Source: Sulfurospirillum sp. UBA4058
GTDB taxonomy: Bacteria > Campylobacterota > Campylobacteria > Campylobacterales > Sulfurospirillaceae
Reading direction: 5' to 3'
Length of the DNA: 64,000 nucleotides
Assembly (NCBI GenBank): GCA_002382085.1
Contig: DFZK01000014.1
Coordinates: 15,653-79,652 of the forward strand
Shown piece after piece: positions 1-64,000 of the stretch; the first letter of the stretch is position 1, and each line of letters begins with the position of its first letter. The notes beneath the pieces were generated by a model that did not search any database, was not told where the DNA came from, and worked only from the letters and a program-made list of their open reading frames with translations. Position numbers and translations under genes: made by a program.

Positions 1-160
1 GCGGATGAATCCGAAAATTCTCGAAACCAATGTTCCGATACTGTTGGTAAAAAATGATTTAATAAGCATTTCGAATTTTATCCAAAAATCGTTTAAACAA
101 ATTTTTTATCTATTTTTTGCTAAGATACCCTTATATTTATTTTTGAATGTGCCGATATTT

Positions 161-185
161 AGGCTAGAACAAGCCTTTTTGTTTA
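161..185 (+). terminator. possible weak intrinsic terminator upstream of first gene
   Basis: AGGCT-agaaca-AGCCT stem-loop followed by TTTTTGTTT. Confidence 0.25.
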
Positions 186-207
186 TTAGAATTATGAGGA
201 AAATACT

Positions 208-2136
208 TTGGGACTGTTTGATAAAATTAAAGGAGTAAGCTCAAGCGAGACGGCTTTAAACGAAAGCCAAACGTCTGAGTTTAAATCCATCATCATCGAT
301 ACGACCAATGTTCACAAAGAACTGAAAAATATTGCGCTAGCCCAGCATGTCAAGTCGACGGAGTTGGGATTTAAGTTACTCAAAGTAACAACGTTTTTCA
401 GCGACGAAAAAAGCGAAAATAACGAAGTGACCGAAGAGCTGATGAAGCTTTTTTTAGACGATACGTTTTTGCTCAATCCTAACCTCAAAATTTCACAATA
501 CTATCGCGTCGAAATCTATAAAATCGACCCGACGCAAGAGACGATCGAACTTCCCGAAATCACGTTAAGCGGCAATAAAAATTTGACGAAAATTATCGCC
601 AAAGTCTCTCAAAGCCATCACGTCACCTATAGTTCGAAACTCGAAGAGATGATACTCCACGATATTCAAACCAAAAAAATCAAAGCGGGTATTTTGGTCG
701 GCATTCGCGATCAAAATATGTACAAAGAGGTCAAAAAACTCGTAGCGAATATTCGCGTGAACGGATTTTTAGATCAAGACGTTTCGTTCGTCGTTTGCCA
801 AGGCGTCGACGAAATCCCGTGCATTAACGACGATTTGATTTTTCACTATAAAAAAAAGATGAATGCGAAAACATCCGACGGTAAGGTCGATTATTCTAAA
901 CGCGGATACGTTTTGGCCGTTGAAAAAGACGAATGCATCATCGAATACGTCAAACCTCAGCCCGGAACACCCGGCCGCAATTGTCGAGGTGCTTTTTTGC
1001 CCGTCAAAGAACCGAGAAGAAGCAACGATACCGCCGTCGTCGTCTCGGCAAATATTACGAAAAAAGAGAATGAAACCGGCATTAAATACATCGCAAATCG
1101 CGGCGGATACGTTAATTTTGACAAAGGTAGCTACGACATTCAAGACCAGATGGAAATTAACGAAATCAGCTTTCGTTCTACCGGATCGATCGATACGAAC
1201 CTCAATTCAAATATCAAGATAAACATCAAAGAAAAAGATATTTTAAAAGACGCCATCGGTGCGGGTATGAGCGTTGAAACTTCCGAAGTCCACGTTCAAG
1301 GTAACATCGGAAGCGGAGCCAAGATTAAAGCCAAGCTTGCCGAAATCGGCGGACAAACGCATCAAAGTGCCCTAATCGAAGCCGATAAAATCATCATTGC
1401 GGTACATCGAGGCGAAGCCAACGGACAAGACGTCCAGATCGATCGTTTAGAAGGCGGCAAAGTCATCGCCGATACCGTACATGTCAAACAGATGATCGGC
1501 GGCGAAATTAATGCTAAGATCGTTAAAATCGAAAATCTCATTTCCAACGGGAAAATTACGGCTTCGGAAGTGATTGAAATTCAAGAGCTCAAAGGCAATA
1601 ATAACAAACTGATTATCGATCCAAGCGTGACCAAAGAGTTTAATGAAATGATCGCTTCGATCAATCGTAAAATCGAAAAGCTTGAAGAAGAACTCAAAGC
1701 CTATCCAAGACAACTCAGTGCAAAAAAAGAGTACATCGATAAAAACAAGCCGATGGCGGAAATGGTCAAAGAGAAAATTCTAGAGTTAAAACGAAACGGC
1801 GTCGAACCTCCCGTGACGCTTTTTGCTAAAATTAAAGATTTTCAAGAAAAAGTGTTGGACTACAATACGGTTTTACAAACCTTTAAAGACAAGAAAGAAG
1901 AGCTTCAAGAGTTTCGTGAAGATCTCAATAAAGTACAAAACAAAGTTTTTTCGGCTAAAATTATCAATCATTCCGCATGGAAAGAGTTTAACGAAGTGAG
2001 ATTCAAACTGATTTCACCGCCTAAAGACGTGACGTATAACCCGAAAGAGCATGAAGTTTCACGCGAAATTACGCTCAAAGACTTAGGCAACGGTGAGCAA
2101 AAAATTATACGTTCAAGCGAGTATAGCAGCAAATGA
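208..2136 (+). CDS. FapA/DUF342-like protein (flagellar assembly protein A family)
   Basis: TTG start after GAGGA RBS. Central beta-helix-like degenerate repeats (GSGAKIKAKLAEIGG..., GGKVIADTVHVKQMIGGEINAKIV) followed by a C-terminal coiled coil. Sits upstream of ruvA. Confidence 0.5.
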   Translation: MGLFDKIKGVSSSETALNESQTSEFKSIIIDTTNVHKELKNIALAQHVKSTELGFKLLKVTTFFSDEKSENNEVTEELMKLFLDDTFLLNPNLKISQYYRVEIYKIDPTQETIELPEITLSGNKNLTKIIAKVSQSHHVTYSSKLEEMILHDIQTKKIKAGILVGIRDQNMYKEVKKLVANIRVNGFLDQDVSFVVCQGVDEIPCINDDLIFHYKKKMNAKTSDGKVDYSKRGYVLAVEKDECIIEYVKPQPGTPGRNCRGAFLPVKEPRRSNDTAVVVSANITKKENETGIKYIANRGGYVNFDKGSYDIQDQMEINEISFRSTGSIDTNLNSNIKINIKEKDILKDAIGAGMSVETSEVHVQGNIGSGAKIKAKLAEIGGQTHQSALIEADKIIIAVHRGEANGQDVQIDRLEGGKVIADTVHVKQMIGGEINAKIVKIENLISNGKITASEVIEIQELKGNNNKLIIDPSVTKEFNEMIASINRKIEKLEEELKAYPRQLSAKKEYIDKNKPMAEMVKEKILELKRNGVEPPVTLFAKIKDFQEKVLDYNTVLQTFKDKKEELQEFREDLNKVQNKVFSAKIINHSAWKEFNEVRFKLISPPKDVTYNPKEHEVSREITLKDLGNGEQKIIRSSEYSSK

Positions 2137-2690
2137 TTGTAGGCATTGAAGGCAAAATCGTCAAAAAAGAGATCACCGCACTGCACCTTAAAATCGCTTC
2201 GGGCATCACGTATAAAGTCTTTATTTCGCTGTTTAGCCTCGGCAAAATTACCTCTGACGCGATCAGCTTACATGTAACACAAATTATTCGCGAAGATCAA
2301 CATAGCCTGTACGGTTTCGTCGACGAAAACGAAAAAAAAGTTTTCGACACCTTAATCAAGTTGAACGGCATCGGACCTTCAACCGCACTTGCGGTCTGTT
2401 CGACGCTGAGTCCCGACGATTTTGCACAAGCGTTATTAAGCCAAAACGTTCATGCCTTTCAAAAAGTTCCCGGTATCGGACCCAAAAGCGCAAAACGTAT
2501 TTTAGTCGAATTAAGCGACTTCTCGCTTCACTTATCCGATGAAGAAAGTAGCGGCGGCAGTATGCTGGAAGCGACTATGGCTTTGGAAAGTTTAGGCTTT
2601 AAAAAAGACGCGATCAAAAAAGCCTTAGGTTCTCTTCAAGGCGGCGATACGCAAACACTTATCAAAGAAGCTTTACGCAAGCTTAGTTAA
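2133..2690 (+). CDS. ruvA: Holliday junction DNA helicase subunit RuvA
   Basis: Two helix-hairpin-helix motifs (LNGIGPSTALAV, VPGIGPKSAKRILVEL); length 185 aa. Confidence 0.9.
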   Translation: MIVGIEGKIVKKEITALHLKIASGITYKVFISLFSLGKITSDAISLHVTQIIREDQHSLYGFVDENEKKVFDTLIKLNGIGPSTALAVCSTLSPDDFAQALLSQNVHAFQKVPGIGPKSAKRILVELSDFSLHLSDEESSGGSMLEATMALESLGFKKDAIKKALGSLQGGDTQTLIKEALRKLS

Positions 2691-2704
2691 AAGAAGGATA
2701 CTTT

Positions 2705-3742
2705 ATGACTCTAGCCGTTTTATTCGGAGCACACAGTTTTGAGCACGAAATCAGCGTCGTCAGTGCGATTGCGCTCAAAAAAATACTTCCGAAAACCAAA
2801 ATCGTCTATATTTTCTGCGATTACGATCGTAATTTTTACCTCATTCCGACCGAAACGATTACTTCAAAACGTTTTAGTAGCGGTGCCTATAAAAACGACA
2901 CGTTATTAACTCTGAAACAAGGCGGCTTTTACGCAAAAAAATTCTTAGGCGAAAGCAGAGTCGATTTTGACGTTATGGTCAATCTCGTTCACGGAATGGA
3001 CGGCGAAGACGGAACACTCAGTTCCATGTTGACGTTTTTCGGTGTTCCTTTTATCGGTCCACGCACCGAAGGCTGTGCTATCAGTTACAATAAACTCTTT
3101 ACCAAACTTTACGCGCAAGAAGTCGGCGTAAACGTTCTTGACTATCAAGTGCTACGCAAAGATTCTCACATGCCGATTCGCATCGAATATCCCTTGATCG
3201 TCAAACCGCTCCGTTTGGGAAGTTCTATCGGTATTAGTATCGTCAAAGAGGAAAAAGAACTCGCATACGCTTTAGACGTTGCTTATGAGTTTGACGACAC
3301 CGTTTTGATCGAACCGTTTAAAAAAGGGGTCAAAGAGTTTAATTTGGCGGGATGCAAAACCGACGATTTTATTTTTTCGATCGTCGAAGAGCCTCACAAA
3401 GAGGAATTTTTGGATTTTGAGAAAAAATACCTCGATTTTTCACGCACAAAGCGCGTCAACGAAGCTATGATCGACGAACGGCTTGAACAATCGATTCACG
3501 AAGCGTTTAAAAGACTGTACGATCCTTTGTTTATCGGTGCGTTGATCCGTTGCGATTTTTTCGTGATCGACGATGAAGTCTATCTTAATGAAATCAATCC
3601 GGTTCCAGGAAGTATGGCCAATTACCTCTTTGACGATTTTGAAGGGGTTTTATACGCCTTGAGCTATCATCTTCCGCAGGGTATTGCGATGCCCAAAGCG
3701 TATCGTTATATCAACTCGATTCAAGCCGCAAAAGGGAAATAA
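2705..3742 (+). CDS. ddl: D-alanine--D-alanine ligase
   Basis: EHEISVVSA N-terminus, ATP-grasp segment IVKPLRLGSSIGISIV, C-terminal LNEINPVPGS. Confidence 0.9.
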   Translation: MTLAVLFGAHSFEHEISVVSAIALKKILPKTKIVYIFCDYDRNFYLIPTETITSKRFSSGAYKNDTLLTLKQGGFYAKKFLGESRVDFDVMVNLVHGMDGEDGTLSSMLTFFGVPFIGPRTEGCAISYNKLFTKLYAQEVGVNVLDYQVLRKDSHMPIRIEYPLIVKPLRLGSSIGISIVKEEKELAYALDVAYEFDDTVLIEPFKKGVKEFNLAGCKTDDFIFSIVEEPHKEEFLDFEKKYLDFSRTKRVNEAMIDERLEQSIHEAFKRLYDPLFIGALIRCDFFVIDDEVYLNEINPVPGSMANYLFDDFEGVLYALSYHLPQGIAMPKAYRYINSIQAAKGK

Positions 3743-3799
3743 AAGTCTCTTTTGTGTATGATTTTACATAAAATTATGCACAAAAAGAGGTTCACTACG

Positions 3800-4027
3800 A
3801 TGATGACCTATGCAAAAGACGAAATAATGACGGCGACCGATATGGTTCGAAACTTTAGTACGGTTTTGGGAAGCATTACCAAAGGCAAACAAAAGCGCGT
3901 CGTTATCGTTAAAAACAATCGCTTTGAAGCGGTGATGATCCCTATAGACGCTTACGAAAAAATGAGCGAAGCCGTCACTATTTTGGAAAAAATTTACGCA
4001 AGTTCAAAAAAGAAGAGTGATGGCTAA
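3800..4027 (+). CDS. small Phd/YefM antitoxin-like protein
   Basis: ATG at 3800 preceded by AAGAGG. Pattern TATDMVRNFSTVLGSI...RVVIVKNNRFEAVMIPIDAYEKM resembles the YefM/Phd fold. Its stop overlaps the start of the next gene. Confidence 0.45.
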   Translation: MMTYAKDEIMTATDMVRNFSTVLGSITKGKQKRVVIVKNNRFEAVMIPIDAYEKMSEAVTILEKIYASSKKKSDG

Positions 4028-4742
4028 GAGAGAGATTTTATTTGAAGGTACGCGTTATCGTCTTAGCTACGAAATGTTGCGACCGCATTGTGAAAAGACC
4101 GTTTTATTTCTACACGGCTGGGGAAGCACTAAAGAGAGCATGAAACATGCTTTTAACAAAACGTTCCCGCACTGTACACACCTCTATCTGGACTTGCCCG
4201 GGTTTGGAGATTCGAGTATCGAAGAGCGTATTTTAGATTCCAAGGCATACGCCACGATCGTCAACGCATTTTTAGATGCCCTTGCGATTCGTCCGGTGAT
4301 GATCGTCGGTCACTCTTTCGGCGGTAAAGTCGCAACCCTACTGCACCCCGAAATTTTAGTCTTACTTTCAAGTGCGGGTATCGTTGCCCCAAAATCCTTC
4401 AAAGTACGCTTCAAAATAGCACTTTTTAAATGTTTTAAACCGTTTTTTCCAAAACGTTTTTACCGCTTTTTTGCGACTAAAGACGTTGAAGGGATGAGCG
4501 AAACGATGTATGAGATATTAAAACGCGTCGTCAATGAAGATTTTAGCGATATATTTGCTAAAATTCGCTCTCAAACTTTTATTTTTTGGGGCAAAGAAGA
4601 TAAAGCAACTCCGCTCTCAAGCGGGGAAGCCATCCATGCCCTTATTTCAGGTAGCCGTTTTTTACCTTTAGAAGGCGATCATTTCTTTTTTTTACGAAAC
4701 GGCGAAACGATCGAAAAAATTATCATGGAGTCTTTGGGTTGA
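4017..4742 (+). CDS. alpha/beta-fold hydrolase
   Basis: HGWGS and nucleophile elbow GHSFGG; C-terminal GDH. The start could be GTG 4017 or ATG 4020. Confidence 0.75.
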   Translation: MMAKREILFEGTRYRLSYEMLRPHCEKTVLFLHGWGSTKESMKHAFNKTFPHCTHLYLDLPGFGDSSIEERILDSKAYATIVNAFLDALAIRPVMIVGHSFGGKVATLLHPEILVLLSSAGIVAPKSFKVRFKIALFKCFKPFFPKRFYRFFATKDVEGMSETMYEILKRVVNEDFSDIFAKIRSQTFIFWGKEDKATPLSSGEAIHALISGSRFLPLEGDHFFFLRNGETIEKIIMESLG

Positions 4743-5011
4743 GTACGTATCGGATGATTGTTACGGGGCGCGTTCAGGGCGTTAATTATAGAAAATACGT
4801 GGTCGAAGTTGCCCATGCACTTGAGTATTACGGATACATCCGTAACCGAGCGGACGGAAGCGTCGAGGTGGTCATGAATGCCGATTATGAAGAAGATTTG
4901 GAATTTTTTATCAGTAAATTGTACGACGGTTCTTTGTTCTCCGACGTGAAAAACGTTACATGTGAAAAAATTGAATCGATGCATTTTGACACCTTCGAGA
5001 AGAGGGCATAA
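4739..5011 (+). CDS. acyP: acylphosphatase
   Basis: VTGRVQGVNYRKYV signature, ~90 aa. ATG at 4754 is an alternative start. Confidence 0.8.
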   Translation: MSTYRMIVTGRVQGVNYRKYVVEVAHALEYYGYIRNRADGSVEVVMNADYEEDLEFFISKLYDGSLFSDVKNVTCEKIESMHFDTFEKRA

Positions 5012-6453
5012 TGGAACTTTTACTGCATGTAAGTGCACAAGTGTGTTTAACGTTGGGGCTTGGCTACTATTTTATGAGTGCTATGCAATGGTACTCCTAC
5101 CGATTAAAGCGTTTATGTTTTCACTACCATCGTTACGATTGGCATTTTTACTTTCTCGCCGTACCGCTTGCGGGCTATTATCTTTTATCGGAATGGTTTG
5201 TGCTGCTTTGGAGCATCGGCTATCTCGTTTTTCTTTTCGTATGGAACCGTAAACTGGATAAAAAACTCGTTTTTACCCCTCGTATTAAGCGTTTTTTTCT
5301 CTTTTTACTCTTAGCAACGTTGTTTCAAGATACGCTATGTATCGGCGTTTGGCACGGTTGCGAGAAATTCGGTGTTGTGATTCCGCTTTTAACGGCACAT
5401 TTGATCGCCATTGCGTACGAAAAAATACTCTTTGAAGGCTTTAAACGATCTGCACGTCAAAAATTAATGCACAATCCTTCGTTAAAAGTCGTAGCGATTA
5501 CGGCAAGTTACGGTAAAACCAGTATTAAGAATTTTTTGGCACATATCCTCTCTTCCTCGTATCGGGTTTATAAAACACCTCGCAGCGTCAATACCTTAGG
5601 CGGTATTATTAAAGACATTAACGACAACCTGCCCGAAGAAGCATGCGACGTTTATATCGTCGAAGCCGGTGCTAGGCTTAAAGGCGACATCGACGAAATC
5701 GCACGTTTTGTCAATCCGCATATTGCCGTCGTAGGATCGATCGGTGCTCAACATATCGAATACTTTAAAACACTCGAAAACATTCGTAATACGAAAATGG
5801 AGCTTTTGCACTCCTCGCGTCTTGAAAAAGCGTTCGTTCATGAGAGTGCCAATGCCAAAGAGGGCGGAGTCGTGAGTGTTTTCGGTTCAGAAATTACGCA
5901 CATCGACGCCACGTTAAACGGATTAGCCTTTACGCTTCCGATCGAGGGGAAGGAAGAACGCTTTTACTGTAAGCTTTTGGGAGCGTTTAACGCCGTCAAT
6001 TTAAGTGCGGCTATTTACGTTGCACGGACGCTCGGTATCGATACGGAAGCGATTCGCTTCGCAGTTTCTACGCTACGAAGCGTCGAACATCGTTTAGAAC
6101 GTATTGAAGCCGGTGGAAAAATCATTATCGACGATAGTTTTAACGGTAATTTGGAAGGAATGCTCGGTTCATACGATTTAATCGCGACGTATCAAGGTCG
6201 TAAAGTGATTATTACGCCGGGTATCGTTGAAAGCAACGAACATGACAACAGGCTTTTGGCGGAAAAAATCGACGCCGTTTTCGATCTGGTGATTATCACC
6301 GGAAAAACAAATGTTACGATACTAAACAAATCGATTCAAAAAGCTCAGAAAGTTATTTTATCCGATAAAAGCAAACTCCAAGACGTATTAGCCGAATTTA
6401 CGCACAAAGGCGATATTATTCTTTTTTCCAACGATGCACCGAATTTTATGTAA
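5011..6453 (+). CDS. murF: Mur ligase, UDP-MurNAc-tripeptide--D-Ala-D-Ala ligase-like, with hydrophobic N-terminal extension
   Basis: P-loop ITASYGKTSIKNFL, DDSFNGN motif, and ddl-linked synteny. The first ~135 aa are strongly hydrophobic. Confidence 0.8.
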   Translation: MELLLHVSAQVCLTLGLGYYFMSAMQWYSYRLKRLCFHYHRYDWHFYFLAVPLAGYYLLSEWFVLLWSIGYLVFLFVWNRKLDKKLVFTPRIKRFFLFLLLATLFQDTLCIGVWHGCEKFGVVIPLLTAHLIAIAYEKILFEGFKRSARQKLMHNPSLKVVAITASYGKTSIKNFLAHILSSSYRVYKTPRSVNTLGGIIKDINDNLPEEACDVYIVEAGARLKGDIDEIARFVNPHIAVVGSIGAQHIEYFKTLENIRNTKMELLHSSRLEKAFVHESANAKEGGVVSVFGSEITHIDATLNGLAFTLPIEGKEERFYCKLLGAFNAVNLSAAIYVARTLGIDTEAIRFAVSTLRSVEHRLERIEAGGKIIIDDSFNGNLEGMLGSYDLIATYQGRKVIITPGIVESNEHDNRLLAEKIDAVFDLVIITGKTNVTILNKSIQKAQKVILSDKSKLQDVLAEFTHKGDIILFSNDAPNFM

Positions 6454-6528
6454 TCATTTTATTTTGTTATATCTTTATTAGACGTTTGCTATAGTATAGT
6501 GAGTAGAGTTACATTTAAAAGGAGAGAG

Positions 6529-8637
6529 ATGAAAACGAAAAGTTTGTATATTTCATCGCTAGCACCTGCGGCCGGTAGTTTGGTCGTAGCGATGGGTATC
6601 ATGGAGCTTTTAAAAGGACGTCTAGGCAAAGTTGCTTTTTTCCGCCCCGTCGTTGCGGACGACAAAACGGTCGATAAAGATATCGAGTTTATGCTTGAAC
6701 ACTATGCTTTGGGTATGGACGTTCATGAAATGGTCGGTTATAGCGTTCACGAAGTCGAGAGTTTGGTCGCCGAAAATAAATACAACGAAGTGCTCGAGAC
6801 ATTGATCGATAAATTGAAAAATTTAGAGAGCCGATACGACTTTGTGTTGATTGAAGGATTAAATCAATCTAATTTTTCGCCGACGATCGATTTTGATATT
6901 AATCTCTCCATCGCCAAAAATCTTAGTAGTCCTTTTATTAGCGTTTTAAAAGGTAAGGGTAAAAACGTTAAAGAGGTGATTGACGAAATTCATATTGAAG
7001 CCGAAGCCATCAAAGCTGCCGGCTGTCACCACTTTGCAACTTTTGTCAACCGTTTAGGCGAAACCGAATGGGAAGCACTCAAAGAGTTGACTCAAAAAGA
7101 GTCCCTGCAAGAAGCACCCCTATACTTTTTGCAAGAAATCCCCGAACTCGATACGCCTACCGTCGCCGAAATTAAAAAAGCGTTAGGATGCGTTCATATT
7201 TACGGAGAAGAAAAAGACTTACGCCGTGTGGTCAAACAAAGCAAAATCGCCGCTATGAAACTTGACAACTTTTTAGAATACATCGAAGACGGCGATTTGA
7301 TTATTACTTCGGGAGATCGATCCGATATTATCGTCGGTTGTTTAAGCACCGTTTTTTCCAATAACTATCCGAATATCTCGGGTATTTTGTTAACCGCCGG
7401 TATGATGCCGCACAAATCTATTAACAAACTGATTGCAGGCTTTAAAGACCTTTCCATACCCATTTTAAGCGTCGATGAGGGCACGTTTACGACTGCCGTC
7501 AACGTTGCCAACGTACCTGCACGCATTACGCCTCAAAGCGTACGTAAAATTGCGCTTGCTATGGGACTTTTTTCATCCAACGTCAATATCGAAGAGATGC
7601 ATCGATCGATCAATATGCCTTCTTCCGCAAGCTCGATCACGCCGGTAATGTTTGAATACGCCTTGTTTGAAAGAGCGCGAAGAGACCGTAAACGAATTGT
7701 TTTACCGGAAAGTAACGATGAGCGTATTTTACGTGCAACGGAGATTTTGCTTCGACGCGATGTTGCCGATATCATCTTACTCGGCGTTGAAGAAGAAGTT
7801 CGCCAAAAAAGCGCGACTTTAGGGTTGGATATTAGTAAAGCGACCATTATCGATCCGTTGAACTCTTCATTCATGGACTCTTTTGTGACCTCTTTTTACG
7901 AGATGCGTAAAGCCAAAGGTTTAACCCTCGAAGTCGCCAAAGACAGCATGATGATGAAAAATTATTTCGGTACGATGATGGTTTATTTGGGACATGCCGA
8001 CGGCATGGTCTCCGGTGCGATTCATACGACGCAAGAGACGATTCGTCCGGCACTTCAAATCATCAAAACCAAACCGGGCATTTCCATCGTATCAAGCCTC
8101 TTTTTTATGTGTTTAGATACGCGTGTTTTAGTTTACGGAGACTGTGCCGTTAACCAAGATCCTAACGCGGAAGAGTTAGCGCAAATTGCTATTTCTTCGG
8201 CCGATACGGCAAAAATGTTCGGTATCGAACCGAAAATCGCAATGCTTTCGTACTCCACGGGAGATTCCGGAAAAGGCGAAGAGGTCGAAAAAGTACGTTT
8301 AGCAACCAAAATCGTCAAAGAAGCCCGTCCCGATCTGTTGGTCGAAGGACCGATACAATACGATGCCGCAATCGATCCGACCGTCGCAAAAACAAAATTA
8401 CCGAATAGCCACGTTGCGGGTCAAGCGACGATTTTTATCTTCCCGGATCTTAATACGGGTAATAACACCTATAAAGCGGTTCAACGTAGCTCCGGTGCCG
8501 TTGCTATCGGACCCGTATTGCAAGGTTTACGCAAACCGGTCAATGATCTGAGTCGAGGTTGTTTGGTTCCCGATATCGTCAATACGGTTGCCATTACCGC
8601 CATCCAAGCACAAAGCGGAGAAGGGGAAGCACAATGA
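6529..8637 (+). CDS. pta: phosphate acetyltransferase (long form with N-terminal DRTGG-type region)
   Basis: C-terminal PTA_PTB motifs (SGAIHTTQETIRPALQIIKT, YGDCAVN). ATG 6529 follows AAAAGGAGAG. The ATGA overlap with ackA indicates coupling. Confidence 0.9.
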   Translation: MKTKSLYISSLAPAAGSLVVAMGIMELLKGRLGKVAFFRPVVADDKTVDKDIEFMLEHYALGMDVHEMVGYSVHEVESLVAENKYNEVLETLIDKLKNLESRYDFVLIEGLNQSNFSPTIDFDINLSIAKNLSSPFISVLKGKGKNVKEVIDEIHIEAEAIKAAGCHHFATFVNRLGETEWEALKELTQKESLQEAPLYFLQEIPELDTPTVAEIKKALGCVHIYGEEKDLRRVVKQSKIAAMKLDNFLEYIEDGDLIITSGDRSDIIVGCLSTVFSNNYPNISGILLTAGMMPHKSINKLIAGFKDLSIPILSVDEGTFTTAVNVANVPARITPQSVRKIALAMGLFSSNVNIEEMHRSINMPSSASSITPVMFEYALFERARRDRKRIVLPESNDERILRATEILLRRDVADIILLGVEEEVRQKSATLGLDISKATIIDPLNSSFMDSFVTSFYEMRKAKGLTLEVAKDSMMMKNYFGTMMVYLGHADGMVSGAIHTTQETIRPALQIIKTKPGISIVSSLFFMCLDTRVLVYGDCAVNQDPNAEELAQIAISSADTAKMFGIEPKIAMLSYSTGDSGKGEEVEKVRLATKIVKEARPDLLVEGPIQYDAAIDPTVAKTKLPNSHVAGQATIFIFPDLNTGNNTYKAVQRSSGAVAIGPVLQGLRKPVNDLSRGCLVPDIVNTVAITAIQAQSGEGEAQ

Positions 8638-9854
8638 AAATCTTAGTGCTCAATGCCGGGAGTTCTTCGATCAAGTACCAATTGATCAATATGGAAAACT
8701 ATGCCGTTATTGCAAGCGGCTTAATCGAGCAAATCGGAGAAAACTCATCGCTAGCGCGTATTAAATACCTCGATAAAGAGGGCAGTGAACAAAAAATTGA
8801 GCATAAATTGCCGATTCCAAACCATGAAATCGCCTTGAAACTGATGAGTGCACTTTTGATCGAATCAAGTGCCATTCACGATTTAAATGATCTTGACGGA
8901 ATAGGGCATCGCGTCGTACAAGGAGGCTCTTCTTTTCGCGAACCCGTGATCGTCGACGAATGGGTCGCTTCGGAAATCGAACGCTTGATTCCTTTAGCCC
9001 CGTTGCACAATCCGGGGCATTTAGCCGGCATCAAAGTCTCTTTGGAGCAAAGTCCTAGCGTTCCGCAAGTCGTCGTATTCGATACGGCATTTCATGCAAC
9101 GATGCCTCCGCATGCTTACATGTATGCAATTCCCTATCATTATTACGAAAATTTGAAAATCAGACGTTACGGTTTTCACGGAACTTCGCATCGTTTTGTC
9201 GCAAAAGAGGCGGCAAAATTTATGGGTAAAAAGCTTTCCCAACTCAATGCCATTACCCTGCACTTAGGAAACGGTGCTAGCGTGAGTGCCATTCAAAATG
9301 GTCAGAGCGTCGATACGTCTATGGGCTTAACGCCGCTTGAAGGCTTGATGATGGGTACGCGAAGCGGCGATATCGATCCCGCCGTTTTATTTTACCTTGC
9401 ACGCAAAGAGGGTTTGGATATCGAAACATTGGATCGCGTCTTAAATAAGGAAAGCGGTCTCAAAGGTATTTGCGGCATTAACGATATGCGTGAAGTCGGG
9501 CAAATGGCAGAAGAGGGTAACGAAAAAGCACAATTAGCATTGGAAATGTTCAACTATCGCATCAAAAAATACATCGGTGCTTACAGTGCCGCACTAGGAC
9601 GCGTCGATTGTATCGTATTTACCGGCGGTATCGGAGAAAATGCCGTAAACGTTCGCGCTAAGAGTTGCGAAAACTTGCAAAATTTAGGAATTGAAATTGA
9701 TCCGATTCTTAATCAAAAGCGTTCCTCCCGCACGATGCAAATTAGCACGAAAGAGAGTCCGGTAACGGTGCTTGTCATTCCGACAAACGAGGAATTGGAG
9801 ATTGCCTTACAGACGCAAGAAGTCATTGTAGCACACAAGCAAAAGCATTCATAA
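8634..9854 (+). CDS. ackA: acetate kinase
   Basis: KILVLNAGSSSIKYQL, GFHGTSH, VFTGGIGEN. The upstream part of the tracked ORF is read-through of the pta 3' end. Confidence 0.95.
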   Translation: MKILVLNAGSSSIKYQLINMENYAVIASGLIEQIGENSSLARIKYLDKEGSEQKIEHKLPIPNHEIALKLMSALLIESSAIHDLNDLDGIGHRVVQGGSSFREPVIVDEWVASEIERLIPLAPLHNPGHLAGIKVSLEQSPSVPQVVVFDTAFHATMPPHAYMYAIPYHYYENLKIRRYGFHGTSHRFVAKEAAKFMGKKLSQLNAITLHLGNGASVSAIQNGQSVDTSMGLTPLEGLMMGTRSGDIDPAVLFYLARKEGLDIETLDRVLNKESGLKGICGINDMREVGQMAEEGNEKAQLALEMFNYRIKKYIGAYSAALGRVDCIVFTGGIGENAVNVRAKSCENLQNLGIEIDPILNQKRSSRTMQISTKESPVTVLVIPTNEELEIALQTQEVIVAHKQKHS

Positions 9855-9861
9855 AACCTTT

Positions 9862-9888
9862 ACATGTAGGAGATTTTCTCCTACATGT
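9862..9888. terminator. perfect 12-bp-stem hairpin between convergent ackA and yqeY-like gene
   Basis: ACATGTAGGAGA-ttt-TCTCCTACATGT; each arm contains the ACATGT core of the iterated palindrome. Confidence 0.6.
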
Positions 9889-9893
9889 CGCTT

Positions 9894-10340
9894 TTACGCC
9901 AACAACGTTTTCGCGATAAGATTAATACGCTTACCATCCGCTACGCCGGCACATTCGCTTAAAACAACCGGCATCAATTTTCCGATCTCTTTCATAGACG
10001 TAATGCCTAAAGCCGCAATATGCTTTTGAAGAATACCTTTAAGCTCATCATCGCTTAATTGTTGAGGCAAATAACTTTTTAATAGCGCAGCTTCCGCCGT
10101 CTCTTTTTCGACAAGGTCATTACGTCCGGCTTCTTGAAACGCACTGATCGCATCTTCACGTTGTTTAAGCGATTTTTGGATAATTTTCATAATATCCTCA
10201 TCGCTCAGCTCTTTACGCTCGTCAACTTCGATTTGTTTGAGTGCGCTCATTAAAAAGCGTATCGCATCGCGTTTAAAAGCATCTTTGTTTTTCATGGCTT
10301 CTTTCAAGTCGTCTTGAAGTTTCGTTTTCAGTTGAGACAT
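9894..10340 (-). CDS. GatB/YqeY domain protein
   Basis: 148 aa, typical YqeY pattern (LKEAMKNKD..., IQKSLKQREDAI, LPQQLSDDEL). Confidence 0.85.
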   Translation of the reverse strand: MSQLKTKLQDDLKEAMKNKDAFKRDAIRFLMSALKQIEVDERKELSDEDIMKIIQKSLKQREDAISAFQEAGRNDLVEKETAEAALLKSYLPQQLSDDELKGILQKHIAALGITSMKEIGKLMPVVLSECAGVADGKRINLIAKTLLA

Positions 10341-10490
10341 CTTTTCCTCCTGTATTCATACAATGTAAAATGTAAAAGATATTTTATAGTTTCTATCATA
10401 AAAACGTCCATAACAAAGGGTTTTTAACGACAAAATGACTGTTCTGAATCCTGAACGGATATAGGCGTACCCTATTGAGATGTTATATTT

Positions 10491-10520
10491 GTATTGGAAA
10501 CTATAATTTCCAAACTTAAA
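10491..10520. other. candidate dif-type (XerH/difH-like) recombination core site
   Basis: TTGGAAA-CTATAA-TTTCCAA, a perfect 7-bp inverted repeat around a 6-bp spacer. Intergenic, and 3.8 kb from a XerH-like gene. Confidence 0.5.
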
Positions 10521-10700
10521 TACACTCAAGAAATTCCCAAGTCATAATGAAGACTTTATATCATACCCTTTTAACCTAAAATAGACTCTTGATGCATGAT
10601 ACATGAAAAATCGATTGAGAAGGATTAAGGCAAATGATTCGGATAGATAATAAAGACTCTACCCCACTTATTGCCCCTCCCTTGGTGCATCTTCTTCTAG

Positions 10701-10714
10701 CTTTACATGTAAAG
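10701..10714. repeat. iterated palindrome copy CTTTACATGTAAAG (14-bp perfect)
   Basis: Read directly; lies 22 nt downstream of the lysozyme-like gene stop. Confidence 0.9.
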
Positions 10715-10735
10715 TTAAAAGTTTAGCTCAGACCC

Positions 10736-11179
10736 CTATTTTTTGTATGCCATATCTACGAGTACGATAAGCTCTTTGGTATTTGCCATTGCATTATAAA
10801 GCTCTGTACCAAGTTTCTTTTTTACTATATCTTCATATTGTCCTTTAATAGCAAGGAGAAGATTATCCCCTTGTGTTTGAGTTAAAGTAATCGCATTGGT
10901 ACTAGCATTAAAAGTATCGATTTCACTTTGGGAGGCAATTCCATTATTTTTTGCCCAATCATCTAATGATTTTCTTTGTGATGGTGAAAGCACAATTCCT
11001 ATTTTTGCAAAATCCGCTGATATTGTTGCAATTGTTCCATTAAGAGCATACCCGTATCCAATCGTTGCAACCCCTTTACTATCAAGATAAACCTTTGAGT
11101 GAAACGCTTCATTTTTTTCGATAAACGCTATTAATTCACCTTCGTAATTTGCAGTCGTATGTAATGTTGTTAGTGCCAT
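10736..11179 (-). CDS. GH24 (phage/T4-type) lysozyme-like protein, possibly C-terminally truncated
   Basis: YEGE...YLDSKGVATIGYGY motif and no signal peptide. The ORF ends at LVDMAYKK, where family members normally continue. Confidence 0.55.
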   Translation of the reverse strand: MALTTLHTTANYEGELIAFIEKNEAFHSKVYLDSKGVATIGYGYALNGTIATISADFAKIGIVLSPSQRKSLDDWAKNNGIASQSEIDTFNASTNAITLTQTQGDNLLLAIKGQYEDIVKKKLGTELYNAMANTKELIVLVDMAYKK

Positions 11180-11200
11180 AGTTTTTTCTCCTTCTTTTAT

Positions 11201-12223
11201 TTAGTATTTAAAATCAGATGTTCTAAAAATAATCGCCGCATATTCTGCGCCGATTACTTCAATGCCAAACTGTTCCCAGTATTTTGATAATTCTAAAATA
11301 TCTCGAACCCAAAAGTTAACAGTGTCATCGTAATGACCCATGGTAATAAGATACTCTTTGTGGTTATAAATAATAATATTTGCATTGCCACTAAAAACAC
11401 CATATGAATTCTTAATAGACTCTTTATCCGTATTTAATGCTTTTGCTACATCTCCGTTATACCTAAGCTCTTTACAATAACTTGGATCAACCACATCATA
11501 ATCGCCATCATTAAGAATTGGTCGTATAAAGAACCACTCTTTACCCTTTGCATTGAGTTTCCAGATGTAAAGATCGAAGCCGAGAATAGGTCTTCTACTA
11601 ATAACTGGATTAATAGGGTCTAGGTCTGGTGACATATACATATCTTCCCCTGGTTCAAGTATTCTATGCGGAGTCTTTATGACTTCCAGATCAAACCGAT
11701 ACCCATGACACTTTTTTAAAATCTCTTTAAGTTTAGGATCGTTATAGTCTTTTACCTCTGCGATAAGCGGTTTCTTAAAGGTAATATTTCTAAAGCAAAA
11801 GAAATCTTCTTTGAACGTTTTGCTTTGTTTTTTATCATATGGTACGCTCGTTACTTTTTTGGGGTCTACTTCTTGCATACTCTCTTGTGCTATTTTCATC
11901 GCATCAAGGTAGGTTTTCGGAAAAGTCTTTTGATTGGATAAGGAGATTGTCAGCTCTTCTAGTCTTGTTGTATAAGCCTCTTTGATGCAAAGAGCATCTT
12001 GACATTGACTCCTTTGTTTTACCCACGCTCTTTGATCACTTTTGATCTCTTTAGTTAGGAGATAAAAACTTGTATAGACCTCACTTAGTTTTTCGTCCAA
12101 CTTTGACAACGCATCATCCTGACAAATTGCTTTTTCTACATCGCTTTTAGCTTTGGTACAATCAAAGCTCGCCCCCAAAAGCGAAAATGTCATTAGTACC
12201 AATACGAGTAATAATTTTCTCAT
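11201..12223 (-). CDS. secreted protein with N-terminal DUF1311/LprI-like domain and unknown C-terminal domain
   Basis: Signal peptide MRKLLLVLVLMTFSLLGA. Cys-paired helical motif DCTKAKSDVEKAICQDDALSKLDEKLSEVY...AWVKQRSQC. Confidence 0.5.
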   Translation of the reverse strand: MRKLLLVLVLMTFSLLGASFDCTKAKSDVEKAICQDDALSKLDEKLSEVYTSFYLLTKEIKSDQRAWVKQRSQCQDALCIKEAYTTRLEELTISLSNQKTFPKTYLDAMKIAQESMQEVDPKKVTSVPYDKKQSKTFKEDFFCFRNITFKKPLIAEVKDYNDPKLKEILKKCHGYRFDLEVIKTPHRILEPGEDMYMSPDLDPINPVISRRPILGFDLYIWKLNAKGKEWFFIRPILNDGDYDVVDPSYCKELRYNGDVAKALNTDKESIKNSYGVFSGNANIIIYNHKEYLITMGHYDDTVNFWVRDILELSKYWEQFGIEVIGAEYAAIIFRTSDFKY

Positions 12224-12291
12224 CTTTCCCCTCCCTTTTCACGCTTTACTTGTAAAACTTTCTCTTGCTCTTCTTTCCACCGTTTCAACAT
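12220..12291 (-). CDS. possible 23-aa small ORF (MLKRWKEEQEKVLQVKREKGGER)
   Basis: ATG lies 4 nt after TAAGGAGG. Its TGA overlaps the ATG of the downstream gene (ATGA). It is below the ORF-track length cutoff. Confidence 0.2.
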   Translation of the reverse strand: MLKRWKEEQEKVLQVKREKGGER

Positions 12292-12378
12292 ACCGCCTCC
12301 TTATGTTGATTGTGTTTTCCTAGCTCATACCATCCTAGTTTTCCCATCATCTTTGTGCCTTTTCAATGTTATTGATAT

Positions 12379-12392
12379 CTTTACATGTAAAG
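12379..12392. repeat. iterated palindrome copy CTTTACATGTAAAG
   Basis: Supplies the ...Tyr-Met-stop end of the radical SAM gene. Confidence 0.9.
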
Positions 12393-13124
12393 CCGCTTAA
12401 CCCCAGTCAGTTCACCGCATTGCGTGCAACACGAAGGAACACTCTTTTGGGTTAAATGGTGTTGTATGACTTTAGGGTGTAAGACTTTTTTGGAGTCGAT
12501 CATAAAGCAACACGGCGCTTTGGTACCATCTACAAAGTAGTACCGCATCTTTTCATTCTCCACGTAAGGACATTGGTAGGTTGTATAAGGTAAGGGTTCT
12601 GTGGAGTAATGCGCTTGGTAACTTTTTTTTGGTTGGATTCTTTGTATCACAAGAGGAATGTTTTGCTCTTTGGCAAAGGATTTAAGCGGTTCTAGGTCTT
12701 GCCCGTAGTTGACGGCATAGAGTTTGACTTTTTTAGGGGTTAAGCTATGGCATGCTAAAAGATGTTTAAGGGTTTGAGCAGGCGAAGTTCTGCCACTTCG
12801 TTTGGCAAGGGCTTCATCTAGGGTATCAAGGGAAAAGCCAATGTGGTCGAGTAAGACACTGTGGGTTGAAGACAGAGGCATGGAGCCATTGGTAATAGTG
12901 CTGATGCGATGACCTTTGCTTTTAGCATGAGCGACCATTTCCCAGAAAAAAGGATGTAAAAGTGGCTCACCGGTTCCTTGCATGAGGAGCAACGTAGGAG
13001 ATTTTTCCCTTTGAAGGATGCGCTCAAAGCATTCCCATGCCATATGTTTATGCTCCAACGTATCATTGGGGCAATAGAAGCATTTAGCGTTACATACGGT
13101 GGTGATCTCGATTTGGGTGAACAT
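12381..13124 (-). CDS. radical SAM protein with C-terminal SPASM/twitch-like Cys cluster
   Basis: CNAKCFYC (CxxxCxxC) at residues 11-18. C-terminal CPYVENEKMRYYFVDGTKAPC fits CX14GX4C, followed by CCTQC. Confidence 0.75.
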   Translation of the reverse strand: MFTQIEITTVCNAKCFYCPNDTLEHKHMAWECFERILQREKSPTLLLMQGTGEPLLHPFFWEMVAHAKSKGHRISTITNGSMPLSSTHSVLLDHIGFSLDTLDEALAKRSGRTSPAQTLKHLLACHSLTPKKVKLYAVNYGQDLEPLKSFAKEQNIPLVIQRIQPKKSYQAHYSTEPLPYTTYQCPYVENEKMRYYFVDGTKAPCCFMIDSKKVLHPKVIQHHLTQKSVPSCCTQCGELTGVKRLYM

Positions 13125-13885
13125 TAGGCTTGCACCTTAGAAGGAATATGCTTTTTTAGCATATTCCTAGCTTTAGCACCGTAACGAAAGTTGAGCATGG
13201 CAAGTTGGAGGAAGTATTCGCTTTGTTGAGGGGAAATATTTTCTAATTGGCAAAAGCGTGCAACGGTTTGAATATGCCGTAATCTATGATAATGCCGTGG
13301 TTTACTGGTTTGAATGGAATTGGGGATGTCATTGTAAATATAATTAATCGTAGGATGCACGCTAAAGTGCTCTTTGCGGTACAAAAGTCTTAGAAGCGTT
13401 AATACATCATTAAAAATAGCATTATCATGTGCAAAGGGTACTTGTCTGGCTAGATCAGTGGCAATAATAGCACCATTGTGAATAGAGCGAGGCGCTAAGA
13501 TGAGCTCTTCAAGTGTCACATTGGTTGGATCAGCACTTCGATTCATGCGTGCTAAATGAATGTTATAGGGCATAGAGAGAGGAAGTTCTAAGAGAAAATC
13601 ATCGGCATCGACTTTGCAGACGCAAGAGCCTTTGGCATGGGAAACACCGATATTAAACGGTAAACCGTCATGACCTGATTGGTAGGGAGTTTTAAGATAA
13701 ACAAAGCCACTTTGTTTGGCAAGGGTAATGACCGCTTCATCACTTGAGCAATCATCCACCAAGATCACTTCCAAAGGATCAAGCGTACGAACACTTTGCA
13801 GGCATGCTTGAAACGCTTCATACGGTGGATTGTAAAAGGGAACGACGATACTTAAATGCTTATGGATCATTTGTTTTCTTTTCAT
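13124..13885 (-). CDS. family 2 glycosyltransferase
   Basis: LSIVVPFYNPP, ILVDDCSSD and VDADD (DxD). The stop overlaps the radical SAM start (TAATG). Confidence 0.75.
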   Translation of the reverse strand: MKRKQMIHKHLSIVVPFYNPPYEAFQACLQSVRTLDPLEVILVDDCSSDEAVITLAKQSGFVYLKTPYQSGHDGLPFNIGVSHAKGSCVCKVDADDFLLELPLSMPYNIHLARMNRSADPTNVTLEELILAPRSIHNGAIIATDLARQVPFAHDNAIFNDVLTLLRLLYRKEHFSVHPTINYIYNDIPNSIQTSKPRHYHRLRHIQTVARFCQLENISPQQSEYFLQLAMLNFRYGAKARNMLKKHIPSKVQA

Positions 13886-13935
13886 GTAACCTTATATTTT
13901 TTAAAGGCGTGATTGGCTATGTCCTACGGACACTA

Positions 13936-13950
13936 CTTTAACATGTAAAG
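13936..13950. repeat. iterated palindrome copy with 1-nt insertion (CTTTAACATGTAAAG)
   Basis: Read directly; intergenic, upstream of the GT2 gene. Confidence 0.7.
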
Positions 13951-14287
13951 GCAAATAGCAAAAGAAGGCATTAAAAGCGAGTAAGGCTGGCATGTGTATA
14001 GATGCCATTCAATACTTGTTAAACTAAAGGGAAAACATTATGAAAGGAGTATAGTTTTGAGAAGTAAAGATGTTTGGATTAAGAACGTTTGCCCAATGCG
14101 TCTTTTACCCTTCAAAGATTTATACAGCTCAAGTAGCCCCCTACGGTTGAGTCACACAAATACATTTGATTGTCTTATAAGATCACATTTTAGTCATTAT
14201 AACCTTAAAGGTGATAACGATAGGCATATAGTTTTAAGTTTGCACGTCTTTTAAGTCTTTTAGAGAGCTACGGTTGCATGAGCGTTT

Positions 14288-14305
14288 CTATAATTTCCAA
14301 ACTTA
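14288..14305. repeat. partial dif-like site (spacer + right arm), direct repeat of 10501-10518
   Basis: 18/18 identity to the left copy. The left arm is not conserved (GCGTTTC versus TTGGAAA). Confidence 0.8.
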
Positions 14306-14383
14306 TAAAATTGAAGTGTTTATTCGAGATTTAAATGAAAAAACGTTAGTATAATCAACTATTTCAATAAAAGCGACGTATCG

Positions 14384-15436
14384 ATGAAATACCCTTTAGA
14401 TTGCGAAGACTCGTTTAACGACACCTACCTTTTTTGGCTTGTGCGATTCATTAGAAATAAGATTACGTCTCTTTCAAATCGACATGTCCAAGATAAAGAT
14501 CGGCTTGCGTTGATTCTCCAAAAACTTTCGAAAAATCGCTATTCGCTTGAAGCGTTAAATCCGCTGGTCAAGGAAATTCGCAATATCGGTATCAATAGTA
14601 TCCACGTCTATTTTATTCCTCTTGAAAAATTATCGCTCTTTTTAAACACTTACGGAGCTTCTTCGATGAGAGAGATAGACGAAGAGTTATTGAGCGATTT
14701 TTTAGCATCCGAAACGGCTAATCTATCGGATGCGACTAAAAAAAACTATCGTATTGCACTCATTGCATTTTTCGGATTTATCGACAAACAAAATGCAGAT
14801 GCAAGCGGTAATGCCTTTCGATACGGAATTGAACTCAAAAATTGGGGTGGACTGGGAGGTAAAAGCGGTACGAAACTCCCCTCTTTTATGAATCAGGAAG
14901 AAGCTCAACGCTTTATTGAAGGGATCGACGCTTATCCTTTTGAGCTCAAATCTGCCGCTCGCAACCGCTTAATTATTAAAGTCATTTTATATACGGGAAT
15001 TAGGGTCAGCGAAGCTCTTCATATTCTTCTCAAAGATTTTGTCAAAGACGGAAACGCTTACGTCATTCAAGTCAGAGGAAAAGGTAATAAACCTAGAGTC
15101 GTCATGATTAAAGAAGCGATTATTCAAGAAGATTTGCGACTGTGGTTAGACTCTAAAACGTGCGATAACGGTCTTTTATTTTGTAACCACAAAGGTAAAG
15201 TATTAACCCAAGCATACGTCAGTCGTCTTGTCGAGAAAATTCTCTTACATGTCGGTATTCGTAAAAATAAAAACGGGGCACATATGTTACGGCATACTTT
15301 TGCAACTTTACTTTATCAAAAAAGTAAAGATTTGATTTTGGTACAAGAATCGCTCGGTCATGCAGACATTAATACGTCAAGAATTTATACGCATTTTGAC
15401 AAAGACCGTCTCACGAAAACAACGGATATTTTTTAG
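14384..15436 (+). CDS. xerH: tyrosine site-specific recombinase, XerH-like
   Basis: Catalytic set present: R (TGIRVSEAL), K (RGKGNKPR), HxxR (AHMLRHTFAT), H (LGHADINTS), Y (RIYTH). At 350 aa, similar to my recollection of epsilonproteobacterial XerH length. Confidence 0.7.
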   Translation: MKYPLDCEDSFNDTYLFWLVRFIRNKITSLSNRHVQDKDRLALILQKLSKNRYSLEALNPLVKEIRNIGINSIHVYFIPLEKLSLFLNTYGASSMREIDEELLSDFLASETANLSDATKKNYRIALIAFFGFIDKQNADASGNAFRYGIELKNWGGLGGKSGTKLPSFMNQEEAQRFIEGIDAYPFELKSAARNRLIIKVILYTGIRVSEALHILLKDFVKDGNAYVIQVRGKGNKPRVVMIKEAIIQEDLRLWLDSKTCDNGLLFCNHKGKVLTQAYVSRLVEKILLHVGIRKNKNGAHMLRHTFATLLYQKSKDLILVQESLGHADINTSRIYTHFDKDRLTKTTDIF

Positions 15437-15440
15437 AGAA

Positions 15441-15476
15441 TAGCCGCACGGACGTAATGCGGCGGCTATTTTTTTT
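15441..15476. terminator. bidirectional intrinsic terminator between xerH-like gene and rubrerythrin gene
   Basis: TAGCCGC...GCGGCTA stem followed by T8. Confidence 0.7.
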
Positions 15477-15488
15477 AATGTGTGCTTT

Positions 15489-16139
15489 TTAGAGCCCTAA
15501 ACATTGGCGTTTGAAATACTCTTTACCGACTTTACAAAGCGGGCATGCATTGGGAGCGCGTTTACCTCGATGAATGTGTCCGCATACCTCACAAACCCAA
15601 ATCTCCTCTTCTTCATCGCTAAAGAAACCGTCTTCTCTCATCGCATCTTGTAAGGTTTTGTATTCGCGTTCGTGTTCGACTTCAACTTTGCCGATAGCGT
15701 TAAAAAGGCGCGCAAGTTCTTTATGCCCCTCTTCTTCGGCGATTTTGGCAAAATTTGGATACATCGTTTCATGCTCGTAATGTTCGCCCGCCATTGCGCT
15801 ATCAAGGTTTTTCAACGTTAACTCGGTTTCAGCACCGTCTACAAGTTTATGATACGCTTTGAATTCGGCACGCGCATGCCATTTTTCATTCTCCGCCGCT
15901 TCTCTGAAATGACGCGCTACCGCATGCCAGCCCTCTTCTTGTGCGATGTCCGCAAAAAGATCATACTTATTTCTCGCTTGAGATTCGCCGGCGAAGGCTT
16001 TCATCAAATTGACCGCCGTCAAATCCGTCGTAATGCACTCCATGGCTTGACCGCAACAGGTCAGCTTTCCGCCACCGACGTTTTGAACCTCTACCTCATT
16101 ACCGCATTTGCTACATTTATACGTTTCGTACTGTCTCAT
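15489..16139 (-). CDS. rbr: desulforubrerythrin-type rubrerythrin (desulforedoxin-like N-domain, erythrin four-helix bundle, C-terminal rubredoxin)
   Basis: N-terminal CSKCGN...CCGQ, diiron E..H motifs (EGWHAVARHF, EHYEHE), C-terminal CEVCGH...CPLC. Confidence 0.85.
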   Translation of the reverse strand: MRQYETYKCSKCGNEVEVQNVGGGKLTCCGQAMECITTDLTAVNLMKAFAGESQARNKYDLFADIAQEEGWHAVARHFREAAENEKWHARAEFKAYHKLVDGAETELTLKNLDSAMAGEHYEHETMYPNFAKIAEEEGHKELARLFNAIGKVEVEHEREYKTLQDAMREDGFFSDEEEEIWVCEVCGHIHRGKRAPNACPLCKVGKEYFKRQCLGL

Positions 16140-16207
16140 TGTTTCTCCTTTTAGGTTTTGATGATAGTATCTTAGAGCAATTTAACTTACAAAGAAATAA
16201 ATATCAT

Positions 16208-16224
16208 ATAATAAAATTTATTAT
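16208..16224 (-). promoter_or_regulatory. possible Fur/PerR-type operator upstream of rubrerythrin
   Basis: Perfect 8-1-8 palindrome ATAATAAA-A-TTTATTAT, 69 nt upstream of the rbr start. The AT-rich context raises the chance of a random match. Confidence 0.3.
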
Positions 16225-16267
16225 TTAAAGCATATTTTATGTATTATTATACGTAAAATATACCCTT

Positions 16268-16534
16268 TTAGCACTTTTTGTACCCGTTAGAAAGATTTTT
16301 AACGATTCCGTACACGGTAATGACGATCCAAAAAATTTCAATCAGAAACGATCCTAAATTAAAATGAACGTATAACGAAACGATAAGAGCAATAGCACCC
16401 GTCAAATTTAAAAGCTGATACGTCAAGGAATGCACGTCGCATTTACCGATTTGCAATAAAAAATAGGCAAGAACGATACAGAGCATTCCTCCAAAACCAA
16501 GCCATTGAAACAGATCCATCTCAATATGCGTCAT
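16268..16534 (-). CDS. small integral membrane protein (3 predicted TM segments)
   Basis: Hydrophobic segments; abuts the upstream gene with no gap. Confidence 0.5.
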   Translation of the reverse strand: MTHIEMDLFQWLGFGGMLCIVLAYFLLQIGKCDVHSLTYQLLNLTGAIALIVSLYVHFNLGSFLIEIFWIVITVYGIVKNLSNGYKKC

Positions 16535-17128
16535 TTATAAAATTCCTTTATTTTTAAAAAACGTTTCAATGCTTTTCAGCGAAAACGCCTTATCGTAGGT
16601 AAAAAGTTCTTGCCACGTTTTACCTTCCAAGCACGCTTTTGTATCGATACGATACTTGGCTTTTACGGCATTAACGAATTCGATGGTCGCACTCAAAAGC
16701 ACGGCATACTGCGCAACCGTCAAATGTTTCAAAAGATCAAATAAACGGTAATAATTGACCATTTTTTTACTCGACTCTTCACCCATCCGAAGCGACCAAA
16801 TGCGTCCGGCAAACTCATGCTGGTATTCGACGCCGTTGCGTACTTCCAAAGCGAAAGCACGAAAGCCTCGCATCAACTCCTCTTTAGCAATAAACTGATC
16901 GATCGTGTAAAAAAAGAGATAAACGGAAAGTAAAAAGAGCTCTTCCGGACACGGAGCGTATTGTTTGATCTCGGCACACGTCTCTTTTTCAACACATAGT
17001 TGCATACGAAGATAGGCTAAATGTTTAACACGCCAATTCTCTTTTTCGTCTGCCCTCTTCTGCCATTCGATGAGTGTGGGGCGGGGAATAGAAAAACGCT
17101 CTACTAAAGGCTTATAGGAGATTTGCAT
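16535..17128 (-). CDS. hypothetical protein, possible N-terminal HTH
   Basis: Long ORF with coding-like composition and the segment FSIPRPTLIEWQKR; no family recognised. Confidence 0.4.
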   Translation of the reverse strand: MQISYKPLVERFSIPRPTLIEWQKRADEKENWRVKHLAYLRMQLCVEKETCAEIKQYAPCPEELFLLSVYLFFYTIDQFIAKEELMRGFRAFALEVRNGVEYQHEFAGRIWSLRMGEESSKKMVNYYRLFDLLKHLTVAQYAVLLSATIEFVNAVKAKYRIDTKACLEGKTWQELFTYDKAFSLKSIETFFKNKGIL

Positions 17129-17219
17129 CGTAAAATCCTTAGTCGAAATACATCATTTTATAATTTTATTTAAAATATTTCAATACTAAAGGCAAAAAAG
17201 AACTTTGAAGACAAAAGAT

Positions 17220-17256
17220 GTATATCATCATTTTATTTAAAAAAATGATGATATAC
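17220..17256 (-). terminator. intrinsic terminator after UbiD-family gene
   Basis: 15-bp perfect stem GTATATCATCATTTT / AAAATGATGATATAC with a 7-nt loop; T-rich tract downstream on the minus strand. Confidence 0.65.
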
Positions 17257-17267
17257 CTATTATTAAA

Positions 17268-19076
17268 TCAAATCTGAAAATGTTTCAAAAAAATCGGGTC
17301 GTTTTTGACGAAACCGCGTTCAATCAGGTTTTGAATCGTTGCCGGATCGCACGTCGTGTCATCCGGCCACTCCCTACGATAACCGTCAAGTTCCGTCTTC
17401 ATCGTCGCATCGATACCGATGAATTCATTCTCGATAAAAATATCACGCAACGCATCGATATTATTGACCACGCGCCAAAGGAGCATATACGCATTATCGA
17501 CGCTGTTGCTTTCATAATCTACGATTACAAAAAGCTTGAGATGATCGCTTAAGGGTTTCAAGGCTTCATAAATCTCTTTTCCGTTACGTTTTTTCTCAAT
17601 TGCCAAAACACAAATCGGCGTTTTAGTCTGCGTTTTGTACTGTTTCAACGCTTTTATTTCAGGAACAAGCGTAGTCACTTTGAGTAAAAGCTCCTGATCG
17701 CTCAGCAAAGTTTTTACCCCCTCTTCTACCATTTCGCCCGTAGCATCGACTCCCAGTTTCCCGCCAAAGAGCGCATTGGGAGAAGCATGATCCAAGGCGT
17801 CGCAAACACCTTCGCTAATGAGCAAACGTTTAGCACTCAAACGATCCAAGATATAATCGCTGATTTTCTCATAATCACTTAAAGCAGGCGCGTTTTCATC
17901 GACAAAGAGCGCATGCTTGACAAAGCTCATCTGCCCTACACCCCAAAATGCGTGCATAAATTGCTTAGCATGACCCGGATAAAGCACGTTCATCTTGGCT
18001 AAAATAAGATTGTGAAAAACACCGTTTTCGGGCATATTGTAGTCGATCAGATCGGGAGCGGTCGTTTTTAAGAGCGGCAAAAAGATACGCTCCGTCGCCC
18101 ACCCCATGTATTTATCCTCAAGCGGCGGTTTACCCACGACCGTGGCTTGATAGATTGGTTTTTCTTTACATGTAATGCAACTCACGTCCATGACGGGATA
18201 CGGCTCTTTGAGCGTGTAATAGCCCGTATGATCGCCAAAAGGCCCTTCAATTTCCATCTTACTCGGATCGACCCAACCTTCGATCACGATGTCGGTATCT
18301 TCGGGAATGTAAATCGGATTCGTTAAAGACTTCACCAAACGCGCGTTTTGATCTTTGATAAAACCGTAAAGCAAGAGTTCAAACATACCGATCGGCATCG
18401 GTGCTTGACCGCACCAAATATACAGAGGATCGCCGCCGATAGCAACGCTTACGGGCATTTTTTTGCCCGCTTTTTGATACTCATGGAAAAAATGCGCGCT
18501 ATCTTTGTGAATCTGCCAGTGCATTCCCAGACGATTCTTGTCATACACTTGCAGGCGGTACATACCGAGATTTTGCTTCGTACCGTCCAAACTTTGCGTA
18601 TAGACCTGCCCCATCGTGATGAACGGTCCGCCGTCTTGCGGCCACGTCGTTAAAATCGGAAAATCGTAAAGATTGGGTTCCGCGTAGACTTTCGTTTGAC
18701 AAACGCCCTTTTTGGAAAGACGTTTCGGAAGCGCGTTTTTAAGATTGAAAAGCGTTCCGAGCATCCCGAGTTTATCCATAAACGAGGTCGGCGGTTTCAT
18801 ATGCATCAAAGATTCGATCTGCTTGGCGACGTCGTCGGGATGTTTTCCGAAGATCAGTTCGGTCGCTTTTTTCGAACCGAAAACATTCATCAAAACCGGC
18901 ATATCAAACGCTTTTCCCAAACGCTTGCTGACGGGTTTGGTAAATAATAGCGCACGGGAGTCTTCTTTTTTAACTTCGATATACGCTAAATGCGGAATTT
19001 CAAGGTCAATGTCGAGTTCATCGTCAATGACGCGAAGCAAATCGTTTTGACGAAGCAGTTCAATGACGCGTTCCAT
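17268..19076 (-). CDS. UbiD-family decarboxylase (menaquinone/ubiquinone biosynthesis type)
   Basis: 602 aa with typical UbiD segments (GPFITMGQVYT, NLGMYRLQV, FGDHTGYYT). Confidence 0.85.
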   Translation of the reverse strand: MERVIELLRQNDLLRVIDDELDIDLEIPHLAYIEVKKEDSRALLFTKPVSKRLGKAFDMPVLMNVFGSKKATELIFGKHPDDVAKQIESLMHMKPPTSFMDKLGMLGTLFNLKNALPKRLSKKGVCQTKVYAEPNLYDFPILTTWPQDGGPFITMGQVYTQSLDGTKQNLGMYRLQVYDKNRLGMHWQIHKDSAHFFHEYQKAGKKMPVSVAIGGDPLYIWCGQAPMPIGMFELLLYGFIKDQNARLVKSLTNPIYIPEDTDIVIEGWVDPSKMEIEGPFGDHTGYYTLKEPYPVMDVSCITCKEKPIYQATVVGKPPLEDKYMGWATERIFLPLLKTTAPDLIDYNMPENGVFHNLILAKMNVLYPGHAKQFMHAFWGVGQMSFVKHALFVDENAPALSDYEKISDYILDRLSAKRLLISEGVCDALDHASPNALFGGKLGVDATGEMVEEGVKTLLSDQELLLKVTTLVPEIKALKQYKTQTKTPICVLAIEKKRNGKEIYEALKPLSDHLKLFVIVDYESNSVDNAYMLLWRVVNNIDALRDIFIENEFIGIDATMKTELDGYRREWPDDTTCDPATIQNLIERGFVKNDPIFLKHFQI

Positions 19077-19085
19077 GCTTTTTCC

Positions 19086-20030
19086 TTAAAATACTTCGTT
19101 GAGTGCCATTGCCTCGGCACGCTCTAAAAGTGCCTTAGCTCCGCGTTCTACTACCTTCTGTGCCAACATTTTACCGATGTTCGCATACTCTTCACGTCTC
19201 GTCGTCAGCGACTCAAACATCATTTCAGAACCGTCGGGCATACCCAAAATCGCCCTTACATGTAAGCTTTCGCCTTTAATTTCGGCGTTCACGCCGATGG
19301 GCACTTGACAACCGCCTTCTAAAATCGTTACGAAATCGCGTTCCACGCGTGTTTCGATAATCGCATCTTGATCGTTTAAAACCGATACCAAACGCTCGAC
19401 TTCGGGATCATCGACGATTTCGATACCCAAAGCCGCTTGTCCGGACGCAGGAATCATCACCTCTTTCGAAATCGGTACGAAATGTGCCACTTCATTCATT
19501 AAGCCTAAACGGTTAATGCCCGCACTCGCTAAAATAATCGCATCAAATTCGCCCTCTTTAAGCTTGCGAATACGCGTATTGACGTTACCTCGAAGATTTT
19601 TGATCACAAAATCGGGACGCAGTTTCAGTAACTGCATTCTACGTCTCAAACTCGTCGTTCCGACAACCGCACCGTGAGGTAATGTTTCCAAAGAGGTGTA
19701 TTTTTCGGAGAGCATCGCATCGCGTACGTCTTCTCGCTGAGTGATGACGCCCAACTTGAGTCCCGCAGGAAACTCCATCGGAACGTCTTTGAGACTGTGC
19801 ACGGCGATATGCGCCTCACCTCGAAGCATTGCTTCTTCCAACTCTTTCGTAAACAGTCCTTTACCGCCGATTTTGGCTAAAGGCGTATCTAAAATTTTAT
19901 CGCCTTTGGTCATCATAACGGAGAGTTCGACCTCCAAGCCCGGATGCGCTTTTTCAAGCTCCGCTTTGACGTGTTCGGATTGCCAGAGAGCAAGTTTACT
20001 TCCTCGGGTTGCAATGATTAATTTTTTCAT
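19086..20030 (-). CDS. hemC: hydroxymethylbilane synthase (porphobilinogen deaminase)
   Basis: [28 protein letters not shown]. Confidence 0.95.
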
Positions 20031-20887
20031 TTGGACTCTTTCATAAACGTTTTATACACTTTTTTCGTATCGTCTTTTTTGCCGTCGACGTAGATTGTCG
20101 GCGTAGCGTTAATCATCATCGCTTGCGCGAATGCAAGATCGTCGTTCAAGCGCTTGAGGATAGAAGCTTGGTTGATCTCTTGGAGCGTAAAGCGTTTGTC
20201 GAATGTTTTGTTGAAAATATCTAAAATTTTTTGTTCGTCTTTTTCTTGAATATCCAAATATGCCTTGTAAACTTTTTGAGTGATCGCTTTATCGCCTTTT
20301 TCCTCGGCTAAAAGTATCGCTTTAACCAAGGTAGGAGACGCCGGATGAATCGAAAGCGGAAAGTGATAGTAAAACAGTGCAAACGTTTCGGGATTTTTTT
20401 GAACGTCCGCGATCACTTCGGGCACGAAATCCATACAAAACGGGCATAATGGATCGCTAAAAATAACCAACTTATGCGGTGCATCGAAATTGCCTAGAAG
20501 CAGATGCTCTTTATCGTAAGCGTTTGCGTCCATATCGAGCGAGAAGCGGCTTTTGATGCTTCGTTTATTGCCCAGTGCGGTGAAATCTTTACTAAACAAA
20601 ACGCCGTCGGAGAAGACGACGTCGCTAAGCGATACGGTTTTACTGCCGTCTTTAAGCTTCAAATCGATACGCACGAAATAAACCGTCCAGCCTGCGATCT
20701 CTTTAAGCGGTTCTTTTTTGACGATCGTCGCTTTTTCAAGCGTATAGTTTTCGTTGCTACTGAGGGCTTGTTCTAAAAAAGCGAGAACCTTTTGATCGGA
20801 TGATTCTTTCTTTTCCGACGCCGCAAAGAGGGAAAGATTACTTAAGAGTGCGAGTATCGTCAATAACTTCAACATCGATAACTTCAT
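20027..20887 (-). CDS. periplasmic thiol:disulfide oxidoreductase, DsbA/DsbG-like
   Basis: Signal peptide begins at [15 protein letters not shown] (ATG 20887 after AGGAAA). CPFC active site. Confidence 0.7.
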
Positions 20888-21263
20888 CGTGATTTCCTTT
20901 GCTAAAATGGGGAGGTGTCGTTTTTTCCTCGCCGACATGTAAAAGTTTGGAGACAATCAGCGTCATCATAGAACTAAATTGGAGTAAAAGTCCTACGATA
21001 TCGCCTAAAAAACCGGGGAGTATCAATAAAATCGCACCGACGATCGTCCAAAGGTTCAAACGTTGAAACGACGACAGGCTAATCTCTCCTTGCATCAAAG
21101 CGTTCATGTTCTGCATCAATGTTGCGCGCATATTGGCGAGAATGACGAGTCCGACCAAGGCGGAAAACACCATCTCGACAAAGGTTGCCACCGCGCCGAT
21201 CCACGAGGTTATATTGACGGTTACGACCACTTCCAAGAAAAGATAAATTAAAAAATATTTCAC
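20838..21263 (-). CDS. fxsA: FxsA family membrane protein
   Basis: N-terminal pattern [14 protein letters not shown]...WIG and a TM-rich 141-aa protein. Confidence 0.7.
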
Positions 21264-22963
21264 GCGAGCAACTCTTTGAGTTTGGCATAAGCGTCTTCTT
21301 TTTTCACGACGGTTTTGTCCAATGTTTTACGTTCGACGATCTCGACAAAACCTTCTTCCAGTTCTTTACCGACGATTAAAGCATACGGGAAGCCGATCAA
21401 TTCGAAATCTTTCATTTTAAAACCGAAACGCTCGCTTCGATCGTCCCACAATACATTGACGCCTTCATCGTGAAGTTTCGTATACAGTGCTTCGGCAAAT
21501 GCATTTTGTGCGTCGTCTTTGCTATTGGAAACAATCATATCTAAAACGTAAGGCGCGGTTTGTGTGTTCCAAATACACCCTTTATCGTCATGGCTGGCTT
21601 CAATCATCACGGCAACCAATCGACTTACGCCGATACCGTAGCAGCCCATATAAAACGGTTGAGCTTTGCCGTTTTTATCCAAGAAGGTTGCACCCATCGC
21701 TTTGGCGTATTTTTGTCCGAGTTGGAAAATATGTCCGACTTCAATGCCTTTGGTGACGTGAAGCGTGCCGCCGCAACATGCGCATCGATCATCGGCACGA
21801 ACGGAAACAAGGTCTTTATAACGCTCTTCTTTAAAATTGAACATCGAAACACCGACAAAGTGGTAATCGACTTCGTTTGCTCCGCAAATGAGATTTTTTG
21901 CTTCTTTGAGTTCAAGATCGATGTAAAAACGGACGTTTTCTAAACCGACGGGTCCGATAAAACCGGCATATAACCCCGCCTTTTCAACCTCTTCCAAGCT
22001 TGCGTCGACCAAATCCAAAGCACCGCACGCATTTTGCGCTTTTGTTTCTTGAAGTTCGTCGTCGCCGCGGACGAAGAAGACGACCACTTCTTCTTTGTCG
22101 ACATAGATTGCTTTTTTCACGACGGCTTTGATACTGTAAAACGGATCGACTTTGAAAAACGCACTGACATCGTCAATCGTCTTCATATCGGGTGTTTTAA
22201 ACTTTCCGAAATTGGCTTCGGGTGCTTGGACGGCGGTTGTTTTAGGAGCACGTTTTGCCGCTTCGACGTTGGCGGCGTATGCGCAATTTTGGCATACGAC
22301 GATGTCGTCTTCGCCGTTTTGCGCCAAGACCATAAACTCTTTGCTACCGCTTCCTCCGATGGCACCGCTGTCGGCTTCAACCGCTCGGAAATCAAGCCCC
22401 AAACGCGTAAAGATTTTGGTGTAGGTCTTCTCCATCACTGCGAACTCTTCTTTCATACTCGCTTCGTCTTCATGAAAGCTATACCCGTCTTTCATCGTAA
22501 ATTCGCGACCGCGTAAAAGTCCAAAACGAGGGCGTGCCTCGTCACGGAATTTCGTCGTAATTTGATACAAATGAAGCGGAAGCTGTTTGTAGCTGTTAAT
22601 GCGATTACGAACGATGTCGACGACCACTTCTTCGTGCGTCGGTCCCAAAACAAATTCGTTTTCTTTGCGATCTTTAAAACGGCATAACTCTTTACCGAAA
22701 ACGTCGTAACGTCCGCTTTGTTTCCACAATTCCGCCGGCGTTACGACATCCATTTGAATCTCTTGCGCTCCGGTTTTATCCATCTCTTCTTTGACGACGT
22801 TTTTGATCTTATCAAAGACGATTTTTCCCATCGGCAGAAAGTTATACAATCCGCTTCCGACTTGAGAGATAAAACCGCCGCGTACTAAATATTGATGGCT
22901 AGGAAGCGTTGCATCTTTAGGCGCATCTTTGGTCGTCGGTGCATAGAGTTTGGAAAATTTCAT
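21260..22963 (-). CDS. proS: proline--tRNA ligase
   Basis: Class II aaRS motifs, bacterial type with insertion domain, 567 aa. Confidence 0.95.
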
Positions 22964-24264
22964 TTAAGTACTCCCATTTGGTATTCGCATTTATAAAGGT
23001 TGAGTTGTTTGGTTTGGTCTTCGTTAATATCGAAAATGTATTGAACCGCTTGTACGATGGTATCGGCTTCGGGCTTCTCGGCAACTTCTTTGAGGTTTTT
23101 CGTCGCGGAATGTAAAAAAGAGTTAAACGCATGGTGCAAGACCTTGGAAACTTGATCTTGTAACTCCTCGGGAATATAGCCTTTTTTGACCGCCCGCTCC
23201 AACTCTTGCATCGAACAGGTTTTAGCATGGTCTCGAATCTCTTTAATAATCGGATCGACGCACATGCTCTGCAACCATTTAAAAAAGTCCATAGTCGCGC
23301 GCCCGACGATGCTATAGGCAACTTTTGCCTGTTCTTCGCGGAGCGACATGTTACGGTTGACGATCTCTTCCAAATCGTCGACGGCAAAGACGTGCAAGTG
23401 TGCATGTTCGTTAACGTCGATATCGCGAGGCACGGCAATATCGAACCAATAACGAGAAAAATCCCTCTCTTCGACCATATCGTCGGTAATCACGCTGTGC
23501 GGCGCACCCGTCGCCGAAAAAACCAAACGGTAACGATTGATAAACTCCGTCAGTTTCGCATACGGTGCCACGGTGGCAAGTTCGCCTAATTCGTTCGCCA
23601 ATTCTTGCGCACGCTCGATATTGCGGTTGATAATAATTAAATTGACCCCGCTTGCGACTAAATGTTTCGCCGCAAGTTGACTCATTTCTCCGGCACCGAC
23701 GATCAATGCCGTCAGACCGCCTAAATTACCGAGTAAGTCTTTGGCTTTGCTAACGGCAACGCTGGAAACGGAAACGGGACTTTTGGAGATGTCGGTACGA
23801 CTGCGAACTTCCGCCGCGCAACGAAAGGCATGATGCATCGCACGGCCGAGTTTTTGCCCGCAAAAATTGTGTTCAAAGGCATACTTAAACGCATCTTTGA
23901 GCTGTCCGGCGATTTGTGTTTCACCGATCACCAAACTATCTAACGAAGAACTGACGGTAAAAAGATGATGAATAGCACCGTTATCTTCATACACGTCGGC
24001 TCTTCCTTCCAAATCCTCTCTTGCAATACTCGAGACCTGAGAAAGCAACTCAAACGTATCGCTCAGAGCCGAAGAGATGTCCGATACGCTCGCGATGATT
24101 TCGACACGATTGCATGTCGAAAGTAAAATCACTTCATTCACCGCGGCACACGCTTTGAGAGCCGTCATAAAATGAACGCTTTTTTCTTCAGAGTTAAACG
24201 CCAATTTTTCCCGAATTTTAATGTCGGTATTTTTATGGGTAAAACTAACAGTCATATAATGCAT
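22960..24264 (-). CDS. hemA: glutamyl-tRNA reductase
   Basis: LSTCNRVEI catalytic Cys motif; NADPH site IVGAGEMS. Confidence 0.95.
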
Positions 24265-25160
24265 TAAAATTTCCTCTCTATCATCTCGCGCATAATAGCG
24301 CCGAGTCCTACGTCTTCTTCGTTCGAAATTACATGTAAGGCTTCATAACCGAGCTTTTTCGCATAGGAAAGCGCATCTTCCAATCCTTGCGTCTCAGCCA
24401 TCTTCTGCTTAATCCACGCACTTTGCGCCGCGTCTAAAGGCTTCGCAAACAAGGAAAGCAAAACGGAACGATCTTTCGCGTCTAACTTTCGGTACGTATA
24501 AAGATAAGGTAAGGTCGTCTTTCCTTCTTTAAAATCGTTCAAAGAAGGTTTTCCGAGCGTTTCGCTCGATTGGGTGATATCCAAAATATCGTCGATAATT
24601 TGAAACGCCAATCCTAAGTTTTTACCGTAAAGAGCATAAATATCGGGATTTTTACCGGCAAGAATCGCGGCGGAAGCGGCGGAAGCTTCGATTAAAGACG
24701 CCGTTTTTTTATAAATCATATCCATGTAGCGTTCTTCGTCTGCATTAAACGCATCGGCAAGTTCGACGTCCAAAAGCTCACCCACGGAAAGAAGCGAAAC
24801 GGCGTTTGAGATCGTAAAAGCAATCTTTGGAGGTAAAAACGTCAATGCGCTAAACCCTTTGGAATACAGAATATCGCCGAGCATAATCGCGGTTTTATTG
24901 CCGAAAAGCGCATTTAACGAAGCTTCTCCGCGCCTCGTATCCGCATCGTCAATCACATCGTCGTGCAGTAAACTTGCGGCGTGAATCAATTCGACGATCG
25001 CCGCCAAGCGAATAGACTCTTCGCTGACGCCCGCAATTTTTAAAATCAATTTTGCGCGTAAACGCTTACCTTTTGGAACCTGATGAAACAGTTCAACACT
25101 TCTCGCATCCTTTAAAGAGGCGACCATTTCTAGCATCGCATTTTCGACTTTTTCCAGCAC
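24264..25160 (-). CDS. ispB: polyprenyl (octaprenyl-type) diphosphate synthase
   Basis: LLHDDVIDD and IIDDILD aspartate-rich motifs. Confidence 0.85.
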   Translation of the reverse strand: MLEKVENAMLEMVASLKDARSVELFHQVPKGKRLRAKLILKIAGVSEESIRLAAIVELIHAASLLHDDVIDDADTRRGEASLNALFGNKTAIMLGDILYSKGFSALTFLPPKIAFTISNAVSLLSVGELLDVELADAFNADEERYMDMIYKKTASLIEASAASAAILAGKNPDIYALYGKNLGLAFQIIDDILDITQSSETLGKPSLNDFKEGKTTLPYLYTYRKLDAKDRSVLLSLFAKPLDAAQSAWIKQKMAETQGLEDALSYAKKLGYEALHVISNEEDVGLGAIMREMIERKF

Positions 25161-25172
25161 GCTTTTCCTACC

Positions 25173-25631
25173 CTACTCTGTTTTTTTCGGTTTAAACTCT
25201 ACTTCTATTCTGTTGGCTTCATCGGCAATCGAAACATCGATATACGCCGTTTTTCCGGTTTGATTAAAATCATAAAATTGTATTCGGGCATACGTTTGCG
25301 ACGTGACCGGATTTACTCCGACAGGCAACAAAGGAACGACGACGTTTTGCAACGGATACTTTTTTTCTAAAATATATTGCGTCGGATAACCGCGATAGTT
25401 GACCAAAAGCGTCAACATATTGTTGGTAAAAAGCGTCCAACGGAGCCGAAGCAAATATTCATTGTTCGGATTGTCGGCCGTCGGCTTTTTCGTTACCTCT
25501 TTATGGTTGATAAACACCAAGCCCTGCTCGTCTTTTTTCAAAATAAAACGATGCTCATACTTATAAGTTTCGGCATCGCAGGTCGAAAAAATCAGTGCAA
25601 CGACACCAAACAAAAAGGCTATTTTACTCAT
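25173..25631 (-). CDS. hypothetical exported/lipoprotein
   Basis: N-terminal signal with the lipobox-like ALIFSTC. Confidence 0.45.
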   Translation of the reverse strand: MSKIAFLFGVVALIFSTCDAETYKYEHRFILKKDEQGLVFINHKEVTKKPTADNPNNEYLLRLRWTLFTNNMLTLLVNYRGYPTQYILEKKYPLQNVVVPLLPVGVNPVTSQTYARIQFYDFNQTGKTAYIDVSIADEANRIEVEFKPKKTE

Positions 25632-25902
25632 TTTGAGTTAATATTTCCCCAACGGCGGCAATAAAAAAGTCGTTATTGCGATTTAAAATCGCATCGGGTT
25701 CTTCGGCAAGCATGTTTTCAACCGCACGGTACGCTTCTTCCTCACCTAACATCTTTTCCAATAAAAGCTCCATAGCACTCAAACGATCGATCGTTTCTAA
25801 AAGCTTTTGCTCGACCAACGATTTGTTGGCGTGAAAAACAATATCAAAAAACTTACTTTTTGCGGAGCCTACTAAAAAATCGTCTTCGTCTTCGTATAAC
25901 AT
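25624..25902 (-). CDS. hypothetical small acidic protein
   Basis: ORF overlapping the downstream gene start by 8 nt; no family recognised. Confidence 0.4.
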   Translation of the reverse strand: MLYEDEDDFLVGSAKSKFFDIVFHANKSLVEQKLLETIDRLSAMELLLEKMLGEEEAYRAVENMLAEEPDAILNRNNDFFIAAVGEILTQNE

Positions 25903-26316
25903 CGTTGCATCCTCAAATCGTTGAACGTTTGATTCGATTATAGCTTTTCTCTTCTGAAAAAGGGCTTCTACATGTCAAAGTATCCTATGCCTTTTCAACT
26001 AACACGGCGTTAGTTTATCCTTGTTTTTCGGTTGTTTCGCACAGTGACAAAATCCCGTAATATAGCTATTTACATAAAATAATATGTATAATAATCTGTA
26101 TAAATTAGTCCGTTAGTTTATGGTTTAAAAATGATCGCCGCGTATTATTGCGATTCAAATCGATCTCAATCCTTTAACCGACACTACCGACCTTTTGCCC
26201 TCCTCCGTTAAAAACTCCGGCATCTTTTCTATAAATATATATAGACGATCATAATGCATGTGTTAGCCTCGGGACACCACGAGAAACTATAATCTTTAGT
26301 TTTTTTATAAAGATAC

Positions 26317-26345
26317 TTGACATTGTAAAAAAAATTGTCTATACT
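26317..26345 (+). promoter_or_regulatory. near-consensus sigma70-type promoter of metY
   Basis: TTGACA (26317-26322), 17-nt spacer, TATACT (26340-26345). It lies inside the tracked ORF's spurious N-terminal extension. Confidence 0.65.
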
Positions 26346-26376
26346 TTCAGCAGCAAAACTCAAAAAAGGATTGAAC

Positions 26377-27639
26377 ATGCATCAAGAAACACTTGCTCTT
26401 CACTACGGTTACGATAAACAAGCGTTCGGTACGATGTCGGTTCCGGTTTATCAAACGACGGCATACGATTTCGGTTCGGCAGAGACGGCCGCCGATCGTT
26501 TTGCTCTTCGAGAGCTCGGACCTATTTATACAAGACTGAACAATCCGACCACGGACGTATTGGAAGCGCGTATTGCCGCTTTAGAAAGCGCAGAAGCAGC
26601 CATTGCGACCGCCAGCGGACAAGCGGCCATTTTCTACGCGATCGCCAATTTGGCAGAAGCCGGCGACAATATTATCGTCGCCAAAAAAATCTACGGCGGA
26701 GCGACGACGCTTCTGACCCATACGCTGAAGCGTTTCGGCATTCATGCGAAAGTGTTTGAAAGCGATCATGCCGATGATTTGGAAGCATTAATCGACGATA
26801 AGACCAAAGCGATCTTTTTCGAATCGCTTTCCAATCCGCAAATCGCTATCCCCAACATCGAAAAAATCGTCTCTATTGCGCAAAAACATGCCGTAGTCAC
26901 CGTCTGCGACAATACCGTCGCAACACCGATTTTATTTCAACCGCTCTTAAGCGGCATCGACGTCAGCGTCCACAGTGCGAGTAAATACATTAACGGACAA
27001 GGCAGTGCTATCGGCGGTTTAATCGTCGAAGCCAAAGGCTTAAACGCCAAGTTGATCGGCAATCCGCGCTATGCACATTTTAACGAGCCCGACGAAAGTT
27101 ACCACGGTTTAGTGTATGCAAGCCTGCCGTTCCCGATCTTTTCACTCAGGATTCGTTTGTCGCTCATTCGCGATATCGGCGCAACGTTATCGCCGTATAA
27201 CGCGTGGTTGTTGATTCAAGGATTGGAGACCTTGGCATTACGTATGAAAGAGCACTCTTCCAATGCGTACAAAGTCGCGGCATTTTTAAAAGCGCATCCC
27301 AAAGTCATAAACGTTTCGTACCCAGGGCTCGAGAGCGATCCTTTACATGTAAGGGCAAAACGGTATTTTAAAAACGCGCAAACATCGGGTTTACTCAGCT
27401 TTGAAGTCGAAGGATTGGCGTTTGCCAAACAGATTTTAAACACGACCAAACTCTTTAGCGTCGTCGTCAATATCGGCGATTCCAAGTCGATTATCACGCA
27501 TCCGGCAAGCACGACGCACCAACAGCTTTCCAAAGAAGAGTTGGAAAAAGCGGGCATTAAAGAGGGTTTAATTCGCCTGAGTATCGGACTTGAAAACGTC
27601 GACGACTTAATCGAAGACTTGAAAATTGCATTAGGATAA
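26377..27639 (+). CDS. metY: O-acetylhomoserine sulfhydrylase (Cys/Met metabolism PLP enzyme)
   Basis: ATG 26377 after AAAGGA. ETLALHYGY N-terminus; PLP-lysine motif SASKYINGQG. Confidence 0.85.
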   Translation: MHQETLALHYGYDKQAFGTMSVPVYQTTAYDFGSAETAADRFALRELGPIYTRLNNPTTDVLEARIAALESAEAAIATASGQAAIFYAIANLAEAGDNIIVAKKIYGGATTLLTHTLKRFGIHAKVFESDHADDLEALIDDKTKAIFFESLSNPQIAIPNIEKIVSIAQKHAVVTVCDNTVATPILFQPLLSGIDVSVHSASKYINGQGSAIGGLIVEAKGLNAKLIGNPRYAHFNEPDESYHGLVYASLPFPIFSLRIRLSLIRDIGATLSPYNAWLLIQGLETLALRMKEHSSNAYKVAAFLKAHPKVINVSYPGLESDPLHVRAKRYFKNAQTSGLLSFEVEGLAFAKQILNTTKLFSVVVNIGDSKSIITHPASTTHQQLSKEELEKAGIKEGLIRLSIGLENVDDLIEDLKIALG

Positions 27640-27648
27640 GGAGCTTAC

Positions 27649-28062
27649 ATGTCGTTACTCTCAACCAAAGGAATGTACGGGCTCAATGCGATGTATCAGC
27701 TTTTTTTAGCCAAAAGCGAAAAGCCGATGCAAATCAAAGAGATTTCGCATCGAGCGCATATTCCGCAGAACTATTTGGAACAACTTTTAATCTTACTACG
27801 CCAAGCAGGCTTAGTCACAAGCGTTCGAGGTGCCTACGGAGGCTATTTATTGGCTAAAAATGCGCAAGATATTTTGATCAAAGATATCTTAATCGCGCTC
27901 GAGGGAAAACTCACGGTGGTCGATAGCGAAATTAAAGATCCCGTATTGCAACTCTTTTATGAAGAGAGCAATGCTAAAATTCAAGAGATCTTTACGATTC
28001 CGTTATCCGATTTTTCGATTTATATCGAGCGTTTCAACGCTCAACTCAACTATTCGATTTAA
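27649..28062 (+). CDS. Rrf2-family transcriptional regulator (CymR/IscR-like)
   Basis: wHTH ISHRAHIPQNYLEQLLILLRQAGLVTSVRGAYGGYLL; located between metY and cysK. Confidence 0.85.
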   Translation: MSLLSTKGMYGLNAMYQLFLAKSEKPMQIKEISHRAHIPQNYLEQLLILLRQAGLVTSVRGAYGGYLLAKNAQDILIKDILIALEGKLTVVDSEIKDPVLQLFYEESNAKIQEIFTIPLSDFSIYIERFNAQLNYSI

Positions 28063-28075
28063 GAAAGGAATTCAC

Positions 28076-29005
28076 ATGTATGCACAAAACGTCACCGAAT
28101 TGATCGGCAATACGCCTTTGGTGAAGCTCAATACGGCTTCTAACGCCTCCGATGCCCTCGTTTTAGGTAAATGCGAATTTTTAAACCCTTCGCATTCGGT
28201 GAAAGACCGTATCGGGTTCAATATGATTAAAACGGCCCTCGACAAAGGTCTTATCGATCAAAATAGCGTCATTATCGAGCCTACCAGCGGCAATACCGGT
28301 ATCGGTTTGGCAACCGTGTGCGCAAGCCTCGGACTCAAACTAATGCTGACGATGCCAAGTTCTATGAGCTTAGAGCGACGCAAACTCCTAGCAGCTTTGG
28401 GAGCGGAACTCGTGCTCACGGAACCAACGCTCGGTATGCGAGGCGCTGTCGAAAAAGCGACGGAACTTTCCAAAGAGATTCCAAACGCTTTCGTACCGCA
28501 ACAATTTGCCAACGAAGCCAATCCCGCCGCACATTACGCCACCACCGCAGAAGAAATTTGGAGAGATACCGACGGTAAAGTCGATATTCTGATTGCCGCC
28601 GTGGGAACGGGAGGTACGCTTACGGGTACGGGAAAACGCCTTAAAGAGTTAAATCCCGATATTCAAATTATTGCCGTCGAACCGGACACTTCTCCCGTTC
28701 TTTCGGGCGAAAATCCCGGACCGCACAAAATTCAAGGTATCGGTGCCGGATTTGTTCCCGCCGTCTTGGATACGAAACTATACCGAGAAGTCGTGAAAGT
28801 CAGCTACGATCATGCCGTCGAAACTTCGCGAAACCTTGCGAAACGCGAAGGATTGTTGGTAGGCATTTCCGCCGGAGCCAACGTCTACGTTGCTTCGCAA
28901 ATAGCCGCACGTCCGGAAAATAAAGGTAAAACGATCGTAACGATTTTATGCGATACGGGCGAGCGTTATTTAAGTTCGGGATTGTATGAGTATAAAGAGT
29001 CGTAA
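28076..29005 (+). CDS. cysK: cysteine synthase A (O-acetylserine sulfhydrylase)
   Basis: ATG 28076 after AAAGGAA. SVKDRIG PLP-lysine, TSGNTGIGLA, GTGGT. Confidence 0.9.
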   Translation: MYAQNVTELIGNTPLVKLNTASNASDALVLGKCEFLNPSHSVKDRIGFNMIKTALDKGLIDQNSVIIEPTSGNTGIGLATVCASLGLKLMLTMPSSMSLERRKLLAALGAELVLTEPTLGMRGAVEKATELSKEIPNAFVPQQFANEANPAAHYATTAEEIWRDTDGKVDILIAAVGTGGTLTGTGKRLKELNPDIQIIAVEPDTSPVLSGENPGPHKIQGIGAGFVPAVLDTKLYREVVKVSYDHAVETSRNLAKREGLLVGISAGANVYVASQIAARPENKGKTIVTILCDTGERYLSSGLYEYKES

Positions 29006-29025
29006 CCCGACTCTTTTGCTTTTTA
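28997..29025 (+). terminator. intrinsic terminator after cysK
   Basis: AGAGTCG-taacc-CGACTCT stem followed by TTTGCTTTTT. Confidence 0.6.
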
Positions 29026-29100
29026 ATTTTTAGAAAAATAGGATGCTTTTACGCATTTTATGCTACTATCTCGTATCGACGTAAAGGGGCGTGCGTACGA

Positions 29101-29898
29101 ATGAAACACCTACCGAAAACCATGCTTAAAAGACCGCTTCTTTTAGGCACGATCACATTTATCATCAATCTTTTCATGAGTACCGTACCCGTTTTATTGC
29201 TCCATCAACAACATGTCGAACACTACTTAACCCTTTCTTCCGTCAATGAAACCTTCCTTTCCGATTGGCAGAGCATGCAACAAACAATTGTTTATCACAC
29301 GCTCATTTATGCATTCGTCTTCACGGTCATCATCTCGAGCTTGGTCACGCTCTTGGCATATTTTCTGAACAAATCGTACGTTGAAGTGGAAAATCTCTCT
29401 CATTTCGACGGACTGACGGGCTTGTATAACCGTTTGATGTTCGTCACTATCGTTCACCAAGAGATTCAAAAAATCAAACGCTCGGGACAAGTGCTTTTTT
29501 TGATTATTTTGGATATCGACGATTTTAAACCGATTAACGATACGTACGGTCACCTGATCGGCGATGAAGCAATTAAAACGACGGCGCATACGCTTAAGCA
29601 TTTACTACGTTCGTGCGATACGATCGGGCGCTTCGGCGGCGACGAGTTTGTCTTATGCATCGTCGACAACGATAAAAACGCGGCTTCAACGATCGTCAAT
29701 CGCGTTTTAGAGGAGTTCAACCATAAAACGATTCCGGTCTCGCGCAACAACGAAGCCCAAGAACTCCAAATCAATCTTAGTATCGGCTATACCGCCTATA
29801 AAAACGAAGACACGTTCAACACGATGCTTCAACGTGCCGATCAAGCTCTTTACATCTCCAAAGCCGCCGGCAAAAATACCGCTACGTTCCTTGCTTAA
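29101..29898 (+). CDS. membrane-anchored diguanylate cyclase (GGDEF)
   Basis: Two N-terminal TM segments, GGDEF motif RFGGDEFVL, and an RxxD I-site (RSCD) five residues upstream. Confidence 0.85.
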   Translation: MKHLPKTMLKRPLLLGTITFIINLFMSTVPVLLLHQQHVEHYLTLSSVNETFLSDWQSMQQTIVYHTLIYAFVFTVIISSLVTLLAYFLNKSYVEVENLSHFDGLTGLYNRLMFVTIVHQEIQKIKRSGQVLFLIILDIDDFKPINDTYGHLIGDEAIKTTAHTLKHLLRSCDTIGRFGGDEFVLCIVDNDKNAASTIVNRVLEEFNHKTIPVSRNNEAQELQINLSIGYTAYKNEDTFNTMLQRADQALYISKAAGKNTATFLA

Positions 29899-29957
29899 AC
29901 CAAGTCTTACCGCTCTTTTTGTATAATCCAACCAAAAAAAGCAAGGTAACGAACCCC

Positions 29958-32588
<2,631 letters not shown>

Positions 32589-32604
32589 GAATTAAGGATA
32601 AACT

Positions 32605-33714
32605 ATGAACGTCAAACTCTTCACGATCCTTCTTACGACATCGTTGATGCTTTTTCACGGATGCGGCGAAAATGCAAAAGACGACAAAAATAAGGAGACA
32701 AAGTCAACCTCTGCTCCGGAAAAAACGTATACCTTGACATTGGCGACCACGTGGGCGGAACAAGTCCCTTTTTTAGGACCGGCACCTCTTACGTTAGCGC
32801 AAACCCTTGACAAAATGTCAAACGGCCGTTTAAAAATCAAAGTCGATTCGCCCAACAAACACAAAGCACCTTTTGGGGTTATGGATATGGTCAAAGAGGG
32901 ACAATACGATCTTGCGTATACGGCTTCGTACTATTACAAAGGTAAAGATTATAAGTTGGTCTTTTTTACGACCGTACCTTTCGGTATGCTCTTAAACGAA
33001 CAATACGCATGGTATAACTACGGCGGCGGTAAAGAGCTGGCGGCAAAAGTTTACGGCGAACACGGACTGATTTCGTATCCTATGGGTTCGACCGGTATAC
33101 AAATGGGCGGTTGGTTTAAAAAAGAGATTAAATCTCTCGACGATCTCAAAGGTCTCAAATTTAGAATTCCGGGACAAGGCGGCGAAGTCATGGCGAAACT
33201 CGGCGTCAATGCCGTGAATACGCCTCCGGGCGAACTCTATACTTCACTAGAGCGCAACACGATCGATGCCGTAGAATGGATTAGTCCCGTTTTTGACTTT
33301 GCAATGGGCTTTCATAAATTGGCAAATTACTATTATACCGGTTGGCAAGAACCGGCAAGCGAGATTCAACTCCTTGCCAATAAAAAGAAAATCGACGCCC
33401 TCCCCGCCGACTTACGTGCCATCTTAGAATCGGCTATCAAATCGGTCGGATCGCAATTGATGGATCAAGCGACCAATGCCAATGCCGAAGCATGGGCCAA
33501 TATCGCAAAAGAGTATCCAAACGTCAAAGTACAACAATTTCCGGCGGATGTGATGGCGGCTTTGAAAAAAGCGGCACGTGAGATTGAAGACGAACAAGCG
33601 GCTAAAGATCCGGTTTTTAAAGAAATTTTAGAGTCCCAACGCGCCTATTTGGCTAAAGTACGCCCTTGGACGCTGATGGGTGAATACGGCTATCTCAAAC
33701 AACTCGAACAATAA
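32605..33714 (+). CDS. TRAP-transporter-type periplasmic solute-binding protein (DctP family)
   Basis: Signal/lipobox LFHGC and SBP family 7-like sequence. No DctQ/DctM genes are adjacent. Confidence 0.7.
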   Translation: MNVKLFTILLTTSLMLFHGCGENAKDDKNKETKSTSAPEKTYTLTLATTWAEQVPFLGPAPLTLAQTLDKMSNGRLKIKVDSPNKHKAPFGVMDMVKEGQYDLAYTASYYYKGKDYKLVFFTTVPFGMLLNEQYAWYNYGGGKELAAKVYGEHGLISYPMGSTGIQMGGWFKKEIKSLDDLKGLKFRIPGQGGEVMAKLGVNAVNTPPGELYTSLERNTIDAVEWISPVFDFAMGFHKLANYYYTGWQEPASEIQLLANKKKIDALPADLRAILESAIKSVGSQLMDQATNANAEAWANIAKEYPNVKVQQFPADVMAALKKAAREIEDEQAAKDPVFKEILESQRAYLAKVRPWTLMGEYGYLKQLEQ

Positions 33715-33720
33715 AAAAGT

Positions 33721-33743
33721 AGCAAGGGCGTCTTGCCCTTGCT
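33721..33743. terminator. bidirectional terminator hairpin between TRAP SBP gene and mog
   Basis: AGCAAGGGC-gtctt-GCCCTTGCT. Confidence 0.6.
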
Positions 33744-33749
33744 TAAAAC

Positions 33750-34280
33750 TTATGCCTTTGGGCGAAACGGTTTGATAATTTCCTCATGGCATGTCAAAAA
33801 CGGTCCCTCTAAAAGATCGATGCAATAAGGCACGGCAGGGAAAACCGCATCCAAACACTCTCGAATCGATTTGGGTTTACCGGGCAGATTAATCATAAGG
33901 CTTTTACCTCGAATTCCCGCCGTTTGGCGCGATAAAATTGCCGTCGGTACGTATTTGAGGCTCACTTGACGCATCAATTCTCCAAAACCGGGCATCATTT
34001 TTTCACAGACCGCTTCGGTTGCTTCAGGCGTTACGTCTCTGAGTGCCGGACCCGTTCCTCCGGTCGTTACGATCAAACAACACCCCTCTTCATCCGCCAT
34101 CTGCTTTAACGACGCTTCAATCAAAGCTTGTTCGTCGGGTATAACGCGATAGACGCTTTGCCACGGAGAGCTTAAATATTCATCGAGGGTTGCGATAATC
34201 GCTTTTCCCGAAAGGTCTTCGTAAACACCGGCACTGGCGCGATCCGATACGGTTAAAATTCCGATTTTAATTTCTGTCAT
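33750..34280 (-). CDS. mog: molybdopterin adenylyltransferase MogA
   Basis: GILTVSDRAS, TTGGTGPALRD. Confidence 0.85.
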   Translation of the reverse strand: MTEIKIGILTVSDRASAGVYEDLSGKAIIATLDEYLSSPWQSVYRVIPDEQALIEASLKQMADEEGCCLIVTTGGTGPALRDVTPEATEAVCEKMMPGFGELMRQVSLKYVPTAILSRQTAGIRGKSLMINLPGKPKSIRECLDAVFPAVPYCIDLLEGPFLTCHEEIIKPFRPKA

Positions 34281-35220
34281 GGTTGCGTTTCTCCGTCTTA
34301 AATTCTAAAAGCGTTGCAATCGTTTTCGTATATGCCGCATCTTCGCCGATTTGATGAAGGGCGCGAATCACGATACCGCAAATTTCATCGATTTCCAATG
34401 TTCGATGATGTTCCCAATCGACCAACATCGAAGGTTTGATCGAGTCGAAATGCGAAATCAACTCAAACATCGCATCGACGTCTTCTTGAGAAATCTTTAC
34501 ATGTAAGCTTCGTGCCGCACGTGCCGTCTCTTGCATTAAGCCGTAAACCAAAGCGGAAAGTTTGGTATCGTCGAATAAAACACCCGTTTTAACTTCCAAA
34601 AGTGCGCACAACGCATTCACGCCGTTATTGATAATCAGTTTTTTCCACAACTCTTGGCGAATATCGTATGTCGTATGCGTCGGAATGCCCGCTTCGTTGA
34701 AAGCTTTTGTCAAAGTTTCCAAAAATAACTCGTTTTCCGCCGTCGAAAACAACGTACCGACAATGGTCTCGGCTTCACCGACCGCTTCGATGCGCCCGGG
34801 GGCAATCACATGTGCGCCTATTTTACGCGTCAACGCTCCTATAACGTACTCTTCCGCAAAGTAATCGCATAAAATCACTTCGTTTTCAACACCGTTTTGC
34901 AATGAAACGATATAAGGAATTTTCACGTTTCCGCGTAATCGTTTTGCCAAAAAAATTGCGACTTCTCGCGTCGCCATCGATTTTGTCGCAAGTAAAATCG
35001 CATCGTATTCAAGCACGTCGATAGAAGCTAAAGCCTCCATCTCTACGGCGTGAACAGGCATAGAACAAGTCAAATCGGGATGAAATACGTGTAAACCTTC
35101 GGTACGCAACGCTTCCAAATGCGCACCGCGTGCGACCAATAAAACTTCATGACCTGCGTTCAAAAGTTTTGCGGCAAAATAACTTCCGACTCCGCCCGCA
35201 CCTAAAACGATAAACTTCAT
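34267..35220 (-). CDS. panE: 2-dehydropantoate 2-reductase
   Basis: MKFIVLGAGGVGSYFAAKL Rossmann N-terminus. ATG 35220 overlaps the hisD stop (ATGA). Confidence 0.8.
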   Translation of the reverse strand: MKFIVLGAGGVGSYFAAKLLNAGHEVLLVARGAHLEALRTEGLHVFHPDLTCSMPVHAVEMEALASIDVLEYDAILLATKSMATREVAIFLAKRLRGNVKIPYIVSLQNGVENEVILCDYFAEEYVIGALTRKIGAHVIAPGRIEAVGEAETIVGTLFSTAENELFLETLTKAFNEAGIPTHTTYDIRQELWKKLIINNGVNALCALLEVKTGVLFDDTKLSALVYGLMQETARAARSLHVKISQEDVDAMFELISHFDSIKPSMLVDWEHHRTLEIDEICGIVIRALHQIGEDAAYTKTIATLLEFKTEKRNHDRN

Positions 35221-36509
35221 GCGTTCAATCGAACCTTGACGCTCGCTTCGTGTGCCCCAAGACCTTCCGTTTTCGCAAGCAATGCGCACGCCTCACCGAT
35301 CTCGTCGATGCCTTGTTTGCTCATACTGATGATCGAAGAGCGTTTCAAAAAGTGATCGACGCTCAAAGGCGAATAAAATTTCGCGGTTCCGCCCGTAGGA
35401 AGCGTATGATTGGGACCGGCGATATAGTCTCCGATAGGTTCCGGCGTGTAAGCTCCCATAAAAATAGCTCCCGCATGACGAATTTTCGGTAAAAGATCAA
35501 ACGGGTGAGAGGTGACGATTTCCAAATGCTCCGGTGCAATTTGATTCATTAAAGCCACCGCTTCGTCCATATCGCGCGTAAGAATAATCGCACCCCGCTC
35601 TTTAATCGACACCTCCGCAATCGCTTTTCTCTGCAACGTTTTGAGCCAAACATCAATCTCGTCGCGCGTTTTTTCCGCAATTTCGGACGATGGCGTAATC
35701 AAAATAGAACTTGCCATTTCGTCGTGTTCCGCTTGCGAGAGCAAATCGATCGCTAAATGGTTTGCATTTGCGCTCTCATCGGCTAAAATGCCGATTTCGC
35801 TCGGACCTGCGATCATATCGATATTCACTTCGCCGAACACCATTTTCTTTGCCGTAGCAACGAAAATATTGCCAGGTCCCGTAATAACGTCGACTTTAGG
35901 AATACTTTGCGTGCCGTACGCCATCGCACCGATCGCACTTGCTCCGCCGACTTTATACGCTTTTTGGATTTTGCATAAGTGCATCGCCGCTAACAATAAA
36001 GGATTCAACTCGTTATGAGGAGCCGGCGTACAGACGACGATTTCTTTGACGCCGGCGACAATAGCGGGAACGGCATTCATCAGTAAACTGCTCGGGTATG
36101 CCGCTTTACCGCCGGGGATATAAAGTCCCGCACGATCCATCGGTGTTACCTTTTGCCCCAAAACCGTTCCGTTATCTTCAAAATCAAGCCAAGATTTGGG
36201 CATGAGTTTCTCGTGGTACGTGTAAATACGTCGATACGCAAGCTCCAACGCTTTTTTCAACGGCGCGTCCAATGCATCGTACGCATCTTTCATTCGCTCA
36301 GGCGTAACGCATAAAGCTTCGTCGTTTTCGACATGCCATTGATCGAACTTTTCGATATGCCGTTTCAGTGCATCGTTGCCTTCGGTTTTGATTTCGTTCA
36401 AAATGCCTCCGACGATTTTAGAGACATTTTCCATATCCATATGCCCGCGGCGTAAAAGTTCGTCAAAATGCGCTTGAAAATCTTTCTGTTCGGTTTTTAA
36501 AAATTGCAT
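35217..36509 (-). CDS. hisD: histidinol dehydrogenase
   Basis: LSQAEHD, IAPEHLE, GDYIAGPNHTLPT. ATG 36509 follows GAGGA; TTG 36527 is an alternative start. Confidence 0.95.
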   Translation of the reverse strand: MQFLKTEQKDFQAHFDELLRRGHMDMENVSKIVGGILNEIKTEGNDALKRHIEKFDQWHVENDEALCVTPERMKDAYDALDAPLKKALELAYRRIYTYHEKLMPKSWLDFEDNGTVLGQKVTPMDRAGLYIPGGKAAYPSSLLMNAVPAIVAGVKEIVVCTPAPHNELNPLLLAAMHLCKIQKAYKVGGASAIGAMAYGTQSIPKVDVITGPGNIFVATAKKMVFGEVNIDMIAGPSEIGILADESANANHLAIDLLSQAEHDEMASSILITPSSEIAEKTRDEIDVWLKTLQRKAIAEVSIKERGAIILTRDMDEAVALMNQIAPEHLEIVTSHPFDLLPKIRHAGAIFMGAYTPEPIGDYIAGPNHTLPTGGTAKFYSPLSVDHFLKRSSIISMSKQGIDEIGEACALLAKTEGLGAHEASVKVRLNA

Positions 36510-36607
36510 GATCGTATCCTCGTTCAAATTCCATACTCAATACTAAACTCTTTGATAAACCTTAAGCTTAAAATCGGCACTCTGTAAGGCTTATAAAAGA
36601 GCTTTTA

Positions 36608-37489
36608 TTATAGCATATTTGCTTGACGCTCATACCTAGCCAACATCGAAGCATTGCCTAAAAGTCCACCTTGATGCACATAAATCGGTGTTCCTTGAAG
36701 AACGTCTAGATGCTCCGTGAGAACTTTCCACCCCACGGGATCATAGACCAGATCGAACGTAACACCCGTTTCCGCCTGCACGTTTTTCCAAACCTCGAAA
36801 AGTTCGCGATAAAGCTTCCCGTAACGATATTTTCGATGTGCTTCTAAAATCGTCGGATAGACAAGTGCATTGGGTTCAATGACTTCCCATTGTCGCCTCA
36901 GATACGCGCTATCGCCCACGGTTGCACAGGTATAAACCTTAAAAGGCAAGTGTTTTTGCAAAAAAAGTGCCGTCGTTCCCGTACCGGAGGGTAAAAAAAG
37001 ATAGGGATTTTCGACATGTTCTCTCTCAACGTCGTTCAATAACTCCCGCGCTAAAAGAGAAACGCCCTCTTCCGCCTCTTTTTGGCTTCCACCCTCGTTG
37101 ACATGTAAGGTATGTGAATCCAAAAAAGCGTCTAGAGCGACCTCACGGGCGGGCGACTCAAAAATTCGCATACCGTTTTCAAGGGCTTTGGCGTAATTAC
37201 CGATGGGATTTTGTTTTAAAAACGACGAAATGTGATCGCAAACGTAGATAAATTCCCATCCTCTTTTCCGTGCCAAAACGGAGAGTGAATACATGGCATT
37301 GGATTGATTGGAGCCGGAACTTACGACACGCTTGATATGCGGAAATTCCCGCACTAAAAAAGCATAAAATTTACGTGCCTTATTGCCGGAAAAATCGACG
37401 TCTAAAAGATCGTCGCGTTTGAAATAGATACGTCGATTTTGAAAAATTTTTTCTTCAAATAAGGAAGGTTGAAAAGTGACTATCATCAA
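36608..37489 (-). CDS. PLP-dependent enzyme, ACC deaminase/D-cysteine desulfhydrase family
   Basis: FSGNKARKF lysine motif and Trp-synthase-beta-like fold pattern. Confidence 0.55.
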   Translation of the reverse strand: MMIVTFQPSLFEEKIFQNRRIYFKRDDLLDVDFSGNKARKFYAFLVREFPHIKRVVSSGSNQSNAMYSLSVLARKRGWEFIYVCDHISSFLKQNPIGNYAKALENGMRIFESPAREVALDAFLDSHTLHVNEGGSQKEAEEGVSLLARELLNDVEREHVENPYLFLPSGTGTTALFLQKHLPFKVYTCATVGDSAYLRRQWEVIEPNALVYPTILEAHRKYRYGKLYRELFEVWKNVQAETGVTFDLVYDPVGWKVLTEHLDVLQGTPIYVHQGGLLGNASMLARYERQANML

Positions 37490-37519
37490 AGATCAAGACC
37501 CCTTTCGAGGTCTTGCGAT

Positions 37520-38596
37520 TTACAGACGATTCATACAATTAAGTGCGTCGAAAGCTTGAAGCAATCGGGATTTAAGTGCTTCTTCACCCGAACGTAACCA
37601 TTTACGAGGATCGTAGTATTTTTTATTGGGTTTGTCGTCGCCTTCGGGATTGCCGATTTGACCTTGAAGGTACGGAGCGTATTTTTCGGCATACTCTTTT
37701 ACGCCTTCCCAAAACGCCCATTGCGTATCGGTGTCGATGTTCATTTTAATCACGCCGTAACCGACCGCCTCGCGAATATCCGAAAGCTCGCTACCGCTAC
37801 CGCCGTGAAAGACGAAATTAACGGGTTTTGATTCCGTCGCAAATTTTGTTTCGATGTATTTTTGAGAATTATCTAAAATTTTCGGCGTTAAATGAACGTT
37901 GCCCGGCTTGTAAACGCCGTGAACATTTCCAAACGATGCGGCAACGGTAAAATGAGGGCTAATTTTCATCAACGTTTCGTACGCATATGCTACGTCTTGC
38001 GGTTGCGTGTAAAGTGCCGAATTATCAAGCCCCGTATTGTCGACGCCGTCTTCTTCGCCGCCCGTACATCCAAGTTCAAGTTCAAGCGTCATACCGATTT
38101 TACTCATACGCGTCAAATATTCTGCACACGTTTTGACGTTTTGCTCCAACGGTTCTTCCGAAAGATCTAACATGTGAGAACTAAAAAGCGGTTTACCCGT
38201 TTGTGCAAAATGCGCTTCACTTGCCTTTAAAAGCTCATCGATCCACGGTAAAAGTTTACGCGCGGCATGGTCGGTATGCAAAATCACCGCAACACCGTAT
38301 GCCTCGGCTAAAGTATGGACATGCAACGCTCCGCTGATCGCACCCAACACTCCGGCTTGCAAACCGCTAACGCCCTTGCCCGCATAAAACTCGGCACCGC
38401 CGTTGGAAAATTGAATAATCACCGGAGAATTCGCCGCTTTTGCCGCTTCTAAGACGGCATTGATCGAATCGGTTCCTACAACGTTAACCGCAGGAATAGC
38501 GTATGCATTCGCTTTTGCGATCGCAAACACTTTTTGTACGTCTTCACCCGTGACGACACCCGGTTTTACAAAATCAAAAATTTTTGCATTCAGCAT
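37520..38596 (-). CDS. fba: class II fructose-bisphosphate aldolase
   Basis: AVILHTDH, FVFHGGSGS, 358 aa. Confidence 0.95.
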   Translation of the reverse strand: MLNAKIFDFVKPGVVTGEDVQKVFAIAKANAYAIPAVNVVGTDSINAVLEAAKAANSPVIIQFSNGGAEFYAGKGVSGLQAGVLGAISGALHVHTLAEAYGVAVILHTDHAARKLLPWIDELLKASEAHFAQTGKPLFSSHMLDLSEEPLEQNVKTCAEYLTRMSKIGMTLELELGCTGGEEDGVDNTGLDNSALYTQPQDVAYAYETLMKISPHFTVAASFGNVHGVYKPGNVHLTPKILDNSQKYIETKFATESKPVNFVFHGGSGSELSDIREAVGYGVIKMNIDTDTQWAFWEGVKEYAEKYAPYLQGQIGNPEGDDKPNKKYYDPRKWLRSGEEALKSRLLQAFDALNCMNRL

Positions 38597-38615
38597 AAAA
38601 CGCCTTTGTTTTTAA

Positions 38616-38649
38616 TTTTTACACGCCTTGCGGGCAAAGCCCGAAAGGC
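38616..38649. repeat. 34-bp repeat copy 1 (TTTTTACACGCCTTGCGGGCAAAGCCCGAAAGGC)
   Basis: Exact duplicate of 38722-38755. Confidence 0.9.
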
Positions 38650-38721
38650 TACGCTTCGCTTTGACTAAAGCTTGCCTCTTGCGAGGCAGAAAAGCCTTAT
38701 CTAAATTTGAACTTCTTTTAC

Positions 38722-38755
38722 TTTTTACACGCCTTGCGGGCAAAGCCCGAAAGGC
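38722..38755. repeat. 34-bp repeat copy 2, forms extended hairpin ACACGCCTT..AAGGCGTGT
   Basis: Exact duplicate of 38616-38649. Inner stem CGGGC-aaa-GCCCG. Confidence 0.9.
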
Positions 38756-38766
38756 GTGTTATCGGA

Positions 38767-39579
38767 CTATTTAGTCGTTACTTTAGCACTTTGGCGTAAT
38801 TTTTTTGCTTTTTCGGAAACTTGAACACGGAATTTTTCCATTTTCAAACCGTTTTCAATATTCGCTTTAACCGTTTCAAACGTTGCTTTTTCAGCCGCTT
38901 TCGTATCTTCGACTAAAATAACATGGTATCCGAATTGCGTTTGAACGGGAACTTTCGTAATTTCGCCTTTTTTAAGCGCAAACGCTGCATCCGCGAAAGG
39001 TTTTACCATTTGATTTGCCGCAAACCAACCGAGATCGCCGCCGCCTTGACCGCTAGGACCCGTTGATTTTGTGGTCGCAAGTTCGGTAAATTTGTCGACA
39101 AGTTTTTGACCGGAAAGACCGTCGAGTTGTTTGATAACGTCTTTGGCTTCTTCTTCCGTTTTAACGAGGACATGTCGTGCTTTTACGGTTGCCGGTTGCA
39201 TAAATTTATCGGCATTTTTATCGTAATAGTCTTTAACCTCTTGAGGGCTTACTTTAACGCCGTCAAAGATTTTTTTCATCCAAACTTCAAGGGCGAGATC
39301 GCTCTTAATGCGTTTAAGAGCTTCAGCATAATCTTTGTCTTTTTCTACGCCGCTTTTCATCGCTTCGGCAGTTAACAATTTACGCTCGATTGCTTGCTCA
39401 ACGATTTTTTGTTTTGCATCTTCAGGGAGCGTTTCATATTTTGCGCCTTGCATTGCGCGCATTAACACCGCGATATCTTGATCCGTTACGTCTTCACCGT
39501 TAACGGTTGCGAAAACCGTCGCATTTAAACTCACGCCAAGTACTGCCGCGGCAATACTACTTAGAATAATTTTTTTCAC
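38767..39579 (-). CDS. periplasmic peptidyl-prolyl cis-trans isomerase, PEB4/Cbf2 (SurA-like)
   Basis: Signal peptide and PpiC rotamase domain (ARHVLV..., FGYHVILVE). Confidence 0.85.
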   Translation of the reverse strand: MKKIILSSIAAAVLGVSLNATVFATVNGEDVTDQDIAVLMRAMQGAKYETLPEDAKQKIVEQAIERKLLTAEAMKSGVEKDKDYAEALKRIKSDLALEVWMKKIFDGVKVSPQEVKDYYDKNADKFMQPATVKARHVLVKTEEEAKDVIKQLDGLSGQKLVDKFTELATTKSTGPSGQGGGDLGWFAANQMVKPFADAAFALKKGEITKVPVQTQFGYHVILVEDTKAAEKATFETVKANIENGLKMEKFRVQVSEKAKKLRQSAKVTTK

Positions 39580-39704
39580 TCAAGTCCTTTAAGAAAGTTA
39601 TTGTGGAATTCTATCTAAAATGATATTACGATTTCTTAAATAAAGTGTTAATTTCAAGGATTAGCGGTATAATTTTTTCAAAAAGAATCAAGGTTTAGGA
39701 AATT

Positions 39705-40349
39705 ATGAAAAAAGCCGCCGTTAAAGAGGTTCAAGCGATTAAAGCCTTTTTTTTAGAGCACTATGCGCAAGCCGTGACGGAATTACGCTATCACTCGTTG
39801 TACGAACTTTTAGTTTGCGTTATGCTCTCCGCACAATGTACCGACAAACGCGTCAATATCATTACGCCGGAGCTGTTCAAGCATTATCCCGACGTTCACG
39901 CTTTGGCACTCGCCGATCTCGAAAACGTTAAGGAGCTTATTCGTTCATGTTCGTTTTTTAACAATAAAGCGCAAAACCTCATCAAGATGGCGCAAACCGT
40001 TGTGCAAACATACAACGGAGAGATTCCGCTTGATGAAACGCGTTTAATGACGTTAGCCGGAGTCGGACAAAAGACGGCGCACGTCGTTATGATCGAATAC
40101 GCCAAAGCAAACTTAATGGCCGTCGATACGCACGTGTTTCGTGTTGCGCACCGATTGGGGCTCTCCAACGCTAAAACGGCCGTTAAAACCGAAGAAGAAC
40201 TCACCAAACTTTTTAAGAACGATTTGGATACGCTCCATCAAGCAATGGTTCTGTTCGGCAGATACCATTGCAAAGCGATCAAACCGCTTTGCAATACCTG
40301 CCTTTTGAAGATTTACTGCAAAAGTAACGAAGGGTTTAAAGCCACTTAG
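39705..40349 (+). CDS. nth: endonuclease III
   Basis: HhH-GPD (LAGVGQKTAHVV) and C-terminal 4Fe-4S Cys cluster CKAIKPLCNTCLLKIYC. Confidence 0.9.
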   Translation: MKKAAVKEVQAIKAFFLEHYAQAVTELRYHSLYELLVCVMLSAQCTDKRVNIITPELFKHYPDVHALALADLENVKELIRSCSFFNNKAQNLIKMAQTVVQTYNGEIPLDETRLMTLAGVGQKTAHVVMIEYAKANLMAVDTHVFRVAHRLGLSNAKTAVKTEEELTKLFKNDLDTLHQAMVLFGRYHCKAIKPLCNTCLLKIYCKSNEGFKAT

Positions 40350-40909
40350 CCCGTAACCGTGTCGATCCATTTGATCGAACATCCCATAGAAGGGTGTTGA
40401 ACCTTGGGGGCTTCTTGTTTACTGAAAAGCAACATAATCGCTTCGCGTAATTCCTCTTCTTTGACGGCGGATTCGTCGCGCCAATTATCATCGATACGTC
40501 CGTGGTAATAGAGTTTTTGTTCGGCATCGAATAAAAAGATATCGGGTGTACATGTCGCACCCAAACTTTGAGCGACTTCTTGCTTTTCGTCAATCAAATA
40601 CGGGAAAAAGATGCCCATTTCGGCAATTTTATCGCGCATATGTGCCGGCGAATCTTCCGGATAATTGGGGTGAATGTTCGGATTGATCGCAACGGTCGTA
40701 ATATCTAATTTTTTCGCAAACTCCGCAACGGCGACGAAACGTTTCCATACCGCGTTGGCGTAAGGACAGTGATTGCACATGACCGCTAGCAAAAAACCGC
40801 CTTTACCGAAGAGCGTTTTACTACTCAACCCGTTTCCGTCGGGATCTTCAAGACTGAAATGTTTAAGCGGCGTACCCAAAGGAATGGGAGCCGATTGAAT
40901 CAATGCCAT
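40346..40909 (-). CDS. thioredoxin-fold protein (AhpC/TSA-like)
   Basis: CNHCPY motif, 187 aa. Confidence 0.65.
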   Translation of the reverse strand: MALIQSAPIPLGTPLKHFSLEDPDGNGLSSKTLFGKGGFLLAVMCNHCPYANAVWKRFVAVAEFAKKLDITTVAINPNIHPNYPEDSPAHMRDKIAEMGIFFPYLIDEKQEVAQSLGATCTPDIFLFDAEQKLYYHGRIDDNWRDESAVKEEELREAIMLLFSKQEAPKVQHPSMGCSIKWIDTVTG

Positions 40910-40912
40910 GCG

Positions 40913-42208
40913 TTAATCCTTGTAAAATAAAATAATTTTTTGAACAACCTGCGCAATGCGCTCTACCGAATCCAAATCGCACTCTTCGCGTACCGAGTGG
41001 GGATAACGAATCGTAGGTCCGATGGAGACTGCTTCGATTTTTTTCGATTGACGGGCGACGAGCTCACCGCATTCAAGTCCTGCATGAATCGCTTTAAAAA
41101 GAGCATGCGGGTAAAAAGTATGCATCGCCTCTCGTACGACGTCGGCAAAAGCACCGACGGAGGGCTTCCATGCTCCATGCCCGCCTTCAAGCTTACATGT
41201 AAAGCCAAAACCCTTAAAAAACGCCGTCGTTTCGTTTGCAAGTATAGCTAAATTTTCATCATCCATAGCACGAATCGAAACATCGACTCTAAGTTCGTTT
41301 TGCTTTTGCGCTACGATGCCGAGGTTCATACTGATAGAGGGAATATCCAAGGTCTTATCCCACGCACGGACACCTTGCGCAAAAGCACCCAAGGCACTCA
41401 CGATACGATCGCTTTGGGCGAGTGATTGCGTCAAAAGCGTATCTTCAAGACGACGTACCCGTATGCGAGGATCGGTAATGCCTAAAGGTTGAGAACATGC
41501 CACAATCGCCGTAGCACTTTTCGGAATCGCATTTAAACGTTCTCCGCCTTCGATCGAAACGAGTCGAATCTCTTTTTGATGCAATAATTCGTACGCCAAT
41601 GCTTTAATCGCCGAGGGGATCGATTTATCGATATCCACACCCGAATGCCCGCCTAAAAAATCAAACGCATGCACTTCGTAGAACAATGCCTCTTTTTCCA
41701 AAGGTTCGTACGTCAATTCCAAGCTTGCATGCAAATCAACGCCTCCGGCACAGCCGATGTAGATTTCACCCGCTTCTTCCGCATCTAAATTTAAAATATA
41801 ATCCGATCGTAGCGGCAACGAAAATCCCATTGCGCCTAAAAGCCCAACCTCTTCGTCGTTCGTAAAAAGGCATTCCAAGTCGTCGTTACGCTCCATCGCC
41901 CAAAACATTATCGCCATGCCCATACCGTTGTCCGCACCGAGCGTCGATGCACGTGCTTTGAGTAAAGAGCCTTCTTGATAAAGCACAATCGGATCGGTAT
42001 TGCCGATACACACCATATCGTAATGCGCTTGTAAACAAACGCGCGGCGTTCCTTTAACGCATAAAACGTTACCGCTAACGTCTTCTTGCACTAAATAGCC
42101 CAAATCGGACGCAAAATCTTTAATAAAATTCTTCATTTTTTCGGTACGGTAACTGCATCGGGGAACCGCACTAATCGCTTTAAAATGTTCTAAAATCGCT
42201 TGCATCAT
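40913..42208 (-). CDS. pepD: M20-family aminoacyl-histidine dipeptidase-like peptidase
   Basis: LGADNGMG, NDEEVGLLGA, 431 aa. Confidence 0.75.
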   Translation of the reverse strand: MMQAILEHFKAISAVPRCSYRTEKMKNFIKDFASDLGYLVQEDVSGNVLCVKGTPRVCLQAHYDMVCIGNTDPIVLYQEGSLLKARASTLGADNGMGMAIMFWAMERNDDLECLFTNDEEVGLLGAMGFSLPLRSDYILNLDAEEAGEIYIGCAGGVDLHASLELTYEPLEKEALFYEVHAFDFLGGHSGVDIDKSIPSAIKALAYELLHQKEIRLVSIEGGERLNAIPKSATAIVACSQPLGITDPRIRVRRLEDTLLTQSLAQSDRIVSALGAFAQGVRAWDKTLDIPSISMNLGIVAQKQNELRVDVSIRAMDDENLAILANETTAFFKGFGFTCKLEGGHGAWKPSVGAFADVVREAMHTFYPHALFKAIHAGLECGELVARQSKKIEAVSIGPTIRYPHSVREECDLDSVERIAQVVQKIILFYKD

Positions 42209-42250
42209 GACCCTTGAAAAATTAATCGTCGAAATGGTATTATACCCCTC

Positions 42251-42469
42251 ATGAAAACAATATTAATCCTTTTACCTCTTTTTCTTTTTCAAGGATGCCT
42301 CTATTTTAACGATCGCGGCGTATCGGGAAGATACTATAACGATTGTAAAGAATACTACGATTCAATGGGCGTCTACCACAAAACGTGCGACGAAAATATC
42401 GTGGATTATAAAACCGTCACCGACGGCGTGGGTAAAGGCGTCGATAAAACCAAAAGTCTTTTTGAATAA
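42251..42469 (+). CDS. small lipoprotein
   Basis: Lipobox LFLFQGC. Confidence 0.5.
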
Positions 42470-43371
42470 TGTCTGCTTTGGATACGATTCGCCAAGAGCG
42501 CCTCGCTTGGCTTGAGTGGAAAGATATTAAGCCGATGCGAGAAGCGCTCTCTTTTCTTCCGCAGTTTCAAACGTTACATGTAACGCTTGAAGATTGCATT
42601 CGCGTCGATGACGCTTCCCTCTCTTCAGAGGTGCGAAATCTCGTTCAAGAGTGCGCTAAGAAGCTCATGCCGTGGCGAAAAGGACCGTTTCAACTTTTCG
42701 ATACCTTCATCGATACCGAATGGCAAAGCTTTATCAAATACAATCTTTTAGAACCTCATTTTAATCTCGAAGGTAAAATCGTCGGCGACATCGGTTGTAA
42801 CAACGGTTATTATCTGTTTCGTATGCTGGCGCAAAAACCCCAAAAATTGGTCGGATTCGACCCTTCCGCTTTGTATAAAACCCAATTTGACTTTATCAAT
42901 CGTTTTGTCCAAAGCGACATCGTCTACGAAATGCTCGGCGTCGAGCACCTTCCCATGTACGAGCATCGCTTCGATACCCTTTTTTGCTTAGGCGTTTTGT
43001 ACCATCGAAGCGACCCGATTCAAACCCTCAAGTCCCTGTATCAAGGATTGAATCAAGGAGGCGAACTCTTCTTGGATACTTTTATGATCGACGGAGAGAG
43101 TCCCGTGGCACTCGCTCCTGCACATACCTATTCTAAAATCCCCAACGTCTATTTCGTTCCGACGGTTCAAGCCCTTTTCAATTGGCTCGAACGCGCGAAA
43201 TTTAAAGACGCGGAAGTCTTGGAAATCAAAGTCACCGATACGAACGAACAACGTAAAACCGAGTGGATTTTCGGCGAAAGTTTGGAACAGTTTTTAGATC
43301 CTCAAGATCCGAGTCGAACGATAGAAGGCTATCCCGCGCCTAAACGCGTCTACGTTAAAGCAAAACGTTAA
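42469..43371 (+). CDS. cmoB: tRNA U34 carboxymethyltransferase
   Basis: [21 protein letters not shown]. Confidence 0.85.
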
Positions 43372-43413
43372 AACGCCGATTTGTCTTTCATAATTTTAGA
43401 GCAAGGATGCTAG

Positions 43414-43965
43414 ATGGGAAAGAATAAGTTAGGACTCGTCAAAGAGATGATCGAAAATACGGCGGCATACGACGATATAGCGTCCGAAGATGCAACCGAC
43501 GAGTCAATGCTCGATGAAAACGTCATCGATTTCCACGAAGGACTGAAAACCCATCAAAAGATCAAAAATGCCTACGTCGGGTCTCTAAGCGCACTCTCCA
43601 AGAACAGTGCTAAAGTCGTCTTTCAAACCACCTACGAAATGGCGGTCGACGATTTAGGCTTAGTGCATAACGGCTTTATTTTCGGTGCGGCGGAGTATGC
43701 CGCCGTTGCGGCAATTAACGAAGCCAATCTCGTTATTATCGGATGTCGCTCGAAATTTTTTGCACCTGCCCGCGTCGGTGATATTATCTCGTTTGAAGCC
43801 AAAGGCAGATTTGAAGAAGCGCGCAAACGTGAAGTCAAAGTCATCGGTATCATCAACGAAATCAAAGTGTTTGAAGGCGTTTTTCAAGCCGTTTTACTCG
43901 AACACCATATTTTAGAGACGAAATTAGACGATTTGCAAGCCAATCTCGCTAAAGAATTTGCTTAA
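43414..43965 (+). CDS. hotdog-fold thioesterase-like protein with acidic N-terminal extension
   Basis: VHNGFIFGAAEYAAV segment. Confidence 0.5.
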   Translation: MGKNKLGLVKEMIENTAAYDDIASEDATDESMLDENVIDFHEGLKTHQKIKNAYVGSLSALSKNSAKVVFQTTYEMAVDDLGLVHNGFIFGAAEYAAVAAINEANLVIIGCRSKFFAPARVGDIISFEAKGRFEEARKREVKVIGIINEIKVFEGVFQAVLLEHHILETKLDDLQANLAKEFA

Positions 43966-44555
43966 AAAGAGTCCAACCAATACGGTATATTCTGCTGTTC
44001 GGCTTTGACACTGGTTTTTTCGCCGTGTCCGGGAAAAATTTCCCAATCGTCTTTAAGCGTTAAAAATTGCTCTAAACTGTGTCGCATTTGCGAAGCGTCG
44101 CTGTAAGGAAAATCGTACCGACCGATGGATCGACGAAAAATAAAATCCCCGCTAAAAAGTTTATCAGCAATACGAATCATACTGCATCCCGGCGTATGTC
44201 CCGGGCAATGTAAAAACGTGACGTCGATGCCCTCTATCGTAAAGCTTTGGTCACCCACGACTTCCACGTCGGCTTTTGATGAAGGCGTACCTTGTAAAAA
44301 AGGATCGTTTTCAAGCATAAAGCAATCGTCTTTGGGCGCATAAATCGGTATGCCGAATCTCTTAACCAATGCGGCGTTACTCCAAACGTGATCGAAATGA
44401 CCGTGCGTATTTAAAACGGCGACCGGATGCGTTACGTTACGTTCTACCCAAGCAAATGCATCGACGCCCGGATCGATAATCAGTTCTTTATCGTTGCTCC
44501 TGACGATGTAACAGTTCGTTCCGTACGCGCCGCATGCGCGATGCATTATCTCCAT
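43962..44555 (-). CDS. MBL-fold metallo-hydrolase
   Basis: HGHFDH motif; ATG 44555 after GGAAGGA. Confidence 0.8.
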   Translation of the reverse strand: MEIMHRACGAYGTNCYIVRSNDKELIIDPGVDAFAWVERNVTHPVAVLNTHGHFDHVWSNAALVKRFGIPIYAPKDDCFMLENDPFLQGTPSSKADVEVVGDQSFTIEGIDVTFLHCPGHTPGCSMIRIADKLFSGDFIFRRSIGRYDFPYSDASQMRHSLEQFLTLKDDWEIFPGHGEKTSVKAEQQNIPYWLDSF

Positions 44556-44680
44556 AATCGATCCTTCCGAGATGACAATTTTTAAAAAGTGTAACATAAC
44601 TCTTCTTGGATTTCTTTTGAAGCTTAAAAGAATGCATTAATTTTATCTTGTGTATAATTAGTCGACTTAGGCGTGCGCGC

Positions 44681-44690
44681 TTACATGTAA
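44681..44690. repeat. iterated palindrome copy TTACATGTAA (intergenic, upstream of nadE)
   Basis: Read directly. Confidence 0.9.
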
Positions 44691-44768
44691 GTCTAAGCCG
44701 CTATGCAAAGACAAAGAGTTCCGCAAAACCTTAGAGAGTCGTTGCTTACATTTTGTAAAGGTCGTAGT

Positions 44769-45536
44769 ATGAACAAATATGAAAAAATCGAAGCTTACTT
44801 GGTTCAATTTTTGAAAGACGAAGTTGCCAAAGCGGGATTTTCCAAAGTCGTTTTAGGCATTAGCGGCGGCGTAGATTCGGCCGTAGTGGCTCTTTTAGCA
44901 CGTCAAGCGTTTCCCAACGCTCTGTTAGGGCTCATGCTTCCGGCTTCCACGTCCAGCAATGCCAGCATCGAACATGCAAGCGAGTTATGCGAAAAATTCG
45001 GTATTCGTTATGAAAAAATTCCCGTAGGTCCCTTGGTAGATACGTACTTTAACCGTCATCCCGACGCTTCGAAACTTCGTATCGGAAATTTTAGCGCACG
45101 TATGCGAATGTCCGTTTTATACGATATTTCCGCACGTGAAAACGCGCTTGTTTTGGGTACGGGAAATAAAAGCGAAATTCTTTTAGGATACGGTACGATT
45201 TTCGGCGACTTGGCATGCGCAATCAACCCCATCGGGAATCTTTACAAAACGGAAATTTTTGAATTGGCGCACCATTTAGGCGTCCCCGATTCTATCTTAA
45301 ACAAAGCCCCTTCCGCCGATTTATGGGAAGACCAAAGCGACGAGGGAGAGTTTGGTTTTACCTATGCTCAAATCGACAAAGTCCTTTTTGCGCATATCGA
45401 AGAGAAGAAAGATAAACATGCGCTCATCGCACTCGGATTTGAACGTGAACTCGTCGAAATGACCCTCAATCGTATCGAAAGCAATCGTTTTAAAGGTAAA
45501 CTTCCCACTATCGCTGATTTACATAGCGTCAAATAA
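44769..45536 (+). CDS. nadE: ammonia-dependent NAD+ synthetase
   Basis: PP-loop GISGGVDSAV; ATG 44769. Confidence 0.9.
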   Translation: MNKYEKIEAYLVQFLKDEVAKAGFSKVVLGISGGVDSAVVALLARQAFPNALLGLMLPASTSSNASIEHASELCEKFGIRYEKIPVGPLVDTYFNRHPDASKLRIGNFSARMRMSVLYDISARENALVLGTGNKSEILLGYGTIFGDLACAINPIGNLYKTEIFELAHHLGVPDSILNKAPSADLWEDQSDEGEFGFTYAQIDKVLFAHIEEKKDKHALIALGFERELVEMTLNRIESNRFKGKLPTIADLHSVK

Positions 45537-45545
45537 AGGACTATT

Positions 45546-46679
45546 ATGAAAGAAATACCGTTTTACAAGCCTTATATCGATCAACGCGAGCGTTCTTTAA
45601 TCAACGAAGTCTTGGATTTGGAAAAAGCGAACAAAGTCGAAACGCTTGAAAAAGAGTTTATCAAGTATATCGATTGCGGCGATGCGATTTCGACCGTAAA
45701 CGGTACGGCGGCGATGCATCTTGCTATGTGTGCGTTGGATCTCAAGCGCGGCGATAAAATCATCTGTTCGGTCAACGCTTTTCCTTCCGTAGCCGAAGTC
45801 GTACGTCACTTTGACGCCGAACCGATTTTTGTCGATATCGACAAAGACGATTTTAACATCGACGTCGATCAATTGGAAAGCGTTCTTAAAAACAACAAAG
45901 CTAAAAAACTTAAAGGTGCGTTTATCAGCCATATCGCCGGTCAGCCTGCCGATATGAACCGTATTTACGAATTGGCGCGCCATTACGACATTAAAATCGT
46001 CGAAGACGCAACCGCCGCACTCGGAGCAACGTACGATAAGAAAAAAATAGGCTCTCTTGAAGCAGACATTACCGTTTTTCGTTTCAATCCGCAATCCAAT
46101 TACTCCGTTTCCAGTGCCGGTATTATGACGACCAAAGACGAAGAACTCAGCCGCCGCGCACGTCTTTTGCGTAACCATGCGATCGTCAGCGAAGGTTGGG
46201 ACAAATTCGGTAACATCGGCTACGTTTACGACGTCGTCGATATCGGACTTAAATACGATCTTAATGAACTCAATGCCGCTTTTGCGATCGGTCAGTTGGA
46301 AAAAAACAACGATTTTATCGAACGCAGAATGGAAATTGCCGATATTTACAACCGTGAGCTTGCTTCGTGCCCGCACGTGAGCACTCCGGTCAAAAAACGC
46401 GACCATATTTACACGCAATACATCATTAAAATCGATAAAAACCGCGACAATTTTGCTCGTGAATTGAAAGACAAAGGCATTTATACGGGACTTCATTTTA
46501 TTCCCTTGCATCTTTTAAGCTACTACAAACACAAATACAATTTACGGGTAAACGATTTTCCAAAAGCCCTCAGTAACTATCAGCAAATTCTCTCTTTGCC
46601 GATCTATTCAAGCCTCAGCGACAAAGAGGTTTTACACGTGTGCGAACAGATCAAAGAAATTGCTAAAAACCGTGTTTAA
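45546..46679 (+). CDS. DegT/DnrJ/EryC1/StrS-family aminotransferase-like protein (canonical PLP lysine not evident)
   Basis: Family pattern: NGTAAMHLAM, RGDKIICSVNAF, IVEDATAALGA. In the FxFxxxK position the sequence reads FRFNPQS. Confidence 0.75.
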   Translation: MKEIPFYKPYIDQRERSLINEVLDLEKANKVETLEKEFIKYIDCGDAISTVNGTAAMHLAMCALDLKRGDKIICSVNAFPSVAEVVRHFDAEPIFVDIDKDDFNIDVDQLESVLKNNKAKKLKGAFISHIAGQPADMNRIYELARHYDIKIVEDATAALGATYDKKKIGSLEADITVFRFNPQSNYSVSSAGIMTTKDEELSRRARLLRNHAIVSEGWDKFGNIGYVYDVVDIGLKYDLNELNAAFAIGQLEKNNDFIERRMEIADIYNRELASCPHVSTPVKKRDHIYTQYIIKIDKNRDNFARELKDKGIYTGLHFIPLHLLSYYKHKYNLRVNDFPKALSNYQQILSLPIYSSLSDKEVLHVCEQIKEIAKNRV

Positions 46680-47610
46680 AAACCCGAAGTTCGTTTTATG
46701 GGTAGAAGAGTATCTTTTCTACCCGCATACGTTAAGCCATAAACTCCTCTCTTATGCTCTTTTACCGATTAGTTTTCTTTACTGTGCGATAACCCTTTTT
46801 AAACGTTATCGAGGGAAAAAGAAACGACTGAGTTTCGGTATTCCGATTATTAGCGTCGGTAATTTAACCCTCGGGGGCAACGGAAAAACGCCTTTTTGCA
46901 TTACGCTGGCGCAACAGTATGAAAATGTTGCCGTCATTTTGCGAGGATACGGAAGAAAATCGCACGGTATGCTTGTCGTAAGCGATCGCGGGCAAATGAT
47001 GTGCGATGCGATGGCAAGCGGCGATGAAGCGATGTTGTATGCCAAAGCCTTGCCCGACGCTACCGTCATCGTCAGCGAAGACCGCGTTGAGGCGATTCGC
47101 CTTGCGAAGAAAAAAGGGGCAAAACTCATCTTTTTAGACGACGGTTTTTCCAAAAGCCACATCGCTAAAATCGATATTTTGATGAAACCCAATCCTGAAC
47201 CGATCAATTCGTTTTGCCTTCCGAGCGGACCGTATCGAGAACCTCGTTTTTTATATCAAAAAGCCGATCTGATTATTAGTGAAGGCGTTGATTTTCTCCG
47301 TCGCGTCGAGGTTGTTGCTCCGACATGCAAAATGCTATTGGTCACCGCCATTTCCAAACCGAGCCGTTTAGACGCTTACCTTCCCGATAACGTTATCGGC
47401 AAAGTGGCTTTTCCGGATCATTACATGTACACGGAAAAAGAGCTTGAAACACTCCTACACGCGTATCAAGCAACATCGATACTGACGACGCAAAAAGACG
47501 CCGTCAAGATGGCGACGTTTGATCTACCGCTTTCTATTTTAAAACTCGACATCGACATCTTCCCCGAAACGCTGACAAAAATCAACGCACTTTTAGCTCC
47601 TAAACGCTAA
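46660..47610 (+). CDS. lpxK: tetraacyldisaccharide 4'-kinase
   Basis: P-loop GNLTLGGNGKTP. The start is uncertain (TTG 46660 or GTG 46672). Confidence 0.85.
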   Translation: MLKTVFKNPKFVLWVEEYLFYPHTLSHKLLSYALLPISFLYCAITLFKRYRGKKKRLSFGIPIISVGNLTLGGNGKTPFCITLAQQYENVAVILRGYGRKSHGMLVVSDRGQMMCDAMASGDEAMLYAKALPDATVIVSEDRVEAIRLAKKKGAKLIFLDDGFSKSHIAKIDILMKPNPEPINSFCLPSGPYREPRFLYQKADLIISEGVDFLRRVEVVAPTCKMLLVTAISKPSRLDAYLPDNVIGKVAFPDHYMYTEKELETLLHAYQATSILTTQKDAVKMATFDLPLSILKLDIDIFPETLTKINALLAPKR

Positions 47611-47647
47611 AATAAACCCTCTGAAATTGTCCCCAAAGGATACGAAC

Positions 47648-48499
47648 GTGCAACATAAAATTCATCAAGCACAAATCTTAATGGACGCGCTTCCTTATAT
47701 TAAACTTTTTAATAAAAAAACCATCGTGATCAAATACGGCGGAGCGGCGCAAATCAACCCCGAACTCAAAGAAAAATTTGCCAAAGACTTGGTACTTTTG
47801 TACCTTGTCGGCATTAAACCCGTCATCGTTCACGGCGGCGGTAAAAAAATCAATGCGCTTTTAGATAAACTCGACGTACAAAGCAGTTTCGTCGACGGTC
47901 TTCGCGTGACGGACGAACATGTCATGGAAGTCGTCGAAATGGTTTTAAGCGGTAGTATCAATAAAGAGATTACGACGCTTTTGAACCATAACGGCGCAAA
48001 AGCCATCGGTATTACGGGCAAAGACGCCAATTTTATGCGTGCAAAACCCCTCAGTGAAGGACGCTACGGTTTGGTCGGCGACATTACGCACATCAATAAA
48101 AAAGTCATCAAAAAATTGATGGAAGAAAAATTTATTCCCGTTATTGCGCCGATTGCCGCAGGCGATACGCCCGAACATCCCGGATACAATATCAACGCCG
48201 ATCTTGCCGCCAGTAAAATCGCCGTGGCGCTCAAAGCCAAAAAAATCATCTTCTTAACCGATACTCCGGGCGTTCTCGATAAAGAAGGCAACCTCATTTC
48301 CGTTTTGGATAAAGCTAAAATCAAAGAACTCAAAAAAGACGGCACGATCAGCGGGGGAATGATTCCTAAGCTAGATGCTTGCTTGGAAACCGTTCGCGCG
48401 GGCGTCGAATGTGCACACATTATCGACGGACGCATCGAGCACTCGATTTTATTAGAGCTTTTTACCAAAGACGGTATCGGCACCATTATTAAAGAATAA
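47648..48499 (+). CDS. argB: acetylglutamate kinase
   Basis: ALPYIKLF, VIKYGG, VHGGG. GTG 47648 follows AAGGA; TTG 47627 in the track is an alternative start. Confidence 0.9.
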   Translation: MQHKIHQAQILMDALPYIKLFNKKTIVIKYGGAAQINPELKEKFAKDLVLLYLVGIKPVIVHGGGKKINALLDKLDVQSSFVDGLRVTDEHVMEVVEMVLSGSINKEITTLLNHNGAKAIGITGKDANFMRAKPLSEGRYGLVGDITHINKKVIKKLMEEKFIPVIAPIAAGDTPEHPGYNINADLAASKIAVALKAKKIIFLTDTPGVLDKEGNLISVLDKAKIKELKKDGTISGGMIPKLDACLETVRAGVECAHIIDGRIEHSILLELFTKDGIGTIIKE

Positions 48500-48515
48500 G
48501 AGCTAAAGGAATTCT

Positions 48516-50012
48516 ATGTTTATCGAAACTCGCGGAAACGACGGCATTAAACCTCAAAACGTCCCGTTTTCGTTTGCCATTTTAAATCCAAGCGCAAGCT
48601 TCGGCGGACTTTACGTACCGGAAACTCTCCCTAAAATCGATACCGATTTTTTAGCAAAAGCCGTTCATAAAAGCTATAAAGAGATTACCTTAGACATTTT
48701 ACGGCTTTTTAAAATCGATATCGAAGACAAGGTCATGCAAGAAGCGGTTGCTCTTTACGATGCGTTTGACGATGCAAAAGAGCCTACGCCGCTCGTTCAA
48801 ATCGAAAACGATCTTTTCGTGAATGAGCTCTACCATGGACCTACGCGCGCCTTTAAAGATATGGCGTTACAGCCTTTCGGTTATATTCTCTCCCATCTTG
48901 CGCAACAACGAAACGAACGTTACCTTATCTTAGCGGCAACCAGCGGCGATACGGGGCCTGCCACCTTAGACACGTTTGCCGACAAAGCCAACATTCAAGT
49001 CGTTTGCCTCTATCCAAACGGTGGAACCAGCGACGTGCAACGCCTTCAAATGACGACGCAAAAAAGCTCTAACCTCAAAATTATCGGTATTCACGGCAAT
49101 TTCGACGATGCACAAAACGCGCTTAAAACGCTTTTGGCTTCACCGACGTTCAAAGAGGCTCTTCATGCCAAAGAGATCAAGCTCAGTGCCGCTAATTCGG
49201 TGAATTTCGGACGGATTATTTTTCAGATCGTTTACCATATTTACGCCTATATTGCGTTGCTAAAACAGCATAAAGCAACGCTTGGAGAACCTTTTTATAC
49301 GATTATTCCGAGCGGTAACTTCGGAAATGCGTTAGGAGCTTACTACGCTAAAAAAATGGGTTTGCCGATTGAAAAAATTCTAATCGCTTCCAATATCAAT
49401 AATATCCTAACCGATCTGATCACGACGGGCGTGTACGACTTGCGCGGTCGAAGCTTGCTGCAAACCACTTCTCCGGCAATGGATATTTTGATCTCGTCCA
49501 ACGTCGAGCGCGTTTTATTCGACAAATTTGGTGCAACACGAACCAAAGAACTGATGGAATCGCTCAAAGAAAACAAAATCTATACGCTAAGCAATCCAGA
49601 GCTTTTATCCTTGCAAGAAGATTTTGAGGCGGTCTATTGCGACGACGCTTTCGGTAAAGAACAGATCCGCCATTATGCCAATCAAGGCTATGTACTCGAT
49701 CCGCATACGGCAACATGCCTCAAAGCGTATCAAACGCTTAAAGTAAAACCGCTTCCATGCGTCTTATGTTCCACCGCCGAATGGACGAAATTTGCACCGA
49801 CGATGCTCAATGCCATTCGACAAGATACGCAAAAATACCATGACAAAGAGGCGTTAGAAGGTTTTGCACAAACGTTACGGGTGAGTATTCCGCATTGCAT
49901 CCAAAACCTTTTTAACGAAACGGTCGTTCACGATCGCGTCGTCGAAAAAGATCGCATCGAAGCAGAAATCTTTGATTTCTTAAATGCTACATGTCAAAAG
50001 GATGCGCAGTGA
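48516..50012 (+). CDS. thrC: threonine synthase
   Basis: PLP-lysine motif PTRAFKDMALQ, 498 aa. Confidence 0.9.
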   Translation: MFIETRGNDGIKPQNVPFSFAILNPSASFGGLYVPETLPKIDTDFLAKAVHKSYKEITLDILRLFKIDIEDKVMQEAVALYDAFDDAKEPTPLVQIENDLFVNELYHGPTRAFKDMALQPFGYILSHLAQQRNERYLILAATSGDTGPATLDTFADKANIQVVCLYPNGGTSDVQRLQMTTQKSSNLKIIGIHGNFDDAQNALKTLLASPTFKEALHAKEIKLSAANSVNFGRIIFQIVYHIYAYIALLKQHKATLGEPFYTIIPSGNFGNALGAYYAKKMGLPIEKILIASNINNILTDLITTGVYDLRGRSLLQTTSPAMDILISSNVERVLFDKFGATRTKELMESLKENKIYTLSNPELLSLQEDFEAVYCDDAFGKEQIRHYANQGYVLDPHTATCLKAYQTLKVKPLPCVLCSTAEWTKFAPTMLNAIRQDTQKYHDKEALEGFAQTLRVSIPHCIQNLFNETVVHDRVVEKDRIEAEIFDFLNATCQKDAQ

Positions 50013-50719
50013 TTATCATCCCCGCACGTTTTGCGTCGACGCGTTTTCCGGGGAAAATTTTAGCTCCGATCGACGGTATTCCGATGGTGATTGCAACCGC
50101 CAAGCGCGTACAACATCTTGATAACGTTGCGATTGCCGCCGATACCGAAGAGGTCGCGGCATTAGCCCAATCTTACGGATTCAAGGCGATTTTAACTTCC
50201 CAAGAGCATCAAAGCGGAACGGACCGCATTAATGAAGCCGCATCCAAACTCCGCCTTGCCGCAGACGAGATTATCGTGAACGTGCAAGCGGATGAACCGT
50301 TTATCGAAGAAAGCGTCGTTCAAAGCGTTATTCAACGAGCCCGACAAACCGAAGCGATGATTACCAGCGCATGTAAGCCGATCGATCTTTTACATGTCAA
50401 AGATCCTAATCTCGTCAAGGTTATTTTAGATGCGAACGATCAAGCGATCTATTTTTCCAGAAGCGCGATTCCCTATGACCGTGAAGGCGGTTTTGAGGGT
50501 TATTTCGGGCATTTAGGGATTTATGCTTTTCGCAAAGAGGCATTGGAAACCTTTTGTGCACTTCCTTACGCACCTCTCGAACATATTGAAAAACTTGAGC
50601 AACTACGTGCTTTATACCACGGCTACAAAATCGCCATGGTAAAAGTTCAAAGTCAAAGCTTCGGTATCGATACTCCCGAAGATTTAGAGCGCGCATTACG
50701 CTTTTTTAAGCGTTCGTAA
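50009..50719 (+). CDS. kdsB: 3-deoxy-manno-octulosonate cytidylyltransferase
   Basis: VIIIPARFASTRFPGK. The GTG start overlaps the thrC stop (GTGA). Confidence 0.9.
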   Translation: MIIIPARFASTRFPGKILAPIDGIPMVIATAKRVQHLDNVAIAADTEEVAALAQSYGFKAILTSQEHQSGTDRINEAASKLRLAADEIIVNVQADEPFIEESVVQSVIQRARQTEAMITSACKPIDLLHVKDPNLVKVILDANDQAIYFSRSAIPYDREGGFEGYFGHLGIYAFRKEALETFCALPYAPLEHIEKLEQLRALYHGYKIAMVKVQSQSFGIDTPEDLERALRFFKRS

Positions 50720-50996
50720 GTACAAACTCTTTGAGAGACGTATCGAAGCGGTATGTCTCCATCGGGTTTTCCCCGACTTGAAACATTATACGGCATTCTA
50801 AAAATCCCGATTTATCCAAAGCTTTACCCACGACTTCCATAATAAACGCTCGCGTACTAAAAAGATGCGTCGTCGTATCGCCTTCGTATGCAAACGACTC
50901 CCCGAGAATGGGCGTAAAACCCTCTTTCTTCAAATGCTTTTCAAAAACGACTTGATCGTTCAAGCCCTCAACGTCAACGACTAAAATTACCTTCAT
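50706..50996 (-). CDS. hypothetical 96-aa protein, abuts dsbD
   Basis: ORF starts directly after the dsbD stop; no family recognised. Confidence 0.4.
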   Translation of the reverse strand: MKVILVVDVEGLNDQVVFEKHLKKEGFTPILGESFAYEGDTTTHLFSTRAFIMEVVGKALDKSGFLECRIMFQVGENPMETYRFDTSLKEFVLTNA

Positions 50997-52736
50997 CTAT
51001 TGCCCTACTTTTTCGATATGTGCTAAAAATTCATCGGCATTTTTATAACCGACCAAACGCAAATCGCTCATTTCACGAGCATCCTTAAAAAATAAAATTG
51101 CCGGAGGTCCGAAAATTCCAAACGCTTTTTGAAGCTTTTTATCTTCATCGCTGTTATGCGTTACGTCGATTTTGACCAACTCCATCGTTTTGAGTTTTTC
51201 TTGAACACGAGGATCTTGAAACGTAAAACGCTCAAACTCAACGCAATTCACACACCAATCGGCATAAAAATCAACCATCACGGGTTTTTTGGCTTTAGCA
51301 ACAACCGTATTTAACTCTTCCAAACTTTTGACATGTAAGATTGAAGATTTCGACGTAGAGACAGAATTGAGCGTATTTTCTTTCAATGTTAAGCGTTCAA
51401 ACGGTGCAAGAGGATTACTTCCGCCGCTTAAAAGCCCGACGAATAAAGCAATACCGTAGAGCAAAACGATAAACCAAAAACCTTTAATAAGCTTTTTCCA
51501 TCCGCTTACACCGTTAGCAAGCGGTTCGATTGCACCGAAAAAAAGTGCCGACAAAAGGCATAAAAGCATCCACAAACCCATCGTAACGAACGAAGGGAGA
51601 ATACGAGAGAGCATCCAAATAGCCACGCCCAAAAGCGTCACACCGAAAAATGCCGTCACGTTTTGCATCCAAGCACCCGGACGAGGCATATAACGTCCCG
51701 CCGTCGTACCGATGACCAAAAGCGGAACACCCATACCTAAACTCATAACAAACAAAGCCGCTCCGCCCAAAAAGACGTCGCCCGACTGTCCGATATAGAT
51801 TAAAGCACCCGCCAAAGGAGCCGCAACGCACGGACCGACGATTAACGCCGAGATAAACCCCATAACCGCGATCCCGAGGATTCCTTGCGTTTGTGCTTCG
51901 TCGGAAGTTTTACTGAGTCGATTTTGAATACGGCTTGGCATTTTAATTTCAAAAAAACCGAACATCGACAACGCCAATACGACAAACATCGCGCTAAATA
52001 CGCCGATAACCCATGGATTTTGTAACGAAGCTTGCAAATTAGCACCGAAAAGTGCCGCTAAAATCCCTGCGATCGTATACGCCGATGCCATCGCAAGAAC
52101 ATACACCAACGATAAAACGAACCCCTTTTTCGCGCCCATCGCTACACTCGGTTGAGAGACGATGATGGACGAGAGGATCGGAATCATCGGGAAAACGCAC
52201 GGCGTGAGCGATAAAAGCAATCCAAACCCGAAAAAGCTTAAGAGAATCCAACCGTAATTGCCTTCGGCTAAACGCATTGCAATTGCATCTTGTTCCGAAA
52301 GCGACGTTTTTGCCGTATTTTGAGCGGCAAACGTAAACTGCTTGACTTGGGGCTGATAACAAATCCCCATCTCCGCACACCCTTGATACGAAACCTTAAC
52401 CTCTAACGCGGAAGTTTGCGATGCAAGAAGAGATTCGGGAATGAGCATCTTAAAAGAGCGACGTTGGGTTTGATATTCATGAAACGATTCAGCCGGTGGA
52501 CGGGTCAAAGAAGAGGTAATATCGCTACTTTGCGGCGTTAAAAGCTCTATTTTGATCTTGTCGTCGTATAAATAAACGCCCTGAGCAATCGTAAAAGCGA
52601 TATGAATACCTTGTGCGTCGCGAGAAGTCGTTACGTTAAACGCTTCTTCAGGGGTTAGAATTTTAGGTTTTTCAATCGCAAATAACGAAATTGCGAAGAA
52701 AAGAACTAAGCAAAAAGAGCTTACAATACGTTTCAC
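50997..52736 (-). CDS. dsbD: thiol:disulfide interchange protein DsbD
   Basis: Signal peptide, central multi-TM domain with TPCVFPMIP, C-terminal thioredoxin domain WCVNC. Confidence 0.85.
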   Translation of the reverse strand: MKRIVSSFCLVLFFAISLFAIEKPKILTPEEAFNVTTSRDAQGIHIAFTIAQGVYLYDDKIKIELLTPQSSDITSSLTRPPAESFHEYQTQRRSFKMLIPESLLASQTSALEVKVSYQGCAEMGICYQPQVKQFTFAAQNTAKTSLSEQDAIAMRLAEGNYGWILLSFFGFGLLLSLTPCVFPMIPILSSIIVSQPSVAMGAKKGFVLSLVYVLAMASAYTIAGILAALFGANLQASLQNPWVIGVFSAMFVVLALSMFGFFEIKMPSRIQNRLSKTSDEAQTQGILGIAVMGFISALIVGPCVAAPLAGALIYIGQSGDVFLGGAALFVMSLGMGVPLLVIGTTAGRYMPRPGAWMQNVTAFFGVTLLGVAIWMLSRILPSFVTMGLWMLLCLLSALFFGAIEPLANGVSGWKKLIKGFWFIVLLYGIALFVGLLSGGSNPLAPFERLTLKENTLNSVSTSKSSILHVKSLEELNTVVAKAKKPVMVDFYADWCVNCVEFERFTFQDPRVQEKLKTMELVKIDVTHNSDEDKKLQKAFGIFGPPAILFFKDAREMSDLRLVGYKNADEFLAHIEKVGQ

Positions 52737-52838
52737 AATGTTACCTTTAAAAAAAGAATGATTTATTGTAGCGAATAAGCCTAAATATTTTTTAAATTAC
52801 AACGATTTAAAGGCATTCAAGGGCTAAAAGGAAGAGGA

Positions 52839-53726
52839 ATGGGAAAGAAAAAGAAAACAAAAATCGCCTTTCAAAATGAAGAGATCCTTGCTTCAAAAGA
52901 AGAAAAACACGATGACAAAGTTCAAATTTGGGTCAAAAAGAGTGAGTTAAAATACGAAAAAGAGCTTACAAAACTCCAAGTCGAACTGCTCAAATTTCAA
53001 AACCACGTTAAAGATAAAGGTCTCAAAGTTCTGATTCTCGTCGAAGGGCGCGATGCGGCGGGCAAAGGCGGAACGATTAAACGTATCACCGAACATCTCA
53101 ATCCGCGAGGAGCGCGCATCGTCGCTCTTTCTAAACCTTCCGACACGGAGCGTTCACAATGGTACTTTCAACGTTATACCCAACACTTACCCTCCGCCGG
53201 AGAAATCGTCTTATTCGATCGTTCATGGTACAATCGTGCCGGCGTCGAACCGGTGATGGGATTTTGTACCCAAGAAGAACACAAAGAGTTTTTACGCGAA
53301 GTCCCGAAATTTGAAACCATGTTAGTCAACTCCGGTATTATTTTATTCAAATTTTATTTTTCGGTCGGCAAAGAAGAACAAGCCAAACGCTTTAAAGAGC
53401 GAAAAACCGATCCGCTTAAACAATTTAAACTCTCCCCCGTCGATGAAAAATCGCAAGAGCTTTGGGACGAATACACGGTCGCTAAATATTCGATGCTTTT
53501 AGCGTCCAACAATCCGCGTTGTCCATGGACGATTATTTTATCCGACGACAAGCGCAAAGCCAGACTCAATACGATTCGCCATATTTTACAAAACGTCGAT
53601 TATCCTGATAAAATTAAGAAAAAACATTTGATGTTAGATCCGAACGTCGTTCGAACCGGTAAAGAAGAAATCGAGATCATGGAAAAAAGCTTACCGAGCG
53701 AAAACCTCTCACATCTAAACGGATGA
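52839..53726 (+). CDS. ppk2: polyphosphate kinase 2
   Basis: EGRDAAGKGG Walker A, FDRSWYNR. Confidence 0.9.
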   Translation: MGKKKKTKIAFQNEEILASKEEKHDDKVQIWVKKSELKYEKELTKLQVELLKFQNHVKDKGLKVLILVEGRDAAGKGGTIKRITEHLNPRGARIVALSKPSDTERSQWYFQRYTQHLPSAGEIVLFDRSWYNRAGVEPVMGFCTQEEHKEFLREVPKFETMLVNSGIILFKFYFSVGKEEQAKRFKERKTDPLKQFKLSPVDEKSQELWDEYTVAKYSMLLASNNPRCPWTIILSDDKRKARLNTIRHILQNVDYPDKIKKKHLMLDPNVVRTGKEEIEIMEKSLPSENLSHLNG

Positions 53727-53782
53727 TGCTGTTTTCGTCTTTGAGTAAAAGATTGACAAAATATTGAGGCTGAATAAAAGAG

Positions 53783-53810
53783 GTATCCAAGCGATTTTAC
53801 GCTTGGATAC
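53783..53810 (-). terminator. intrinsic terminator after dnaK
   Basis: GTATCCAAGCG-atttta-CGCTTGGATAC; T-rich tract downstream on the minus strand. Confidence 0.65.
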
Positions 53811-53827
53811 TGAAAAAAGAGAGAAGT

Positions 53828-55708
53828 TTATTCGACTTCGGCGTCGATGACGTCGTCGTCTTTTTTAGCTTTTGGCTGCTCGCCTCCGGCGGCTCCGCCT
53901 TGCTCTTTTTTATACATGGCTTCGGCTAACTTATGGCTAGCTTCGCTTAAGGATTTTACTTTAGCGTCGATTTGCTCTTTGGTCGCACTTTCATTCGCGA
54001 GAACCTCTTTAAGAGCTTTAAGCTCCGCTTCGATTTTCGTTTTGTCTTCGGCACTAATGGCATCGCCCATTTCGCCTAACGATTTTTCGGTTTGATGCGC
54101 TAAAGCGTCGGCTTGGTTACGCGCATCGACTGCTTCTTTACGTTTTTTATCTTCTTCTTTATGCAATTCGGCATCTTTAACCATTCTTTCGATTTCGGCA
54201 TCATCAAGTCCGGAACTACCGGAAATTTTAATCTCTTGAGCTTTACCCGTCGCTTTATCTTTTGCAGAAACGGTTAAAATACCGTTGGCATCGATATCGA
54301 AAGAGACTTCGATTTGCGGTACGCCGCGAGGTGCCGGTGGAATACTCTCAAGGTTAAATTGACCGAGCGATTTATTATCACGTGCGAACTCACGCTCACC
54401 TTGAAGCGCATGAATCGTAACGGCAGGTTGATTGTCTTCCGCAGTCGAAAAAACTTGCGATTTTTTAACCGGAATCGTCGTACCTTTTTCAATCAACTTC
54501 GTCATAACGCCGCCCAACGTTTCAATACCGAGGCTTAGAGGCGTAACATCTAATAAAAGAATATCTTTGACGTCGCCTTTAATGACCGCACCTTGAATAG
54601 CCGCGCCGATCGCAACGACTTCGTCGGGATTAACGGATTTATTGAGCTCTTTTTCAAAAAACTCTTTCACTTTTTGTTGCACTAAAGGCACGCGCGTTGA
54701 TCCGCCGACCATAACGATTTCTTTAATTTCACCTTTTTTAAGATCGGAGTCATTGACGACTTCTTTGATTTTTTTGATCGTCAATGCTACCAAATCTTCA
54801 ATCATCGATTCGAATTTTGCACGTGTAAGTTTTTTAACCAAGTGTTTCGGACCGGTTGCATCGGCGGTGATAAACGGTAAGTTAACCTCCGTCTCCATAG
54901 AAGACGAAAGCTCTTTTTTTGCATTTTCCGCCGCTTCTTTAAGACGTTGCAGTGCCATAACGTCTGCTTTCAAATCGATACCGTTTTCACTTTTAAATTC
55001 GCCGACCAACCAATCGATTAAACGGTTATCAAAGTCGTCGCCGCCTAAGAAAGCATCTCCGCCCGTCGCCAATACTTCAACGACGTTATCGCCCGTTTCT
55101 AGCACGGTAACGTCGAACGTACCGCCTCCAAGATCGTAAACAACGATTTTTTCCGCTTCTTTTTTATCCAAACCGTACGCTAACGCCGCCGCCGTCGGCT
55201 CGTTAATAATACGCAATACGTTCAAACCGGCAATCGTACCGGCTTCTTTCGTCGCTTTTCTTTGGCTATCGTTAAAATATGCCGGAACGGTAATAACCGC
55301 ATCGGTCACGCTCTCGCCCAAAAAGCCCTCCGCATCTTCTTTAAGTTTCATCAAGACTTTGGCGCTAATTTCTTGCGGCGTGTACACTTTGCCGTCGATC
55401 TCGATCGCACATGCACCGTTTCGATCGACCACCGCGTAAGGAAGACGTTTTTTCGCTTCACCGGCTTTTTCTTCGTTACTCATCAAACCCATAATTCTTT
55501 TGATAGAATAAATAGTACGCTTAGGATTCGTGACTGCTTGACGTTTTGCCGTATCACCGACTAACACCTCTTCTTTGTCCGTAAAAGCGACTACTGAAGG
55601 AGTCGTGTTTTTTCCTTCTTTATTAGGAATAACTTTACTCTCTCCTCTTTCATACACGGAAACGCATGAATTGGTCGTTCCCAAATCTATACCGATTACT
55701 TTTCCCAT
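53828..55708 (-). CDS. dnaK: molecular chaperone DnaK
   Basis: [17 protein letters not shown], full-length Hsp70. Confidence 0.98.
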
Positions 55709-55760
55709 TTTTTTATCCTTTATTTGATTTTAATATAAATGCCGATAATGCACGATTGCT

Positions 55761-56327
55761 TTATTTGGCGATACTGACCATTGCCGGTCGTAAAATTCTA
55801 TCCTTGATTTTATAGCCTTTTTGAAAGACTTGTAAAATCTCCCCGCTTTGCTTCTCTTCACTCTCAAGTTGCATAACCGCTTCGTGGACGTTCGGGTCAA
55901 ACCCGCCTTCGCTCTCGACCAATTCGATTCCGTGCTTTTCAAAAGCTTTTCGAAACTGTTCGATCGTTAGTTCAAGCCCTTCTTTAACTTTTCCTAAAAG
56001 CTCCGTGCTATCGATTTCGGTATTTTTACCGGCTATGAGTGCCATTTCTAATGCATCGATTACGGGAAGCAAGTCTCTTGCAAAGACTTCATGGGCATAA
56101 GAGATTGCCTGCATTTTTTCTTTTTCCAAACGACGTTTAATATTGTCGAAGTCGGCATTAGCTCTTAAGTATTTATCTTCAAGCTCGGCAAGCTTGGTTT
56201 TTAATTGCTCGACTTCATTGTTTTCCGAACACGGTTGAACATCGTCTGCCGCTTCCGAGCATACGTCTTGCGCTACTTCTTCGGATGCCTCTTGCCGTTG
56301 TTGCTCTTCGTTTAATGGTTCATTCAC
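55761..56327 (-). CDS. grpE: nucleotide exchange factor GrpE
   Basis: YLRANADFDNIKRR and synteny with dnaK. Confidence 0.95.
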   Translation of the reverse strand: MNEPLNEEQQRQEASEEVAQDVCSEAADDVQPCSENNEVEQLKTKLAELEDKYLRANADFDNIKRRLEKEKMQAISYAHEVFARDLLPVIDALEMALIAGKNTEIDSTELLGKVKEGLELTIEQFRKAFEKHGIELVESEGGFDPNVHEAVMQLESEEKQSGEILQVFQKGYKIKDRILRPAMVSIAK

Positions 56328-56330
56328 GCT

Positions 56331-57134
56331 TTACTCCTTCACTTGATTGAAAAAATCTTCGAAATCACTCTCGATACGACCGAAACATAACATGTCGGCC
56401 ATTGCATTTTGATCTTTTAACTGAACCTTTTGCTTTACCGCCATGCATCCAAACGGAATAAATCCGTCAAAATACAAACCGTCTTCAATCGATTCGAGAA
56501 AATGCAACCGACGAAACCGCTCGATAAACGCATCGGTCTGAAACTCTTGAGCAATCGCGTACATCTCTTTTTCACCCTCTCTCAACAGCGGAAACTGTTG
56601 AAAAATCATCGAAAGCTTTTCATGTAACTCGTAAAGTCCGACCTGCACCGAAATATCTTTGAGTTCGCGCATCGTACAACCGATAAGGCGTTGAAGAAAC
56701 TGCTCTACTTTCGTGTTGTATTTTAGGGCAACCTCATGTGCGTCAAAGACTAAAATTAAAAAGCGATCTTGGACAGCAACGATCTCTTTAAAAATAGCTT
56801 CCGAACTTCTTTCGACGACGCAAAAAAGCTGATGTTCATTCGTGGAACGCTTTAACTTCTCGATATTTTTAATTTCGACGGGAAGCGACGTGTCGATGCG
56901 TTCTTGCCAATATCCCTGTAATGCTCGATGCGTCGGTACGCGCCCGCTACTAACATGGAGCTGAACTAACGAGCCCTCTTCGGAAAGCTTTTTAAAATAG
57001 ATACGAATCGTTGAAGGTGAAATACCTAACGTCATCTTCATTTGAAGTTCCGATGAGCCGATAGGCATTTTTGACTTCAAATAAGCTTGAATAATCGATT
57101 CTAAAATCAACGCTTGCTTCGAAGGTTTTTTCAT
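56331..57134 (-). CDS. hrcA: heat-inducible transcriptional repressor HrcA
   Basis: N-terminal wHTH (ILESIIQAYL...PIGSSEL) and first position in hrcA-grpE-dnaK. Confidence 0.9.
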   Translation of the reverse strand: MKKPSKQALILESIIQAYLKSKMPIGSSELQMKMTLGISPSTIRIYFKKLSEEGSLVQLHVSSGRVPTHRALQGYWQERIDTSLPVEIKNIEKLKRSTNEHQLFCVVERSSEAIFKEIVAVQDRFLILVFDAHEVALKYNTKVEQFLQRLIGCTMRELKDISVQVGLYELHEKLSMIFQQFPLLREGEKEMYAIAQEFQTDAFIERFRRLHFLESIEDGLYFDGFIPFGCMAVKQKVQLKDQNAMADMLCFGRIESDFEDFFNQVKE

Positions 57135-57137
57135 TTT

Positions 57138-57164
57138 TTAGCACTCTTGTTATTTAATTGCTGA
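57138..57164 (-). promoter_or_regulatory. CIRCE-like HrcA operator
   Basis: TTAGCACTC-N9-AATTGCTGA. One half matches the CIRCE consensus TTAGCACTC-N9-GAGTGCTAA perfectly and the other matches 6/9. Confidence 0.65.
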
Positions 57165-57168
57165 TGTA

Positions 57169-57198
57169 ATTATACAACATTGAGTCAAGTATTGTCAA
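57169..57198 (-). promoter_or_regulatory. sigma70-type promoter of hrcA-grpE-dnaK
   Basis: On the minus strand: TTGACA, 18 nt, TATAAT, immediately upstream of the CIRCE-like element. Confidence 0.6.
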
Positions 57199-57312
57199 GT
57201 AATGCTTTAAACATCGCCCTAAACGCGATATGGAAGAAAACGTTGTTGAGCTCCGGTCATATGCCGTTAATTTCATTGCCCACTTTTTCCCTTTTATGGT
57301 ATATATCGTTTC

Positions 57313-57322
57313 TTACATGTAA
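57313..57322. repeat. iterated palindrome copy TTACATGTAA at core/RTX-island junction
   Basis: Read directly. Confidence 0.9.
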
Positions 57323-57422
57323 AGATTGCGGACTGGAAAATATAGTCTCTGATGAAGTGCAACTCTCGTAATATAAAATTCTTTTAAAAATCTAAAATTT
57401 AAAAAATATACTTTATGTATTC

Positions 57423-58727
57423 TCAATTATTAAAAAACATTGTTTCAATCTGCTGCATTTTCGTAAGTGATAAATCTCCGGTTAAGGCTAAAAGATTTAA
57501 CTCATTAAGGAGCATTTCATAAAAAGTAATTGCTAGTTCACTTTTCATTGATTGAAATTTGGTTTCAGCTTCTAGAATATCTACTTGACTTTTCGTACCC
57601 TCTTTTTCTCCTTTACGTATGGCTAACAGATACATTTGAGCAGAGTGCTTTGCTTCTTCTAAAACGCCAATGCTTTCTAATAAGGATTCTCGTTGTGTCC
57701 AAATATCTTCAAATTGATCTAATATTTGTGTATTAACGGCATTGAAGTTTTCTGAAGCTGCATGAAAAAGTAAAGTTGCTTCTTGAACTCTGGATTTTGT
57801 ATACCCACCTTGGTATAAAGGAACACTAACTTGAATCATCGCTTTATTGTCATACTTATGAGCGACAGGATCATTGGTATAGTTTTGTGCTTTACTCACA
57901 ACTAAATCTACTTTGGGGTAATGCTCATACTTTCGTATATCTATTTCCAATCTTGCAGTTTCTTTAGAGAGCTCTGCAATTTTACTATCTTTGTTATTCT
58001 CTTGCAGACGTTTTTTCCAAAAAGATTTAGCTTTTGAGAATTTTTGAATATCATAGTTGCCTTCGTAAGGTAGCACTTGATAAACACTCTGCCCTATTAA
58101 ACGTTCTAACTTAGCTTTTTCAGCTTGAAACTCTCGTTTCTTAGCAACATAATCTACTGACGCTTTGTCTTTATTCGCTTTCGCATCAAGCATTTCAATC
58201 GTATTTGAAAATCCTAAAGGAAGCATACTAAGAATTTTTTGATATTTGCTTTCATAGAAGATTTTCTGCGTATTAAGTTTTTCCATTTCCATTGAGATTT
58301 GTAAAACTTTGAAATACGCTTTTGCGACATCAATACCCAGTTGCTGTTCTTGCTGTGATAATTCCTCTTTAGAAGCTTCATACCTTGTTTGAGATTGGTC
58401 GATCACATCAAAAATTTCAGGTCGATACAAGGGTTGAACCAATGATAATGAATAGGTTTTATACATTTCTGAGGTACTTTCACCATTGTAATATGTTTCG
58501 TATTCATATTTGCCACCCGAGCCCGTTAAATCGATTTTAGGATAGAGTTTTGATTTAGCTTGATCAATACCCTCAGCCGTTGCATCTGTTTTATAACTTT
58601 GCGCCTTATACTTTGGAGCATATGAGAGAGCTAATTCGTAAGCTTGATAAAGATGTAACGATTCGTCATTCCCATAGGCTAAGGTTACATAGAGCCAAAG
58701 CAAGGAAATTAATCCTTTTTTGATCAT
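57423..58727 (-). CDS. tolC: TolC-family outer membrane efflux protein
   Basis: Signal peptide and two-repeat OEP architecture, 434 aa. Its start overlaps the hlyD stop. Confidence 0.85.
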   Translation of the reverse strand: MIKKGLISLLWLYVTLAYGNDESLHLYQAYELALSYAPKYKAQSYKTDATAEGIDQAKSKLYPKIDLTGSGGKYEYETYYNGESTSEMYKTYSLSLVQPLYRPEIFDVIDQSQTRYEASKEELSQQEQQLGIDVAKAYFKVLQISMEMEKLNTQKIFYESKYQKILSMLPLGFSNTIEMLDAKANKDKASVDYVAKKREFQAEKAKLERLIGQSVYQVLPYEGNYDIQKFSKAKSFWKKRLQENNKDSKIAELSKETARLEIDIRKYEHYPKVDLVVSKAQNYTNDPVAHKYDNKAMIQVSVPLYQGGYTKSRVQEATLLFHAASENFNAVNTQILDQFEDIWTQRESLLESIGVLEEAKHSAQMYLLAIRKGEKEGTKSQVDILEAETKFQSMKSELAITFYEMLLNELNLLALTGDLSLTKMQQIETMFFNN

Positions 58728-60103
58728 CGCTCTCGTCCTGATTCATGCCATGCTTTTTGTACTGGAGATAAGAGATATTCCATAACAGTGCGTTTACCTA
58801 AATGAATTTCACAAACCGTTTGCATACCTGATGTAAGATTGAGTATTTTATCATCCAAGTGTATTTGTTGAGCATTCAATTTAATGAGAGCTTTATAGTT
58901 CATGACCATCGTTTGTTGTGGTGGCGATGAATTACTATTACTTGGTGCGTCCACTTGAGGTTGCTGTGACTGAATAGAATCAGCTCCAACATGAATAACC
59001 TCTCCTTCTATCATGCCATATTTTTGAAAAGGATAGGCAGTCAGTTTTATCTTAACGTCTTGTCCAGGATGCACAAATCCTACATCTTCATTTTTGATCA
59101 TCACTTCTGCTTGAAGGGGATCATCATAAGGGACTAAAGACATTAAAACGGAACCGGGAGAAACAACAGAACCTTGCGTATGCGTTGCAAGATCTTTAAT
59201 CACCCCACTTTGAGGAGCTTTTAACTCTAAAAGCGTCGTTTTATGGATATTCTTACCCCATTCTTGGACTAATTTATTATATTGAGATTGAGCATCGGAG
59301 CGCTCATTTTCAAGCTGACTGTTATGATTTGAAGTAATCTGAGATAAACGCTTTTCAGAAGCTTTTACAGCAGAAATCAATCCTTGAACTGTTGATTTTT
59401 GAGCACGAAAATCTTGCTCTTTCTCAATTTTTTCGCGCTCTTTATCTTGTGCCTCAATTTGGCTTACAAAACCCTCTTTTGCAAGTTTATCAAACGAAGT
59501 AGCATTGCGTTGATATAAAGGTAGTGTCTGGGCTAATTTTTCCAAAACCTCTTTAGCCGAGGAGAGATCATGTTGTACTTTTTGAAGATTTTGTACTTCT
59601 TGGGAATAAGCATCTTCATACGCCTGTAGATTTGCCTCATAATGTTGTTTTGTTTTCAAAAAGAGATCGAGTGGATCTTCAGACAATTGTACAAATTGAC
59701 CTCTGCCAAGCTCTGCATCAATTCGCCTGAGTTGTAATGCTCTAAGCCTCATCTCGCCCTCAACACTTTGGGTATCTGAAAGCGTACTGTTTGCATCCAT
59801 ACGCATAAGAACATCCCCTTTTTTGACAGGTTGTCCTTCTTGCACCAGAATTTCTTGCACAATACCACCATCAGCAGGCTGCACGATTTTAACATAGGAT
59901 TTTGGAATAAGCTTTCCCTCAGCAGATGCCACAATATCAAGTTTTCCAAATATTGCCCATGCCAATAAAATACAAAAAAGTACAATAACCACATAGAGGA
60001 TAACTTTTGGCAATTTGTGTGGAGGACTCTCCTGAATTGCCAAAAGCCTTGGAGCAAATTCTATCGCTTCTTTAGAAATCAGAGCAATGCGCGAATTATC
60101 CAT
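58724..60103 (-). CDS. hlyD: HlyD-family type I secretion periplasmic adaptor
   Basis: N-terminal TM, long coiled coil, and C-terminal barrel ending ...MEYLLSPV. Confidence 0.9.
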   Translation of the reverse strand: MDNSRIALISKEAIEFAPRLLAIQESPPHKLPKVILYVVIVLFCILLAWAIFGKLDIVASAEGKLIPKSYVKIVQPADGGIVQEILVQEGQPVKKGDVLMRMDANSTLSDTQSVEGEMRLRALQLRRIDAELGRGQFVQLSEDPLDLFLKTKQHYEANLQAYEDAYSQEVQNLQKVQHDLSSAKEVLEKLAQTLPLYQRNATSFDKLAKEGFVSQIEAQDKEREKIEKEQDFRAQKSTVQGLISAVKASEKRLSQITSNHNSQLENERSDAQSQYNKLVQEWGKNIHKTTLLELKAPQSGVIKDLATHTQGSVVSPGSVLMSLVPYDDPLQAEVMIKNEDVGFVHPGQDVKIKLTAYPFQKYGMIEGEVIHVGADSIQSQQPQVDAPSNSNSSPPQQTMVMNYKALIKLNAQQIHLDDKILNLTSGMQTVCEIHLGKRTVMEYLLSPVQKAWHESGRER

Positions 60104-60106
60104 GCG

Positions 60107-60586
60107 TTATGCATCCTGTTTGGGAACATCCCACGCCATAATTCTTAACGGTGGATTGGATCCAAGAGCAGGAACAAATCCTTGAACACGTTGATTAGGA
60201 AATAAAGCAAGAAGCTCCGCTATAGTTTCATCCGTTTGCCCAAAAGGTGTTACGATATCCATAAGCCAAATATGAGATCCACTTTGCCATTCATGTGGGG
60301 CAATCTTAGGTTGTCCTAAAAGAAGCCGTTGGTGTACTTCATCACTTACTTTTGCCCATGTGACAAAGGCAAATGGAATCTGACTTCGCGTGTAAAGACG
60401 GCATTGATCAAGAATAATTGGAGGCATAACAGTCCAATCCGTATCGGCAATAAACGTATATTTACGCAGAGGATCTTTTGCATAAAGCCATAATGCCGGG
60501 CCTAAGATAGGCAATTTAGCAAGCGCTTGTTGCGCTTGCTGTAAATCACCTTCTGAAAATGGATGCTGTTTGTTTTCTTCTGACAT
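60107..60586 (-). CDS. hlyC: RTX toxin-activating lysine acyltransferase (HlyC family)
   Basis: ~160 aa with HlyC-like core (IPFAFVTWAKVSDEV...WQSGSHIWLMDIVTPFG). Confidence 0.8.
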   Translation of the reverse strand: MSEENKQHPFSEGDLQQAQQALAKLPILGPALWLYAKDPLRKYTFIADTDWTVMPPIILDQCRLYTRSQIPFAFVTWAKVSDEVHQRLLLGQPKIAPHEWQSGSHIWLMDIVTPFGQTDETIAELLALFPNQRVQGFVPALGSNPPLRIMAWDVPKQDA

Positions 60587-60601
60587 GTAATTCTCTCCTT
60601 T

Positions 60602-63600
60602 TTAATAATGACATAAGTCTTGTGTATGAATAGCCTGAGTGCTCGCACCTAATGCTGGATTTTGAAGGATCGTTTGAGCGGAAGCTAATGCAACATTGGA
60701 TAAATCACCAGATTTTGCATAATTCCACGCTAAATCACCACCTAGTGCTGCTGAATCACTTGAGCTTAAATGAGCATCTAATAGTCCATTCATCGCATTC
60801 CAGCTATTGAGGCGCGGATTGGCTGTTCGCGCTTCATCAAATGCTTCAACTAAGGCATGAAAATCAAATGTCTCGACATTTGGTTTTTCAGTAATATCTA
60901 CATGTAAAAACCCAAAGTGATATTCATAGGTCGATGAAACCATTTGAAGTGTGTCAAAATTTTGATTTTCGGTGTTAGTATACCAATTTTTTAAAGTAAC
61001 CTGAGAGTTACATCCCATATCTAATATAAGATCCTCACCTTTTTTACGCAGATTAATGTCATCATAATCAACATCGCCCAATGAAAGCGTATTATGTGCT
61101 CCAGATGCCGGCAAGATCGTATCCCAACCGTCACCACGGTTAAAAGCAAAGACATTGTATCCTACTCCACCATTGAGCGTGTCATCATGTGAACCGCCTG
61201 CTATAAAATCATTCCCTTTGCCTGCCGTGATGGTGTCTTTTCCGCTACCTCCAAGTAATATATTATTACCTGAGCTATCTTTGAGATAGTCATTACCGCA
61301 TGCACCACTTAAAATATCATTGCCGCATCCACCATCTAATGTATCATTACCGATATCGCCGTAAAGGTAGTCATTGCCGCCTTCTCCGTAAACAGTATCA
61401 CCACCGCTGTATGCATAGACAATATCATTGCCCGTTCCTGAATGAATAACATTACTGAAAGGACTTGCATAGATGATGTCATCGTTTCTTCCCGTTTGAA
61501 TGGTCGTTTGCCAAAAAGATGCATACATGACTTGTGTTTTAATCAATAAATCATCGAGTGTTTTACTGCTACCATCGGCAAATGTAAAATGCTCAATCGG
61601 AGATACAAATCGCCCACATTTATCTTGGCTTACTTCAAAATCAAACCCTTGATCTGCTTGCTCGCATCCACCCGCATTTAAGATACGCACTTGTGCTATC
61701 AACTTACCATTAACGTTTGCAACACGAAGCGCTACATTCTCCAATGATAAGCCTTGCGTAAATTTAACGGTATCTTCGCCTTGCGTTTCAATGATCGTGT
61801 CAAGCCCATCGCCAAGGTTATAAACAAATGTATCGTTACCAAGACTACCGATGAGCGTATCATTACCAACGCCACCCTCTAAAGTATCGTTGCCACCTTT
61901 TCCATCGATATAGTCATCGCCTGCTCCACCAAAGATATAATTGTCGCCATCATTACCAATCAATGTATTATTGGTACTATTGCCACCTGCATTAATGGAA
62001 CTATTTCCCAGCATGGTAAGATTTTCAACGTTTTCAGGAAGTACATAGCTAACAGATGAATAGATCGTATCGATACCTTCATGGAGATTTTCAATAACTT
62101 TATCTTGCTCATTGTCAACATAATAGCTATCATTTCCTTGAGCACCAAGCATTGTATCGGCACCTTTTTTGCCATCAATGATATTATCCAATGCATTTCC
62201 TTGAAGAATATTGTCCAAATCATTTCCTGTTGCACTTTGAGCTTTATCACCAACAAGAGTAAGATTTTCAACATTATTGGATAATGTATAAGAGACACTT
62301 GAAATAACGCTATCAATGCCTTCATTGACATTTTCAACGATTGTATCTTGAACGTTATCAACATAATAGATGTCATCACCTACTCCACCAGCCATAACAT
62401 CAGCACCAATGCCACCATCAAGGATGTTAGACGCACTGTTTCCAACTAAAACGTTATCAAGTTCATTCCCTGTCGCATTGATCGCTTCATTGCCAAGCAA
62501 TTCTAAACGTTCTACATTGGCAGATGCGGTATAACTGACAGATGAGCGAATGGTGTCATAACCTTCATTGAGATTCTCAGCCACCGTATCTTGGACGTTA
62601 TCAACATAATAAATGTCATCACCTGCTCCACCAATCATGACATCAGCACCAATGCCACCATCAAGGATGTTAGACGCACTGTTTCCAACTAAAACGTTAT
62701 CAAGTTCATTCCCTGTCGCATTGATCGCTTCATTGCCAAGCAATTCTAAACGTTCTACATTGGCAGATGCGGTATAACTGACAGATGAGCGAATGGTGTC
62801 ATAACCTTCATTGAGATTCTCAACGACTGTATCTTGGACGTTGTCCACGTAGTAGATGTCATCACCTGCCCCACCAATCATAACATCAGCACCAATGCCA
62901 CCGTCAAGGATGTTAGACGCACTGTTTCCAACTAAAACGTTGTCAAGTTCATTTCCTGTTGCATTGATCGCTTCATTGCCAAGCAACTCTAAACGCTCAA
63001 CATTGGCAGATGCGGTATAACTGACAGATGAACGAATGGTGTCATAGCCCTCATTGACATTCTCAACGACTGTATCTTGGACGTTGTCCACGTAGTAGAT
63101 GTCATCACCTGCCCCACCTATGAGTATATCTTTGCCTGCTTGCCCATCCAAAGTATTTGACGCGCTATTACCTACTAAGATGTTATCTAAAGCATTGCCA
63201 GTAGCATTGATATTTTGATCTCCTACTAATGTCAAGTTTTCGACATTGTCTGAAAGAGTATAAGTGACTTGAGCGATCACTTGATCAATTCCTTCATTGC
63301 CTTTTTCAACGATAGTATCATCGACATTATCCACAATATAGGTGTCATCACCTACTCCACCAGCCATAACATCGGCACCAACACCGCCATCAAGGATGTT
63401 GGAAGCACTGTTACCTACTAAGCTATTGTTCAATGCATTACCTGTTGCATTAAGAGTTTCAGTTCCTGTTAAAAAGAGATTTTCAGTGTTATCTCCCAAT
63501 GTCCATGAAACACTTGATTTGATCGTATCAATTCCCTCATTGGCAAGCTCTATTACAGTATCATTAGCATTATCAACAATATACGTGTCATCGCCTGTGC

Positions 63601-64000
63601 CACCGCTCATAGTATCCGCACCCAGTCCGCCATTGAGAATGTTGGAAACGCTATTACCTACTAAAACATTGTTAAGCTCATTACCCGTCGCATTGATCGC
63701 TTCACTTCCAAGAAGTTCCAAGCGTTCAACATTTGCAGATGCAGTGTAACTGACGGATGAGCGAATGATGTCATAACCCTCGTTGGTATTTTCGACAACG
63801 GTATCATTGGTATTGTCGACATAGTAAATGTCATCGCCTGTTTTACCGGCCATAACATCGGCGCCTGATCCTCCATCAAGGATATTGTTTGCACTGTTAC
63901 CTACTAAGATATTGTTCAATCCATTGCCTGTTGCATTGATCGCTTCGGTTCCTGTTAAAAAGAGGTTTTCAGTGTTATCTCCTAATGTCCATGAAACACT
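60602..64000 (-). CDS. giant RTX-type calcium-binding repeat protein (partial; 5' end beyond window)
   Basis: Frame is open to position 64000. At least 9 tandem ~81-aa modules, then GGxGxD nonapeptide blocks (GGAGDDYIDGKGGNDTLEGGVGNDTL; GEGGNDYLYGDIGNDTLDGGCGNDIL) and an unrepeated C-terminus. Confidence 0.9.
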   Translation of the reverse strand, partial: SVSWTLGDNTENLFLTGTEAINATGNGLNNILVGNSANNILDGGSGADVMAGKTGDDIYYVDNTNDTVVENTNEGYDIIRSSVSYTASANVERLELLGSEAINATGNELNNVLVGNSVSNILNGGLGADTMSGGTGDDTYIVDNANDTVIELANEGIDTIKSSVSWTLGDNTENLFLTGTETLNATGNALNNSLVGNSASNILDGGVGADVMAGGVGDDTYIVDNVDDTIVEKGNEGIDQVIAQVTYTLSDNVENLTLVGDQNINATGNALDNILVGNSASNTLDGQAGKDILIGGAGDDIYYVDNVQDTVVENVNEGYDTIRSSVSYTASANVERLELLGNEAINATGNELDNVLVGNSASNILDGGIGADVMIGGAGDDIYYVDNVQDTVVENLNEGYDTIRSSVSYTASANVERLELLGNEAINATGNELDNVLVGNSASNILDGGIGADVMIGGAGDDIYYVDNVQDTVAENLNEGYDTIRSSVSYTASANVERLELLGNEAINATGNELDNVLVGNSASNILDGGIGADVMAGGVGDDIYYVDNVQDTIVENVNEGIDSVISSVSYTLSNNVENLTLVGDKAQSATGNDLDNILQGNALDNIIDGKKGADTMLGAQGNDSYYVDNEQDKVIENLHEGIDTIYSSVSYVLPENVENLTMLGNSSINAGGNSTNNTLIGNDGDNYIFGGAGDDYIDGKGGNDTLEGGVGNDTLIGSLGNDTFVYNLGDGLDTIIETQGEDTVKFTQGLSLENVALRVANVNGKLIAQVRILNAGGCEQADQGFDFEVSQDKCGRFVSPIEHFTFADGSSKTLDDLLIKTQVMYASFWQTTIQTGRNDDIIYASPFSNVIHSGTGNDIVYAYSGGDTVYGEGGNDYLYGDIGNDTLDGGCGNDILSGACGNDYLKDSSGNNILLGGSGKDTITAGKGNDFIAGGSHDDTLNGGVGYNVFAFNRGDGWDTILPASGAHNTLSLGDVDYDDINLRKKGEDLILDMGCNSQVTLKNWYTNTENQNFDTLQMVSSTYEYHFGFLHVDITEKPNVETFDFHALVEAFDEARTANPRLNSWNAMNGLLDAHLSSSDSAALGGDLAWNYAKSGDLSNVALASAQTILQNPALGASTQAIHTQDLCHY
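62398..63126. repeat. three near-identical 243-bp tandem repeats inside the RTX gene
   Basis: The string CAGCACCAATGCC recurs at 62401, 62644 and 62887. Copies 1 and 2 are almost identical at the DNA level. Confidence 0.9.

Follow-up and report, generated by a model that had tools for sequence, protein, structure and literature searches.

What maintains a single 10 bp palindrome at a dozen scattered places in one stretch of Sulfurospirillum DNA? The window, by which we mean the whole 64 kb stretch that was analysed, carries 12 exact copies of TTACATGTAA, which is its commonest 10-mer. An earlier note made from the DNA letters had located all 12 copies correctly (Table 1), and had likened the word to the uptake sequences DUS and USS and to cyanobacterial HIP1. 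We examined how strongly the word is enriched, whether the DNA or the encoded peptide is favoured, and which functions are consistent with its distribution.

Abundance and distribution of the word

In 100 dinucleotide shuffles of the window, TTACATGTAA occurred on average 0.09 times and at most twice. The expectation is 0.13 sites from zero-order composition and 0.07 from an order-3 Markov model, in agreement with the 0.1-0.2 copies estimated by hand in the earlier note, and the excess holds against Markov models of orders 1-4. One-mismatch copies are likewise in excess, with 15 observed versus approximately 2.0 expected (the shuffles give 2.11 for zero- and one-mismatch matches combined, of which the exact part is 0.09). 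The earlier note had read at least 11 such copies, but it overlooked those at 6509, 12246, 13880 and 56618 and placed at 4958 a copy that begins at 4956. Both occurrences of the 14-mer CTTTACATGTAAAG that it gave, at 10701 and 12379, are present.

Relatives of the window organism, which is a Sulfurospirillum close to S. cavolei, are similarly enriched. Within 21 kb each, S. deleyianum carries 12 copies (0.05 expected), S. diekertiae 8 (0.07 expected) and S. arcachonense 6 (0.07 expected). The word is absent from approximately 1 Mb of control DNA, comprising 57 loci (L033-L090 minus L044; approximately 0.9 Mb, mostly Gammaproteobacteria) and two Campylobacter-like loci. Overall, it is approximately 100-fold over-represented in the window and its relatives; all statistics derive from the 64 kb of the window and from approximately 20 kb of each relative, taken from the surroundings of the same genes. 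Our literature search found no earlier description of the word, in keeping with the earlier note, whose author knew of no such element in Campylobacterota. As far as the literature shows, this is the first genome-wide 'signature word' found in the phylum.

Coding copies occur in genes on both strands. Three of the 12 window copies are intergenic, and overall 29 of 91 (32%) lie outside open reading frames (ORFs), in 7% of the DNA, which makes the word approximately sixfold denser there than in genes. As each of three spacer classes carries 0.9-1.8 copies per kb, versus 0.21 per kb in ORFs, the word is genome-wide rather than gene-specific.

The full form is approximately (C/T)TTTACATGTAAA(A/G), with a strong ACATGT core and flanks that form a graded dyad, YTTTACATGTAAAR. 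The information profile thus consists of a 6 bp core with weaker T-rich and A-rich flanks and extends dyad-symmetrically over approximately 14 bp, which suggests that duplex DNA is read by a sequence-specific dimer. In the S. cavolei lineage mainly the core is kept, and one flank is lost at most sites.

Table 1. Copies of the word and the associated hairpin in the 64 kb window.
Feature	Position	Context
Exact copy	2268..2277	ruvA; Leu-His-Val-Thr
Exact copy	10703..10712	Intergenic, 24 bp after stop of lysozyme-like ORF 10736-11179(-); full 14-mer
Exact copy	12381..12390	Tyr-Met-stop of radical SAM ORF 12381-13124(-); full 14-mer; conserved in L013
Exact copy	18166..18175	UbiD-family gene; Ile-Thr-Cys-Lys
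Exact copy	19256..19265	hemC; Leu-His-Val-Arg; variable position, outgroup residues unrelated
Exact copy	24329..24338	ispB (polyprenyl synthase); Leu-His-Val-Ile; window lineage only; S. cavolei has TCACATGTAA
Exact copy	27343..27352	metY (Cys/Met PLP enzyme); Leu-His-Val-Arg; shared with S. cavolei, missing from more distant species
Exact copy	34497..34506	panE, 34267-35289(-); Leu-His-Val-Lys
Exact copy	41193..41202	M20 peptidase gene, 40913-42208(-); Phe-Thr-Cys-Lys
Exact copy	42574..42583	cmoB, 42469-43371; Leu-His-Val-Thr
Exact copy	44681..44690	Intergenic, divergent spacer; nadE ORF start (44703) 13 bp downstream
Exact copy	57313..57322	Intergenic; 179 bp upstream of hrcA, 101 bp past stop of outer-membrane efflux gene
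One mismatch, TTACATGTGA	4956..4965	
One mismatch, TTACATTTAA	6509..6518	Mismatch in core
One mismatch, TTACATGTAT	9116..9125	
One mismatch, TTACATGTAG	9860..9869	Left arm of hairpin
One mismatch, TTACTTGTAA	12246..12255	Orthologue in L013 (19164) is an exact copy
One mismatch, TTTCATGTAA	13880..13889	
One mismatch, TAACATGTAA	13939..13948	
One mismatch, CTACATGTAA	31270..31279	Pro-Thr-Cys-Lys
One mismatch, TGACATGTAA	37099..37108	
One mismatch, TTACATGTAC	47421..47430	
One mismatch, TTACATGTCA	50390..50399	ACATGTC variant, typical of window lineage
One mismatch, TGACATGTAA	51329..51338	
One mismatch, TTTCATGTAA	56618..56627	
One mismatch, TGACATGTAA	60581..60590	
One mismatch, CTACATGTAA	60898..60907	
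Hairpin, 12 bp stem	9862..9888	Arms are ACATGT cores 9862-9867 and 9883-9888; between convergent ackA and yqeY

Enrichment of the DNA word rather than the peptide

Nine of the 12 exact copies lie in ORFs, and their reading frames are those assigned in the earlier note: six encode Leu-His-Val, two x-Thr-Cys-Lys and one the Tyr-Met-stop end of a protein. The recurrence of one tripeptide in six of nine coding copies is what would be expected if the word were an artefact, whether produced by sequence composition, by codon usage, by preference for one peptide or by a single dispersed mobile repeat. The excess outlasts not only the Markov models but also synonymous-codon shuffling within the window, where 0.58 coding copies are expected versus the nine observed and none of 500 shuffles reaches nine. 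Moreover, between one quarter and one third of the copies lie in intergenic DNA, and the Thr-Cys and stop-codon frames are used as well. Leu-His-Val is indeed the most over-represented tripeptide (20 versus 3.3 expected), but 7 of the 20 are spelled TTACATGTA, versus 2.9% predicted by codon usage (a 12-fold difference), and no excess is seen for the reversed peptide Val-His-Leu. The DNA word therefore accounts for the peptide excess. The view that the DNA and not the peptide is enriched, for which the earlier note had cited the alternative spellings TTG CAT GTC in fba and TTA CAC GTA in panE, both of which we found, is thereby borne out. Together with the flanking sequences described below, these results refute the artefact explanation, which we consider virtually untenable.

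The word has altered protein sequences. At variable positions, HemC has gained His and the UbiD-family protein Cys, in each case only in sequences that contain the word. At the UbiD site, lineages free of the copy read Ile-Thr-(Ser/Thr/Ala)-Lys, and strains of S. cavolei are polymorphic for the copy.

Gain, loss and retention of copies

Beyond approximately 14 bp the flanks of different copies are unrelated, and orthologous sites differ by substitutions rather than insertions, with no indels at empty sites. A dispersed mobile repeat is rejected on these grounds, as the earlier note had anticipated, and the comparisons indicate that copies originate from point substitutions in many unrelated locations. 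Copies are gained and lost between species. Once present, they are retained at orthologous positions five to seven times as often as other 10-mers: intact copies persist in 41% of comparisons versus 6-7% for control 10-mers at 70-75% identity, and in 61% versus 11-14% at 75-80% identity. One site, approximately 900 bp upstream of hemC, is conserved across both Sulfurospirillum proper and the S. arcachonense group. We conclude with high confidence that the word is genuine, occurs throughout the lineage and is under selection as DNA.

A word that has no function can become more frequent through a drive, which can also mimic conservation. Biased mutation or repair, such as very-short-patch or methylation-directed mismatch correction of near-matches, could also leave the one-step neighbours of ACATGT mildly depleted, as all of them are (observed/expected 0.44-1.0 for most). 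No transition neighbour is specifically depleted, however, the ratio for ATATGT/ACATAT being 0.56 in the window and 0.90 in relatives, and N6-methyladenine (m6A), unlike 5-methylcytosine, does not deaminate to give a mismatch. Gains of the word took several substitutions, some of them non-synonymous (Ser, Thr or Ala codons to TGT). In addition, the sequence preference spans 14 bp, and we know of no short-patch repair context that reaches this length. Conservation of the same type in HIP1 was judged to favour selection rather than biased repair (Xu et al., 2018; PMC5861425). A by-product of this kind is thus improbable.

CATG methylation and candidate readers

The earlier note had pointed out that the word embeds CATG, a methylation target. 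In a congener, S. barnesii SES-3, M.Sba3II places m6A on CATG at 99.1% of sites and has no listed restriction partner (Blow et al., 2016; PMC4752239). From this measurement, the central CATG of the word would be expected to carry m6A on both strands. CATG by itself is not enriched in the window, either against an order-2 Markov model (215 sites versus 229) or against codon shuffling (189 versus 213).

These features might be explained by a signal, either epigenetic or linked to replication, that is coupled to the orphan CATG methyltransferase. Hemimethylated or unmethylated CATG would then be read after replication by a SeqA-like or Dam-like system or by a methylation-sensitive regulator, and the word would be the preferred context that optimizes this reading. 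The enzyme of S. barnesii is apparently solitary, orphan methyltransferases are frequently conserved and serve purposes other than restriction (PMC4752239), and their targets are embedded in HIP1 as well (PMC4390886). That CATG is not avoided in the window is consistent with there being no active cognate nuclease. Nevertheless, it is one extended context that is enriched and not CATG itself, and 10-14 bp is more than a methyltransferase would require. Promoters are not favoured, approximately two thirds of copies lie within genes, and the window lacks the clustering typical of a replication origin. Such a signal therefore seems unlikely.

The dyad-symmetric, graded information over approximately 14 bp is also what a dimeric DNA-binding protein would leave. 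A nucleoid-associated or chromosome-organizing protein, putatively bound as a dimer at hundreds of sites, would shape nucleoid folding, segregation or division-site selection in the manner of Noc/NBS, SlmA/SBS or MatP/matS, and selection would keep particular positions. The strong conservation at fixed orthologous positions, including that upstream of hemC, and the similar density of all spacer classes are in line with this model, which has been proposed for HIP1 (Xu et al., 2018; PMC5861425). Several considerations make it doubtful for the Sulfurospirillum word. The loss of one flank at most S. cavolei sites would weaken a dimer site, and no candidate protein was found. If the word is equally dense in S. 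barnesii, the 99.1% methylation of CATG there argues against tight permanent occupancy. Furthermore, each genome would have to carry between several hundred and over 1000 sites, which exceeds the density of known Noc, SlmA or MatP sites by a factor of 10-50.

Because the window is devoid of competence, DNA methyltransferase and restriction genes, no candidate reader or writer of the word could be matched within it.

A proposed self-DNA tag and its relation to known systems

As the likeliest of the mechanisms considered, though still a tentative proposal, the methylated word may be a tag that marks DNA as 'own-kind' for natural transformation. The tag would be recognized during uptake or in a subsequent recombination step. 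Fragments with the word would be preferentially incorporated, and the word would then spread and persist wherever coding constraint permits. Against this proposal, our search turned up no account of Sulfurospirillum being naturally competent. Moreover, conservation at fixed positions over long divergence, which HIP1 sites likewise display (Xu et al., 2018; PMC5861425), is no less compatible with a function bound to position, such as chromosome structure, than with uptake-driven turnover.

Uptake, methylation-dependent recognition and chromosome structuring are each suggested here by analogy, and in this sense the likeness to DUS, USS and HIP1 drawn in the earlier note is upheld. The proposed tag would follow the model of USS, DUS and the methylated RAATTY of Campylobacter jejuni, a palindromic methylated uptake mark (10.64898/2026.06.24.733823), a model now also suggested for HIP1, a word that increases transformation when methylated (10.1101/2024.09.10.611283). 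Classical uptake sequences differ in being non-palindromic and present about once per kb, whereas the Sulfurospirillum word is a palindrome found once per 1.7-5 kb. Three features resemble those of uptake sequences. A polymorphic copy is centred in a tract of approximately 1 kb of high divergence between two S. cavolei strains, a single case, and perfect 14-mers are carried on a strain-specific island and are common to another Sulfurospirillum species. Finally, two cores between the convergent genes ackA and yqeY are predicted to pair as a hairpin, a terminator-like structure made from the word (-17.9 and -22.8 kcal/mol; z-scores of -6.7 and -6.3).

An over-represented palindrome in Sulfurospirillum DNA

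The palindrome TTACATGTAA, hereafter the word, occurs 12 times in the window, and both the number and all of the coordinates agree with those recorded in an earlier note made from the sequence alone. It is the commonest 10-mer of the window on any count, and ranks 2-7 are held by shifted forms of the same sequence (TTTACATGTA, CTTACATGTA and so on). Zero-order composition predicts 0.13 sites and an order-3 Markov model 0.07, while dinucleotide-preserving shuffles of the window gave a mean of 0.09 copies and a maximum of 2. In the 64 kb of the window and about 20 kb from each relative, largely from one shared gene neighbourhood, from which all counts in this analysis are taken, the word is a real, palindromic and lineage-wide element that is over-represented about 100-fold.

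Beyond the exact copies, 15 sites differ from the word at a single position, where about 2.0 are expected (the shuffles give 2.11 for zero and one mismatch jointly, of which 0.09 is exact). The earlier note had read at least 11 of these sites; all 11 that it listed are present, one of them slightly misplaced, and four others had been overlooked (see table). The ACATGT core is intact in 13 of the 15, the differences being confined to the outer bases. Enrichment in the window is hierarchical and rises from CATG through ACATGT to the full word. Specifically, CATG is not enriched (215 sites versus about 229 by an order-2 Markov model), ACATGT occurs 42 times against an expectation of about 9 (order 2) to about 21 (order 4), TACATGTA has 17 occurrences, and the half-extended form TTACATGT reaches 38 strand-counts versus 1.7 expected.

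A second palindromic 10-mer, GTATCGATAC, has four exact copies in the window versus about 0.3 expected at order 3, and two one-mismatch copies. In the set of loci retrieved, it recurs mainly in those of the same lineage (same-species contigs and one Sulfurospirillum cavolei strain, L093) and also in one viral contig. This is a weak signal, possibly a product of chance or linked to ATCGAT.

The DNA word, rather than a peptide or a repeat, is enriched

A gene can carry the word in three ways only, as Leu-His-Val, as Thr-Cys or as Tyr-Met-stop, the third frame containing TAA and therefore being usable only at the end of a gene. Exactly nine of the 12 copies lie in ORFs, as had been claimed, and three are intergenic. 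Six of the nine are in the Leu-His-Val frame (ruvA, hemC, ispB, metY, panE and cmoB), two are in the x-Thr-Cys-Lys frame (the UbiD-family gene and an M20 peptidase gene), and one forms the Tyr-Met-stop end of the radical SAM gene.

A codon-shuffled null model, which the earlier note had proposed, was obtained by permuting synonymous codons within each gene so that all proteins and the codon usage of each gene are preserved. Under this model 0.58 copies are expected in ORFs, and none of 500 shuffles reached the nine observed. For ACATGT in ORFs the values are 34 observed and 14.9 expected (0 of 500 shuffles), and CATG in ORFs of the window shows no enrichment (189 versus 213). As the excess survives synonymous-codon shuffling, the DNA word itself, and not the peptide, is enriched. 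Leu-His-Val is written as TTACATGTA in 7 of 20 cases, versus 2.9% predicted from codon usage. The flanks of the 12 copies have nothing in common beyond 1-2 bases per side, and because they are unrelated beyond about 14 bp, the copies do not belong to a dispersed mobile repeat, the alternative origin that the earlier note had raised. A REP- or MITE-like element in particular is rejected by the lack of long conserved flanks and of insertion-type differences and by the finding that the copies are not mainly intergenic. Explanations by peptide, by codon usage and by mobile repeat are excluded.

Conservation, turnover and footprints in proteins

We mapped 72 copies from the window and 21 related loci onto one another. 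Where the surrounding identity is 70-75%, the word is intact in 41% of comparisons versus 6-7% for other or AT-matched 10-mers, and at 75-80% it is intact in 61% versus 11-14% for control 10-mers, a large contrast among comparisons that share phylogeny and are not independent. A copy lying about 900 bp upstream of hemC is preserved across the range that spans Sulfurospirillum proper and the S. arcachonense group. No indels were found at empty orthologous positions for the 72 mapped copies, which indicates that copies are gained and lost by point changes. Such changes could in principle reflect a neutral repair bias, but there is no transition neighbour of the word whose specific depletion shows in both data sets, and several substitutions were required for gains; we consider this origin very improbable. 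A product of Vsr-type biased repair is rejected, there being no specific neighbour depletion and the known modification being m6A rather than m5C.

Copies of the word within genes coincide exactly with rare His or Cys residues at variable protein positions. In the UbiD-family protein, the window and seven species have Ile-Thr-Cys-Lys together with the word, whereas species lacking the word have Ile-Thr-(Ser/Thr/Ala)-Lys. At one HemC position, Sulfurospirillum proper reads Leu-His-Val-Lys/Arg and the outgroups read Ile-Asp-Ile-Ser, Val-Asn-Ile-Gln and the like, and a second position reads Leu-Thr-Cys-Lys/Asn in the S. arcachonense group only. Leu-His-Val is the most over-represented tripeptide of the window proteins (20 versus 3.3 expected), and the reverse tripeptide Val-His-Leu occurs twice; the Leu-His-Val excess is attributable to His and Cys arising where the word is present. 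The word is thus kept beyond background, made by substitution and limited by coding constraint, and it has changed proteins. The USS is reportedly a comparable influence, being said to shape the Haemophilus proteome.

Two S. cavolei strains (loci L093 and L011) differ by 0.8% overall and by about 3.5% in a tract of about 1 kb within the UbiD-family gene, at the centre of which lies a polymorphic copy of the word (ACATGT versus ACCGCT). In this single case the tract looks like a recombination import that moved the copy.

Host lineage, distribution and dialects

In HemC the window shares 93-94% protein identity with S. cavolei, 89% with S. diekertiae, 86% with S. arsenophilum and 85% with S. deleyianum. 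The organism is close to S. cavolei yet distinct, with about 10% DNA divergence. Part of the window is matched base for base by contigs (L091 and L092) from a hydrocarbon metagenome (SRR636597, PRJNA183510) and a JGI groundwater metagenome (3300002446), and it is therefore an environmental Sulfurospirillum from hydrocarbon-impacted water.

We took about 20 kb of DNA surrounding hemC from each of 80 species representatives and from named genomes. Comparison with related genomes, as suggested in the earlier note, revealed enrichment in three named species: S. deleyianum DSM 6946 (CP001816) has 12 copies in 21 kb versus 0.05 expected, S. diekertiae (CP045453) eight in about 21 kb versus 0.07, and S. 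arcachonense DSM 9755 six in about 21 kb versus 0.07. Uncultured Sulfurospirillum species carry 2-10 copies each in loci of about 20 kb, and low-GC Sulfurospirillaceae MAGs (L021-L024, L027, L028 and L044) have just two in 80 kb. The word is absent from 57 control loci (L033-L090 minus L044, about 0.9 Mb, mostly Gammaproteobacteria) and from two Campylobacter-like loci. By these counts the word characterizes Sulfurospirillum as a genus, with the S. arcachonense group included, rather than one strain. Extrapolation from 21 kb suggests that S. deleyianum would have on the order of 1000 copies.

Around ACATGT, T is found at -1 in 58-82% and at -2 in 64-72% of cases, pyrimidines fill -3 (T or C) and -4 (C or T), and the other side mirrors these preferences. 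The resulting consensus, (C/T)TTTACATGTAAA(A/G), is a dyad of about 14 bp in which information falls off from the centre, and a graded profile of this kind suggests that a dimer reads the word in duplex DNA. The extent of the word varies within the genus. Full 10-mers make up 12 of the 16 cores in S. deleyianum. In S. cavolei strains they account for only 1-2 of 16-19, and another 10-11 cores have one flank only, often as ACATGTC. The window is intermediate, with 12 full words, 14 half forms and 16 bare cores. The S. cavolei core is still six-fold enriched (18 versus 2.9), and because the core is kept while one flank is lost, the pattern looks like shifted or relaxed recognition rather than general decay.

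Placement, folding and neighbouring loci

Three of the 12 copies fall in the 5.5% of the window that lies outside ORFs. In all Sulfurospirillum DNA gathered (321 kb), 29 of 91 copies (32%) are in the 6.9% that is non-ORF DNA and 68% are inside ORFs, giving densities of about 1.3 per kb outside genes and 0.21 per kb inside. Densities per kb are 0.94 in divergent, 1.54 in tandem and 1.82 in convergent spacers, and copies within genes fall anywhere (median relative position 0.66). The similar densities of the spacer classes and the free placement within genes argue against a promoter or terminator element as such. A transcription-factor operator is likewise rejected, given that 68% of copies are in ORFs and that divergent, promoter-side spacers are no denser than convergent ones. 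A polar chromosome word of the Chi or KOPS type, with strand asymmetry and replichore skew, is also rejected, as a palindrome cannot be polar in this way.

Two cores between the convergent ackA and yqeY genes form the arms of a hairpin (-18 and -23 kcal/mol, z about -6.5), and S. cavolei has the same paired-core arrangement between these genes. Single copies gave no significant RNA fold (z -1.1 to +1.1), and an Rfam search of the window found no known RNA. With no Rfam match and only the paired copy folding strongly, an explanation at the level of RNA is rejected.

The only local repeat-like unit that recurs is a module of about 50 bp, in which two copies of the word stand 32-33 bp apart (about three helical turns) around an AT-rich spacer. 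It is found in two related loci and also upstream of hypothetical genes in an island of the window, and a closer pair of copies occurs in S. deleyianum. Spacings of whole helical turns would fit cooperative protein binding, in just 4-5 cases. An operator role of the module is rejected, since the adjacent genes are lysozyme-like, lipoprotein, radical SAM and glycosyltransferase genes, none of them DNA-binding. That the word serves as a nucleoid or chromosome-organisation site is, in our judgement, rather unlikely.

Feature coordinates in the window and in related or viral loci
Feature	Sequence	Positions	Description
One-mismatch copy, corrected	window	4956	placed at 4958 in the earlier note
One-mismatch copies, overlooked	window	6509, 12246, 13880, 56618	
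Paired-core hairpin	window	9862-9888	cores at 9862 and 9883; 12-bp stem
Metagenome match	window	9086-30030	15.6 kb identical to L091, L092
Island	window	10356-13900	about 3.5 kb, between yqeY and integrase gene
Phage-type integrase gene	window	14384-15436	
GTATCGATAC, exact copies	window	6035, 16641, 50664, 62067	
Candidate toxin cluster	window	57423-64000	lower GC (38-41%)
Two-copy module	L012	8135-8245	upstream of hypothetical genes
Two-copy module, twice	L013	17790-17900, 19100-19210	upstream of hypothetical genes
Pair of word copies	L096 (S. deleyianum)	19111, 19133	22 bp apart
Divergent tract	L093 versus L011 (S. cavolei)	11485-12450	
TTTACA iteron array	L118	360-560	near one end of an AT-rich phage contig

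The island, which is strain-specific, encodes a lysozyme-like ORF, a lipoprotein with a DUF1311-like N-terminus, a radical SAM enzyme and a family-2 glycosyltransferase. It is missing in S. cavolei strains (L093 and L094), where yqeY directly adjoins the integrase gene. Two perfect 14-mers in the island are common to another Sulfurospirillum species (L013), with which parts of the island are also shared.

At the end of the window lie genes for an RTX-type calcium-binding repeat protein of more than 1100 residues, which runs past the window end, a HlyC-family toxin acyltransferase, a HlyD-type membrane-fusion protein and a TolC-like outer-membrane protein. By their predicted products these amount to what looks like a complete type I secreted toxin cluster, which would not be expected in a free-living Sulfurospirillum. 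The region has no exact copy of the word and only two one-mismatch copies.

Methylation and cognate genes

In Sulfurospirillum barnesii SES-3, the active Type II m6A methyltransferase M.Sba3II (Sulba_2268) recognizes CATG, and 99.1% of sites are modified (Blow et al., 2016, supplementary tables, PMC4752239). The entry for M.Sba3II names no nuclease, unlike that for the GATC system of the same strain (PMC4752239). At least one member of the genus thus has both strands methylated at the centre of the word, and from this one congener we infer that the centre is an m6A site. Should S. barnesii carry the word at the density of its relatives, methylation at this level would mean that the copies are not permanently shielded by protein. 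The word may alternatively mark an epigenetic or replication-linked context of the CATG methyltransferase, a role that we regard as improbable.

The window contains no DNA methyltransferase, restriction, nuclease or competence genes, the tRNA enzyme CmoB being its sole methyltransferase. CATG is not avoided in the window, which fits a solitary methyltransferase. A restriction-modification site is rejected, as ACATGT is in excess over the roughly 9-21 expected, CATG is near expectation, and the window has no restriction-modification genes. Viral contigs searched with the 14-mer CTTTACATGTAAAG gave nearly all single matches and no lead to a reader protein. The multi-copy viral contig L118 (IMGVR_UViG_3300012979_000276) was set aside, as its overlapping TTTACA/CTTTACATGTAAAG iterons form an AT-rich array unrelated to the word. 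This array probably marks an origin or operator region, and its match to the 14-mer is a coincidence of the TTTACA repeats.

A possible function of the word

The word behaves like cyanobacterial HIP1 and like uptake sequences. We tentatively favour a function in which the methylated word would be a self-DNA tag acting in uptake or recombination, as C. jejuni, the nearest relative with a known mechanism, uses a methylated palindrome and the same role has been proposed for HIP1. A more specific form of this proposal is that Sulfurospirillum uses a methylated palindromic word of about 14 bp as a species-group-specific signal for DNA uptake or recombination, pairing the extended word with the m6A mark, with dialects diverging within the genus; this is possible but doubtful. 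If true, it would join two known ways of recognizing self-DNA, the sequence word of Neisseria and Haemophilus and the m6A mark of C. jejuni, with dialects ranging from the long form (S. deleyianum, S. diekertiae) to a core-only or half-site form (S. cavolei). It would also represent a third independent origin of an uptake-type word, beside the candidate role of HIP1, and would offer a tractable non-cyanobacterial model for highly iterated palindromes in a free-living, culturable genus.

DNA words under selection across a whole genome are uncommon, and they are instructive. Sequence-specific DNA uptake came to light through USS and DUS, and debate over what HIP1 does has lasted 30 years. The earlier note knew of no such element in Campylobacterota, and we found no earlier description in the searchable literature on the 10-mer, on ACATGT in Sulfurospirillum, on methylomes or on uptake sequences of the phylum. 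Words of this kind are known; the present example is, as far as can be told, new, as are the phylum in which it occurs and its features. It is an independent case from another phylum, AT-rich, with a centre known to be methylated in S. barnesii, clear protein footprints and dialects within one genus, and it provides a second system for testing whether such palindromes function in DNA uptake, recombination or chromosome organisation. The word is also a sharp taxonomic signature, which can help to bin contigs of Sulfurospirillum and to recognize foreign DNA in them. Members of the genus are organohalide and arsenate respirers relevant to bioremediation, and if the word promotes transformation, placing the methylated word in constructs could ease their genetics.

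Comparison with known systems

The core of the word resembles the recognition sites of restriction enzymes (ACATGT for PciI/BspLU11I, CATG for NlaIII) in being a 6-bp palindrome of Type II style with a CATG that is methylated in a congener. Host genomes normally avoid restriction sites (PMC4687349), whereas here ACATGT is in 4-6-fold excess and the extended word in about 100-fold excess.

The RAATTY mark of Campylobacter jejuni (CtsM) comes from the same phylum and is likewise palindromic and carries m6A from a solitary methyltransferase, as the word would do judged from S. barnesii. It is described as a self-DNA signal for natural transformation (10.1101/2024.09.10.611283). As a degenerate 6-mer, RAATTY recurs every 60 bp or so because the C. 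jejuni genome is AT-rich, and it has no extended over-represented word; in Sulfurospirillum, by contrast, the methylated tetramer CATG is not enriched and one 10-14-bp context of it is. A self-DNA role of this sort has lately been proposed for methylated HIP1 as well (10.1101/2024.09.10.611283; 10.64898/2026.06.24.733823).

The word shares with the USS of Pasteurellaceae (AAGTGCGGT core) and the DUS of Neisseriaceae (GCCGTCTGAA) a strong core with weaker flanks, enrichment outside genes, paired copies that build terminator hairpins, and a footprint in the proteome, with tolerant reading frames occupied and the encoded tripeptides in excess. Genus-level dialects and copies common to related species are further likenesses. 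These features of USS and DUS are said to go back to work by Smith in 1995, Findlay and Redfield in 2009 and Frye in 2013. USS and DUS are non-palindromic and occur about once per kb, whereas the word is a perfect palindrome and lacks their asymmetry. Their uptake bias has been shown experimentally, and the DUS receptor ComP is known.

HIP1 (GCGATCGC) and the alternate HIPs, like the word, are short perfect palindromes that are over-represented tens- to hundreds-fold, scattered in coding and non-coding DNA with no longer repeat around them, and conserved at orthologous positions beyond their surroundings. They too are lineage-wide with variant forms in sub-lineages and embed the target of apparently solitary DNA methyltransferases, as the word would do judged from S. 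barnesii, and their function is debated between chromosome structure and transformation. The word is not HIP1 proper, since both sequence and phylum differ, HIP1 being GC-rich and cyanobacterial and TTACATGTAA AT-rich and from Campylobacterota. The word is also longer, with graded flanks to about 14 bp, and sparser, at one copy per 1.7-5 kb versus up to more than one per gene for HIP1, and its methylation is m6A at CATG (S. barnesii) rather than at the GATC and CGATCG of HIP1.

Follow-up and report, generated by a model that had tools for sequence, protein, structure and literature searches.

[quoted passage not shown] The control of Xer recombination has been worked out mainly with their help, and to our knowledge the well-described examples all use XerC/XerD, apart from one that uses XerL. 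[quoted passage not shown] The xerH-difH system of Helicobacter and Campylobacter (Carnoy & Roten 2009; Debowski 2012; Bebel 2016), whose recombinase and core site are orthologous to those analyzed here, has been described solely as a housekeeping system for dimer resolution. Work with the H. pylori enzyme has shown that XerH subunits on the left arms carry out the first strand exchange, and that right-arm-only substrates are uncleaved in vitro and give about 1% recombination in vivo. In the searchable literature we found no report of a XerH IMEX or of any element that exploits xerH-difH.

We analyzed a 64,000-nucleotide stretch of Sulfurospirillum sp. UBA4058 (GCA_002382085.1 DFZK01000014.1:15653-79652), hereafter the window. 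A preliminary description had proposed that a good dif and a degenerate dif flank inserted DNA here, as in an IMEX. Empty sites in relatives, a genuine XerH and the identity of the core site as difH support that proposal, and we put the probability at about 0.7 that the 3,769 bp at 10519-14287 are a XerH-mediated insertion into difH with IMEX anatomy.

Table 1. Features of the difH-xerH locus, numbered from the first nucleotide of the window.
Feature	Position	Strand	Basis
yqeY, chromosomal left-flank gene	9894-10340	-	PF09424 2.1e-48
Intact difH, attL-type border	10491-10516	+	Read from sequence
difH left arm, GTATTGGAAA	10491-10500	+	
difH central region, CTATAA	10501-10506	+	
difH right arm, TTTCCAAACT	10507-10516	+	
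Direct-repeat copy 1: central region, right arm and 2 further bp	10501-10518	+	
Inserted island between the repeats, 3,769 bp	10519-14287	.	Gap in BLAST against L001 and L002
Island left end, non-coding, common to all cargo variants of the species	10519-10639	.	
Cargo ORF, 147 aa, weak T4-lysozyme-like (GH24) match	10736-11179	-	
Cargo ORF, 340 aa, secreted protein, weak LprI/DUF1311-like N-terminus	11201-12223	-	
Radical SAM protein, 247 aa, conserved right half of island	12381-13124	-	PF04055 2.9e-13
GT2 glycosyltransferase, 253 aa, conserved right half of island	13124-13885	-	PF00535 3.4e-12
Island right end, non-coding	13886-14287	.	
Direct-repeat copy 2: half-site, attR-type border, central region and right arm	14288-14305	+	
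xerH, host tyrosine recombinase, 350 aa, outside the island	14384-15436	+	Pfam, PDB

The difH core site and its recombinase

The perfect 7-6-7 inverted repeat TTGGAAA-CTATAA-TTTCCAA noted earlier at 10494-10513 was confirmed on re-reading the sequence. It lies within a site of the layout tGTATTGGAAA / CTATAA / TTTCCAAACTt, with inverted arms of 10-11 bp around a 6-bp centre. As in H. pylori, the left arm has the form GT-N2-TG, with a spacing 1 bp longer than in the right arm, GT-N1-TG. The preliminary description had pointed to a likeness to Helicobacter and Campylobacter difH arms, and this likeness is borne out: the H. pylori arms are AGTTATGAAAA and TCAAACTTTT, and the site matches the published difH of A. 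butzleri and C. concisus (GTATTGAAAACTATAATTTTCAAA). The 26-mer is found upstream of xerH in about 50 of the 63 species or loci compared, and its conservation at this place, in one orientation or the other, reaches from Sulfurospirillum to Campylobacter and Helicobacter. Our search of the window for a better dif candidate returned none: the full site is present once in the 64 kb, in intergenic DNA of low GC content and about 700 bp from the extreme of cumulative G-C skew at 9804. Skew is +0.017 to the left of difH and -0.075 to its right. Because of its conservation upstream of xerH, its match to published difH and its position at the skew switch, we identify 10491-10516 on sequence grounds as the canonical difH of Campylobacterota.

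The neighboring gene had been called XerH-like, and its product proved to have the domains of a genuine XerH, PF18644 (1.7e-52) and PF00589 (1.5e-30) in a Pfam scan. Residues 1-349 give a full-length alignment to PDB 5jjv (E 8e-96), in which the catalytic motifs R..K..HxxR..H..Y correspond to TGxR, GKG-K, HMLRH and LGH..RIYTH. By these matches, 14384-15436 encodes a true XerH. The gene is also present at loci that lack the island, where it lies about 80 bp from difH, and yqeY adjoins difH-xerH in these empty-site genomes (gene order in L178).

The island, its borders and empty sites in relatives

The sequence CTATAATTTCCAAACTTA at 10501-10518 recurs at 14288-14305 with 18/18 identity, in direct orientation and 3787 bp away, as the preliminary description had stated. 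With up to 3 mismatches allowed, these are the only two matches in the 64 kb; the chance expectation is 0.09, and at least 2 matches arose in 0 of 100 shuffles. The repeat and the central region begin at one and the same base, the boundary at which XerH cleaves. The second copy of the repeat is indeed a half or degenerate site without a left arm, with an unrelated sequence, gcatgagcgttt, to its left. It also lies close upstream of the recombinase gene, ending 78 nt before the ATG of the 350-aa ORF. An inverted 10-mer copy of the left arm and spacer at 10384-10393 was present as described and extends to 15/19 matches (10384-10402 versus 10488-10506). Because it is kept, with one change, in relatives with an empty site, this copy is old chromosomal flank in the yqeY upstream region and no product of insertion.

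Empty sites were sought in relatives and found in three sequences of a sister lineage, namely S. cavolei NBRC 109482, the MAG Epsilon_01 and one Logan contig (L001, L002 and L178). Each has yqeY, a single difH and xerH, with nothing between, and in BLAST the left and right parts of the window alignment share 16 bp, which fall on the single difH of L001 and L002. [quoted passage not shown] Within the species we found no empty allele, as all contigs with the identical XerH protein (9/9) carry an island at this position. The arrangement of difH, island and half-site recurs in independent assemblies and is real.

As described previously, four accessory genes fill the interval, all on the minus strand. 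The 147-aa ORF has a PF00959 match below threshold (5.6e-4) and a match to PDB 1t8a with an E value of 0.26, in which the E/D/T catalytic positions are aligned. Pfam and NCBIfam scans detected no recombinase gene among the four ORFs, and none of them is a mobility, replication, transfer or phage gene. The non-coding right end has no Rfam match. The claim that the interval is AT-richer than its surroundings holds in part: GC content is 38.3% in the island compared to 42-43% in the flanks, with 35.4% in the left cargo half (10519-12380) and 41.1% in the right half (12381-14287).

That right half also limits the view of the DNA as foreign. The inserted DNA is not clearly foreign, because its GT2/radical-SAM half is a genus-native Sulfurospirillum module. 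GT2 homologues with 83-92% identity occur at other loci in other Sulfurospirillum. The radical SAM and GT2 genes are paired at non-dif loci in two contigs (L189 and L190), and the non-coding DNA upstream, about 350 bp, accompanies the module at non-dif loci in L187, L189 and L190. The S. cavolei-like L190 has the module without a half-site. In S. deleyianum L187 the terminus region is crowded with IS21 copies. Homology to the module at these other loci ends at 14220-14235, so the last 55-65 bp of the island belong to the dif-borne copy alone.

Both island ends are retained across strains of the species, while the cargo differs. Other genes take the place of the 340-aa ORF in sister strains, and elsewhere the cargo is an ankyrin protein, RTX proteins, or a large cadherin-like RTX protein together with a type I secretion system. 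No recombinase was detected in the sampled parts of these variants. Divergence between strains is patchy inside the module and shows no step at the att sites, so that the later turnover resembles homologous recombination more than a site-specific process. A metagenome scan with the 18-mer for a circular form gave unrelated chance matches alone and did not recover the species itself. All contigs with the exact 340-aa cargo protein (6/6) are long and chromosomal. Viral scans for both island ends returned nothing, and viral, plasmid and phage searches were negative.

Origin of the island

We read the locus best as an old, now fixed XerH-mediated capture of an IMEX-type island. The island lies at the chromosomal dif, between dif and a dif-like direct repeat; relatives have an empty attB; and an own recombinase is absent from the four window ORFs, larger strain variants being partly sampled. 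From this anatomy we infer that XerH catalyzed the insertion. Host XerH would have recombined chromosomal difH with a site on circular DNA that had the identical central region and right arm and no left arm; the attP can be reconstructed as ...gcatgagcgttt-CTATAA-TTTCCAAACTTA-aatacactc.... The attL would then join the chromosomal left arm to the element's right arm as a working difH, and the attR would join the element's pseudo-left arm to the chromosomal right arm as the half-site beside xerH. Because the left-arm XerH exchanges first and right-arm-only substrates are uncleaved, a one-armed attR should be a poor partner for excision. The island would thus be locked in while the intact difH keeps resolving dimers, and it would have diversified in place through homologous recombination. 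The same H. pylori data imply that XerH would use a one-armed attP inefficiently, unless binding to the degenerate arm is cooperative or an accessory factor takes part.

In a Halarcobacter MAG (L007), a full difH and a right-arm half-site enclose an unrelated 2.3-kb insert, with the layout and polarity of the Sulfurospirillum island, and a 93%-identical relative (L063) has an empty site. We surveyed polarity at 55 loci with a full difH (934 kb) and found no extra perfect half-sites other than those of Sulfurospirillum and Halarcobacter. Both are right halves, directly oriented, and lie to the right-arm side of difH. The Halarcobacter half-site has 2 changes, and in strains L066 and L068 the spacer of the half-site is mutated to CTGTAC. 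The half-site is decaying in some strains, which fits a loss of function.

The boundaries of these repeats bear on whether XerH was involved at all. A dedicated tyrosine integrase could have used an attB that overlaps difH by chance, with XerH a mere neighbor and the integrase either encoded by the element and since lost or supplied in trans from elsewhere in the genome. Integrase islands typically leave direct repeats of 15-50 bp, like the 18-mer, and H. pylori XerH acts poorly on sites with a right arm only. The middle of the larger cargo variants is also incompletely sampled because contigs end there, and a PF13009 'Integrase_2' protein lies next to difH in the related contig L183. We nevertheless consider this origin unlikely, as neither the window island nor the sampled variant cargo contains an integrase, and the site is a universally conserved Xer substrate. 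Moreover, the repeat starts exactly at the XerH left-arm/central-region boundary and spans the central region and the full right arm, and an unrelated island in another genus has identical boundaries and polarity. That independent structure, equal in site and polarity, also speaks against an origin with no site-specific step. The GT2/radical-SAM module would then have moved beside xerH by transformation with homology-facilitated illegitimate recombination or through some other rearrangement of the terminus region, with the 18-bp repeat as a microhomology by-product. Such a history would suit a genus-native module that sits at differing loci across species, later changes that are clearly homologous-recombination tracts, and terminus regions that are plastic, as in S. 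deleyianum with its IS21 copies. Illegitimate joins, however, normally come without an 18-bp duplication edged at a recombinase cleavage position, and both empty-site flanks are otherwise untouched. We regard this history as quite unlikely.

Very unlikely, in our judgment, is the reverse order of events, in which two sites and the island are ancestral to the clade and a precise deletion between the repeats removed the island from the S. cavolei lineage. The empty site is known from three sequences of a single sister lineage, our searches recovered no closer outgroup that shares the flanks (neighbors differ in L183 and L184), and Xer-mediated excision would give a precise loss of this kind. An earlier insertion would still be required for the duplication, and so the timing would change but the nature of the element would not. 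In addition, the L190 module at another locus without a half-site fits relocation into dif in the window lineage.

Other elements apparently also exploit difH, because two homologous inovirus-like prophages in IMG/VR contigs (L174 and L176) abut a perfect difH beside xerH. They have pIV-like (5.5e-48) and Zot-like (1.5e-27) proteins and lie on the left-arm side of difH. A broader proposal, which we offer tentatively and regard as doubtful, is that difH is a general single-recombinase platform for DNA capture in Campylobacterota with two polarity classes of exploiters. One class may comprise recombinase-less islands whose attP consists of the right arm and central region (the window island and L007), and the other may comprise the inovirus-like prophages. 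If this were true, XerH would have to exchange productively with a partner missing the very arm at which cleavage normally starts. This would imply cooperative loading, or an FtsK-independent exchange started on the right arm, neither of which has been described so far. The islands would then be cassette arrays, with cargo swapped near the Sulfurospirillum-specific palindrome CTTTACATGTAAAG.

Comparison with known Xer-exploiting elements

The half-copy beside xerH is, as far as we could find, the first sign that DNA insertion can exploit the single-enzyme XerH system of Campylobacter-type bacteria. A natural XerH pair of intact difH and one-armed site would give H. pylori XerH a testable integration reaction, and would reveal how one recombinase distinguishes the resolution of dimers from the capture of elements. 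It would also mark difH in Campylobacter, Arcobacter and Helicobacter genomes as a place to seek accessory genes and filamentous prophages that carry Zot.

The gonococcal genetic island (GGI) of Neisseria gonorrhoeae, a XerCD IMEX, is likewise an island without its own integrase that is stably integrated at the chromosomal dif. An intact dif borders it on one side and, on the other, a modified dif in which one arm and the central region are preserved (PMC5357621). The GGI spans 57 kb, uses XerC/XerD with FtsK and codes for a type IV secretion system, whereas the window island spans 3.8 kb and its host system is the single XerH. The second arm is divergent in the GGI and absent from the window half-site. 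In the XerCD IMEXs GGI and TLC-phi, the XerC arm and central region are kept and the XerD arm is divergent, which parallels the window island. The nearest counterpart of a one-armed attP is that of TLC-phi, a Vibrio cholerae satellite phage, which matches dif in one arm and the central region but has no consensus site for the other recombinase subunit. Unlike the window island, which encodes nothing comparable, TLC-phi replicates and encodes the XafT activator, with XerD-first exchange.

LME-1 of Legionella pneumophila also exploits a single-recombinase Xer system (XerL), is flanked by a wild-type and a modified dif when integrated, and excises rarely (PMC9765430). It differs as a phage-like episome with a 22-bp att that mimics most of dif, and its XerL dependence has been shown experimentally. 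XerL is unrelated to XerH, and more than 400 kb separate the Legionella dif from xerL. CTX-phi and VGJ-phi integrate at dif through host Xer and are resembled by the inovirus-like prophages; the window island differs from them in having no phage genes, and it lies on the right-arm side of difH whereas those prophages lie on the left-arm side. With the xerH-difH system of Helicobacter and Campylobacter, the window locus shares the arm asymmetry, the 6-bp centre, the linkage to xerH and the position at the skew peak.

The difH site and its one-armed copy

The preliminary description likened the arms of the core site to those of difH, and the window site indeed matches the difH published by Carnoy and Roten (PMC2731167), of which A. 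butzleri provides an example (GTATTGAAAACTATAATTTTCAAA). Its perfect inverted repeat, TTGGAAA-CTATAA-TTTCCAA, is present as first read, and its arms show the same asymmetry as in H. pylori, with the GT-to-TG spacing 1 bp longer in the left arm. Across 63 loci that encode relatives of the window XerH, the 26-mer GTATTG[G/A]AAA-CTATAA-TTT[C/T]CAAACT was found upstream of xerH, in either orientation, in about 50. The carriers belong to Sulfurospirillum, the Arcobacter group, Wolinella, enterohepatic Helicobacter and Campylobacter. The search for a better dif candidate left this as the single full site in the window. It lies ~700 bp from the cumulative G-C peak at 9804 (skew +0.017 on the left side, -0.075 on the right), the position expected of a terminus.

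The 18-mer CTATAATTTCCAAACTTA occurs in two identical copies in direct orientation, which are its only matches in 64 kb at three or fewer mismatches (0.09 expected). [quoted passage not shown] Four ORFs lie between the copies, all on the minus strand, and 78 nt separate the second copy from a 350-aa ORF. The product of this ORF, previously described as XerH-like, is XerH. It has an N-terminal domain specific to XerH (PF18644, 1.7e-52) along with the catalytic domain (PF00589, 1.5e-30). An end-to-end alignment with H. pylori XerH (PDB 5jjv, E 8e-96) shows that the active-site motifs are conserved.

We also considered the inverted 10-mer near difH as an accessory recombination site. It is part of a longer inverted copy, 85 bp from difH, which is kept in relatives with an empty site and shares bases with a TATAAA-like box in the yqeY upstream region. 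We therefore rejected this role, and the inverted copy is probably yqeY promoter sequence rather than a recombination site. An Rfam scan of 9800-15500 at E <= 1 gave no match.

Positions of the features discussed, with the four island ORFs; unnamed loci are in the window
Locus	Position	Strand	Feature
	9894-10340	minus	yqeY
	10384-10402		inverted 15/19 copy of difH left arm plus spacer
	10491-10516		difH: left arm 10491-10500, central region CTATAA 10501-10506, right arm 10507-10516
	10494-10513		perfect inverted repeat
	10501-10518, 14288-14305		18-mer copies; the second is the half-site
	10519-14287		island, 3,769 bp
		minus	147-aa ORF: T4-lysozyme-like, weak; E/D/T catalytic positions align; Pfam 5.6e-4 (sub-threshold); PDB 1t8a E 0.26
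		minus	340-aa ORF: secreted protein, weakly LprI-like N-terminus
		minus	247-aa ORF: radical SAM protein
		minus	253-aa ORF: GT2 glycosyltransferase
	14384-15436		xerH
	57423-63919	minus	type I secretion/RTX cluster: TolC-like OEP 9e-48; HlyD-like; HlyC-type acyltransferase 8e-34; RTX ~1,105 aa, 4e-68
	2268, 10703, 12381, 18166, 19256, 24329, 27343, 34497, 41193, 42574, 44681, 57313		palindrome TTACATGTAA
	10701, 12379		perfect 14-mers CTTTACATGTAAAG
L007, Halarcobacter MAG	7619-9983		insert: 497-aa membrane protein with weak ankyrin matches, 77-aa ORF
L063	9955-9983		empty site
L046, C. troglodytis	9210-9468		left half (left arm plus spacer), 1 mismatch, 233 bp from full difH
L036, Campylobacteraceae MAG	~4672-4990		left half, 2 mismatches, 279 bp from full difH
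L174, IMG/VR	1-10520		inovirus-like prophage
L176, IMG/VR	222-6783		inovirus-like prophage
L183	1222-10000		8.7 kb between difH and xerH
L177, IMG/VR	1-9801		near-mirror inverted duplication centred on perfect difH (4880-4901)
L187, S. deleyianum CP001816	1.256-1.277 Mb		GT2 homologue without adjacent radical SAM gene

Occupied and empty difH loci

Relatives were examined for an empty site, and three loci have a single difH and lack the 3.8 kb. S. cavolei NBRC 109482 and the MAG Epsilon_01 share ~88% DNA identity with the window, and their XerH is 96% identical to that of the window. A third empty site was found on a Logan contig in which yqeY, difH and xerH are contiguous. In the first two, window 5000-10516 aligns with positions 4403-9919 of the empty locus and window 14288-21000 from 9904 onwards. 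The two alignments share 16 bp, which fall on the single difH, and the sequences flanking the empty site correspond to those left of the full site and right of the half-site. The duplication begins with the first base of the central region, the point of cleavage by a tyrosine recombinase. The arrangement of full site, island and half-site recurs in several independent assemblies and is thus not an assembly artefact. We put the probability that the 3.8 kb is an insertion into difH at about 95%, and we think it likely that XerH made the junctions. The earlier interpretation of the island as an integrative mobile element exploiting Xer (IMEX) is supported as far as comparative genomics reaches, by the empty sites and by a direct repeat at the cleavage boundary.

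We propose that XerH would have recombined difH with circular DNA carrying gagcgttt-CTATAA-TTTCCAAACTTA, the candidate attP core being ggttgcatgagcgttt-CTATAA-TTTCCAAACTTAaatacac. At the left border this would give a functional difH, and beside xerH a one-armed site. Bebel et al. (PMC5241119) have shown that XerH makes the first exchange on left arms, and that substrates with only a right arm are bound more weakly and are not cleaved. This would explain the stability of the island and the drift of the half-site, whose spacer has changed to CTGTAC in two strains, L066 and L068. Present-day mobility of the island is probably low. The same property makes the original integration mechanistically non-trivial, and the proposed mechanism does not explain how a genus-native module came onto a circle with a dif half-site. 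A metagenome scan for attP or attB with the 18-mer gave 99 matches, all in unrelated coding sequence; as it did not recover the source species, it was uninformative about both forms. BLAST of the island against plasmids and phages and viral scans with both island ends gave no match.

Cargo of the island

The window island encodes no recombinase, replication or transfer gene. A PADLOC scan of the cargo gave only a radical-SAM/viperin-family match, which is generic and gives no grounds for proposing a defence role. Strains of this species are 99.2-99.5% identical in their chromosomal flanks. They have in common the full difH, the initial 121 bp of the island and its right 1.9-2.06 kb, consisting of the radical SAM and GT2 genes, ~400 bp of non-coding DNA and the half-site. 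The middle of the island is variable. One type encodes an ankyrin protein and an RTX protein; the other, which totals at least 19 kb, encodes RTX proteins, a cadherin-like/RTX protein at least 1,542 aa long and all components of a type I secretion system. The window carries a type I secretion/RTX cluster near its right end, in a region of low GC (33-36% at 57-59 kb), and this is the same kind of cargo as in the dif island of a sister strain.

Repeated site-specific replacement of the cargo would be marked by a step in divergence at attR, and the strain comparison showed none. Identity between strains falls to 95.5-96% in the shared right end, where the differences are patchy and cluster within the GT2 and radical SAM genes. 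Patchy divergence inside genes with no step at the att site argues for homologous-recombination tracts rather than repeated site-specific events, and the sequence comparison points to homologous recombination in later cargo turnover. The GT2/radical-SAM module itself is genus-native, with homologues 83-92% identical at other loci in S. deleyianum, a 2.75-Mb contig (L189) and an S. cavolei-like contig (L190). No half-site or xerH was found near these homologues, and their nucleotide homology to the window ends at 14220-14235, ~55-65 bp before the half-site. Transfer of the module from the 57-kb region of the window, suggested by a 90-bp match in L190, was rejected because the match is the 3' end of a TolC-like gene with paralogues in the cargo variants. 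The neighbourhood of the S. deleyianum GT2 homologue, with its DUF5625/SPM-family genes, phage-type integrase and three IS21-type copies, has the character of a plasticity zone.

The palindrome TTACATGTAA is the commonest 10-mer in the window (12 copies, 0.09 expected), mostly inside coding ORFs. Other Sulfurospirillum loci are enriched in it too, L187 and L189 having 6-7 copies per 21 kb, frequently paired at a 32-bp spacing. It is nearly absent from the Arcobacter-group, Helicobacter, Wolinella and Campylobacter loci that we checked (one copy, in Aliarcobacter L012). The two perfect 14-mers inside the island lie at or near the divergence points of strain cargo. The palindrome could be an uptake or recombination signal.

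Other difH-associated elements and known IMEXs

The Halarcobacter MAG L007 has a full difH adjoining xerH. On the right-arm side of this difH, at a distance of 2.3 kb, is a perfect copy of the central region and right arm in direct orientation. L063, which is 93% identical, has an empty site, and the sequence to its right corresponds to that beyond the distal half-site of L007. The L007 island is an independent second case of the same layout. Among 55 loci with a full difH (934 kb), only the window and L007 have extra perfect half-sites, with the same polarity. The ankyrin cargo of L007 and L066 was rejected as homologous, BLASTP similarity being at the repeat level only. The left halves in L046 and L036 are in direct orientation on the left-arm side of difH and may be scars of lost elements.

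Five IMG/VR contigs contain a perfect difH. Two of these, L174 and L176, carry homologous inovirus-like prophages of an Aliarcobacter-like host, with pIV-like (5.5e-48) and Zot-like (1.5e-27) genes and a weak RCR-nickase match. On the left-arm side of difH, 19 bp separate it from the end of the last prophage ORF, and in L174 xerH lies on the opposite side. These prophages are candidate CTX-type IMEXs of the XerH system, with no far-end att site identified. In L177, the ORF sizes are 149, 450, 131, 101 and 189 on one side of difH and 193, 101, 131, 450 and 149 on the other; the mirror may be either a chimera of the assembly or a true palindrome. L183, with a XerH that is 82% identical, holds a CBASS-type defence set (SMODS/CD-NTase, E1/E2, JAB, SAVED) and a 1,328-aa helicase between difH and xerH. 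A PF13009 integrase-like gene flanks difH on its opposite side. L183 yielded no clean half-site, and a degenerate one near xerH was set aside for its unfitting polarity and an indel.

A search for XerH or Campylobacter together with IMEX in the searchable literature, to which subscription journals do not belong, found no XerH case. Its yield was limited to reviews, a TLC-phi XafT preprint, a paper on Legionella LME-1/XerL and an unrelated paper on Vibrio cholerae viral satellites. In PMC5357621, the TLC-phi XafT preprint and PMC9765430, the only host systems described for IMEXs are XerCD and XerL, and within that limit an island exploiting XerH/difH is new among IMEXs. Its nearest analogues are the gonococcal genetic island and TLC-phi, in whose sites the XerD arm is divergent while the XerC arm and central region are retained.
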